A stretch of DNA of 64,000 nt from Ostrea edulis (lineage: Eukaryota). Below are positions 1 through 64,000 of this stretch, piece after piece. The notes beneath the pieces were generated by a model. It was given only the letters and a program-made list of their open reading frames with translations, did not search any database and was not told where the DNA came from. A program made the position numbers and the translations under genes. Location: positions 7,130,001 to 7,194,000 of the forward strand of contig NC_079169.1 of assembly GCF_947568905.1 (NCBI RefSeq), given 5' to 3'. How positions within the stretch are numbered: the first letter of the stretch is position 1; every line of letters starts with the position of its first letter.

Positions 1-750
1 CGTATTATTGTGTATAATGTATATATGAATACATCAATTGTTTGTTTTTGCGGCCAAACTCGTTGATTACAAGATCTTGATGTGTTTGATTTTAGTTCGA
101 ATATTTCATAAACAATTATGCGGTCGGTCACTATTGATATGGACATAGCAATTTTAATAAATAATTTTCTTTGAAGTTCGGTGCGCAACAGTATAAAAAT
201 GCTAATCTCCTAAGACTATGCACCCCATTCTATTTTGACACTAAACTTGTAGCTTCTGACCCTAGTCAGTCTAAAATTAAAAAATAACTATGTTTGGCTT
301 TACAGTCAACCCCACCTGCTCAAACATCTGATTCTGTCCAAATTGCAAAATCTTCCATGCAAAAACGGAAATTTAATAGGGAATGGTTGAGATACGACTT
401 TAAATTGGGTTTGATGTTTTGTGACATCTGCATTTCGGGCAATGTACACAATGTTTTCACTGAGGGGTGTAGCATCATGAAGTTTATATTTTTATGATTT
501 ATTATCCGAATTTTGATTTCCATAATAGAATTTATCAAACAAATCAACTTCTTATTATTTCAGAAAGAAGTGTTTAGGTATGGTAGCTGGATATGATTAA
601 GTAATGTAACTGATTCAAAATGCTAAAATAAGTGTAATGAATAAAATAATATATAATATGATGGAAATAATTGTAAAGCATGTGATTATTTGTGCCGCGC
701 CGCTCCCCGAAAAAGTGGCGAAAGGGAATTCTGGTCCAGTGGGAGCACTG
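1..750 (+). mobile_element. Probable end of a hAT-like DNA transposon remnant carrying a decayed zinc-finger/transposase N-terminal fragment
   Basis: ORF 294-497 contains KRKFNREWLRYD...MFCDIC...NVFTEGC, resembling N-terminal TTF-type zinc fingers of hAT/ZNF862-like proteins (recognised from memory, not searched). The region ends in ...ggtccagtgggagcactg (750), i.e. a CAGTG-type terminus. The other end is outside the window. Confidence 0.4.
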
Positions 751-866
751 TCAGTGTTATGACCTGATTTTGATTTGGGTCAGTGTTATGACCTGATTCT
801 GATTTGGGTCAGTGCTATGACTTGATTCTGATTTGGGTCAGTGTTATGACTTGATTCTGATTTGGG
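751..866. repeat. 29-bp minisatellite x4 (tcagtgttatgacttgattctgatttggg)
   Basis: Four tandem copies are directly visible. Confidence 0.95.
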
Positions 867-882
867 TGTGTGCTACACTTAC

Positions 883-1011
883 CCAGACAGGCTTGATTCT
901 GATTTGGGTCTTCTCGATATCCCAGGTTACATGCACATCTGTAGGATCCCAGGACATTGGAACAGGACTGACGGGGGGAACACTGTGTACCATTAGCACA
1001 TTCATCCACAT
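883..1011 (-). CDS. Exon: calcium-binding EGF domain ([11 protein letters not shown]...[16 protein letters not shown])
   Basis: Acceptor gacag|AT at 1011, donor G|GTAAGT at 883, 129 nt, phase 1-1. Has the D-V-D-E-C and C-x-N-x-x-G-S-Y-x-C-x-C consensus. Confidence 0.92.
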
Positions 1012-4000
1012 CTGTCAATCAGGAAATATTTCATTACACTGTAAGAATTTGGGCGAACATTCTATTTGTTGATAGAAGAGGGAAAATTTTAGTTAAGTAT
1101 GCAGAAATGAATTCCATTGGTCGATGTTTCTGTCATTCAGAAATACATATTTGTTGTGCACAGGAACATGAAATGTTAGTGCATTCAATTCTATCCATTT
1201 TCAAACTGTTGCTAATACATGTAATGCTAAAATTAGATTCTTGCTAAAAATTCCAGTTATACAATATCAGTATTTGCCTGGCTTTAAATGACTGAATAAT
1301 TTAACACAATGCACAGCTACCAATGATCAGCTTTGTCTGTGTTTTACCTACCGACACATTTCTTTTCATTGCCGTACTCGTAACCATCAGGGCAGGAGCT
1401 ACACTTGTACGCTATCCCAGTGTTATTGTGTTCTGTGGGCGAGTTATCTGTGCATATGTAAGGTGGCTGACAGGGATTGTCATGACAACCATCTACATCC
1501 ACTGAGCAAGTAGAACCTAAAATCACGAGTTATTTACTCATTATGCAATACAGTTACAGTCTGTGAATCTAAATCACAAGATTAGTTATTCACTACACAT
1601 ACCAGCAGGAGTCCGATTCTAAAACACACTGTACATCACACACAGTTCTACATATTTACATTTCCAATATTTTTGCCTTCGATATTGTTACAAATTGTAA
1701 TGATAGCCATTTCCTTATGAATGTGATGCAGTTGTAAACAATGTGCTTATGGATCATGATGAATAGAGAATATATATTTTCACGGCTGGAAAGTCCAACA
1801 GAAATGAAATTAGAATGTATTAAAGTATAAGAAATGAATTTCATTTTTAAAAATATATGAGGTACTGCAATGCCTTACACCTGCACACTTTTCCTGAAGG
1901 ACGTGCCAGTGCATTTCCTGAAGTATGCTGGTGTACAGTATCACAGTTCATATAATCCTCATGTATTTTCAAAAATGAAATTTTACACTAAAGCTATTTG
2001 GGTTATGACTCAACAAATGGATTACTATATGATTGTGTATAAAACATACTACATTAATGACTCCTACCTTCCCATCCAATTTCACACAGACAGGGAGCGG
2101 TGAACTGGTTGGCCAATCCTGTCCGTTTGGGATGATCAAAATCACAGACTCCATGGTCTGAACACCCCGAGCATTTCACGATGGTTACTGTCAGTGTGTT
2201 AGACGCTGATCCCTGAACGTCCACAGCCCAGAAACTACAGCAAAAACAATACAACATTAGATATATTGTACACAAACAACAGTACATATTGTACAAACAA
2301 TACATCGTTAGATATATTGTACACAAACAACAGTACATATTGTACAAACAATACAACATTAGATATATTGTACACAAACAACTGTACATACTGTAATACA
2401 TCATAAGATATATTGTATACAAACAACAGTACATATTGTACAAACAATACAATATTAGATATATTGTACACAAACAACTGTACATACTGTAATACATCAT
2501 TAGATATATTGTACACAAACAACAGTACATATTGTACAAACAATACAACATTAGATATATTGTACACAAACAACAGTACATATTGTACAAACAATACAAT
2601 ATTAGATATATTGTACACAAACAACTGTACATACTGTAATACATCATAAGATATATTGTATACAAACAACAGTACATATTGTACAAACAATACAATATTA
2701 GATATATTGTACACAAACAACTGTACATACTGTAATACATCATTAGATATATTGTACACAAACAACAGTACATATTGTACAAACAATACAACATTAGATA
2801 TATTGTACACAAACAACAGTACATATTGTACAAACAATACAATATTAGATATATTGTACACAAACAACTGTACATACTGTAATACATCATTAGATATATT
2901 GTACACAAACAACAGTACATATTGTACAAACAACACAATATTAGATATATTGTACACAAACAACTGTACATACTGTAATACATCATTAGATATATTGTAC
3001 ACAAACAACAGTACATATTGTACAAACAATACAATATTAGATATATTGTACACAAACAACAGTACATATTGTACAAACAATACATCATTAGATATATTGT
3101 ACACAAACAACAGTACATATTGTACAAACAATACAACATTAGATATATTGTACACAAACAACTGTTCATATTGTACAAACAATACAACATTAGATGTACA
3201 CAAACAACTATATTAAGAAGAAAACTATGTCATTCTACAATGGATTAAATGCAACTGACCGATAAGCAGGATTTTTTTGTTTAACCTTAATAGCTAGAAG
3301 AGCAGCCACATTATCAAAAACCTTTAAGGGAAAAAAGTCAACTTTGAATTTTTTTTTTTAATTTTAAGAAAAATTCAATTTAGCCAAATTCTAAACGAGG
3401 ACAAGATTGAGGAAGAAGAGAACTTGTGTGGACATTTTGAAGCTGGATGCCATTGTTGAGAGTGTAGGAGAGCTAACCTCACATATAATAGACTTTGCTG
3501 GCTGGAGGATCTGACACTAGGGGGCCTCACTGAGGCATTCTGGTTAGTTAAACTCCAAAGCATGTAGGATTTTTTAACAAAAAAAGTTGACTTATAAAAA
3601 TGCTTGAACACCAAGTGATGGCATTGAAGCTCACATGATCTTTCAATATTGTGAATGCTCTGAGCTAATGTAAGTCTGAAACATCTGTAATATTTACTAG
3701 TCTGATGTGTACCTGATTTGCTGGTCTGCTGTAGTAGGGAGGTATATGTAGGATATGTTGGTGGTCCTGGTCCCTGTGGAGTTGCTATCTGGACTGACCA
3801 CAGTGACCATGTCTCCATCAGAATCAACAGCCACAGCTGTCAATGTTGTGTTCTGTCCCACGGTGGCATTGACTCGCAGCTGACTGACAATGCTGGGAGG
3901 AGTGTTAGCTACAAGAGAGAACATGCAGACCTACACTTTCATGCATGTACACAGAAATACTACAAAATACAACCTGTTGTACTGATCATACCCTAAGTCC

Positions 4001-7000
4001 TGATCTAATGTCACTGCAGGTCACCTCTAGACTTATCCTAAGTATATATACTGATATCTGATCTATTGTCACTGTAGGTCACCTCTAGACTTATCCTAAG
4101 TTTATTTACTGATATCTGATCTATTGTCACTGCAGGTCACCTCTAGACTTATCCTAAGTTTATATACTGATATCTGATCTAATGTCACTGTAGGTCACCT
4201 CTAGACTTATCCTAAGTTTATATACTGATATCTTAGATCGGCGACGTATACTTTGCGTAAGAAGATCTGACATAACCCGACTAGAGGTCATGTTCATGTG
4301 AACTTTATGTTAGCTAATCAGTGCGTCACTCATGAAATCGTCGGTGTTCACAATTCAAGGAAAATGGCTGCAATTGTTTAGTTGAAAGAAAACACATCGC
4401 AGCTAGATTTGACGTCACAATGCATTGTTTGCGTCAACTGGCATTATATTCCTCACTTTAATTAAGTAAACCATTTTGAAAACTATTCAAATTGTAACCA
4501 TCCCTATTCATACATAAATCACAATTCCCAATTGATTTAATTTGGGTGTATTTCATATTGTACGTTTTGTTGTTTGTATGAACAGGATAGATTAGGCATT
4601 ATTGTGAAAGTTTAAAAATCCTTCTTTGAGAATATACAATTTTGTAGTGTGGAATAAACTTCGTGGGAGAGAAATTACTGTAACTTATTTATGAATTGCC
4701 GGGAACCGCCTAAATAGTCATCATTATCTGTATGGTGCAATCTGCAGGAGCCAGTGTCACAGGAAATCCTATACAGAAATCGTTAAGACACAGAGAGCTC
4801 TAGCCTAGGTCTGGTGACTTTAGTAAATTAAGTGTTTAGTGTGGCAGTGACAGGAAATCCTATACAGAAATAGCTATACCTGCTTCCTCCTGCCTCAGTA
4901 TGGAGACCTCGGTGATGTGTTTGGTGTTCTCAGCTACAGCCATATTTTGGGTGGCAATATAGTCAAAGAGACAGTTCTTATCTCCTTTACATGTTTCATT
5001 TGCGACCTTGACCTCTGCTGAGGTAAAGTCTTCCAAAAACAGTGGACTAACGCTGGTGTTCTGGTACATTTCACAGCTTTCTCCTGCTCGATGGTAAAAT
5101 AAGGAATCTGCACAGTTTACTCGCCCTGTAGAAATAAACAATTATATGTATATTCATAAAATGATTGTAAAATGTCTTACAGTGAGCAATAGCATGACAT
5201 GTGTAGCATCAAGGTATAATCTGTGGCTTCTGAATGGAGGGGTTAGTAACTACATTCATGACAATGTCAAGTAATGGACAGGAATAACATTTAGATACAC
5301 ATCTGCATGTTTGAACACATAATTATATTTAAACAGGACCATCACAGCATGGGCCCCCTTTAATTGACCATCACAGCACAGGCCCCCTTTAATTGAGAAA
5401 ATCATCATTGTTTTTGACAAATTGGGATAATTGAGTGTATATCGTCTTTTTCATCCAAATGAAATTCAAAACATATGAATAACAAGACAACCATTTTGAC
5501 TTGACTGTATTTATCATGTTTAATGATTTTTTCCTTGCCAGTTTACACTGTACAATAAATTTTCAATAAGTAAATGCATTTGGGATATTTTGCTCTGAAA
5601 ATTGGGAAAAAGGGTCACTTTATGTCATTGGGAATAAGTCTGATGTTCCATCCAACTTTGAGGGGAATGATGGCCCTGTTTAAAAATTTGAAGCTTAAAG
5701 CCTTTGTCACGGATCATGTGATCAGTGACAATGTGGTGGAGATACATTGTCTACTAATATTTACTATGATACCACTTTGTGATCACATACTGCCATTGGT
5801 GGTATATTGGTGGTATATATGTGGTTACCAAGGACTTGATACAGTCTATTGAAAGATCAGTCATTCAAGGGTAATTATCATGCCATGATGGGATGAAGTT
5901 ACTGGATGGGCAATTTATTTCGTTGCCAAAATTATGTGACAACTTTGTCATGTTTTAAAGTTTGTATTTAGAAACACTCAGAACATTTGAATTCAAAATT
6001 TACAACAAACATCTAAATGATTTAACGTACACACTCTGATATTCCATAATAATTGACAAGACTATAGAACAATAAATTTCCATCTGATAACAGAAATACC
6101 AATCTGATTATTACATTAATTCTATTCATAAGGTAAAACTTACAAGATTCTCCAAAAGTGTGAAATATTTCTTTTTCACTGGAGTTGTCTGGCATAATTG
6201 AACCATTTCTCAAGGTTAGATCATCTGTCAGGTCTCCATTAATATTTCCCAGAAGTCCCCTGTTTTGTGTGACATTGGACAGAGACTTTGGAATGAAGAC
6301 ACTCAAATCCAGCATCTGAAGGCTAAATGATATTTGCAAAGCGATTTCTGAAAATAAAGATTTTAAATTTAGGAATAGCAATATTTTGATTTGATAAATA
6401 GGAAAAAATTTTTGTTGATAGTTTGATCCAGATAGAGTGGAAGCTAAGATGCAGATCTTGGAAAATTAATATGCATGAATTAATTAATCAACAGACATGC
6501 CCATTGGAAGCAATTCAAAGTTGGGGGTATATACTCATGGGCATGTGAAATGAACTTTAATTAAATTTCTCAGTGAATTTCAAATAAATTAATTCCTACG
6601 AGCCTGGTGGCAGCATAAGAAAATCAAAGTACATATGTCCAACCTGAAGAGAACAAAACTCCCACAGAATGATTGTTTCTTGATCTGGAGAGCCGCAGCT
6701 GATTGGTTGAAGAACATACGAAATTGGCATCAGCATAAAACTCGTTGGTGACATCCAATCCATTACAGAATACAATCATCCCTGTCGATACAATTATCTT
6801 TATCAAAACAATTATCTCTATCAGTACAATCATTATTATCCTGGTATCGCTTCCATCAATAAAATTACCCGAATGTCTATGAATTATCCTTGTCAATAAA
6901 ACTATCATTGTCAATACAATTATTTGTCAGTGAATTATCCTTGTCAATACAATTACCATTGTCAATACCATTATTTCTGTCAGTGAATTATCCTTGTCAA

Positions 7001-10000
7001 TACAATTACCATTGTCAATTCCATTATTTCTGCCAGTGAAATTATCCTTGTCAATAAAATTATCATTGTCAATACCATTATTTCTGTCAGTGAATTATCC
7101 TTGTCAATAAAATTATCCTTGTCAATACCATTATTTCTGTCAGTGAAATTATCCTTGTCAATGAATTATCCTTGTCAATAAAACTATCATTGTCAATACC
7201 ATTATTTCTGTCAGTGAAATTATCCTTGTCAATGAATTATCCTTGTCAATAAAACTATCATTGTCAATACCATTATTTCTGTCAAAAAAAACCAAACATA
7301 TAACATCTGCAAAGGGCATATAATTTAATCTGTGTCCACCATAAAAAAACATACCGTCTTTCTGAAGGTTGACCTCTACTTGCATGGAGGCATTATTTTC
7401 TGCTTTAGCAGCAAATGCACTAAATATGGAGGCGCGAATTTCACTTCCGGTTTCATTCTGTGCTAGCAATGTACGTGACTGCAACTCGAAAACTGTCAAT
7501 CCGCTGGAAACGTTTCTGATGTCTAACATTGTGAATTCTCCGAGTCCGTTGTATGTGTACTCCAGGCCGTCTATTGTTTTGATATGGGGGTCCCCATAGC
7601 TTACTCCTGTGGTGGAGAGAAATTAAGTGTAAGTGTGTAGGAATGTCTTTTTTCAAATGTCATTAAAAATTTCTGTGATTTAATAATTATTGCATTAAAT
7701 GAAACTAAATGATCTGGAATACTGCTGGTCTTTAATCACATCTTTGCCATTTTTAATTTCTTTAACTACAGTAAAATATCTGTATCTCGAATATGGTTTA
7801 TCTCGAATACCCCGCTTGAGTCGAAGTCGACCGTCGGTCCCGGCCGTTTTCCCTATATAAATGATTAAAAAAACTTCTGATATTTCGAACACGGTAATCT
7901 CGAATACTCCGCTTATGTCGAAGTATTTTCAAGGTCCCATACCCTAAATTCACCTGGTTTATCTCGAAGTGCAGTCAATTTTCCGCTCTGCTTACCATAC
8001 CTGGCGTCGTTAAGGCACACATTCACACCCGCGGTTACATCAATTATAATTAATGACCGCTAATCGACACTCGCCTTTTCCGAGTAGACCCAGGTCACAA
8101 TAAATGGCTCAACAGCTTGGGTGATTAGTATAGCCTTTCAACATTACGGATAAAGTTCACCGCCAATTATGAACTAACACACCCGATTCCAGGGATGGTG
8201 GTTTGAATGACACACGCTATATCATTAACATGTGGGTTAGATAAACGCACAAAATCATTGAAGTATGCTTGAAGGTAATGCTCTCAATAACGATAATGCA
8301 TTTAATAATACACGCTTCATCATTAAAACTAGTACAGAGAAAACACGAAAACAAATTTAATAAATATTTAAAAGTTTGGTTTTTTCTTTTTGAATCCGTC
8401 TTTTTTGTTTCTTACGTGATAGGTTCTTTCATTACAACGCAATAACTACATCCCAGTCGAGCCTGGACATCAGTAAACTTAAAGTAAGCATACAGGCACG
8501 ATCATCTTAATTTTGAAACACATTGTGAATTCAATTGGATGTTAATATAGATTTAAACAAAACTATAAGAAACGGAAACGGAGTTTTTGTTTATAATGCA
8601 AATCCCATACTATGCATCAAATATCCTCCTTCAAAAAAAATATCCAAGATCGATTTTGGATATCTCGAACCCCCGGATATCTCAAATTTTTTTCGAGGTC
8701 CTTTGGACTTCGAGATAGAGATATTTTACTGTATTTCTATCACAGCAAGTAGATGTATACAGTTTAAGTGGCTATAATTTTAGCGAGACACGAATTTAGC
8801 CATTTTTCAATGAATCATGGGTGTATATATATATAATAATGAGAGCCAATTTTTAGCGACTTTATAATATGATTTCAAGGAAGATAGCTATTTAACCTCT
8901 GATATGAAATACATGTAAATTGTTAGCGATGTCCAATTTTAGCAACCTCATCACTCCCGCAAATAATGACAAATTTGAATCCTTGCTAAAAATTCTGCTT
9001 ATACTGTATTTCAATATTATTCATGCAACCTACTGCATCAACCAATGATGACTGTCTAAAGAACTTTCTAGTGTAAATGTAGAACTTGGCTATTTAAACC
9101 TTGATATATTGAAATTCAGGGGATCAACCCAAATTGTTCATTATATTTGAATTTCAATATAACCGCGATGTTGAATTATATAAATGTTCCTAGAAATTTA
9201 TTTTTACTTCAATATAAAAGAAAGCTCAATATCCGCAATTTCTATATAAGTGGATTAGATTGTAATTTAGAAATCTGATGAAATTATGATGAACAATATA
9301 AAATGTTGAGTTCTCATCACTCATAGAATCATTTGTCTGTGGTAAATGTATACATAAATGTTGAGTTCTCATCACTCACAGAATCATTTGTCTGTGGTAA
9401 ATGTATATATAAATGTTGAGTTCTCATCACTCACAGAATCATTTGTCTGTGGTAAATGTATACATAAATGTTGAGTTCTCATCACTCACAGAATCATTTG
9501 TCTGTGGTAAATGTATATATATAAATGTTAAGTTCTCATCACTCACAGAATCATTTGTCTGTGGTAAATGTATAAATATAAATGTTTGAGTTCTCATCAC
9601 TCACAGAATCATTTGTCTGTGGTAAATGTATACATAAATGTTGAGTTCTCATCACTAACAGAATCATTTGTCTGTGGTAAATGTATATATAAATGTTGAG
9701 TTCTCATCACTAACAGAATCATTTGTCTGTATATATAAATGTTGAGTTCTCATCACTCACAGAATCATTTGTCTGTGGTAAATGTATATATATACATGTT
9801 GAGTTCTCATCACTCACAGAATCATTTGTCTGTGGTAAATGTATATATATAAATGTTGAGTTCTCATCACTCACAGAATCATTTGTCTGTGGTAAATGTA
9901 TATATATACATGTTGAGTTTTCATCACTCACAGAATCATTTGTCTGTGGTAAATGTATACATAAATGTTGAGTTCTCATCACTCACAGAATCATTTGTCT

Positions 10001-13000
10001 GTGGTAAATGTATATATAAATGTTGAGTTCTCATCACTAACAGAATCATTTGTCTGTATATATAAATGTTGAGTTCTCATCACTCACAGAATCATTTGTC
10101 TGTGTATATAAATGTTGAGTTCTCATCACTCACAGAATCATTTGTCTGTATATATAAATGTTGGTAGCCATACTAAGCCTCTGCTGATGATTAGACTTGA
10201 GACTTCTGACGTAATTGTCTAGAGTGCTCTACTGATCAAGCTAAAGGATTGATCCATTAGCCAGAAATCTAGTGGGAGGTCTTGTATCTAAGACAGCCAC
10301 ACATGACTAACTAAATCTGTGTGGCCAGATGGATCACATCAGAAAGAGGTTTATGTAGGTCAGTGTGTTGGTACATGTATATCAGGGTATAAAATATTCT
10401 CAACTTCTAATTTGTTCATACCACTTTCCGGTGGTTTATACGTCAGGCAGTTGTCCGAGTTCCTCTGATTGAAGAATACATCACAGAGTCCTGCATTCAC
10501 ACAACACCAAGTGTATGGCACAGTGTCAGCACTATACGAAAGGGCCGGATCAACGAGGGGATTATACAGGTACACGTAGCCCGAGCCTGCCACGTCCACC
10601 AACAATGGCCCATCAGGAGAGACAGTGTTGTAGCAACATTTCTGAAAGTAACATATATAATATTCATAATCTATAATCACCATTCCATAAAAAAGAAAGA
10701 ACAAATGAGCAAAGGGAGAAAGCATATCTCCACAAAGACTGAGCATAATCACAATTTAATAATTTATAAAAAGAAAGAAAAAAATTAGCAATATGGGAGA
10801 AAGCATATTTCCACAAAGACTGAGCAAAAAAAATGTTTCAATCTAGATCTATTTATGGTTGGGATTTTATTGCCTCGAGAATAAAACATCTGTAGATTCA
10901 TTCAACATTATTTCGGTGTAATCATGCAAACAAATTAAACATACACCATAACATATAAATCCTGCTAGCATTGACATACGTACAATGCCAGTAAACAAAC
11001 ACAAGTCATGTAGGCCTCCTCAGGGCTGTAAACATTTATCTGCGTAGTTTTTACAGAATATGAAAAAATGAATATACCGAGTGTATTGATAGAATAATAA
11101 CTCTTTGCATTCAATTTTTCATGCCCCCTCCCCCCATTCTACAAACAACCTATAAACATTTATTCCTTATAGCAGTATTCATAATTTTTTTAAATAAAAC
11201 TTGTTTTTCATATACAATTAGAGGCTTGTATTGTTGAGTTCAAAAGTCATTTTTGTGACACGATTCTGTTACCCAGAAATAAAAAGAATGACACAGCAAA
11301 GGTTTGGTACTGCTGACACTGATGAACACCGGTATACTGAATCCTTTCTTGGTTGACTTGGGAGAGATGATTAAGCATTACAATCCGACATCAGTGAACT
11401 GCATCATCATGATTCATCTAACATGGAGATTTATTAGAAGTATTACATCTTACCCTTGTGAAGGAGTAACCATTTGGGGAGTGAACTTTGAAATAACAGC
11501 CTGGTTCATCGGGGCTGGTCGTGAACCGTGGGTCAGCCTCAATCTGGTGGATGTTGCATGGACAAGGGGCCAGGAGAATGTGCGCCAGGGCCACCGACTC
11601 CTGCTGATCCCGGGCTGTCGTGACTCTCCAGGTGTGACACCGCTCTACGTAGTTTACAGCAGAACTGGGACAGGTGTCTAGCTTGTAAACCCACATTCCT
11701 TTTAAATTGTTAGCTGCAAATGTTTACAAAATGCCAATCACCAACAATAGTTAGCTGTAAATGTTTACAAAATCCCATTGGCCAATTACCAACAATTGTT
11801 AGAAGTAAATGTTTACAAAATGTCAATTACCAACAATTGTTAGCTGTAAATGTTTACAAAATGCCAATCACCAACAATTGTTAGCTGTAAATGTTTACAA
11901 AATGTCAATTACCACAATTGTTAGCTGTAAATGTTTACAAAATGCAAATACAAACAATTGTTAGCTGTAAATATTTACAAAATGCCAATTATCAACAATT
12001 GTTAGCTGTAAATGTTTACAAAATGCCAATTATCAACAACTGACATTATAGAAATTCCATCAAAGTTGGGGAAAGAATTATTTATGTCGATATCTGTTGC
12101 AATGTAGGGATTATTATCATTTTCTCCCCCATCAAATAGCATGACTGAATTTTCCTGCTTTGCATTAAGATACACGGTGGTACTACTTTAGTCATTATCA
12201 TTATTACATACATAAAGTACTTATTCAACTCTCGATATTGTAAAATCAATTAAGTCAAACCAGTGTTTTGATATGCTATACTGTAAATCATATTTTAACA
12301 CACTTTGTATGTACTTATGTGTAACTGTACTAATCATGTGTGTTAAAATTATTTGTAATATTAAATCTTAAGAAGTCAGTCATTTATCAGTGAATGATTC
12401 AGTTAAATCTTAAGTCAGTCATTTATCAGTGAATGATTCAGTTAAATCTTAAGAAGTCAGTCATTTATCAGTGAACGATTCAGTTAAATCTTAAGTCAGT
12501 CATTTACCAGTGAATGATTCAGTTAAATCTTAAGAAGTCAGTCATTTACCAGTGAATGATTCAGTTAAATCTTAAGAAGTCAGTCATTTACCAGTGAACG
12601 ATTCAGTTTAATTTTATGAAGTACAGTAAAATTTGTAGATTTTCAAAATTACAACTTTGTTGATATTTATATGTGAGTTTGAAGAAAAATTCCTAGAAGA
12701 TTTTCCGTTATCAGCAAAATTTTTACTTCATCTCTTGATTTCGTGGTCTGGTACAATCACGAAAATTGTTGTTTGACAAAAAATAAGGAAACCAAAGACA
12801 TTGACGGAAGTTGGAAGTAGTACAGTACCATTGTCTCCATTGTTGATGACCTCGTTGTAGATGGATGTTGTGAGGGATGCTGGGTGGTTGAAGAGGCTGG
12901 CAGAGGAATTGCCACATTTGTACCCCAGCATGGCAGCCTCTGGTGGAAGAAAGTTCATGGTCTTAAATAGAAAGGTTGTGTACGTTGTCACCCCATCACT

Positions 13001-16000
13001 GGTAAAAATAAGCTGAAAGGTGGCATTCTGAAATAAATTGTGTACTCGGTAAACAGTGAATAAAGGATTCTATGATAAACAAACAAATTTAAAGGACTGA
13101 GGCCAACAGAGAACTCCATGGTCAGCCATCAAACCCACAGGGTCGAGGCCAACAGAGGATTCCATGGTCAGCCATCAAACGCACAGGATTGAGGCAAACA
13201 GAGGATTCCACGGTCAGCCATCAAACCCAAAGGGTTGAGCGCCAACAGAAAACTCCACGGTCAGCCATCAAAACCACAGGGCCGAGGCCAACAGAAAACT
13301 CCACGGTCAGCCAACAAAACCTTTGGTTTACTGTAACTAATTAAATAATTGATCATATTAAGAAATTCTATAATAAAATTAATTCAAGGCTGAAAAAGTG
13401 TGAAGAAATACGTTGTAAGTTTTGGTTGGTTGTATATTGTTTAGCGTCCCTCTTGAGAATCTTTCACTGATATGGAGTCGTCACCATGATTGCCGGTGAA
13501 GGGTTGCAAAAAGACCTATGCTCAGCGCTTATGGCCTTTGAGCAAGGAGGGATCTTTTAAATTATCGTGCCACACCTGCTGTGATACAGGACCTCAGTTT
13601 TTGCAGTCTCATCTGATGGACCACCCCATTTTGTCGCCTCTTATGACAAGCAAGGGGTAGCAAAAAAGTGGTCAATATCAGTATTGACTGGGCCGGTGGT
13701 CAATACTGGTTAAAACTGGTCAATACTGGTCGATTGAAAATTATTTGGTCATTATATAGTCTGTGTTATTTATTTTAAATGTTTAAGTGACCATTATGGT
13801 AAATACTGTAATTCATAACATGCACTATCAGTTTATAATATACTTACAAGTCATAATATTGAATAAATAACGTGCAAATGACTCTGTTGAATTGGGGAAG
13901 ATGTAAAAGTTTCTGTTCAAATTCCTTATAAGTTTAACAAGAACTACCTATATTAAAGTAATGTTTCATCAATCTTCATATTAATTGTTAAATAAACATT
14001 TGAGGGGGTGGGTTGGTGATGTTCTCATAACAATAACATGCACACTGGTAATCTCTGGTCCCAGCCTATGCTTATTTAAAACACCTGTCAACTCTGCTTC
14101 CTGTGCTCAGGTAATGTCCAGCTACCTTTTATTCTTAATCTGTCCAGGTACATGTATTAACAGGTCTGTCTCCAATTGTCAAGCTAATGTATAGAACTGT
14201 GACCCTCTGGTAGGTACTGAAGATATTTCATTCAGTTTCAGCTAACCAAATATATTAAACTTATGAAATTACATTTGATTATCTAATGAAAAATATTAAT
14301 CAACAATTGATCCATATAAAGAAAAGACTTAATTTATCTTATCTTTGCAAAAAATGTACAAAAATTGGAAAATGGACAGTTTAAATCACAACTGACCAGT
14401 ATTGACCACTTGGGGAGTATTGACTGGGACGGTTAAAACCACTGGTTAAAACCGGGGGTGGTTTTAACCGCCCAACCCTGGCGAGGGGTACTTAGGACCT
14501 ATTCTGACCCAGGTCCCCATGGGACGGAACACCACTAGGTATTATTACCTGTGCAGCATGGTCTCTGGCTGGAGATTGCACCACATTTTCCCATGTGACA
14601 ACAAGTGCTGTGTTTGGTTCGAAAGATCCAGCCACACTGCTATCTCGAAAGTTTTCCACCACCAATGATTGTACTTTGGACAAAACAGAGGAAACATCTG
14701 AGGCTCCAGCATCTTCAAATCTATTGTACAATTGGTACCAGATTTTCGAGTCACTCTTCATGTCAATATCTGACCAGAAAGGAGCCACCATTTTCTGTGG
14801 GTTGTTGTTCGGGTCCAGAGAGGCAGGATTAGGACTTTCAAAGTTTGAGTCAAGCGTGATGTATCCATTGGTATAAATCTGGAAAAAAATAAAATAAAAA
14901 CAGTACTGATCATCGTGAGAGCAAGATTGCATCCAGCCAGGAAAATGATCACATCCGCCCTATATGTTCTAATCATGTTTACTACATACATTTAAATATA
15001 TAGTTTTAGAAAAGATCCATCTCCATCTGGCCACCTTAAGTTTTCAGAATCTGATTCTTATATACTGCATGCATGTGTATTGTCTTTACTTGCCCATCGG
15101 TGCCTGATTTGGTAATATATACTATTCAATCCTATACTAGATATTTTATTAATATGTACTGTAATTTAGGTGAAAATCTACTTAGCTGGACTGGCAGGAA
15201 TTGACATATGTCTCGCAATCAACTGATCATAATTTTTTTCCCATCAATTCCAACATTGCATTTGGAAAAACAAGTATCAAAGTCCTAAAAGCTGCTTTCT
15301 TGGAAATTGGCCTTTTTATATTCGCTGTCTATACAGTATAGTCAACCGTGACATAATATCTCTTAAAGACTTTTTCATAATTCATTTGAAATAAAATCTG
15401 TAAAAGACGTCAGTTTCGAAATAAAAGCAGATTCTATGTAGAACATTTAAGTGTAAGTGATGCAGAGCAGAACCGACAGTCAGTGAGGAAGAAAGTGGTT
15501 TCTGTTTAAATATATGTGAATGTAGGAAAAACAAAATACTATCAAATGAAACGTTTCATTTAAGTGGAATCATAAAAACAATGTCATATTTACCAGCGCC
15601 ACTATCCTGGATATGATACGAACGACCAATAAAATAACGTGATAAAATAAGAATTCTGTGTATCTATAATTACTCCCTGCTTGCTTATCACTGAATTAGT
15701 TTGTGTATCAGTTGAATTCGGGTGATTAAACTACACATGAGAAACCTACTGACTAACTGAGCAGATTCTTTGAAACTTTATTTCCCAAAAGGCTCCGCAT
15801 GGAGCAGTAAAATCAACAACAATATCAAAAAATATGGACAGTACTAACTTGATTTTGTCAAGTATGTAAACAATTGTTTCGCGCCTTATTATGCACGAGA
15901 GTTCTCCAAAGGTAAATAACTCCGACAGTGAAGGACACTTTTGTCTGACTGATACTTGCCAAGCATATCAAAGTCCAGCTGTAACCAGAAATTGACAAGT

Positions 16001-17535
16001 TTCCATTGTATTATAGACCGAAAGATCCCGCTACAATTTACCATTTCGTGTAAGTTTTTAATTTGAGAAATTGATTAAAATTTATATTTGAAACAATAAT
16101 TAATTCTATTTTACAGAATGAGGTTTTTGCGTATTACTTTCATCAGAGAAATTATTCTGCACTGCACAAGCGAGTTCAAAGGGGTTAGGAAATAATCAGC
16201 TGACAACATACACATTGTTGTCATTAAATGGACTGGTTCAAATTTTTTATAAAGATAAAGATGTTTCTTTTGAATAAAATATTTTTCATTTTTGATGTTA
16301 AATCATTAAAAATATAACTTATTTAATGTTGACAGCCAAGATTTTGATAATATCAGCAATATTTCAATATTTTGTTATGTAAACAAAAACTGGTCTTTTG
16401 ATGTTTACAAACAAACCAGTGAAATGTGACTTTTTAAAATTTAAAGCATCTTGAGTTTTGCACAGTCAAAAATTTCAACATTTAGATGACACATTTTACC
16501 TAAAGAATGTTTGAAATGTGATAGATACATAATAAAACTTCGATTAATATCCATTTCTTTTGAAAACTTCGTAAACAATAACATACCGCAATCTTTGTTT
16601 ACAAAACAAATAATGATTTTCTAAAATGTGCTTCTGTGGTAATTTATAGCCTTAATTTTTAAAAACCTTTTACCCTTTAAACACATTAGACAGTAGATTT
16701 TGATCATTAAAAGTGAAAAACAAAATAGGGGGAGGGGTCGTGAATCAGTCCCTTTAAACCGGTAATTGACCTGCATGTAATTCAAGCTTGATCTCTTTGA
16801 TTTAAAAATCATATTGTGGGAACACAACACCCCCCCCCCCCCAAAAAAAACCCCACCATATGTGCCAATATTTCTATGTCTGATGAAGTTAGGCAATTCG
16901 AATTCTCTGCACGTCATCGAAGTGTTTGAAAACCATTTATATAGTCTGATTAATTCATATTTAGAGGGATAAAAGAGTAAGATTTTAAATTAATTAGTTG
17001 GTAGCAAATCGAATTCACTATATTCAGTTCATGTTGTCACATTCACCCCGATATTACACTCACTGAAGAAATATTTACTGATGCTGTTGCTGGGAGATAT
17101 ATCAGTTAAATGCATTTATGTTTTGTGCATTAAAGGAGTGTGACAAGTTATAAATCTGGGTTGGATAAAAATTACAGCAGCTTGGTAAACCTCCCCCTCC
17201 CCAACAATCACTCTAACGTGATTTACCTTTCTAAGTAGAAAGAAGTTTAATAACGTATTTTAAAATAATACATGTAATTACAAAGTGATTCGGAACTGGC
17301 CATTATTCAGAACTGGATATAAGACTGTCTTAGTACTCACAAAAATTCTGTTGGATATCACGCAGTCACATGTGATACCTATTGGGTTGTCAACAACAGC
17401 GACCAACAGGTCGTCACCGGATCTGCCTTGTACATCTCCCACTCCAAGTCCAAAGGGAAGCAATTCAGCAGAACCTGAAACGAACAGATGGACTTACACT
17501 ACCTAAACTGTCTTTAAAGATAGTCATTCAAAACT

Positions 17536-17588
<53 letters not shown>

Positions 17589-20500
17589 GATAGAATCAGC
17601 CATATGATAATTATATATACTTGTAGGTGACGTTGTACTTGTTGTTGATAGAGTGCTTGTAATTCCTTCACTTGAAAATGAAGTTTGCTCCGTGCTAATT
17701 GTTGTTTCAAAAAATACGGTTGTGCTAGCATCAATTGTCGTTGTTGTCGAACCTGTTTCTGTTGTGGAGATAGACTGTGTACTCGTGGAAGTGATTTCTG
17801 CAGCAGTTGTGCTACTCACTGTCGACGACCCCATGGTTTCTACTGTTGTGCTAGTTGTTTCTGGAATTGTAGATGTTGGTGTCGCTGCGGATGTAGATGT
17901 ACTGGCTTCACCTGTGACGGCTTCAGTCATAGTCTCTACTGGGTTTGTGGATTGTGCATTTGTTGTGGCAGCATCAGTAGAAGAAGTTGTTGTTGCGCTT
18001 GATTCTGTTGTAAAGCTTGCCTGTGTACTGGTAGAAGTCATTTCTACTGTTGTGGTGCCCTCTGTCGAAGATTCCGTATTTGTAGATGTTGATGTACCTG
18101 CGGATGTAGACATACTGGCTTCAGTTGTGGTGCTTTCAGTTGAACTTTCAACTGCGCTTGTAGATTGTGCAGTTGTTGTGCTAGCATCAGTAGTAGTTGT
18201 CGTTGCGCCTGATTCTGTTGTGGAACTAGACTGTGTACTGCTGGAAGCCATTTCTAGGGTTGTGCTACCGACTGTCGAAAACTCGGTTGTACCTACTTTT
18301 ATAGAATAAAATGGGATCCTATTAGTTATTATTTGATAACAGCATGTATGACATAACGTTCAATTAAAGGATACAAAATATCACTAAGATATTATAAATC
18401 TTTTTGCATTTGTCACTAATACCACACACCCTTTTGATATGAAAGACATCACCTAATACAAGAGGAAAAGACAACTTGCCTTCAGTAGAAGTCGTTGTAT
18501 CAACAATTGCTGATGCAGTTGTGGATCCAGAAGTAGATGTAGTGGGTTCAGATGTGATTGATTCTGATGTAGTCTCTGCTGTGCTTGAAGTATCTGCAGC
18601 TGAGGTGCTAGCGTCAGTACTGGTTGTTGTGCCTGCCTGTGTTGCTGTGCTAGCCTGTGAACTGATGGACGTGGGTTCAGCAGTTGAGATGCTGACTGTC
18701 GACGATTCCGTAGTTTCTACTGTTGTGCTAGCCATCTCTGCAGTTGTTGATGTTGGCGTGTGTGCGGATGTAGATATACCGGTTTCAGTTGTAATGGTTT
18801 CAGTTGTAGACTCAACCGTGCTTGTAGATTCAGGCGATGTTGTGCTACCATCAGTTAGGGTTGTTGTTGTGCCCGATTCTGTTGTGGAGATAAACTGTGT
18901 ACTTGTGGAATCCATTTCTGCAGTTGTGCCGCCCACTGTTGAGGACTCCGTGGTTTCAACTGTTGTGCTAGTTGTGTCTTGAATTGTAGATGTTGGTGCT
19001 GCTGCGGTTGTAGATGTGCTAGCTTCAGGTGTGGTGCCTTCAGTCGTAGTCTCAAGTGCGCTTGTAGATTCAGCAGCGGTTGTGTTAGCATCAGTTGTGG
19101 ATGCTGTTGCACCTGTTTCTGTTGTGGAGATAGACTGTGTACTCGTGGAAGTGATTTCTGCAGCAGTTGTGCTACTCACTGTCGACGACCCCATGGTTTC
19201 TACTGTTGTGCTAGTTGTTTCTGGAATTGTAGATGTTGGTGTCGCTGCGGATGTAGATGTACTGGCTTCACCTGTGACGGCTTCAGTCGTAGTCTCTACT
19301 GGGTTTGTGGATTGTGCATTTGTTGTGGCAGCATCAGTAGAAGAAGTTGTTGTTGCGCTTGATTCTGTTGTAAAGCTTGCCTGTGTACTGGTAGAAGTCA
19401 TTTCTACTGTTGTGGTACCCTCTGTCGAAAATTCCGTATTTGTAGATGTTGATGTACCTGCGGATGTAGACATACTGGCTTCAGTTGTGGTGCTTTCGGG
19501 TGAACTTTCAACTGCGCTTGTAGATTGTGCAGTTGTTGTGCTAGCATCAGTAGTAGTTGTCGTTGCGCCTGATTCTGTTGTGGAACTAGACTGTATACTA
19601 CTGGAAGCCATTTCTAGGGTTGTGCTACCAACTGTCGAAAACTCGGTTGTACCTAATTTTATAGAATAAAATGGGATCCTATTAGTTATTATTTGATAAC
19701 AGCATGTATGACATAACGTTCAATTAAAGGATACAAAATATCACTAAGATATTATAAATCTTTTTGCATTTGTCACTAATACCACACACCCTTTTGATAT
19801 GAAAGACATCACCTAATACAAGAGGAAAAGACAACTTGCCTTCAGTAGAAGTCGTTGTATCAACAATTGCTGATGCAGTTGTGGATCCAGAAGTAGATGT
19901 AGTGGGTTCAGATGTGATTGATTCTGATGTAGTCTCTGCTGTGCTTGAAGTATCTGCAGCTGAGGTGCTAGCGTCAGTACTGGTTGTTGTGCCTGCCTGT
20001 GTTGCTGTGCTAGCCTGTGAACTGATGGACGTGGGTTCAGCAGTTGAGATGCTGACTGTCGACGATTCCGTAGTTTCTACTGTTGTGCTAGCCATCTCTG
20101 CAGTTGTTGATGTTGGCGTGTGTGCGGATGTAGATATACCGGTTTCAGTTGTAATGGTTTCAGTTGTAGACTCAACCGTGCTTGTAGATTCAGGCGATGT
20201 TGTGCTACCATCAGTTAGGGTTGTTGTTGTGCCCGATTCTGTTGTGGAGATAAACTGTGTACTTGTGGAATCCATTTCTGCAGTTGTGCCGCCCACTGTT
20301 GAGGACTCCGTGGTTTCAACTGTTGTGCTAGTTGTGTCTTGAATTGTAGATGTTGGTGCTGCTGCGGTTGTAGATGTGCTAGCTTCAGGTGTGGTGCCTT
20401 CAGTCGTAGTCTCAAGTGCGCTTGTAGATTCAGCAGCGGTTGTGCTAGCATCAGTTGTGGATGCTGTTGCACCTGTTTCTGTTGTGGAGATAGACTGTGT

Positions 20501-23500
20501 ACTCGTGGAAGTGATTTCTGCAGCAGTTGTGCTACTCACTGTCGACGACCCCATGGTTTCTACTGTTGTGCTAGTTGTTTCTGGAATTGTAGATGTTGGT
20601 GTCGCTGCGGATGTAGATGTACTGGCTTCACCTGTGACGGCTTCAGTCGTAGTCTCTACTGGGTTTGTGGATTGTGCATTTGTTGTGGCAGCATCAGTAG
20701 AAGAAGTTGTTGTTGCGCTTGATTCTGTTGTAAAGCTTGCCTGTGTACTGGTAGAAGTCATTTCTACTGTTGTGGTGCCCTCTGTCGAAGATTCCGTATT
20801 TGTAGATGTTGATGTACCTGCGGATGTAGACATACTGGCTTCAGTTGTGGTGCTTTCGGGTGAACTTTCAACTGCGCTTGTAGATTGTGCAGTTGTTGTG
20901 CTAGCATCAGTAGTAGTTGTCGTTGCGCCTGATTCTGTTGTGGAACTAGACTGTGTACTGCTGGAAGCCATTTCTAGGGTTGTGCTACCGACTGTCGAAA
21001 ACTCGGTTGTACCTACTTTTATAGAATAAAATGGGATCCTATTAGTTATTATTTGATAACAGCATGTATGACATAACGTTCAATTAAAGGATACAAAATA
21101 TCACTAAGATATTTTAAATCTTTTTGCATTTGTCACTAATACCACACACCCTTTTGATATGAAAGACATCACCTAATACAAGGGGAAAAGACAACTTGCC
21201 TTCAGTAGAAGTCGTTGTATCAACAATTGCTGATGCAGTTGTGGATCCAGAAGTAGATGTAGTGGGTTCAGATGTGATTGATTCTGATGTAGTCTCTGCT
21301 GTGCTTGAAGTATCTGCAGCTGAGGTGCTAGCGTCAGTACTGGTTGTTGTTGTGCCTGCCTGTGTTGCTGTGCTAGCCTGTGAACTGATGGACGTGGGTT
21401 CAGCAGTTGTGATGCTGACTGTTGACGATTCCGTAGTTTCTACTGTTGTGCTAGCCATCTCTGCAGTTGTTGATGTTGGCGTGTGTGCAGATGTAGATAT
21501 ACCGGTTCCAGTTGTAATGGTTTCAGTTGTAGACTCAACCGTGCTTGTAGATTCAGGCGATGTTGTGCTACCATCAGTTAGGGTTGTTGTTGTGCCCGAT
21601 TCTGTTGTGGAGATAAACTGTGTACTTGTGGAAGCCATTTCTGCAGTTGTACCGCCCACTGTTGAGGACTCCGTAGTTTCAACTGTTGTGCTAGTTGTGT
21701 CTTGAATTGTAGATGTTGGTGCTGCTGCGGTTGTAGATGTGCTAGCTTCAGGTGTGGTGCCTTCAGTCGTAGTCTCAAGTGCGCTTGTAGATTCAGCAGC
21801 GGTTGTGCTAGCATCAGTTGTGGATGCTGTTGCACCTGTTTCTGTTGTGGAGATAGACTGTGTACTCGTGGAAGTGATTTCTGCAGCAGTTGTGCTACTC
21901 ACTGTCGACGACCCCATGGTTTCTACTGTTGTGCTAGTTGTTTCTGGAATTGTAGATGTTGGTGTCGCTGCGGATGTAGATGTACTGGCTTCACCTGTGA
22001 CGGCTTCAGTCATAGTCTCTACTGGGTTTGTGGATTGTGCATTTGTTGTGGCAGCATCAGTAGAAGAAGTTGTTGTTGCGCTTGATTCTGTTGTAAAGCT
22101 TGCCTGTGTACTGGTAGAAGTCATTTCTACTGTTGTGGTGCCCTCTGTCGAAGATTCCGTATTTGTAGATGTTGATGTACCTGCGGATGTAGACATACTG
22201 GCTTCAGTTGTGGTGCTTTCAGTTGAACTTTCAACTGCGCTTGTAGATTGTGCAGTTGTTGTGCTAGCATCAGTAGTAGTTGTCGTTGCGCCTGATTCTG
22301 TTGTGGAACTAGACTGTGTACTGCTGGAAGCCATTTCTAGGGTTGTGCTACCGACTGTCGAAAACTCGGTTGTACCTACTTTTATAGAATAAAATGGGAT
22401 CCTATTAGTTATTATTTGATAACAGCATGTATGACATAACGTTCAATTAAAGGATACAAAATATCACTAAGATATTTTAAATCTTTTTGCATTTGTCACT
22501 AATACCACACACCCTTTTGATATGAAAGACATCACCTAATACAAGAGGAAAAGACAACTTGCCTTCAGTAGAAGTCGTTGTATCAACAATTGCTGATGCA
22601 GTTGTGGATCCAGAAGTAGATGTAGTGGGTTCAGATGTGATTGATTCTGATGTAGTCTCTGCTGTGCTTGAAGTATCTGCAGCTGAGGTGCTAGTGTCAG
22701 TACTGGTTGTTGTGCCTGCCTGTGTTGCTGTGCTAGCCTGTGAACTGATGGACGTGGGTTCAGCAGTTGAGATGCTGACTGTCGACGATTCCGTAGTTTC
22801 TACTGTTGTGCTAGCCATCTCTGCAGTTGTTGATGTTGGCGTGTGTGCGGATGTAGATATACCGGTTTCAGTTGTAATGGTTTCAGTTGTAGACTCAACC
22901 GTGCTTGTAGATTCAGGCGATGTTGTGCTACCATCAGTTAGGGTTGTTGTTGTGCCCGATTCTGTTGTGGAGATAAACTGTGTACTTGTGGAATCCATTT
23001 CTGCAGTTGTGCCGCCCACTGTTGAGGACTCCGTGGTTTCAACTGTTGTGCTAGTTGTGTCTTGAATTGTAGATGTTGGTGCTGCTGCGGTTGTAGATGT
23101 GCTAGCTTCAGGTGTGGTGCCTTCAGTCGTAGTCTCAAGTGCGCTTGTAGATTCAGCAGCGGTTGTGCTAGCATCAGTTGTGGATGCTGTTGCACCTGTT
23201 TCTGTTGTGGAGATAGACTGTGTACTCGTGGAAGTGATTTCTGCAGCAGTTGTGCTACTCACTGTCGACGACCCCATGGTTTCTACTGTTGTGCTAGTTG
23301 TTTCTGGAATTGTAGATGTTGGTGTCGCTGCGGATGTAGATGTACTGGCTTCACCTGTGACGGCTTCAGTCGTAGTCTCTACTGGGTTTGTGGATTGTGC
23401 ATTTGTTGTGGCAGCATCAGTAGAAGAAGTTGTTGTTGCGCTTGATTCTGTTGTAAAGCTTGCCTGTGTACTGGTAGAAGTCATTTCTACTGTTGTGGTG

Positions 23501-26500
23501 CCCTCTGTCGAAGATTCCGTATTTGTAGATGTTGATGTACCTGCGGATGTAGACATACTGGCTTCAGTTGTGGTGCTTTCGGGTGAACTTTCAACTGCGC
23601 TTGTAGATTGTGCAGTTGTTGTGCTAGCATCAGTAGTAGTTGTCGTTGCGCCTGATTCTGTTGTGGAACTAGGCTGTGTACTGCTGGAAGCCATTTCTAG
23701 GGTTGTGCTACCGACTGTCGAAAACTCGGTTGTACCTACTTTTATAGAATAAAATGGGATCCTATTAGTTATTATTTGATAACAGCATGTATGACATCAC
23801 TTTCAATTAAAGGATATAAAATATCACTAAGATATTTTAAATCTTTTTGCATTTGTCACTAATACCACACACCCTTTTGATATGAAAGACATCACCTAAT
23901 ACAAGAGGAAAAGACAACTTGCCTTCAGTAGAAGTCGTTGTATCAACAATTGCTGATGCAGTTGTGGATCCAGAAGTAGATGTAGTGGGTTCAGATGTGA
24001 TTGATTCTGATGTAGTCTCTGCTGTGCTTGAAGTATCTGCAGCTGAGGTGCTAGTGTCAGTACTGGTTGTTGTGCCTGCCTGTGTTGCTGTGCTAGCCTG
24101 TGAACTGATGGACGTGGGTTCAGCAGTTGAGATGCTGACTGTCGACGATTCCGTAGTTTCTACTGTTGTGCTAGCCATCTCTGCAGTTGTTGATGTTGGC
24201 GTGTGTGCGGATGTAGATATACCGGTTTCAGTTGTAATGGTTTCAGTTGTAGACTCAACCGTGCTTGTAGATTCAGGCGATGTTGTGCTACCATCAGTTA
24301 GGGTTGTTGTTGTGCCCGATTCTGTTGTGGAGATAAACTGTGTACTTGTGGAATCCATTTCTGCAGTTGTGCCGCCCACTGTTGAGGACTCCGTGGTTTC
24401 AACTGTTGTGCTAGTTGTGTCTTGAATTGTAGATGTTGGTGCTGCTGCGGTTGTAGATGTGCTAGCTTCAGGTGTGGTGCCTTCAGTCGTAGTCTCAAGT
24501 GCGCTTGTAGATTCAGCAGCGGTTGTGCTAGCATCAGTTGTGGATGCTGTTGCACCTGTTTCTGTTGTGGAGATAGACTGTGTACTCGTGGAAGTGATTT
24601 CTGCAGCAGTTGTGCTACTCACTGTCGACGACCCCATGGTTTCTACTGTTGTGCTAGTTGTTTCTGGAATTGTAGATGTTGGTGTCGCTGCGGATGTAGA
24701 TGTACTGGCTTCACCTGTGACGGCTTCAGTCGTAGTCTCTACTGGGTTTGTGGATTGTGCATTTGTTGTGGCAGCATCAGTAGAAGAAGTTGTTGTTGCG
24801 CTTGATTCTGTTGTAAAGCTTGCCTGTGTACTGGTAGAAGTCATTTCTACTGTTGTGGTGCCCTCTGTCGAAGATTCCGTATTTGTAGATGTTGATGTAC
24901 CTGCGGATGTAGACATACTGGCTTCAGTTGTGGTGCTTTCGGGTGAACTTTCAACTGCGCTTGTAGATTGTGCAGTTGTTGTGCTAGCATCAGTAGTAGT
25001 TGTCGTTGCGCCTGATTCTGTTGTGGAACTAGACTGTGTACTGCTGGAAGCCATTTCTAGGGTTGTGCTACCGACTGTCGAAAACTCGGTTGTACCTACT
25101 TTTATAGAATAAAATGGGATCCTATTAGTTATTATTTGATAACAGCATGTATGACATAACGTTCAATTAAAGGATACAAAATATCACTAAGATATTTTAA
25201 ATCTTTTTGCATTTGTCACTAATACCACACACCCTTTTGATATGAAAGACATCACCTAATACAAGGGGAAAAGACAACTTGCCTTCAGTAGAAGTCGTTG
25301 TATCAACAATTGCTGATGCAGTTGTGGATCCAGAAGTAGATGTAGTGGGTTCAGATGTGATTGATTCTGATGTAGTCTCTGCTGTGCTTGAAGTATCTGC
25401 AGCTGAGGTGCTAGCGTCAGTACTGGTTGTTGTTGTGCCTGCCTGTGTTGCTGTGCTAGCCTGTGAACTGATGGACGTGGGTTCAGCAGTTGTGATGCTG
25501 ACTGTTGACGATTCCGTAGTTTCTACTGTTGTGCTAGCCATCTCTGCAGTTGTTGATGTTGGCGTGTGTGCAGATGTAGATATACCGGTTCCAGTTGTAA
25601 TGGTTTCAGTTGTAGACTCAACCGTGCTTGCAGATTCAGGCGATGTTGTGCTACCATCAGTTAGGGTTGTTGTTGTGCCCGATTCTGTTGTGGAGATAAA
25701 CTGTGTACTTGTGGAAGCCATTTCTGCAGTTGTACCGCCCACTGTTGAGGACTCCGTAGTTTCAACTGTTGTGCTAGTTGTGTCTTGAATTGTAGATGTT
25801 GGTGCTGCTGCGGTTGTAGATGTGCTAGCTTCAGGTGTGGTGCCTTCAGTCGTAGTCTCAAGTGCGCTTGTAGATTCAGCAGCGGTTGTGCTAGCATCAG
25901 TTGTGGATGCTGTTGCACCTGTTTCTGTTGTGGAGATAGACTGTGTACTCGTGGAAGTGATTTCTGCAGCAGTTGTGCTACTCACTGTCGACGACCCCAT
26001 GGTTTCTACTGTTGTGCTAGTTGTTTCTGGAATTGTAGATGTTGGTGTCGCTGCGGATGTAGATGTACTGGCTTCACCTGTGACGGCTTCAGTCATAGTC
26101 TCTACTGGGTTTGTGGATTGTGCATTTGTTGTGGCAGCATCAGTAGAAGAAGTTGTTGTTGCGCTTGATTCTGTTGTAAAGCTTGCCTGTGTACTGGTAG
26201 AAGTCATTTCTACTGTTGTGGTGCCCTCTGTCGAAGATTCCGTATTTGTAGATGTTGATGTACCTGCGGATGTAGACATACTGGCTTCAGTTGTGGTGCT
26301 TTCAGTTGAACTTTCAACTGCGCTTGTAGATTGTGCAGTTGTTGTGCTAGCATCAGTAGTAGTTGTCGTTGCGCCTGATTCTGTTGTGGAACTAGACTGT
26401 GTACTGCTGGAAGCCATTTCTAGGGTTGTGCTACCGACTGTCGAAAACTCGGTTGTACCTACTTTTATAGAATAAAATGGGATCCTATTAGTTATTATTT

Positions 26501-29500
26501 GATAACAGCATGTATGACATAACGTTCAATTAAAGGATACAAAATATCACTAAGATATTTTAAATCTTTTTGCATTTGTCACTAATACCACACAGCCTTT
26601 TGATATGAAAGACATCACCTAATACAAGAGGAAAAGACAACTTGCCTTCAGTAGAAGTCGTTGTATCAACAATTGCTGATGCAGTTGTGGATCCAGAAGT
26701 AGATGTAGTGGGTTCAGATGTGATTGATTCTGATGTAGTCTCTGCTGTGCTTGAAGTATCTGCAGCTGAGGTGCTAGTGTCAGTACTGGTTGTTGTGCCT
26801 GCCTGTGTTGCTGTGCTAGCCTGTGAACTGATGGACGTGGGTTCAGCAGTTGAGATGCTGACTGTCGACGATTCCGTAGTTTCTACTGTTGTGCTAGCCA
26901 TCTCTGCAGTTGTTGATGTTGGCGTGTGTGCGGATGTAGATATACCGGTTTCAGTTGTAATGGTTTCAGTTGTAGACTCAACCGTGCTTGTAGATTCAGG
27001 CGATGTTGTGCTACCATCAGTTAGGGTTGTTGTTGTGCCCGATTCTGTTGTGGAGATAAACTGTGTACTTGTGGAATCCATTTCTGCAGTTGTGCCGCCC
27101 ACTGTTGAGGACTCCGTGGTTTCAACTGTTGTGCTAGTTGTGTCTTGAATTGTAGATGTTGGTGCTGCTGCGGTTGTAGATGTGCTAGCTTCAGGTGTGG
27201 TGCCTTCAGTCGTAGTCTCAAGTGCGCTTGTAGATTCAGCAGCGGTTGTGCTAGCATCAGTTGTGGATGCTGTTGCACCTGTTTCTGTTGTGGAGATAGA
27301 CTGTGTACTCGTGGAAGTGATTTCTGCAGCAGTTGTGCTACTCACTGTCGACGACCCCATGGTTTCTACTGTTGTGCTAGTTGTTTCTGGAATTGTAGAT
27401 GTTGGTGTCGCTGCGGATGTAGATGTACTGGCTTCACCTGTGACGGCTTCAGTCGTAGTCTCTACTGGGTTTGTGGATTGTGCATTTGTTGTGGCAGCAT
27501 CAGTAGAAGAAGTTGTTGTTGCGCTTGATTCTGTTGTAAAGCTTGCCTGTGTACTGGTAGAAGTCATTTCTACTGTTGTGGTGCCCTCTGTCGAAGATTC
27601 CGTATTTGTAGATGTTGATGTACCTGCGGATGTAGACATACTGGCTTCAGTTGTGGTGCTTTCGGGTGAACTTTCAACTGCGCTTGTAGATTGTGCAGTT
27701 GTTGTGCTAGCATCAGTAGTAGTTGTCGTTGCGCCTGATTCTGTTGTGGAACTAGGCTGTGTACTGCTGGAAGCCATTTCTAGGGTTGTGCTACCGACTG
27801 TCGAAAACTCGGTTGTACCTACTTTTATAGAATAAAATGGGATCCTATTAGTTATTATTTGATAACAGCATGTATGACATCACTTTCAATTAAAGGATAT
27901 AAAATATCACTAAGATATTTTAAATCTTTTTGCATTTGTCACTAATACCACACACCCTTTTGATATGAAAGACATCACCTAATACAAGAGGAAAAGACAA
28001 CTTGCCTTCAGTAGAAGTCGTTGTATCAACAATTGCTGATGCAGTTGTGGATCCAGAAGTAGATGTAGTGGGTTCAGATGTGATTGATTCTGATGTAGTC
28101 TCTGCTGTGCTTGAAGTATCTGCAGCTGAGGTGCTAGTGTCAGTACTGGTTGTTGTGCCTGCCTGTGTTGCTGTGCTAGCCTGTGAACTGATGGACGTGG
28201 GTTCAGCAGTTGAGATGCTGACTGTCGACGATTCCGTAGTTTCTACTGTTGTGCTAGCCATCTCTGCAGTTGTTGATGTTGGCGTGTGTGCGGATGTAGA
28301 TATACCGGTTTCAGTTGTAATGGTTTCAGTTGTAGACTCAACCGTGCTTGTAGATTCAGGCGATGTTGTGCTACCATCAGTTAGGGTTGTTGTTGTGCCC
28401 GATTCTGTTGTGGAGATAAACTGTGTACTTGTGGAATCCATTTCTGCAGTTGTGCCGCCCACTGTTGAGGACTCCGTGGTTTCAACTGTTGTGCTAGTTG
28501 TGTCTTGAATTGTAGATGTTGGTGCTGCTGCGGTTGTAGATGTGCTAGCTTCAGGTGTGGTGCCTTCAGTCGTAGTCTCAAGTGCGCTTGTAGATTCAGC
28601 AGCGGTTGTGCTAGCATCAGTTGTGGATGCTGTTGCACCTGTTTCTGTTGTGGAGATAGACTGTGTACTCGTGGAAGTGATTTCTGCAGCAGTTGTGCTA
28701 CTCACTGTCGACGACCCCATGGTTTCTACTGTTGTGCTAGTTGTTTCTGGAATTGTAGATGTTGGTGTCGCTGCGGATGTAGATGTACTGGCTTCACCTG
28801 TGACGGCTTCAGTCGTAGTCTCTACTGGGTTTGTGGATTGTGCATTTGTTGTGGCAGCATCAGTAGAAGAAGTTGTTGTTGCGCTTGATTCTGTTGTAAA
28901 GCTTGCCTGTGTACTGGTAGAAGTCATTTCTACTGTTGTGGTGCCCTCTGTCGAAGATTCCGTATTTGTAGATGTTGATGTACCTGCGGATGTAGACATA
29001 CTGGCTTCAGTTGTGGTGCTTTCGGGTGAACTTTCAACTGCGCTTGTAGATTGTGCAGTTGTTGTGCTAGCATCAGTAGTAGTTGTCGTTGCGCCTGATT
29101 CTGTTGTGGAACTAGACTGTGTACTGCTGGAAGCCATTTCTAGGGTTGTGCTACCGACTGTCGAAAACTCGGTTGTACCTACTTTTATAGAATAAAATGG
29201 GATCCTATTAGTTATTATTTGATAACAGCATGTATGACATAACGTTCAATTAAAGGATACAAAATATCACTAAGATATTTTAAATCTTTTTGCATTTGTC
29301 ACTAATACCACACACCCTTTTGATATGAAAGACATCACCTAATACAAGGGGAAAAGACAACTTGCCTTCAGTAGAAGTCGTTGTATCAACAATTGCTGAT
29401 GCAGTTGTGGATCCAGAAGTAGATGTAGTGGGTTCAGATGTGATTGATTCTGATGTAGTCTCTGCTGTGCTTGAAGTATCTGCAGCTGAGGTGCTAGCGT

Positions 29501-32500
29501 CAGTACTGGTTGTTGTTGTGCCTGCCTGTGTTGCTGTGCTAGCCTGTGAACTGATGGACGTGGGTTCAGCAGTTGTGATGCTGACTGTTGACGATTCCGT
29601 AGTTTCTACTGTTGTGCTAGCCATCTCTGCAGTTGTTGATGTTGGCGTGTGTGCAGATGTAGATATACCGGTTCCAGTTGTAATGGTTTCAGTTGTAGAC
29701 TCAACCGTGCTTGCAGATTCAGGCGATGTTGTGCTACCATCAGTTAGGGTTGTTGTTGTGCCCGATTCTGTTGTGGAGATAAACTGTGTACTTGTGGAAG
29801 CCATTTCTGCAGTTGTACCGCCCACTGTTGAGGACTCCGTAGTTTCAACTGTTGTGCTAGTTGTGTCTTGAATTGTAGATGTTGGTGCTGCTGCGGTTGT
29901 AGATGTGCTAGCTTCAGGTGTGGTGCCTTCAGTCGTAGTCTCAAGTGCGCTTGTAGATTCAGCAGCGGTTGTGCTAGCATCAGTTGTGGATGCTGTTGCA
30001 CCTGTTTCTGTTGTGGAGATAGACTGTGTACTCGTGGAAGTGATTTCTGCAGCAGTTGTGCTACTCACTGTCGACGACCCCATGGTTTCTACTGTTGTGC
30101 TAGTTGTTTCTGGAATTGTAGATGTTGGTGTCGCTGCGGATGTAGATGTACTGGCTTCACCTGTGACGGCTTCAGTCATAGTCTCTACTGGGTTTGTGGA
30201 TTGTGCATTTGTTGTGGCAGCATCAGTAGAAGAAGTTGTTGTTGCGCTTGATTCTGTTGTAAAGCTTGCCTGTGTACTGGTAGAAGTCATTTCTACTGTT
30301 GTGGTGCCCTCTGTCGAAGATTCCGTATTTGTAGATGTTGATGTACCTGCGGATGTAGACATACTGGCTTCAGTTGTGGTGCTTTCAGTTGAACTTTCAA
30401 CTGCGCTTGTAGATTGTGCAGTTGTTGTGCTAGCATCAGTAGTAGTTGTCGTTGCGCCTGATTCTGTTGTGGAACTAGACTGTGTACTGCTGGAAGCCAT
30501 TTCTAGGGTTGTGCTACCGACTGTCGAAAACTCGGTTGTACCTACTTTTATAGAATAAAATGGGATCCTATTAGTTATTATTTGATAACAGCATGTATGA
30601 CATAACGTTCAATTAAAGGATACAAAATATCACTAAGATATTTTAAATCTTTTTGCATTTGTCACTAATACCACACACCCTTTTGATATGAAAGACATCA
30701 CCTAATACAAGAGGAAAAGACAACTTGCCTTCAGTAGAAGTCGTTGTATCAACAATTGCTGATGCAGTTGTGGATCCAGAAGTAGATGTAGTGGGTTCAG
30801 ATGTGATTGATTCTGATGTAGTCTCTGCTGTGCTTGAAGTATCTGCAGCTGAGGTGCTAGTGTCAGTACTGGTTGTTGTGCCTGCCTGTGTTGCTGTGCT
30901 AGCCTGTGAACTGATGGACGTGGGTTCAGCAGTTGAGATGCTGACTGTCGACGATTCCGTAGTTTCTACTGTTGTGCTAGCCATCTCTGCAGTTGTTGAT
31001 GTTGGCGTGTGTGCGGATGTAGATATACCGGTTTCAGTTGTAATGGTTTCAGTTGTAGACTCAACCGTGCTTGTAGATTCAGGCGATGTTGTGCTACCAT
31101 CAGTTAGGGTTGTTGTTGTGCCCGATTCTGTTGTGGAGATAAACTGTGTACTTGTGGAATCCATTTCTGCAGTTGTGCCGCCCACTGTTGAGGACTCCGT
31201 GGTTTCAACTGTTGTGCTAGTTGTGTCTTGAATTGTAGATGTTGGTGCTGCTGCGGTTGTAGATGTGCTAGCTTCAGGTGTGGTGCCTTCAGTCGTAGTC
31301 TCAAGTGCGCTTGTAGATTCAGCAGCGGTTGTGCTAGCATCAGTTGTGGATGCTGTTGCACCTGTTTCTGTTGTGGAGATAGACTGTGTACTCGTGGAAG
31401 TGATTTCTGCAGCAGTTGTGCTACTCACTGTCGACGACCCCATGGTTTCTACTGTTGTGCTAGTTGTTTCTGGAATTGTAGATGTTGGTGTCGCTGCGGA
31501 TGTAGATGTACTGGCTTCACCTGTGACGGCTTCAGTCGTAGTCTCTACTGGGTTTGTGGATTGTGCATTTGTTGTGGCAGCATCAGTAGAAGAAGTTGTT
31601 GTTGCGCTTGATTCTGTTGTAAAGCTTGCCTGTGTACTGGTAGAAGTCATTTCTACTGTTGTGGTGCCCTCTGTCGAAGATTCCGTATTTGTAGATGTTG
31701 ATGTACCTGCGGATGTAGACATACTGGCTTCAGTTGTGGTGCTTTCGGGTGAACTTTCAACTGCGCTTGTAGATTGTGCAGTTGTTGTGCTAGCATCAGT
31801 AGTAGTTGTCGTTGCGCCTGATTCTGTTGTGGAACTAGGCTGTGTACTGCTGGAAGCCATTTCTAGGGTTGTGCTACCGACTGTCGAAAACTCGGTTGTA
31901 CCTACTTTTATAGAATAAAATGGGATCCTATTAGTTATTATTTGATAACAGCATGTATGACATCACTTTCAATTAAAGGATATAAAATATCACTAAGATA
32001 TTTTAAATCTTTTTGCATTTGTCACTAATACCACACACCCTTTTGATATGAAAGACATCACCTAATACAAGAGGAAAAGACAACTTGCCTTCAGTAGAAG
32101 TCGTTGTATCAACAATTGCTGATGCAGTTGTGGATCCAGAAGTAGATGTAGTGGGTTCAGATGTGATTGATTCTGATGTAGTCTCTGCTGTGCTTGAAGT
32201 ATCTGCAGCTGAGGTGCTAGTGTCAGTACTGGTTGTTGTGCCTGCCTGTGTTGCTGTGCTAGCCTGTGAACTGATGGACGTGGGTTCAGCAGTTGAGATG
32301 CTGACTGTCGACGATTCCGTAGTTTCTACTGTTGTGCTAGCCATCTCTGCAGTTGTTGATGTTGGCGTGTGTGCGGATGTAGATATACCGGTTTCAGTTG
32401 TAATGGTTTCAGTTGTAGACTCAACCGTGCTTGTAGATTCAGGCGATGTTGTGCTACCATCAGTTAGGGTTGTTGTTGTGCCCGATTCTGTTGTGGAGAT

Positions 32501-35500
32501 AAACTGTGTACTTGTGGAATCCATTTCTGCAGTTGTGCCGCCCACTGTTGAGGACTCCGTGGTTTCAACTGTTGTGCTAGTTGTGTCTTGAATTGTAGAT
32601 GTTGGTGCTGCTGCGGTTGTAGATGTGCTAGCTTCAGGTGTGGTGCCTTCAGTCGTAGTCTCAAGTGCGCTTGTAGATTCAGCAGCGGTTGTGCTAGCAT
32701 CAGTTGTGGATGCTGTTGCACCTGTTTCTGTTGTGGAGATAGACTGTGTACTCGTGGAAGTGATTTCTGCAGCAGTTGTGCTACTCACTGTCGACGACCC
32801 CATGGTTTCTACTGTTGTGCTAGTTGTTTCTGGAATTGTAGATGTTGGTGTCGCTGCGGATGTAGATGTACTGGCTTCACCTGTGACGGCTTCAGTCGTA
32901 GTCTCTACTGGGTTTGTGGATTGTGCATTTGTTGTGGCAGCATCAGTAGAAGAAGTTGTTGTTGCGCTTGATTCTGTTGTAAAGCTTGCCTGTGTACTGG
33001 TAGAAGTCATTTCTACTGTTGTGGTGCCCTCTGTCGAAGATTCCGTATTTGTAGATGTTGATGTACCTGCGGATGTAGACATACTGGCTTCAGTTGTGGT
33101 GCTTTCAGTTGAACTTTCAACTGCGCTTGTAGATTGTGCAGTTGTTGTGCTAGCATCAGTAGTAGTTGTCGTTGCGCCTGATTCTGTTGTGGAACTAGAC
33201 TGTGTACTGCTGGAAGCCATTTCTAGGGTTGTGCTACCGACTGTCGAAAACTCGGTTGTACCTACTTTTATAGAATAAAATGGGATCCTATTAGTTATTA
33301 TTTGATAACAGCATGTATGACATAACGTTCAATTAAAGGATACAAAATATCACTAAGATATTTTAAATCTTTTTGCATTTGTCACTAATACCACACAGCC
33401 TTTTGATATGAAAGACATCACCTAATACAAGAGGAAAAGACAACTTGCCTTCAGTAGAAGTCGTTGTATCAACAATTGCTGATGCAGTTGTGGATCCAGA
33501 AGTAGATGTAGTGGGTTCAGATGTGATTGATTCTGATGTAGTCTCTGCTGTGCTTGAAGTATCTGCAGCTGAGGTGCTAGCGTCAGTACTGGTTGTTGTT
33601 GTGCCTGCCTGTGTTGCTGTGCTAGCCTGTGAACTGATGGACGTGGGTTCAGCAGTTGTGATGCTGAATGTTGACGATTCCGTAGTTTCTACTGTTGTGC
33701 TAGCCATCTCTGCAGTTGTTGATGTTGGCGTGTGTGCAGATGTAGATATACCGGTTTCAGTTGTAATGGTTTCAGTTGTAGACTCAACCGTGCTTGCAGA
33801 TTCAGGAGATGTTGTGCTACCATCAGTTAGGGTTGTTGTTGTGCCCGATTCTGTTGTGGAGATAAACTGTGTACTTGTGGAAGCCATTTCTGCAGTTGTA
33901 CCGCCCACTGTTGAGGACTCCGTGGTTTCAACTGTTGTGCTAGTTGTGTCTTGAATTGTAGATGTTGGTGCTGCTGCGGTTGTAGATGTGCTAGCTTCAG
34001 GTGTGGTGCCTTCAGTCGTAGTCTCAAGTGCGCTTGTAGATTCAGCAGCGGTTGTGCTAGCATCAGTTGTGGATGCTGTTGCACCTGTTTCTGTTGTGGA
34101 GATAGACTGTGTACTCGTGGAAGTGATTTCTGCAGCAGTTGTGCTACTCACTGTCGACGACCCCATGGTTTCTACTGTTGTGCTAGTTGTTTCTGGAATT
34201 GTAGATGTTGGTGTCGCTGCGGATGTAGATGTACTGGCTTCACCTGTGACGGCTTCAGTCGTAGTCTCTACTGGGTTTGTGGATTGTGCATTTGTTGTGG
34301 CAGCATCAGTAGAAGAAGTTGTTGTTGCGCTTGATTCTGTTGTAAAGCTTGCCTGTGTACTGGTAGAAGTCATTTCTACTGTTGTGGTGCCCTCTGTCGA
34401 AGATTCCGTATTTGTAGATGTTGATGTACCTGCGGATGTAGACATACTGGCTTCAGTTGTGGTGCTTTCAGTTGAACTTTCAACTGCGCTTGTAGATTGT
34501 GCAGTTGTTGTGCTAGCATCAGTAGTAGTTGTCGTTGCGCCTGATTCTGTTGTGGAACTAGACTGTGTACTGCTGGAAGCCATTTCTAGGGTTGTGCTAC
34601 CGACTGTCGAAAACTCGGTTGTACCTACTTTTATAGAATAAAATGGGATCCTATTAGTTATTATTTGATAACAGCATGTATGACATAACTTTCAATTAAA
34701 GGATACAAAATATCACTAAGATATTTTAAATCTTTTTGCATTTGTCACTAATACCACACAGCCTTTTGATATGAAAGACATCACCTAATACAAGAGGAAA
34801 AGACAACTTGCCTTCAGTAGAAGTCGTTGTATCAACAATTGCTGATGCAGTTGTGGATCCAGAAGTAGATGTAGTGGGTTCAGATGTGATTGATTCTGAT
34901 GTAGTCTCTGCTGTGCTTGAAGTATCTGCAGCTGAGGTGCTAGTGTCAGTACTGGTTGTTGTGCCTGCCTGTGTTGCTGTGCTAGCCTGTGAACTGATGG
35001 ACGTGGGTTCAGCAGTTGAGATGCTGACTGTCGACGATTCCGTAGTTTCTACTGTTGTGCTAGCCATCTCTGCAGTTGTTGATGTTGGCGTGTGTGCGGA
35101 TGTAGATATACCGGTTTCAGTTGTAATGGTTTCAGTTGTAGACTCAACCGTGCTTGTAGATTCAGGCGATGTTGTGCTACCATCAGTTAGGGTTGTTGTT
35201 GTGCCCGATTCTGTTGTGGAGATAAACTGTGTACTTGTGGAATCCATTTCTGCAGTTGTGCCGCCCACTGTTGAGGACTCCGTGGTTTCAACTGTTGTGC
35301 TAGTTGTGTCTTGAATTGTAGATGTTGGTGCTGCTGCGGTTGTAGATGTGCTAGCTTCAGGTGTGGTGCCTTCAGTCGTAGTCTCAAGTGCGCTTGTAGA
35401 TTCAGCAGCGGTTGTGCTAGCATCAGTTGTGGATGCTGTTGCACCTGTTTCTGTTGTGGAGATAGACTGTGTACTCGTGGAAGTGATTTCTGCAGCAGTT

Positions 35501-38500
35501 GTGCTACTCACTGTCGACGACCCCATGGTTTCTACTGTTGTGCTAGTTGTTTCTGGAATTGTAGATGTTGGTGTCGCTGCGGATGTAGATGTACTGGCTT
35601 CACCTGTGACGGCTTCAGTCGTAGTCTCTACTGGGTTTGTGGATTGTGCATTTGTTGTGGCAGCATCAGTAGAAGAAGTTGTTGTTGCGCTTGATTCTGT
35701 TGTAAAGCTTGCCTGTGTACTGGTAGAAGTCATTTCTACTGTTGTGGTGCCCTCTGTCGAAGATTCCGTATTTGTAGATGTTGATGTACCTGCGGATGTA
35801 GACATACTGGCTTCAGTTGTGGTGCTTTCAGTTGAACTTTCAACTGCGCTTGTAGATTGTGCAGTTGTTGTGCTAGCATCAGTAGTAGTTGTCGTTGCGC
35901 CTGATTCTGTTGTGGAACTAGACTGTGTACTGCTGGAAGCCATTTCTAGGGTTGTGCTACCGACTGTCGAAAACTCGGTTGTACCTACTTTTATAGAATA
36001 AAATGGGATCCTATTAGTTATTATTTGATAACAGCATGTATGACATAACGTTCAATTAAAGGATACAAAATATCACTAAGATATTTTAAATCTTTTTGCA
36101 TTTGTCACTAATACCACACAGCCTTTTGATATGAAAGACATCACCTAATACAAGAGGAAAAGACAACTTGCCTTCAGTAGAAGTCGTTGTATCAACAATT
36201 GCTGATGCAGTTGTGGATCCAGAAGTAGATGTAGTGGGTTCAGATGTGATTGATTCTGATGTAGTCTCTGCTGTGCTTGAAGTATCTGCAGCTGAGGTGC
36301 TAGCGTCAGTACTGGTTGTTGTTGTGCCTGCCTGTGTTGCTGTGCTAGCCTGTGAACTGATGGACGTGGGTTCAGCAGTTGTGATGCTGAATGTTGACGA
36401 TTCCGTAGTTTCTACTGTTGTGCTAGCCATCTCTGCAGTTGTTGATGTTGGCGTGTGTGCAGATGTAGATATACCGGTTTCAGTTGTAATGGTTTCAGTT
36501 GTAGACTCAACCGTGCTTGCAGATTCAGGAGATGTTGTGCTACCATCAGTTAGGGTTGTTGTTGTGCCCGATTCTGTTGTGGAGATAAACTGTGTACTTG
36601 TGGAAGCCATTTCTGCAGTTGTACCGCCCACTGTTGAGGACTCCGTGGTTTCAACTGTTGTGCTAGTTGTGTCTTGAATTGTAGATGTTGGTGCTGCTGC
36701 GGTTGTAGATGTGCTAGCTTCAGGTGTGGTGCCTTCAGTCGTAGTCTCAAGTGCGCTTGTAGATTCAGCAGCGGTTGTGCTAGCATCAGTTGTGGATGCT
36801 GTTGCACCTGTTTCTGTTGTGGAGATAGACTGTGTACTCGTGGAAGTGATTTCTGCAGCAGTTGTGCTACTCACTGTCGACGACCCCATGGTTTCTACTG
36901 TTGTGCTAGTTGTTTCTGGAATTGTAGATGTTGGTGTCGCTGCGGATGTAGATGTACTGGCTTCACCTGTGACGGCTTCAGTCGTAGTCTCTACTGGGTT
37001 TGTGGATTGTGCATTTGTTGTGGCAGCATCAGTAGAAGAAGTTGTTGTTGCGCTTGATTCTGTTGTAAAGCTTGCCTGTGTACTGGTAGAAGTCATTTCT
37101 ACTGTTGTGGTGCCCTCTGTCGAAGATTCCGTATTTGTAGATGTTGATGTACCTGCGGATGTAGACATACTGGCTTCAGTTGTGGTGCTTTCAGTTGAAC
37201 TTTCAACTGCGCTTGTAGATTGTGCAGTTGTTGTGCTAGCATCAGTAGTAGTTGTCGTTGCGCCTGATTCTGTTGTGGAACTAGACTGTGTACTGCTGGA
37301 AGCCATTTCTAGGGTTGTGCTACCGACTGTCGAAAACTCGGTTGTACCTACTTTTATAGAATAAAATGGGATCCTATTAGTTATTATTTGATAACAGCAT
37401 GTATGACATAACTTTCAATTAAAGGATACAAAATATCACTAAGATATTTTAAATCTTTTTGCATTTGTCACTAATACCACACAGCCTTTTGATATGAAAG
37501 ACATCACCTAATACAAGAGGAAAAGACAACTTGCCTTCAGTAGAAGTCGTTGTATCAACAATTGCTGATGCAGTTGTGGATCCAGAAGTAGATGTAGTGG
37601 GTTCAGATGTGATTGATTCTGATGTAGTCTCTGCTGTGCTTGAAGTATCTGCAGCTGAGGTGCTAGTGTCAGTACTGGTTGTTGTGCCTGCCTGTGTTGC
37701 TGTGCTAGCCTGTGAACTGATGGACGTGGGTTCAGCAGTTGAGATGCTGACTGTCGACGATTCCGTAGTTTCTACTGTTGTGCTAGCCATCTCTGCAGTT
37801 GTTGATGTTGGCGTGTGTGCGGATGTAGATATACCGGTTTCAGTTGTAATGGTTTCAGTTGTAGACTCAACCGTGCTTGTAGATTCAGGCGATGTTGTGC
37901 TACCATCAGTTAGGGTTGTTGTTGTGCCCGATTCTGTTGTGGAGATAAACTGTGTACTTGTGGAATCCATTTCTGCAGTTGTGCCGCCCACTGTTGAGGA
38001 CTCCGTGGTTTCAACTGTTGTGCTAGTTGTGTCTTGAATTGTAGATGTTGGTGCTGCTGCGGTTGTAGATGTGCTAGCTTCAGGTGTGGTGCCTTCAGTC
38101 GTAGTCTCAAGTGCGCTTGTAGATTCAGCAGCGGTTGTGCTAGCATCAGTTGTGGATGCTGTTGCACCTGTTTCTGTTGTGGAGATAGACTGTGTACTCG
38201 TGGAAGTGATTTCTGCAGCAGTTGTGCTACTCACTGTCGACGACCCCATGGTTTCTACTGTTGTGCTAGTTGTTTCTGGAATTGTAGATGTTGGTGTCGC
38301 TGCGGATGTAGATGTACTGGCTTCACCTGTGACGGCTTCAGTCGTAGTCTCTACTGGGTTTGTGGATTGTGCATTTGTTGTGGCAGCATCAGTAGAAGAA
38401 GTTGTTGTTGCGCTTGATTCTGTTGTAAAGCTTGCCTGTGTACTGGTAGAAGTCATTTCTACTGTTGTGGTGCCCTCTGTCGAAGATTCCGTATTTGTAG

Positions 38501-41500
38501 ATGTTGATGTACCTGCGGATGTAGACATACTGGCTTCAGTTGTGGTGCTTTCAGTTGAACTTTCAACTGCGCTTGTAGATTGTGCAGTTGTTGTGCTAGC
38601 ATCAGTAGTAGTTGTCGTTGCGCCTGATTCTGTTGTGGAACTAGACTGTGTACTGCTGGAAGCCATTTCTAGGGTTGTGCTACCGACTGTCGAAAACTCG
38701 GTTGTACCTACTTTTATAGAATAAAATGGGATCCTATTAGTTATTATTTGATAACAGCATGTATGACATAACGTTCAATTAAAGGATACAAAATATCACT
38801 AAGATATTTTAAATCTTTTTGCATTTGTCACTAATACCACACAGCCTTTTGATATGAAAGACATCACCTAATACAAGAGGAAAAGACAACTTGCCTTCAG
38901 TAGAAGTCGTTGTATCAACAATTGCTGATGCAGTTGTGGATCCAGAAGTAGATGTAGTGGGTTCAGATGTGATTGATTCTGATGTAGTCTCTGCTGTGCT
39001 TGAAGTATCTGCAGCTGAGGTGCTAGCGTCAGTACTGGTTGTTGTTGTGCCTGCCTGTGTTGCTGTGCTAGCCTGTGAACTGATGGACGTGGGTTCAGCA
39101 GTTGTGATGCTGAATGTTGACGATTCCGTAGTTTCTACTGTTGTGCTAGCCATCTCTGCAGTTGTTGATGTTGGCGTGTGTGCAGATGTAGATATACCGG
39201 TTTCAGTTGTAATGGTTTCAGTTGTAGACTCAACCGTGCTTGCAGATTCAGGAGATGTTGTGCTACCATCAGTTAGGGTTGTTGTTGTGCCCGATTCTGT
39301 TGTGGAGATAAACTGTGTACTTGTGGAAGCCATTTCTGCAGTTGTACCGCCCACTGTTGAGGACTCCGTGGTTTCAACTGTTGTGCTAGTTGTGTCTTGA
39401 ATTGTAGATGTTGGTGCTGCTGCGGTTGTAGATGTGCTAGCTTCAGGTGTGGTGCCTTCAGTCGTAGTCTCAAGTGCGCTTGTAGATTCAGCAGCGGTTG
39501 TGCTAGCATCAGTTGTGGATGCTGTTGCACCTGTTTCTGTTGTGGAGATAGACTGTGTACTCGTGGAAGTGATTTCTGCAGCAGTTGTGCTACTCACTGT
39601 CGACGACCCCATGGTTTCTACTGTTGTGCTAGTTGTTTCTGGAATTGTAGATGTTGGTGTCGCTGCGGATGTAGATGTACTGGCTTCACCTGTGACGGCT
39701 TCAGTCGTAGTCTCTACTGGGTTTGTGGATTGTGCATTTGTTGTGGCAGCATCAGTAGAAGAAGTTGTTGTTGCGCTTGATTCTGTTGTAAAGCTTGCCT
39801 GTGTACTGGTAGAAGTCATTTCTACTGTTGTGGTGCCCTCTGTCGAAGATTCCGTATTTGTAGATGTTGATGTACCTGTGGATGTAGACATACTGGCTTC
39901 AGTTGTGGTGCTTTCGGGTGAACTTTCAACTGCGCTTGTAGATTGTGCAGTTGTTGTGCTAGCATCAGTAGTAGTTGTCGTTGCGCCTGATTCTGTTGTG
40001 GAACTAGACTGTGTACTGCTGGAAGCCATTTCTAGGGTTGTGCTACCGACTGTCGAAAACTCGGTTGTACCTACTTTTATAGAATAAAATGGGATCCTAT
40101 TAGTTATTATTTGATAACAGCATGTATGACATAACTTTCAATTAAAGGATACAAAATATCACTAAGATATTTTAAATCTTTTTGCATTTGTCACTAATAC
40201 CACACAGCCTTTTAATATGAAAGACATCACCTAATACAAGAGGAAAAGACAACTTGCCTTCAGTAGAAGTCGTTGTATCAACAATTGCTGATGCAGTTGT
40301 GGATCCAGAAGTAGATGTAGTGGGTTCAGATGTGATTGATTCTGATGTAGTCTCTGCTGTGCTTGAAGTATCTGCAGCTGAGGTGCTAGCGTCAGTACTG
40401 GTTGTTGTTGTGCCTGCCTGTGTTGCTGTGCTAGCCTGTGAACTGATGGACGTGGGTTCAGCAGTTGTGATGCTGACTGTTGACGATTCCGTAGTTTCTA
40501 CTGTTGTGCTAGCCATCTCTGCAGTTGTTGATGTTGGCGTGTGTGCAGATGTAGATATACCGGTTCCAGTTGTAATGGTTTCAGTTGTAGACTCAACCGT
40601 GCTTGCAGATTCAGGCGATGTTGTGCTACCATCAGTTAGGGTTGTTGTTGTGCCCAATTCTGTTGTGGAGATAAACTGTGTACTTGTGGAAGCCATTTCT
40701 GCAGTTGTACCGCCCACTGTTGAGGACTCCGTAGTTTCAACTGTTGTGCTAGTTGTGTCTTGAATTGTAGATGTTGGTGCTGCTGCGGTTGTAGATGTGC
40801 TAGCTTCAGGTGTGGTGCCTTCAGTCGTAGTCTCAAGTGCGCTTGTAGATTCAGCAGCGGTTGTGCTAGCATCAGTTGTGGATGCTGTTGCACCTGTTTC
40901 TGTTGTGGAGATAGACTGTGTACTCGTGGAAGTGATTTCTGCAGCAGTTGTGCTACTCACTGTCGACGACCCCATGGTTTCTACTGTTGTGCTAGTTGTT
41001 TCTGGAATTGTAGATGTTGGTGTCGCTGCGGATGTAGATGTACTGGCTTCACCTGTGACGGCTTCAGTCGTAGTCTCTACTGGGTTTGTGGATTGTGCAT
41101 TTGTTGTGGCAGCATCAGTAGAAGAAGTTGTTGTTGCGCTTGATTCTGTTGTAAAGCTTGCCTGTGTACTGGTAGAAGTCATTTCTACTGTTGTGGTGCC
41201 CTCTGTCGAAGATTCCGTATTTGTAGATGTTGATGTACCTGCGGATGTAGACATACTGGCTTCAGTTGTGGTGCTTTCAGTTGAACTTTCAACTGCGCTT
41301 GTAGATTGTGCAGTTGTTGTGCTAGCATCAGTAGTAGTTGTCGTTGCGCCTGATTCTGTTGTGGAACTAGACTGTGTACTGCTGGAAGCCATTTCTAGGG
41401 TTGTGCTACCGACTGTCGAAAACTCGGTTGTACCTACTTTTATAGAATAAAATGGGATCCTATTAGTTATTATTTGATAACAGCATGTATGACATAACTT

Positions 41501-44500
41501 TCAATTAAAGGATACAAAATATCACTAAGATATTTTAAATCTTTTTGCATTTGTCACTAATACCACACAGCCTTTTGATATGAAAGACATCACCTAATAC
41601 AAGAGGAAAAGACAACTTGCCTTCAGTAGAAGTCGTTGTATCAACAATTGCTGATGCAGTTGTGGATCCAGAAGTAGATGTAGTGGGTTCAGATGTGATT
41701 GATTCTGATGTAGTCTCTGCTGTGCTTGAAGTATCTGCAGCTGAGGTGCTAGTGTCAGTACTGGTTGTTGTGCCTGCCTGTGTTGCTGTGCTAGCCTGTG
41801 AACTGATGGACGTGGGTTCAGCAGTTGAGATGCTGACTGTCGACGATTCCGTAGTTTCTACTGTTGTGCTAGCCATCTCTGCAGTTGTTGATGTTGGCGT
41901 GTGTGCGGATGTAGATATACCGGTTTCAGTTGTAATGGTTTCAGTTGTAGACTCAACCGTGCTTGTAGATTCAGGCGATGTTGTGCTACCATCAGTTAGG
42001 GTTGTTGTTGTGCCCGATTCTGTTGTGGAGATAAACTGTGTACTTGTGGAATCCATTTCTGCAGTTGTGCCGCCCACTGTTGAGGACTCCGTGGTTTCAA
42101 CTGTTGTGCTAGTTGTGTCTTGAATTGTAGATGTTGGTGCTGCTGCGGTTGTAGATGTGCTAGCTTCAGGTGTGGTGCCTTCAGTCGTAGTCTCAAGTGC
42201 GCTTGTAGATTCAGCAGCGGTTGTGCTAGCATCAGTTGTGGATGCTGTTGCACCTGTTTCTGTTGTGGAGATAGACTGTGTACTCGTGGAAGTGATTTCT
42301 GCAGCAGTTGTGCTACTCACTGTCGACGACCCCATGGTTTCTACTGTTGTGCTAGTTGTTTCTGGAATTGTAGATGTTGGTGTCGCTGCGGATGTAGATG
42401 TACTGGCTTCACCTGTGACGGCTTCAGTCGTAGTCTCTACTGGGTTTGTGGATTGTGCATTTGTTGTGGCAGCATCAGTAGAAGAAGTTGTTGTTGCGCT
42501 TGATTCTGTTGTAAAGCTTGCCTGTGTACTGGTAGAAGTCATTTCTACTGTTGTGGTGCCCTCTGTCGAAGATTCCGTATTTGTAGATGTTGATGTACCT
42601 GCGGATGTAGACATACTGGCTTCAGTTGTGGTGCTTTCAGTTGAACTTTCAACTGCGCTTGTAGATTGTGCAGTTGTTGTGCTAGCATCAGTAGTAGTTG
42701 TCGTTGCGCCTGATTCTGTTGTGGAACTAGACTGTGTACTGCTGGAAGCCATTTCTAGGGTTGTGCTACCGACTGTCGAAAACTCGGTTGTACCTACTTT
42801 TATAGAATAAAATGGGATCCTATTAGTTATTATTTGATAACAGCATGTATGACATAACTTTCAATTAAAGGATACAAAATATCACTAAGATATTTTAAAT
42901 CTTTTTGCATTTGTCACTAATACCACACAGCCTTTTGATATGAAAGACATCACCTAATACAAGAGGAAAAGACAACTTGCCTTCAGTAGAAGTCGTTGTA
43001 TCAACAATTGCTGATGCAGTTGTGGATCCAGAAGTAGATGTAGTGGGTTCAGATGTGATTGATTCTGATGTAGTCTCTGCTGTGCTTGAAGTATCTGCAG
43101 CTGAGGTGCTAGTGTCAGTACTGGTTGTTGTGCCTGCCTGTGTTGCTGTGCTAGCCTGTGAACTGATGGACGTGGGTTCAGCAGTTGAGATGCTGACTGT
43201 CGACGATTCCGTAGTTTCTACTGTTGTGCTAGCCATCTCTGCAGTTGTTGATGTTGGCGTGTGTGCGGATGTAGATATACCGGTTTCAGTTGTAATGGTT
43301 TCAGTTGTAGACTCAACCGTGCTTGTAGATTCAGGCGATGTTGTGCTACCATCAGTTAGGGTTGTTGTTGTGCCCGATTCTGTTGTGGAGATAAACTGTG
43401 TACTTGTGGAATCCATTTCTGCAGTTGTGCCGCCCACTGTTGAGGACTCCGTGGTTTCAACTGTTGTGCTAGTTGTGTCTTGAATTGTAGATGTTGGTGC
43501 TGCTGCGGTTGTAGATGTGCTAGCTTCAGGTGTGGTGCCTTCAGTCGTAGTCTCAAGTGCGCTTGTAGATTCAGCAGCGGTTGTGCTAGCATCAGTTGTG
43601 GATGCTGTTGCACCTGTTTCTGTTGTGGAGATAGACTGTGTACTCGTGGAAGTGATTTCTGCAGCAGTTGTGCTACTCACTGTCGACGACCCCATGGTTT
43701 CTACTGTTGTGCTAGTTGTTTCTGGAATTGTAGATGTTGGTGTCGCTGCGGATGTAGATGTACTGGCTTCACCTGTGACGGCTTCAGTCGTAGTCTCTAC
43801 TGGGTTTGTGGATTGTGCATTTGTTGTGGCAGCATCAGTAGAAGAAGTTGTTGTTGCGCTTGATTCTGTTGTAAAGCTTGCCTGTGTACTGGTAGAAGTC
43901 ATTTCTACTGTTGTGGTGCCCTCTGTCGAAGATTCCGTATTTGTAGATGTTGATGTACCTGCGGATGTAGACATACTGGCTTCAGTTGTGGTGCTTTCAG
44001 TTGAACTTTCAACTGCGCTTGTAGATTGTGCAGTTGTTGTGCTAGCATCAGTAGTAGTTGTCGTTGCGCCTGATTCTGTTGTGGAACTAGACTGTGTACT
44101 GCTGGAAGCCATTTCTAGGGTTGTGCTACCGACTGTCGAAAACTCGGTTGTACCTACTTTTATAGAATAAAATGGGATCCTATTAGTTATTATTTGATAA
44201 CAGCATGTATGACATAACGTTCAATTAAAGGATACAAAATATCACTAAGATATTTTAAATCTTTTTGCATTTGTCACTAATACCACACAGCCTTTTGATA
44301 TGAAAGACATCACCTAATACAAGAGGAAAAGACAACTTGCCTTCAGTAGAAGTCGTTGTATCAACAATTGCTGATGCAGTTGTGGATCCAGAAGTAGATG
44401 TAGTGGGTTCAGATGTGATTGATTCTGATGTAGTCTCTGCTGTGCTTGAAGTATCTGCAGCTGAGGTGCTAGCGTCAGTACTGGTTGTTGTTGTGCCTGC

Positions 44501-47500
44501 CTGTGTTGCTGTGCTAGCCTGTGAACTGATGGACGTGGGTTCAGCAGTTGTGATGCTGAATGTTGACGATTCCGTAGTTTCTACTGTTGTGCTAGCCATC
44601 TCTGCAGTTGTTGATGTTGGCGTGTGTGCAGATGTAGATATACCGGTTTCAGTTGTAATGGTTTCAGTTGTAGACTCAACCGTGCTTGCAGATTCAGGAG
44701 ATGTTGTGCTACCATCAGTTAGGGTTGTTGTTGTGCCCGATTCTGTTGTGGAGATAAACTGTGTACTTGTGGAAGCCATTTCTGCAGTTGTACCGCCCAC
44801 TGTTGAGGACTCCGTGGTTTCAACTGTTGTGCTAGTTGTGTCTTGAATTGTAGATGTTGGTGCTGCTGCGGTTGTAGATGTGCTAGCTTCAGGTGTGGTG
44901 CCTTCAGTCGTAGTCTCAAGTGCGCTTGTAGATTCAGCAGCGGTTGTGCTAGCATCAGTTGTGGATGCTGTTGCACCTGTTTCTGTTGTGGAGATAGACT
45001 GTGTACTCGTGGAAGTGATTTCTGCAGCAGTTGTGCTACTCACTGTCGACGACCCCATGGTTTCTACTGTTGTGCTAGTTGTTTCTGGAATTGTAGATGT
45101 TGGTGTCGCTGCGGATGTAGATGTACTGGCTTCACCTGTGACGGCTTCAGTCGTAGTCTCTACTGGGTTTGTGGATTGTGCATTTGTTGTGGCAGCATCA
45201 GTAGAAGAAGTTGTTGTTGCGCTTGATTCTGTTGTAAAGCTTGCCTGTGTACTGGTAGAAGTCATTTCTACTGTTGTGGTGCCCTCTGTCGAAGATTCCG
45301 TATTTGTAGATGTTGATGTACCTGCGGATGTAGACATACTGGCTTCAGTTGTGGTGCTTTCGGGTGAACTTTCAACTGCGCTTGTAGATTGTGCAGTTGT
45401 TGTGCTAGCATCAGTAGTAGTTGTCGTTGCGCCTGATTCTGTTGTGGAACTAGACTGTGTACTGCTGGAAGCCATTTCTAGGGTTGTGCTACCGACTGTC
45501 GAAAACTCGGTTGTACCTACTTTTATAGAATAAAATGGGATCCTATTAGTTATTATTTGATAACAGCATGTATGACATAACTTTCAATTAAAGGATACAA
45601 AATATCACTAAGATATTTTAAATCTTTTTGCATTTGTCACTAATACCACACAGCCTTTTGATATGAAAGACATCACCTAATACAAGAGGAAAAGACAACT
45701 TGCCTTCAGTAGAAGTCGTTGTATCAACAATTGCTGATGCAGTTGTGGATCCAGAAGTAGATGTAGTGGGTTCAGATGTGATTGATTCTGATGTAGTCTC
45801 TGCTGTGCTTGAAGTATCTGCAGCTGAGGTGCTAGTGTCAGTACTGGTTGTTGTGCCTGCCTGTGTTGCTGTGCTAGCCTGTGAACTGATGGACGTGGGT
45901 TCAGCAGTTGAGATGCTGACTGTCGACGATTCCGTAGTTTCTACTGTTGTGCTAGCCATCTCTGCAGTTGTTGATGTTGGCGTGTGTGCGGATGTAGATA
46001 TACCGGTTTCAGTTGTAATGGTTTCAGTTGTAGACTCAACCGTGCTTGTAGATTCAGGCGATGTTGTGCTACCATCAGTTAGGGTTGTTGTTGTGCCCGA
46101 TTCTGTTGTGGAGATAAACTGTGTACTTGTGGAATCCATTTCTGCAGTTGTGCCGCCCACTGTTGAGGACTCCGTGGTTTCAACTGTTGTGCTAGTTGTG
46201 TCTTGAATTGTAGATGTTGGTGCTGCTGCGGTTGTAGATGTGCTAGCTTCAGGTGTGGTGCCTTCAGTCGTAGTCTCAAGTGCGCTTGTAGATTCAGCAG
46301 CGGTTGTGCTAGCATCAGTTGTGGATGCTGTTGCACCTGTTTCTGTTGTGGAGATAGACTGTGTACTCGTGGAAGTGATTTCTGCAGCAGTTGTGCTACT
46401 CACTGTCGACGACCCCATGGTTTCTACTGTTGTGCTAGTTGTTTCTGGAATTGTAGATGTTGGTGTCGCTGCGGATGTAGATGTACTGGCTTCACCTGTG
46501 ACGGCTTCAGTCGTAGTCTCTACTGGGTTTGTGGATTGTGCATTTGTTGTGGCAGCATCAGTAGAAGAAGTTGTTGTTGCGCTTGATTCTGTTGTAAAGC
46601 TTGCCTGTGTACTGGTAGAAGTCATTTCTACTGTTGTGGTGCCCTCTGTCGAAGATTCCGTATTTGTAGATGTTGATGTACCTGCGGATGTAGACATACT
46701 GGCTTCAGTTGTGGTGCTTTCGGGTGAACTTTCAACTGCGCTTGTAGATTGTGCAGTTGTTGTGCTAGCATCAGTAGTAGTTGTCGTTGCGCCTGATTCT
46801 GTTGTGGAACTAGACTGTGTACTGCTGGAAGCCATTTCTAGGGTTGTGCTACCGACTGTCGAAAACTCGGTTGTACCTACTTTTATAGAATAAAATGGGA
46901 TCCTATTAGTTATTATTTGATAACAGCATGTATGACATAACTTTCAATTAAAGGATACAAAATATCACTAAGATATTTTAAATCTTTTTGCATTTGTCAC
47001 TAATACCACACACCCTTTTGATATGAAAGACATCACCTAATACAAGAGGAAAAGACAACTTGCCTTCAGTAGAAGTCGTTGTATCAACAATTGCTGATGC
47101 AGTTGTGGATCCAGAAGTAGATGTAGTGGGTTCAGATGTGATTGATTCTGATGTAGTCTCTGCTGTGCTTGAAGTATCTGCAGCTGAGGTGCTAGCGTCA
47201 GTACTGGTTGTTGTTGTGCCTGCCTGTGTTGCTGTGCTAGCCTGTGAACTGATGGACGTGGGTTCAGCAGTTGTGATGCTGACTGTTGACGATTCCGTAG
47301 TTTCTACTGTTGTGCTAGCCATCTCTGCAGTTGTTGATGTTGGCGTGTGTGCAGATGTAGATATACCGGTTCCAGTTGTAATGGTTTCAGTTGTAGACTC
47401 AACCGTGCTTGCAGATTCAGGCGATGTTGTGCTACCATCAGTTAGGGTTGTTGTTGTGCCCAATTCTGTTGTGGAGATAAACTGTGTACTTGTGGAAGCC

Positions 47501-50500
47501 ATTTCTGCAGTTGTACCGCCCACTGTTGAGGACTCCGTAGTTTCAACTGTTGTGCTAGTTGTGTCTTGAATTGTAGATGTTGGTGCTGCTGCGGTTGTAG
47601 ATGTGCTAGCTTCAGGTGTGGTGCCTTCAGTCGTAGTCTCAAGTGCGCTTGTAGATTCAGCAGCGGTTGTGCTAGCATCAGTTGTGGATGCTGTTGCACC
47701 TGTTTCTGTTGTGGAGATAGACTGTGTACTCGTGGAAGTGATTTCTGCAGCAGTTGTGCTACTCACTGTCGACGACCCCATGGTTTCTACTGTTGTGCTA
47801 GTTGTTTCTGGAATTGTAGATGTTGGTGTCGCTGCGGATGTAGATGTACTGGCTTCACCTGTGACGGCTTCAGTCGTAGTCTCTACTGGGTTTGTGGATT
47901 GTGCATTTGTTGTGGCAGCATCAGTAGAAGAAGTTGTTGTTGCGCTTGATTCTGTTGTAAAGCTTGCCTGTGTACTGGTAGAAGTCATTTCTACTGTTGT
48001 GGTGCCCTCTGTCGAAGATTCCGTATTTGTAGATGTTGATGTACCTGCGGATGTAGACATACTGGCTTCAGTTGTGGTGCTTTCAGTTGAACTTTCAACT
48101 GCGCTTGTAGATTGTGCAGTTGTTGTGCTAGCATCAGTAGTAGTTGTCGTTGCGCCTGATTCTGTTGTGGAACTAGACTGTGTACTGCTGGAAGCCATTT
48201 CTAGGGTTGTGCTACCGACTGTCGAAAACTCGGTTGTACCTACTTTTATAGAATAAAATGGGATCCTATTAGTTATTATTTGATAACAGCATGTATGACA
48301 TAACTTTCAATTAAAGGATACAAAATATCACTAAGATATTTTAAATCTTTTTGCATTTGTCACTAATACCACACAGCCTTTTGATATGAAAGACATCACC
48401 TAATACAAGAGGAAAAGACAACTTGCCTTCAGTAGAAGTCGTTGTATCAACAATTGCTGATGCAGTTGTGGATCCAGAAGTAGATGTAGTGGGTTCAGAT
48501 GTGATTGATTCTGATGTAGTCTCTGCTGTGCTTGAAGTATCTGCAGCTGAGGTGCTAGTGTCAGTACTGGTTGTTGTGCCTGCCTGTGTTGCTGTGCTAG
48601 CCTGTGAACTGATGGACGTGGGTTCAGCAGTTGAGATGCTGACTGTTGACGATTCCGTAGTTTCTACTGTTGTGCTAGCCATCTCTGCAGTTGTTGATGT
48701 TGGCGTGTGTGCGGATGTAGATATACCGGTTTCAGTTGTAATGGTTTCAGTTGTAGACTCAACCGTGCTTGTAGATTCAGGCGATGTTGTGCTACCATCA
48801 GTTAGGGTTGTTGTTGTGCCCGATTCTGTTGTGGAGATAAACTGTGTACTTGTGGAATCCATTTCTGCAGTTGTGCCGCCCACTGTTGAGGACTCCGTGG
48901 TTTCAACTGTTGTGCTAGTTGTGTCTTGAATTGTAGATGTTGGTGCTGCTGCGGTTGTAGATGTGCTAGCTTCAGGTGTGGTGCCTTCAGTCGTAGTCTC
49001 AAGTGCGCTTGTAGATTCAGCAGCGGTTGTGCTAGCATCAGTTGTGGATGCTGTTGCACCTGTTTCTGTTGTGGAGATAGACTGTGTACTCGTGGAAGTG
49101 ATTTCTGCAGCAGTTGTGCTACTCACTGTCGACGACCCCATGGTTTCTACTGTTGTGCTAGTTGTTTCTGGAATTGTAGATGTTGGTGTCGCTGCGGATG
49201 TAGATGTACTGGCTTCACCTGTGACGGCTTCAGTCGTAGTCTCTACTGGGTTTGTGGATTGTGCATTTGTTGTGGCAGCATCAGTAGAAGAAGTTGTTGT
49301 TGCGCTTGATTCTGTTGTAAAGCTTGCCTGTGTACTGGTAGAAGTCATTTCTACTGTTGTGGTGCCCTCTGTCGAAGATTCCGTATTTGTAGATGTTGAT
49401 GTACCTGCGGATGTAGACATACTGGCTTCAGTTGTGGTGCTTTCAGTTGAACTTTCAACTGCGCTTGTAGATTGTGCAGTTGTTGTGCTAGCATCAGTAG
49501 TAGTTGTCGTTGCGCCTGATTCTGTTGTGGAACTAGACTGTGTACTGCTGGAAGCCATTTCTAGGGTTGTGCTACCGACTGTCGAAAACTCGGTTGTACC
49601 TACTTTTATAGAATAAAATGGGATCCTATTAGTTATTATTTGATAACAGCATGTATGACATAACTTTCAATTAAAGGATACAAAATATCACTAAGATATT
49701 TTAAATCTTTTTGCATTTGTCACTAATACCACACAGCCTTTTGATATGAAAGACATCACCTAATACAAGAGGAAAAGACAACTTGCCTTCAGTAGAAGTC
49801 GTTGTATCAACAATTGCTGATGCAGTTGTGGATCCAGAAGTAGATGTAGTGGGTTCAGATGTGATTGATTCTGATGTAGTCTCTGCTGTGCTTGAAGTAT
49901 CTGCAGCTGAGGTGCTAGCGTCAGTACTGGTTGTTGTTGTGCCTGCCTGTGTTGCTGTGCTAGCCTGTGAACTGATGGACGTGGGTTCAGCAGTTGTGAT
50001 GCTGAATGTTGACGATTCCGTAGTTTCTACTGTTGTGCTAGCCATCTCTGCAGTTGTTGATGTTGGCGTGTGTGCAGATGTAGATATACCGGTTTCAGTT
50101 GTAATGGTTTCAGTTGTAGACTCAACCGTGCTTGCAGATTCAGGCGATGTTGTGCTACCATCAGTTAGGGTTGTTGTTGTGCCCGATTCTGTTGTGGAGA
50201 TAAACTGTGTACTTGTGGAATCCATTTCTGCAGTTGTGCCGCCCACTGTTGAGGACTCCGTGGTTTCAACTGTTGTGCTAGTTGTGTCTTGAATTGTAGA
50301 TGTTGGTGCTGCTGCGGTTGTAGATGTGCTAGCTTCAGGTGTGGTGCCTTCAGTCGTAGTCTCAAGTGCGCTTGTAGATTCAGCAGCGGTTGTGCTAGCA
50401 TCAGTTGTGGATGCTGTTGCACCTGTTTCTGTTGTGGAGATAGACTGTGTACTCGTGGAAGTGATTTCTGCAGCAGTTGTGCTACTCACTGTCGACGACC

Positions 50501-53500
50501 CCATGGTTTCTACTGTTGTGCTAGTTGTTTCTGGAATTGTAGATGTTGGTGTCGCTGCGGATGTAGATGTACTGGCTTCACCTGTGACGGCTTCAGTCGT
50601 AGTCTCTACTGGGTTTGTGGATTGTGCATTTGTTGTGGCAGCATCAGTAGAAGAAGTTGTTGTTGCGCTTGATTCTGTTGTAAAGCTTGCCTGTGTACTG
50701 GTAGAAGTCATTTCTACTGTTGTGGTGCCCTCTGTCGAAGATTCCGTATTTGTAGATGTTGATGTACCTGCGGATGTAGACATACTGGCTTCAGTTGTGG
50801 TGCTTTCGGGTGAACTTTCAACTGCGCTTGTAGATTGTGCAGTTGTTGTGCTAGCATCAGTAGTAGTTGTCGTTGCGCCTGATTCTGTTGTGGAACTAGA
50901 CTGTGTACTGCTGGAAGCCATTTCTAGGGTTGTGCTACCGACTGTCGAAAACTCGGTTGTACCTACTTTTATAGAATAAAATGGGATCCTATTAGTTATT
51001 ATTTGATAACAGCATGTATGACATAACTTTCAATTAAAGGATACAAAATATCACTAAGATATTTTAAATCTTTTTGCATTTGTCACTAATACCACACACC
51101 CTTTTGATATGAAAGACATCACCTAATACAAGAGGAAAAGACAACTTGCCTTCAGTAGAAGTCGTTGTATCAACAATTGCTGATGCAGTTGTGGATCCAG
51201 AAGTAGATGTAGTGGGTTCAGATGTGATTGATTCTGATGTAGTCTCTGCTGTGCTTGAAGTATCTGCAGCTGAGGTGCTAGCGTCAGTACTGGTTGTTGT
51301 TGTGCCTGCCTGTGTTGCTGTGCTAGCCTGTGAACTGATGGACGTGGGTTCAGCAGTTGTGATGCTGACTGTTGACGATTCCGTAGTTTCTACTGTTGTG
51401 CTAGCCATCTCTGCAGTTGTTGATGTTGGCGTGTGTGCAGATGTAGATATACCGGTTCCAGTTGTAATGGTTTCAGTTGTAGACTCAACCGTGCTTGCAG
51501 ATTCAGGCGATGTTGTGCTACCATCAGTTAGGGTTGTTGTTGTGCCCAATTCTGTTGTGGAGATAAAGTGTGTACTTGTGGAAGCCATTTCTGCAGTTGT
51601 ACCGCCCACTGTTGAGGACTCCGTTGTTTCAACTGTTGTGCTAGTTGTGTCTTGAATTGTAGATGTTGGTGCTGCTGCGGTTGTAGATGTGCTAGCTTCA
51701 GGTGTGGTGCCTTCAGTCGTAGTCTCAAGTGCGCTTGTAGATTCAGCAGCGGTTGTGCTAGCATCAGTTGTGGATGCTGTTGCACCTGTTTCTGTTGTGG
51801 AGATAGACTGTGTACTCGTGGAAGTGATTTCTGCAGCAGTTGTGCTACTCACTGTCGACGACCCCATGGTTTCTACTGTTGTGCTAGTTGTTTCTGGAAT
51901 TGTAGATGTTGGTGTCGCTGCGGATGTAGATGTACTGGCTTCACCTGTGACGGCTTCAGTCGTAGTCTCTACTGGGTTTGTGGATTGTGCATTTGTTGTG
52001 GCAGCATCAGTAGAAGAAGTTGTTGTTGCGCTTGATTCTGTGATAAAGCTTGCCTGTGTACTGGTGGCACTAATTTCTACTGTTGTGGTGCCCTCTGTCG
52101 AAGATTCTGTATTTGTAGATGTTGATGTACCTGCTGATGTAGACATACTGGCTTCAGTAGTGGTGCTTTCAGTTGAACTTTCAACTGCGCTTGTAGATTG
52201 TGCAGGTGTTGTGCTACCATCAGTAGGAGTTGATGATTCGCCTGATTCTGTTGTAGAGCTTGCTTGTGTACTTGTGGAGGTGATTTCTATTGTTTTGCTT
52301 CCTTCTGTCGAAGATTCCGTGTTGTCTGGTGTTGATGTAGTTATTTCTAAAGTTGTAGATGTTGATGTCTCTGCAGATGTAGATGTACTGGCTTCAGTTG
52401 TGGTGCTTTCAGTTGTACTTTCAACTGCACTTGTAGATTCTGTTGCCGTTGTGCTAGGTTCAGTTGTTGCTGCACTTGTTTCTGAATTTGTACTATCCAT
52501 TGTCGAAGACATTGTAGTTTCTGCTGTTGTAGTAGTTGTTTCTGGAATTGTGGAGGATGGTGTCGCTGCGGATGTAGATGTACTGGCTTCAGTTGTGACG
52601 GCTTCAGTCATACTCTCAGTTGTGCTTGTAGATTGTGCAGTTGTTGTGCTACCATCACTAGTAGTTGATGATGCGCCTGATTCTGTTGTAGAGCTTGCCT
52701 GTGTACTTGTGGAGGTGATTTCGATTGTTGTGCTTCCTTCTGTCGAAGATTCCGTGTTGTCTGGTGTTGATGTAGTTATTTCTAAAGTTGTAGATGTTGG
52801 TGTCTCTGTGGATGTAGATGTACTGGCTTCAGTTGTGAAGGTTTCGGTTGTGGTTTCAACTGTGATTGTGGGTTCTGCAACTGTTGTGCTTGAGTCAACA
52901 GTACTTGTTGTGCCTTGCTCTGTTGTTGTGCTAACCAGTGTACTCGTTGAAGTCGGTTGTACTGTTGTGCTTCCGACTGACGACGACTCCGTGGTGTGTA
53001 ATGTTGTGCTAGTTATATCTGCAATTGTAGATGTACTGCTTGTCCCTGTTGTAGTTGCACTGGGCTCAGTTGGGATGGCTTCAGTTGTTGTTTCAGATGT
53101 ACTTGTAGTTTCTGCTACTGTTATTCTGATGGTAGAACTCGCAGGTGTTGTCCCTATGTAAATGTATGCTTTTCATTTTATATTATCATTAGTTAAGTGT
53201 TTCACAAATTATGTTTCTTAAAATCACATTCTGAAAAAAGAAGAGGCTGTGTTTTCTTATTTGGTCTTTGGAAACGTTTGGATTACAGTAGTTACAAGTA
53301 TATTCTCATTCCACACAGTAGTGTGTATATTTCTTTCAGGACGCAAAATCATCCACATCTAGCACGTAAATGTGAATTTCTACGCAGATTACGATTATTT
53401 CACGGTGTACATTATTGTGGGTTATCTAGACAAACTCCTGCTTTGACCAAACGTATTGCATGGATTCAGGAGAACGACTAATTAAGCAATGCTTAGAATC

Positions 53501-56500
53501 TCGAAGAGCGGAACAAACATCGTAATCCCTGTAACCCTCAAAGGAGAAGGTAAAAGAAAAGAATGATGACTGGCAGAAGAAAGAGTTAGTAGTATTAAAA
53601 CGGATATTTAAAAAATTATAACAGAATGTGCCTGATATATCATGATTAAAACACGTCAAGGAGGAAATGCTGAAAATGAAATATATAGGATCACTCTGTA
53701 TCCTATTAGTTATTCCTTCGTAACAGCATTCATATCGTAACTTTGAATAAAAGTTTACAGAATATCACTTATACATTATAAAGGGGTTGCATTTGTCACT
53801 AATACCACACATCTCTTTGTTATCAAACAAACCACATAATAAAATATGAAAAGGCAACTTGCCTTCAGAAGAACTGGTAGTATCAACAATTGTTGATGCA
53901 GTAGTGGATCCAGAAGTAGATGTAGTGGGTTCAGATGTGATTGATTCTGATGTAGTCTCTGCTGTGCTTGAAGTATCTGCAGCTGAGGTGCTAGCGTCAG
54001 TACTGGTTGTTGTTGTGCCTGCCTGTGTTGTTGTGCTAGCCTGTGAACTCGTGGACGTGGGATCAGCAGTTGTGATGCCGGCTGTCGACGATTCCGTAGT
54101 TTCTACTGTTATGCTAGCAATCTCTGCAGTTGTTGATGTTGGCGTGCCTGCGGATGTAGATGTGCTGGCTTCAGGTGTGATGCCTTCAGTGGTAGTTTCA
54201 GATGCGCTTGTAGATTCAGCCAAGGTTGTGCTAGCATCAGTTGTGGCTGTTGTTGCACCTGTTTCTGTTGTGGAGATAGACTGTGCACTACTGGAAGTGA
54301 TTTCTGCAGCAGCTGTGCTACTCACTGTCGACGACCCCATGGTTTCTACTGTTGTGCTAGTTGGAATTGTAGATGTTGGTGTCACTGCGGATGTAGATGC
54401 ACTGGCTTCACCTGTGACGGCTTCAGTCGTAGTCTCAACGGCGCTTGTAGATTGTGCAGTGGTTGTGCTAGCATCAATAGTAGTTGTTGTTGCACTTGCC
54501 TCTGTTGTGGAAATGGTCTCAGTACTGGTGGAAGTTATTTCTGCAGTTGTGCTGCCGACTATTAACGGTTCCGTGGCGTCTAGTGTTGTGGTAGTTATTT
54601 CTGCACTTGTTGATGTTAATGTTACTGAGGACGTAGATGTACTGGCTTCAGTTGTGGTGCTTTCAATTGTACTTTCAACTGCGCTTGTAGATTCAGTCGC
54701 CGTTGTGCTAGGTTCAGTTGTTGTTGTTGCTGCACTTGTTTCTGAAATGGTACTACCCATTGTCGAAGACATTGTAGTTTCTCCTGTTGTAGTAGTTGTT
54801 TCTGGAATTGTGGATGATGGTGTCGCTGCGGATGTAGATGTACTGGCTTCAGTTGCGACGGCTTCAGTTGTGAAGGCTTCAGTCGTAGTCTCAGTTGCGC
54901 TTGTAGATTGTGCAGTTGTTGTGCTACCATCAGTAGTAGTCGAGGATGCGCCTGATTCTGTCGTAGAGCTTGCCTGTGTATTTGTGGAGGTCATTTCCAT
55001 TGTTGTGCTTCCTTCTGTCGAAGATTCGGTGTTGTCTGGTGTTGATGTAGTTATTTCTAAAGTTGTAGGTGTTGATGTCTCTGCAGATGTAGATGTACTG
55101 GCTTCAGTTGTGGTGCTTTCAGTTGTACTTTCAACTGCACTTGTAGATTCAGTCGTCGTTGTGCTAGGTTCAGTTGTTGTTGTTGTTGCTGCACTTGTTT
55201 CTGAAATTGTACTATCCATTGTCGAAGACATTGTAGTTTCTGCTGTTGTAGTAGTTGTTTCTGGAATTGTGGAGGATGGTGTCGCTGCGGATGTAGATGT
55301 ACTGGCTTCAGTTGTGACGGCTTCAGTCATACTCTCAGTTGTGCTTGTAGATTGTGCAGTTGTTGTGGTACCATCACTAGTAGTTGATGATGCGCCTGAT
55401 TCTGTTGTAGAGCTTGCCTGTGTACTTGTGGAGGTGATTTCGATTGTTGTGCTTCCTTCTGTCGAAGATTCCGTGTTGTCTGGTGTTGATGTAGTTATTT
55501 CTAAAGTTGTAGATGTTGGTGTCTCTGTGGATGTAGATGTACTGGCTTCAGTTGTGAAGGTTTCGGTTGTGGTTTCAACTGTGATTGTGGGTTCTGCAAC
55601 TGTTGTGCTTGAGTCAACAGTACTTGTTGTGCCTTGCTCTGTTGTTGTGCTAACCAGTGTACTCGTTGAAGTCGGTTGTACTGTTGTGCTTCCGACTGAC
55701 GACGACTCCGTGGTGTGTAATGTTGTGCTAGTTATATCTGCAATTGTAGATGTACTGCTTGTCCCTGTTGTAGTTGCACTGGGCTCAGTTGGGATGGCTT
55801 CAGTTGTTGTTTCAGATGTACTTGTAGTTTCTGCTACTGTTATGCTGATGGTAGAACTCGCAGGTGTTGTCCCTATGTAAATGTATGCTTTTCATTTTAT
55901 ATTATCATTAGTTAAGTGTTTCACAAATTATGTTTCTTAAAATCACATTCTGAAAAAAGAAGAGGCTGTGTTTTCTTATTTGGTCTTTGGAAACGTTTGG
56001 ATTACAGTAGTTACAAGTATATTCTCATTCCACACAGTAGTGTGTATATTTCTTTCAGGACGCAAAATCATCCACATCTAGCACGTAAATGTGAATTTCT
56101 ACGCAGATTACGATTATTTCACGGTGTACATTATTGTGGGTTATCTAGACAAACTCCTGCTTTGACCAAACGTATTGCATGGATTCAGGAGAACGACTAA
56201 TTAAGCAATGCTTAGAATCTCGAAGAGCGGAACAAACATCGTAATCCCTGTAACCCTCAAAGGAGAAGGTAAAAGAAAAGAATGATGACTGGCAGAAGAA
56301 AGAGTTAGTAGTATTAAAACGGATATTTAAAAAATTATAACAGAATGTGCCTGATATATCATGATTAAAACACGTCAAGGAGGAAATGCTGAAAATGAAA
56401 TATATAGGATCACTCTGTATCCTATTAGTTATTCCTTCGTAACAGCATTCATATCGTAACTTTGAATAAAAGTTTACAGAATATCACTTATACATTATAA

Positions 56501-59500
56501 AGGGGTTGCATTTGTCACTAATACCACACATCTCTTTGTTATCAAACAAACCACATAATAAAATATGAAAAGGCAACTTGCCTTCAGAAGAACTGGTAGT
56601 ATCAACAATTGTTGATGCAGTAGTGGATCCAGAAGTAGATGTAGTGGGTTCAGATGTGATTGATTCTGATGTAGTCTCTGCTGTGCTTGAAGTATCTGCA
56701 GCTGAGGTGCTAGCGTCAGTACTGGTTGTTGTTGTGCCTGCCTGTGTTGTTGTGCTAGCCTGTGAACTCGTGGACGTGGGATCAGCAGTTGTGATGCCGG
56801 CTGTCGACGATTCCGTAGTTTCTACTGTTATGCTAGCAATCTCTGCAGTTGTTGATGTTGGCGTGCCTGCGGATGTAGATGTGCTGGCTTCAGGTGTGAT
56901 GCCTTCAGTGGTAGTTTCAGATGCGCTTGTAGATTCAGCCAAGGTTGTGCTAGCATCAGTTGTGGCTGTTGTTGCACCTGTTTCTGTTGTGGAGATAGAC
57001 TGTGCACTACTGGAAGTGATTTCTGCAGCAGCTGTGCTACTCACTGTCGACGACCCCATGGTTTCTACTGTTGTGCTAGTTGGAATTGTAGATGTTGGTG
57101 TCACTGCGGATGTAGATGCACTGGCTTCACCTGTGACGGCTTCAGTCGTAGTCTCAACGGCGCTTGTAGATTGTGCAGTGGTTGTGCTAGCATCAATAGT
57201 AGTTGTTGTTGCACTTGCCTCTGTTGTGGAAATGGTCTCAGTACTGGTGGAAGTTATTTCTGCAGTTGTGCTGCCGACTATTAACGGTTCCGTGGCGTCT
57301 AGTGTTGTGGTAGTTATTTCTGCACTTGTTGATGTTAATGTTACTGAGGACGTAGATGTACTGGCTTCAGTTGTGGTGCTTTCAATTGTACTTTCAACTG
57401 CGCTTGTAGATTCAGTCGCCGTTGTGCTAGGTTCAGTTGTTGTTGTTGCTGCACTTGTTTCTGAAATGGTACTACCCATTGTCGAAGACATTGTAGTTTC
57501 TCCTGTTGTAGTAGTTGTTTCTGGAATTGTGGATGATGGTGTCGCTGCGGATGTAGATGTACTGGCTTCAGTTGCGACGGCTTCAGTTGTGAAGGCTTCA
57601 GTCGTAGTCTCAGTTGCGCTTGTAGATTGTGCAGTTGTTGTGCTACCATCAGTAGTAGTCGAGGATGCGCCTGATTCTGTCGTAGAGCTTGCCTGTGTAT
57701 TTGTGGAGGTCATTTCCATTGTTGTGCTTCCTTCTGTCGAAGATTCGGTGTTGTCTGGTGTTGATGTAGTTATTTCTAAAGTTGTAGGTGTTGATGTCTC
57801 TGCAGATGTAGATGTACTGGCTTCAGTTGTGGTGCTTTCAGTTGTACTTTCAACTGCACTTGTAGATTCAGTCGTCGTTGTGCTAGGTTCAGTTGTTGTT
57901 GTTGTTGCTGCACTTGTTTCTGAAATTGTACTATCCATTGTCGAAGACATTGTAGTTTCTGCTGTTGTAGTAGTTGTTTCTGGAATTGTGGAGGATGGTG
58001 TCGCTGCGGATGTAGATGTACTGGCTTCAGTTGTGACGGCTTCAGTCATACTCTCAGTTGTGCTTGTAGATTGTGCAGTTGTTGTGGTACCATCACTAGT
58101 AGTTGATGATGCGCCTGATTCTGTTGTAGAGCTTGCCTGTGTACTTGTGGAGGTGATTTCGATTGTTGTGCTTCCTTCTGTCGAAGATTCCGTGTTGTCT
58201 GGTGTTGATGTAGTTATTTCTAAAGTTGTAGATGTTGGTGTCTCTGTGGATGTAGATGTACTGGCTTCAGTTGTGAAGGTTTCGGTTGTGGTTTCAACTG
58301 TGATTGTGGGTTCTGCAACTGTTGTGCTTGAGTCAACAGTACTTGTTGTGCCTTGCTCTGTTGTTGTGCTAACCAGTGTACTCGTTGAAGTCGGTTGTAC
58401 TGTTGTGCTTCCGACTGACGACGACTCCGTGGTGTGTAATGTTGTGCTAGTTATATCTGCAATTGTAGATGTACTGCTTGTCCCTGTTGTAGTTGCACTG
58501 GGCTCAGTTGGGATGGCTTCAGTTGTTGTTTCAGATGTACTTGTAGTTTCTGCTACTGTTATTCTGATGGTAGAACTCGCAGGTGTTGTCCCTATGTAAA
58601 TGTATGCTTTTCATTTTATATTATCATTAGTTAAGTGTTTCACAAATTATGTTTCTTAAAATCACATTCTGAAAAAAGAAGAGGCTGTGTTTTCTTATTT
58701 GGTCTTTGGAAACGTTTGGATTACAGTAGTTACAAGTATATTCTCATTCCACACAGTAGTGTGTATATTTCTTTCAGGACGCAAAATCATCCACATCTAG
58801 CACGTAAATGTGAATTTCTACGCAGATTACGATTATTTCACGGTGTACATTATTGTGGGTTATCTAGACAAACTCCTGCTTTGACCAAACGTATTGCATG
58901 GATTCAGGAGAACGACTAATTAAGCAATGCTTAGAATCTCGAAGAGCGGAACAAACATCGTAATCCCTGTAACCCTCAAAGGAGAAGGTAAAAGAAAAGA
59001 ATGATGACTGGCAGAAGAAAGAGTTAGTAGTATTAAAACGGATATTTAAAAAATTATAACAGAATGTGCCTGATATATCATGATTAAAACACGTCAAGGA
59101 GGAAATGCTGAAAATGAAATATATAGGATCACTCTGTATCCTATTAGTTATTCCTTCGTAACAGCATTCATATCGTAACTTTGAATAAAAGTTTACAGAA
59201 TATCACTTATACATTATAAAGGGGTTGCATTTGTCACTAATACCACACATCTCTTTGTTATCAAACAAACCACATAATAAAATATGAAAAGGCAACTTGC
59301 CTTCAGAAGAACTGGTAGTATCAACAATTGTTGATGCAGTAGTGGATCCAGAAGTAGATGTAGTGGGTTCAGATGTGATTGATTCTGATGTAGTCTCTGC
59401 TGTGCTTGAAGTATCTGCAGCTGAGGTGCTAGCGTCAGTACTGGTTGTTGTTGTGCCTGCCTGTGTTGTTGTGCTAGCCTGTGAACTCGTGGACGTGGGA

Positions 59501-62500
59501 TCAGCAGTTGTGATGCCGGCTGTCGACGATTCCGTAGTTTCTACTGTTATGCTAGCAATCTCTGCAGTTGTTGATGTTGGCGTGCCTGCGGATGTAGATG
59601 TGCTGGCTTCAGGTGTGATGCCTTCAGTGGTAGTTTCAGATGCGCTTGTAGATTCAGCCAAGGTTGTGCTAGCATCAGTTGTGGCTGTTGTTGCACCTGT
59701 TTCTGTTGTGGAGATAGACTGTGCACTACTGGAAGTGATTTCTGCAGCAGCTGTGCTACTCACTGTCGACGACCCCATGGTTTCTACTGTTGTGCTAGTT
59801 GGAATTGTAGATGTTGGTGTCACTGCGGATGTAGATGCACTGGCTTCACCTGTGACGGCTTCAGTCGTAGTCTCAACGGCGCTTGTAGATTGTGCAGTGG
59901 TTGTGCTAGCATCAATAGTAGTTGTTGTTGCACTTGCCTCTGTTGTGGAAATGGTCTCAGTACTGGTGGAAGTTATTTCTGCAGTTGTGCTGCCGACTAT
60001 TAACGGTTCCGTGGCGTCTAGTGTTGTGGTAGTTATTTCTGCACTTGTTGATGTTAATGTTACTGAGGACGTAGATGTACTGGCTTCAGTTGTGGTGCTT
60101 TCAATTGTACTTTCAACTGCGCTTGTAGATTCAGTCGCCGTTGTGCTAGGTTCAGTTGTTGTTGTTGCTGCACTTGTTTCTGAAATGGTACTACCCATTG
60201 TCGAAGACATTGTAGTTTCTCCTGTTGTAGTAGTTGTTTCTGGAATTGTGGATGATGGTGTCGCTGCGGATGTAGATGTACTGGCTTCAGTTGCGACGGC
60301 TTCAGTTGTGAAGGCTTCAGTCGTAGTCTCAGTTGCGCTTGTAGATTGTGCAGTTGTTGTGCTACCATCAGTAGTAGTCGAGGATGCGCCTGATTCTGTC
60401 GTAGAGCTTGCCTGTGTATTTGTGGAGGTCATTTCCATTGTTGTGCTTCCTTCTGTCGAAGATTCGGTGTTGTCTGGTGTTGATGTAGTTATTTCTAAAG
60501 TTGTAGGTGTTGATGTCTCTGCAGATGTAGATGTACTGGCTTCAGTTGTGGTGCTTTCAGTTGTACTTTCAACTGCACTTGTAGATTCAGTCGTCGTTGT
60601 GCTAGGTTCAGTTGTTGTTGTTGTTGTTGTTGCTGCACTTGTTTCTGAAATTGTACTATCCATTGTCGAAGACATTGTAGTTTCTGCTGTTGTAGTAGTT
60701 GTTTCTGGAATTGTGGAGGATGGTGTCGCTGCGGATGTAGATGTACTGGCTTCAGTTGTGACGGCTTCAGTCATACTCTCAGTTGTGCTTGTAGATTGTG
60801 CAGTTGTTGTGGTACCATCACTAGTAGTTGATGATGCGCCTGATTCTGTTGTAGAGCTTGCCTGTGTACTTGTGGAGGTGATTTCGATTGTTGTGCTTCC
60901 TTCTGTCGAAGATTCCGTGTTGTCTGGTGTTGATGTAGTTATTTCTAAAGTTGTAGATGTTGGTGTCTCTGTGGATGTAGATGTACTGGCTTCAGTTGTG
61001 AAGGTTTCGGTTGTGGTTTCAACTGTGATTGTGGGTTCTGCAACTGTTGTGCTTGAGTCAACAGTACTTGTTGTGCCTTGCTCTGTTGTTGTGCTAACCA
61101 GTGTACTCGTTGAAGTCGGTTGTACTGTTGTGCTTCCGACTGACGACGACTCCGTGGTGTGTAATGTTGTGCTAGTTATATCTGCAATTGTAGATGTACT
61201 GCTTGTCCCTGTTGTAGTTGCACTGGGCTCAGTTGGGATGGCTTCAGTTGTTGTTTCAGATGTACTTGTAGTTTCTGCTACTGTTATTCTGATGGTAGAA
61301 CTCGCAGGTGTTGTCCCTATGTAAATGTATGCTTTTCATTTTATATTATCATTAGTTAAGTGTTTCACAAATTATGTTTCTTAAAATCACATTCTGAAAA
61401 AAGAAGAGGCTGTGTTTTCTTATTTGGTCTTTGGAAACGTTTGGATTACAGTAGTTACAAGTATATTCTCATTCCACACAGTAGTGTGTATATTTCTTTC
61501 AGGACGCAAAATCATCCACATCTAGCACGTAAATGTGAATTTCTACGCAGATTACGATTATTTCACGGTGTACATTATTGTGGGTTATCTAGACAAACTC
61601 CTGCTTTGACCAAACGTATTGCATGGATTCAGGAGAACGACTAATTAAGCAATGCTTAGAATCTCGAAGAGCGGAACAAACATCGTAATCCCTGTAACCC
61701 TCAAAGGAGAAGGTAAAAGAAAAGAATGATGACTGGCAGAAGAAAGAGTTAGTAGTATTAAAACGGATATTTAAAAAATTATAACAGAATGTGCCTGATA
61801 TATCATGATTAAAACACGTCAAGGAGGAAATGCTGAAAATGAAATATATAGGATCACTCTGTATCCTATTAGTTATTCCTTCGTAACAGCATTCATATCG
61901 TAACTTTGAATAAAAGTTTACAGAATATCACTTATACATTATAAAGGGGTTGCATTTGTCACTAATACCACACATCTCTTTGTTATCAAACAAACCACAT
62001 AATAAAATATGAAAAGGCAACTTGCCTTCAGAAGAACTGGTAGTATCAACAATTGTTGATGCAGTAGTGGATCCAGAAGTAGATGTAGTGGGTTCAGATG
62101 TGATTGATTCTGATGTAGTCTCTGCTGTGCTTGAAGTATCTGCAGCTGAGGTGCTAGCGTCAGTACTGGTTGTTGTTGTGCCTGCCTGTGTTGTTGTGCT
62201 AGCCTGTGAACTCGTGGACGTGGGATCAGCAGTTGTGATGCCGGCTGTCGACGATTCCGTAGTTTCTACTGTTATGCTAGCAATCTCTGCAGTTGTTGAT
62301 GTTGGCGTGCCTGCGGATGTAGATGTGCTGGCTTCAGGTGTGATGCCTTCAGTGGTAGTTTCAGATGCGCTTGTAGATTCAGCCAAGGTTGTGCTAGCAT
62401 CAGTTGTGGCTGTTGTTGCACCTGTTTCTGTTGTGGAGATAGACTGTGCACTACTGGAAGTGATTTCTGCAGCAGCTGTGCTACTCACTGTCGACGACCC

Positions 62501-64000
62501 CATGGTTTCTACTGTTGTGCTAGTTGGAATTGTAGATGTTGGTGTCACTGCGGATGTAGATGCACTGGCTTCACCTGTGACGGCTTCAGTCGTAGTCTCA
62601 ACGGCGCTTGTAGATTGTGCAGTGGTTGTGCTAGCATCAATAGTAGTTGTTGTTGCACTTGCCTCTGTTGTGGAAATGGTCTCAGTACTGGTGGAAGTTA
62701 TTTCTGCAGTTGTGCTGCCGACTATTAACGGTTCCGTGGCGTCTAGTGTTGTGGTAGTTATTTCTGCACTTGTTGATGTTAATGTTACTGAGGACGTAGA
62801 TGTACTGGCTTCAGTTGTGGTGCTTTCAATTGTACTTTCAACTGCGCTTGTAGATTCAGTCGCCGTTGTGCTAGGTTCAGTTGTTGTTGTTGCTGCACTT
62901 GTTTCTGAAATGGTACTACCCATTGTCGAAGACATTGTAGTTTCTCCTGTTGTAGTAGTTGTTTCTGGAATTGTGGATGATGGTGTCGCTGCGGATGTAG
63001 ATGTACTGGCTTCAGTTGCGACGGCTTCAGTTGTGAAGGCTTCAGTCGTAGTCTCAGTTGCGCTTGTAGATTGTGCAGTTGTTGTGCTACCATCAGTAGT
63101 AGTCGAGGATGCGCCTGATTCTGTCGTAGAGCTTGCCTGTGTATTTGTGGAGGTCATTTCCATTGTTGTGCTTCCTTCTGTCGAAGATTCGGTGTTGTCT
63201 GGTGTTGATGTAGTTATTTCTAAAGTTGTAGGTGTTGATGTCTCTGCAGATGTAGATGTACTGGCTTCAGTTGTGGTGCTTTCAGTTGTACTTTCAACTG
63301 CACTTGTAGATTCAGTCGTCGTTGTGCTAGGTTCAGTTGTTGTTGTTGCTGCACTTGTTTCTGAAATTGTACTACCCATTGTCGAAGACATTGTAGTTTC
63401 TCCTGTTGTAGTAGTTGTTTCTGGAATTGTGGATGATGGTGTCGCTGCGGATGTAGATGTACTGGCTTCAGTTGCAACGGCTTCAGTTGTGAAGGCTTCA
63501 GTCGTAGTCTCAGTTGCGCTTGTAGATTGTGCAGTTGTTGTGCTACCATCAGTAGTAGTCGATGATGCGCCTGATTCTGTTGTAGAGCTTGCCTGTGTAC
63601 TTGTAGAGTTGATTTGTATTGTTGTGCTTCCTTCTGTCGAAGATTCCGTGTTGTCTGGTGTTGATGTAGTTATTTCTAAAGTTGTAGATGTTGATGTCCC
63701 TGCAGATGTAGATGTACTGGCTTCAGTTGTGGTGCTTTCAGTTGTACTTTCAACTGCACTTGTAGATTCAGTTGCCGTTGTGCTAGGTTCAGTTGTTGCT
63801 GCACTTGTTTCTGAAATTGTACTATCCATTGTCGAAGACATTGTAGTTTCTGCTGTTGTAGTAGTTGTTTCTGGAATTGTGGAGGATGGTGTCGCTGCGG
63901 ATGTAGATGTACTGGCTTCAGTTGTGACGGCTTCAGTCATACTCTCAGTTGTGCTTGTAGATTGTGCAGTTGTTGTGGTACCATCACTAGTAGTTGATGA
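883..64000 (-). CDS. Giant MUC4-like mucin gene (multi-exon, partial at both window edges): S/T-rich tandem-exon domain followed by NIDO, AMOP, VWD and EGF domains
   Basis: 43 inferred exons join in one open frame with matching intron phases. Domain order NIDO-AMOP-GDPH-VWD-EGF downstream of an S/T domain matches the MUC4 architecture (established knowledge). No start or stop of the spliced ORF lies in the window. Confidence 0.9.
1352..1516 (-). CDS. Exon: EGF-like domain ([15 protein letters not shown]...[10 protein letters not shown])
   Basis: Acceptor ttttag|GT at 1516, donor G|GTAGGT at 1352, 165 nt, phase 1-1, EGF-type Cys spacing. Confidence 0.9.
2068..2234 (-). CDS. Exon: end of linker plus first EGF-like domain (FWAVDVQG...[11 protein letters not shown]...CLCEIGWEG)
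   Basis: Acceptor ctgtag|T at 2234, donor G|GTAGGA at 2068, 167 nt, phase 2-1, which fits both neighbouring exons. Confidence 0.88.
2235..3208. repeat. Intronic minisatellite of 51-bp and 45-bp variant units, about 20 copies
   Basis: Units tacaacattagatatattgtacacaaacaacagtacatattgtacaaacaa (51) and ...ctgtacatactgtaa (45). Confidence 0.95.
3713..3908 (-). CDS. Exon: beta-rich linker after VWD (ANTPPSIV...AVDSDGD...)
   Basis: Acceptor ttgtag|CT at 3908, donor AG|GTACAC at 3713, 196 nt, phase 1-2. Confidence 0.82.
4000..4232. repeat. 58-bp minisatellite x4
   Basis: The unit containing gtcactgcaggtcacctctagacttatcctaag shifts 2 nt per 60-nt line. Confidence 0.93.
4880..5125 (-). CDS. Exon: Cys-containing segment after VWD ([10 protein letters not shown]...[15 protein letters not shown])
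   Basis: Acceptor ctacag|GG at 5125, donor G|GTATAG at 4880, 246 nt, phase 1-1. Splicing restores FGESW. The C...C-L-F-D motif is typical of MUC4/SUSD2-like proteins. Confidence 0.88.
6144..6347 (-). CDS. Exon: VWD C-terminal part ([20 protein letters not shown]...FGES)
   Basis: Acceptor tttcag|AA at 6347, donor T|GTAAGT at 6144, 204 nt, phase 1-1. GLLG-N-x-NG-D-x-x-DD is the VWD signature. Confidence 0.92.
6644..6781 (-). CDS. Exon: VWD middle part ([14 protein letters not shown]...VGVLFSSG)
   Basis: Acceptor cgacag|GG at 6781 (weak pyrimidine tract), donor G|GTTGGA at 6644, 138 nt, phase 1-1. Confidence 0.75.
6771..7285. repeat. Composite minisatellite built from about 18-bp ttgtcaata/attatcc subunits
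   Basis: Recurrent attatccttgtcaata and ccattatttctgtcagtgaa blocks. Confidence 0.9.
7355..7606 (-). CDS. Exon: VWD N-terminus with GDPH motif ([23 protein letters not shown])
   Basis: Acceptor ccacag|GA at 7606, donor G|GTATGT at 7355, 252 nt, phase 1-1. Shows the GDPH-x-x-T-x-DG-x-x-Y-T-x-NG-x-GE consensus; GDPH is at 7584-7595. Confidence 0.95.
7769..8731. mobile_element. 963-bp Tc1/mariner(pogo)-type non-autonomous element (MITE) with TA target duplication
   Basis: 23-bp TIRs CAGTAAAATATCT(G/C)TATCTCGAA with one mismatch, TA on both sides (7767-7768, 8732-8733), repeated subterminal tatctcgaa motifs, no transposase ORF. Confidence 0.85.
8760..9006. mobile_element. About 247-bp degenerate TA-flanked MITE
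   Basis: Left end ta|cagtttaagtggctataattttagcgag; right end (reverse complement) ta|cagtataagcagaatttttagcaag. A similar end fragment lies near 1237-1262. Confidence 0.55.
9296..10162. repeat. 45-59-bp minisatellite, about 16 copies (aaatgttgagttctcatcactcacagaatcatttgtctgtggtaaatgtatata)
   Basis: Directly visible; length varies through (ta)n and loss of ggtaaatgta. Confidence 0.95.
10422..10641 (-). CDS. Exon: AMOP C-terminal half (KCCY...PYTWCC...[19 protein letters not shown])
   Basis: Acceptor tttcag|AAA at 10641, donor G|GTATGA at 10422, 220 nt, phase 0-1. Has AMOP CCY / WCC / C-x-x-Y-x-PP motifs. Confidence 0.92.
11454..11698 (-). CDS. Exon: end of NIDO and AMOP N-terminal half (GMWVYKLD...RCHTW...PCPC...DPRF)
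   Basis: Acceptor taaaag|GA at 11698, donor AGG|GTAAGA at 11454, 245 nt, phase 1-0. Confidence 0.9.
11706..12045. repeat. About 41-bp minisatellite x8 (ttgttagctgtaaatgtttacaaaatgccaattaccaacaa)
   Basis: Directly visible tandem copies. Confidence 0.93.
12362..12610. repeat. 39/42-bp minisatellite x6 (aaatcttaagaagtcagtcatttatcagtgaatgattcagtt)
   Basis: Directly visible; the units differ by an aag indel. Confidence 0.93.
12829..13027 (-). CDS. Exon: NIDO core ([21 protein letters not shown]...)
   Basis: Acceptor tttcag|AAT at 13027, donor G|GTACTG at 12829, 199 nt, phase 0-1. Matches the NIDO N-T-F-Q-x-x-x-x-x-DG motif. Confidence 0.88.
13099..13320. repeat. About 46-bp minisatellite x5 (gaggccaacagagaactccatggtcagccatcaaacccacagggtc)
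   Basis: Directly visible tandem copies. Confidence 0.9.
13421..14526. mobile_element. Interspersed (SINE-like) repeat split by an approximately 821-bp hAT-like non-autonomous insertion (13660-14480)
   Basis: The GC-richer host segment 13421-13659 resumes at 14481. The insert is flanked by gcaaggggta / gcgaggggta, carries inverted subterminal gtggtcaatactggt (13696-13710 vs 14395-14409) and ends in ...cccaaccctg. The host resembles an abundant oyster repeat as recalled, not searched. Confidence 0.6.
14549..14878 (-). CDS. Exon: NIDO N-terminal region (IYTNGYITL...[10 protein letters not shown]...LVVTWENV)
   Basis: Acceptor ttccag|ATT at 14878, donor CAG|GTAATA at 14549, 330 nt, phase 0-0. 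APFWxD and VxTWxxV motifs are present. Confidence 0.93.
17341..17474 (-). CDS. Exon: first globular-region exon after the mucin domain ([13 protein letters not shown]...SNRIF)
   Basis: Acceptor tttcag|GT at 17474, donor TTT|GTGAGT at 17341, 134 nt, phase 1-0. The L-x-P-F-G-x-x-x-G-D motif precedes NIDO in MUC4-like proteins. Confidence 0.88.
17539..17584. repeat. (AG)23 microsatellite in the 146-bp intron between the mucin domain and the globular region
   Basis: Directly visible. Confidence 0.98.
17621..18292 (-). CDS. Terminal S/T-rich exon: truncated type A cassette with a unique 3' end and canonical GT donor
   Basis: 672 nt, phase 1-1. Acceptor aagtag|GT at 18292, donor A|GTATAT at 17621. 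Confidence 0.85.
18293..52284. repeat. Tandem array of about 25 copies of the 1360/1363-bp exon+intron unit (type A)
   Basis: ORF-track starts recur at exact 1360 or 1363 spacing from 19611 to 50921. Introns and exons are nearly identical between copies. Confidence 0.98.
18480..50962 (-). CDS. 24 type A S/T-rich exons (1173 or 1176 nt; 391/392 aa) separated by 187-bp introns
   Basis: Exons: 18480-19652, 19840-21012, 21200-22375, 22563-23735, 23923-25095, 25283-26458, 26646-27818, 28006-29178, 29366-30541, 30729-31901, 32089-33261, 33449-34624, 34812-35984, 36172-37347, 37535-38707, 38895-40070, 40258-41433, 41621-42793, 42981-44153, 44341-45516, 45704-46876, 47064-48239, 48427-49599, 49787-50962. 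All are open, phase 1-1, with tag|GT acceptors and GAAG|GCAAGT donors. 14 short plus 10 long = 28182 nt. Confidence 0.85.
51150..53153 (-). CDS. Hybrid S/T-rich exon (type B 5' half, type A 3' half), 2004 nt
   Basis: B-type acceptor tacatag|GG at 53153, A-type donor context G|GCAAGTTGTC at 51150, phase 1-1, open frame. Confidence 0.85.
52285..64000. repeat. Tandem array of about 2719-2725-bp exon+intron units (type B), running off the window edge
   Basis: Intronic ORFs recur at 53197, 55916, 58635 and 61360 (spacing 2719, 2719, 2725). Confidence 0.97.
53863..64000 (-). CDS. Type B S/T-rich exons: 53863-55872, 56582-58591, 59301-61316 and 62026 to beyond 64000, separated by 709-bp introns
   Basis: 2010, 2010, 2016 and over 1975 nt, open frames, acceptors tacatag|GG, donors GAAG|GCAAGT, phase 1-1. 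Confidence 0.85.

Follow-up and report, generated by a model that had tools for sequence, protein, structure and literature searches.

A 64,000-nt stretch of the Ostrea edulis genome (contig NC_079169.1; hereafter the window, in which all positions are counted) appears to carry the stalk of a MUC4-type membrane mucin, encoded by tandem cassettes of exon plus intron instead of one giant exon. We give this reading, which is drawn from the DNA sequence, a probability of roughly 70%. The predicted stalk would comprise ~13,000 residues and would be extracellular and heavily O-glycosylated, and frame symmetry together with the logic of the junctions suggests that the cassette introns are spliced at the sites described below. 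This would be a MUC4-family repeat domain growing by the copying of a splice unit, mucin repeats being usually described as single giant exons.

Base composition shifts at ~17.6 kb; beyond that point, and as far as 64000, the plus strand is rich in G and T, with a GC content of 0.40-0.46 and a GC skew of ~+0.2. Tandem Repeats Finder revealed a 240-nt period nested inside the longer periods of the array. On the minus strand, stop-free segments are spaced 1360 or 1363 nt apart and, further along, 2719-2725 nt apart, the frame differing between neighbours. We anchored the parse of the array on the two junction motifs named in the original prediction, on the minus strand, to which all coordinates below refer. 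Positions 64000-17621 were thereby resolved into 30 open Ser/Thr-rich exons, namely four B exons, one B/A hybrid, 24 A exons and one terminal exon. Together they sum to 38,197 + 672 = 38,869 nt, or ~12,950 codons (the B exon clipped at 64000 included), and this recount is identical to the ~38.9 kb and the exon classes predicted. All complete exons in this interval have lengths that are multiples of 3, are of phase 1-1 and are free of in-frame stops.

At the window end lies a clipped B exon (64000-62026, 1975 nt seen), with a frame open to the edge and an end of ...GAAG preceding GCAAGT; the cassette array probably extends past 64000. Three complete B exons follow (61316-59301, 58591-56582 and 55872-53863; 2016, 2010 and 2010 nt), and the four 709-nt introns of this part (62025-61317, 59300-58592, 56581-55873 and 53862-53154) have the donor AAG/GCAAGT and the acceptor CATAG/GG. 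The hybrid exon (53153-51150, 2004 nt), which is B-type over its 5' ~900 nt (99-100%) and A-type over the remainder, is the boundary between the B and A sub-arrays. Positions 51149-18293 hold the 187-nt intron behind the hybrid and the 24 A cassettes, each made of an exon of 1173 or 1176 nt and a 187-nt intron, with the 24 A exons falling between 50962 and 18480. The terminal mucin exon (18292-17621, 672 nt) has an A-like start and then a unique Ser/Thr-rich tail. Across the array the encoded composition is T 36-38%, S 21-22%, A 10%, E 10% and P 3% (Ser+Thr 58-59%), the cassette exons are made of diverged sub-repeats of ~80 residues each, and Pfam matched no family on the A and B exon proteins.

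The identity of the gene comes from the exons behind the array. The terminal mucin exon ends at a putative donor CAA/GTATAT in phase 1, and its frame joins that of a NIDO exon across a 146-nt intron containing a (CT)n microsatellite (17620-17475). Three NIDO exons (17474-17341, 14878-14549 and 13027-12829), separated by GT-AG introns, are colinear with residues 637-858 of the Magallana gigas "mucin-4", and Pfam detects NIDO (PF06119) on two of them (5e-14 and 2.9e-05). Two Cys-rich AMOP-like exons (11698-11454 and 10641-10422) are 63-64% identical to residues 858-1028 of the same protein; Pfam AMOP gave no match on these two window pieces, and the M. gigas orthologue scores below the cut-off for PF03782 (E 0.0044). 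Next come VWD exons at 7606-7355 (with a GDPH motif), 6781-6644 and 6347-6144, whose Pfam VWD scores (1.7e-3 and 5.7e-4) fall below threshold because the domain is divided among exons, and a C8-3_MUC4 exon at 5125-4880 (Pfam 2.2e-11). A further exon (3908-3713) and the EGF-like exons (2234-2062, 1501-1352 and 1011-about 884; Pfam EGF_CA 3.1e-10) are colinear with M. gigas residues 1300-1517, and the gene then leaves the window at position 1.

Altogether, 13 exons in the window are colinear with residues 637-1517 of the M. gigas "mucin-4" at 55-71% identity. When the second NIDO exon was queried against protein-cluster representatives, it found a cluster holding M. gigas "mucin-4" isoforms and Crassostrea angulata LOC128172377, at 73% identity over that exon. 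The same cluster also holds an M. gigas entry labelled "Fibrillin-1". In the M. gigas orthologue (2609 residues), Pfam finds NIDO (2.3e-27), a weak AMOP, VWD (1.7e-12), C8-3_MUC4, many EGFs and SEA, and its C-terminal end, read by eye, consists of a hydrophobic span followed by an Arg-rich tail. Since the array is continuous with 13 exons colinear to this protein (NIDO, AMOP-like, VWD-GDPH, C8-3_MUC4 and EGF), we assign the array gene, as judged by sequence, to the MUC4-type membrane mucins, and predict it to be the orthologue, or a very close paralogue, of M. gigas "mucin-4" and C. angulata LOC128172377. The very large mucin originally proposed thus becomes MUC4-type by its downstream domains.

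The introns between array exons (four of 709 nt and 25 of 187 nt) have a GC content of 28-33%, compared with 46-47% in the exons. Every one has a length of 1 mod 3 and contains in-frame stops, so that successive units share a reading frame only once the introns have been taken out. Excision interrupts a Gly codon, in phase 1, in every case and joins ...S-T-E to G-T-T-E..., and the predicted junction recreates the motif S-(S/T)-T-E-G-(T/S)-T, which is found uninterrupted at sub-repeat borders within exons. The junctions originally named, GAAG joined to GTACAACC or GGACAACA, do give a clean exon parse, but the introns there start with GC and not with GT. The donor is AAG/GCAAGT in 29/29 cassette introns, consensus at all positions other than the GC, and the introns end in TAG. 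Parsing the exons behind the array by homology gave a different picture, with GT donors in 12/12 introns, all of them GT-AG with strong pyrimidine tracts. The cassette acceptors (...ATAAAAGTAG/ and ...CATTTACATAG/) have poorer pyrimidine tracts than these other introns, and a CTAAT branch-site-like motif lies ~30-37 nt ahead of them.

GC donors make up <1% of donors, and where they are used the other donor positions are near-perfect consensus (PMC2490688). The cassette introns resemble such U2-type GC-AG introns in having GC at +1/+2, a consensus donor otherwise and an AG acceptor (PMC2490688). Known GC-AG introns are scattered across genomes, whereas the oyster array has 29/29 consecutive putative GC introns, a run explained by amplification of the cassette.

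The same cassettes could instead be spliced, in the A part, at a GT donor 27 nt past the GC site (TTAG/GTGATG), leaving the GC site as at most an alternative. Reading frame by itself does not settle the choice: the first ~90 nt of the cassette intron are open, so that when all donor/acceptor pairs were listed many were frame-compatible and frame alone picked no unique pair. The GT site is present, in frame and in phase 1, in 25/25 A-type introns, it is canonical where GC is not, and the exon end that it would create, ...V-L-G/gt, resembles that of the C. angulata giant exon, ...V-I-L-G/gt. Its use would lengthen each A exon by nine residues, K-L-S-F-P-L-V-L and the split Gly, most of them hydrophobic. 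However, these 27 nt share the T-richness of the intron and disrupt the Ser/Thr repeat pattern, whereas the GC junction recreates the exon-internal motif. The GT site also fits the consensus outside +2 less well than the GC site does, and in the four B introns it is destroyed (TTAT/GTGGTT) where the GC site is intact in 29/29. We therefore consider splicing at the GT donor unlikely, albeit worth serious attention, and on these sequence features we lean towards the A cassettes using the GC donor.

Within each sub-array the copies are nearly identical, in introns as in exons. The 24 A exons display a mean pairwise difference of 0.60%, with 26 variable columns and 13 distinct sequences, and the sole indel among them is one codon. 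The A introns differ by 1.08% on average, with 8 variable columns of 187 and nine distinct sequences. Identity is 99.74-99.96% among the B units and 100% among their four introns. The tandem unit is an exon plus a near-identical intron in 29 cassettes, the 187- or 709-nt intron recurring together with its exon. Both the inclusion of the intron in the repeat unit and its homogenisation alongside the exon had been predicted, and both hold. Long (1176) and short (1173) A exons alternate in blocks, a 2-cassette unit (2723 nt) and a 3-cassette unit (4083 nt) each occurring three times. Such blocks are the trace expected from unequal crossover of multi-cassette blocks and, with copies 99-100% identical, they support the recent unequal crossover that was proposed.

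This same homogeneity raises the question of whether the cassettes are real and their assembled number wrong, inflated or collapsed, which would be compatible with the main explanation. The 33-kb A array is 99.4% identical, its exact repeats reach 5117 bp and its 2- and 3-cassette blocks recur. Against this, the 13 distinct A exons and nine distinct introns form structured variants, and N runs are absent. Moreover, with the longest exact repeat at 5.1 kb, reads can in principle be anchored, as typical long accurate reads are expected to exceed that length. The assembly across the array is plausible, and we regard a wrong copy number as quite improbable.

The open frames of young copies are not independent evidence of coding constraint, and the comparison of A with B is for this reason the more useful coding test. 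The A exon corresponds to the last 1173 nt (3' end) of the B exon, to which it aligns at ~80% identity, 7/7 indels being multiples of 3. The A and B introns match at 77% over their first 164 nt, where there is an indel of 1 nt. As the two introns can still be aligned, the intron is older than the A/B split. As the exon indels all preserve the frame and the intron has a 1-nt indel, the frame has been kept in exons and not in introns.

These data bear on a further reading, in which the array lacks productive splicing and consists of a short insertion amplified along with a mucin repeat, so that it would be part of a gene in decay or cut short, or a satellite of coding origin. The non-canonical donors and weak acceptors would suit it, as would the youth of the copies, which keeps their open frames from counting independently, and the long open frames on the opposite strand. 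So would the protein-collection searches, in which neither the A exon nor its last 100 residues, queried for junction-spanning fragments, found a match. Metagenome contigs, searched for exact copies of the spliced junction, likewise gave no match, but this was uninformative since the exon-internal control was also blank. The reading nevertheless sits poorly with A and B cassettes that are ~20% diverged and yet share open frames, multiple-of-3 lengths, 7/7 frame-preserving indels and an identical donor. It also sits poorly with two different acceptors, at 187 and 709 nt, that both restore phase 1, and with an array that leads, on the same strand and in phase, into an intact NIDO-VWD-EGF gene; we consider it very unlikely. 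A wholly non-coding satellite was rejected on the 7/7 A/B exon indels that are multiples of 3 and the one-codon A-exon indel, and coding on the plus strand was rejected because the long open frames there come without splice logic or a link to the downstream gene.

To place the spliced-cassette array in its history, we compared it with the Crassostrea locus. In C. angulata the domain upstream of NIDO is a single uninterrupted frame of 10,086 nt that leaves the fetched stretch, and is thus at least 10 kb long, with no AGGCAAGT or AGGTAAGT donor-like motifs within it. The predicted contrast with single-exon mucin domains is therefore seen in the orthologue itself. The repeats are not conserved between genera, as the M. 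gigas protein had no match in the array by tblastn. The C. angulata mucin reading frame, queried against the protein collection, returned nothing. The C. angulata sub-repeat of ~76-77 residues aligns weakly to the 80-residue unit, with an hhalign probability of 72% for what are low-complexity sequences. The C. angulata annotation splits this one continuous frame into two genes, of 4609 and 2052 residues. Loci of this kind are likely to receive split or truncated gene models, and the genes may be under-counted in oyster mucin catalogues and in expression studies.

The giant exon of C. angulata ends at TTAG/gtactt, within a Gly codon and in phase 1, and is followed by a small Ser/Thr exon starting T-T-E-S-S-T. 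The cassette junction likewise interrupts a Gly codon in phase 1, and the exon after it starts T-T-E-F-S-T. Cassette introns and the C. angulata post-repeat intron gave chance-level matches only and are not alignable between genera; against the rest of the window, too, cassette introns gave chance-level matches only, with no sign of a transposon origin. Position, phase and flanking residues nonetheless suggest that the cassette intron descends from the single intron behind the Crassostrea giant exon.

We thus posit that an ancestral intron lay directly behind a giant repeat exon, where it would still be single in Crassostrea. It may then have been caught in a tandem duplication through unequal exchange of the repeat exon with the related Ser/Thr-rich exon that follows. 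The resulting cassette would have split into B and A forms, now ~20% apart. Very recently, unequal crossover or gene conversion would have multiplied each form and made its copies uniform, acting on blocks of one to three cassettes. On this history the array would offer a clean natural case on the origin of iterated introns, with an apparent amplification of a flanking intron and not a new insertion.

A more speculative idea concerns the output of such a gene. GC donors have been linked to regulated alternative splicing (PMC2490688), and 29 frame-symmetric cassettes, each with a weak GC donor and a weak acceptor, might act as a built-in diversifier of mucin length and form, although we think this rather unlikely. 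If it were so, any subset of cassettes could be skipped with the frame kept, giving stalks of graded length. One retained intron would add a Cys-containing tail of 28-32 residues and then a stop, so that a membrane-mucin gene would yield secreted, anchorless mucin fragments. The array in any case offers a way to learn whether splicing can tune protein length through a run of GC donors.

Among known systems, the array gene is most directly set beside vertebrate MUC4 and the oyster "mucin-4" proteins (M. gigas XP_019918870 and C. angulata LOC128172377), with which it shares Ser/Thr-rich repeats followed by NIDO, AMOP-like, VWD-GDPH, C8-3_MUC4 and EGF domains, the M. gigas orthologue continuing into SEA domains and a membrane anchor. 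Human mucin repeats sit as a rule in one large exon (PMC13345508). Unlike those of human mucins and the C. angulata gene, the Ostrea repeat domain is interrupted every 1.17-2.0 kb by an iterated intron.

The novelty implied for this arrangement was overstated, as arrays of exon plus homogenised intron are known from a schistosome mucin (PMC2576457) and from spider silk (PMC9779670). In SmPoMuc of Schistosoma mansoni the mucin repeat region consists of tandem genomic units, each an exon with its introns. There are up to ~20 units with intronic parts >93-94% identical, which the authors read as concerted evolution, and repeat number varies among transcripts (PMC2576457). The SmPoMuc exons are of 27 bp in ~1-kb units that are mostly intron, whereas the oyster exons are 1.17-2.0 kb long and their introns 187 or 709 nt. 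SmPoMuc belongs, moreover, to a parasite-specific multigene family that differs from that of the oyster gene, and GC donors are not reported there (PMC2576457).

In spiders, the repeats of flagelliform spidroin and Argiope MaSp2 are bounded by near-identical small introns (mean 97.6% in MaSp2), which arose within a genus whose relatives have intronless genes and which have been proposed to guide unequal crossover and homogenisation (PMC9779670). The oyster array is a test of whether iterated introns do steer unequal crossover as proposed for silk. The silk genes encode a different product and belong to an unrelated family, the uniformly GC putative donors belong to the oyster array, and the oyster intron, in contrast to those of spiders, apparently comes from a pre-existing flanking intron and is not new. 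Taken together, and as far as sequence can tell, the oyster array adds to these systems a member of the MUC4 family that has very large exons and putative donors that are uniformly GC, together with an intronless orthologue for comparison.

The mucin locus seems prone to tandem amplification. Of the 12 introns that could be mapped in the window on the downstream side of the mucin array, 6 contain minisatellites, and minisatellite sequence also lies past the last mapped exon of the gene. In this downstream part of the gene they have periods of 29-243 nt and reach at most 16 copies, and they occupy window positions 750-867, 2244-3195, 4000-4233, 6874-7284, 9296-10163, 11705-12039, 12361-12627 and 13093-13318.

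Within the array, the acceptor of the A cassettes is a tandem AAG-TAG of the NAGNAG type (e.g. window 25096-25105), whose upstream AG is likewise frame-compatible, with a predicted gain of one codon if used. The longer B intron carries a strong acceptor-like site (...TTTCATTTTCAG) approximately 198 nt into its sequence, directly past the part that shares homology with the A intron, and this site may be a leftover of the end of an ancestral short intron. A 24-nt block, GTGTGGTATTAGTGACAAATGC, is the same in A and B introns over a background identity of 77%, which by our own estimate is not clearly beyond chance; examples of these two features lie at window 56385-56420 and 56508-56530. Towards its 3' end the B intron (one example spans window 53154-53862) has approximately 545 nt with no counterpart in the A cassettes or the rest of the window; candidate origins for this segment are an insertion or a former exon that has degenerated.

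At the corresponding locus of Crassostrea angulata (GCA_025612915.2, CM046776.1), positions 1-10087 of the stretch analysed form an unbroken 10-kb mucin reading frame shared by two annotated gene models, one of 4609 residues ending at 9773, and one of 2052 residues starting at 10001, within the open frame of the first. Because two models divide one frame, the MUC4-like gene is probably under-annotated in oyster.

Finally, a (CT)n microsatellite of approximately 25 units (window 17517-17570) lies within the short intron joining the last mucin exon to the first NIDO exon, resembling the GA-type microsatellites between the genomic repeats of the Schistosoma mansoni polymorphic mucins, SmPoMuc (PMC2576457).
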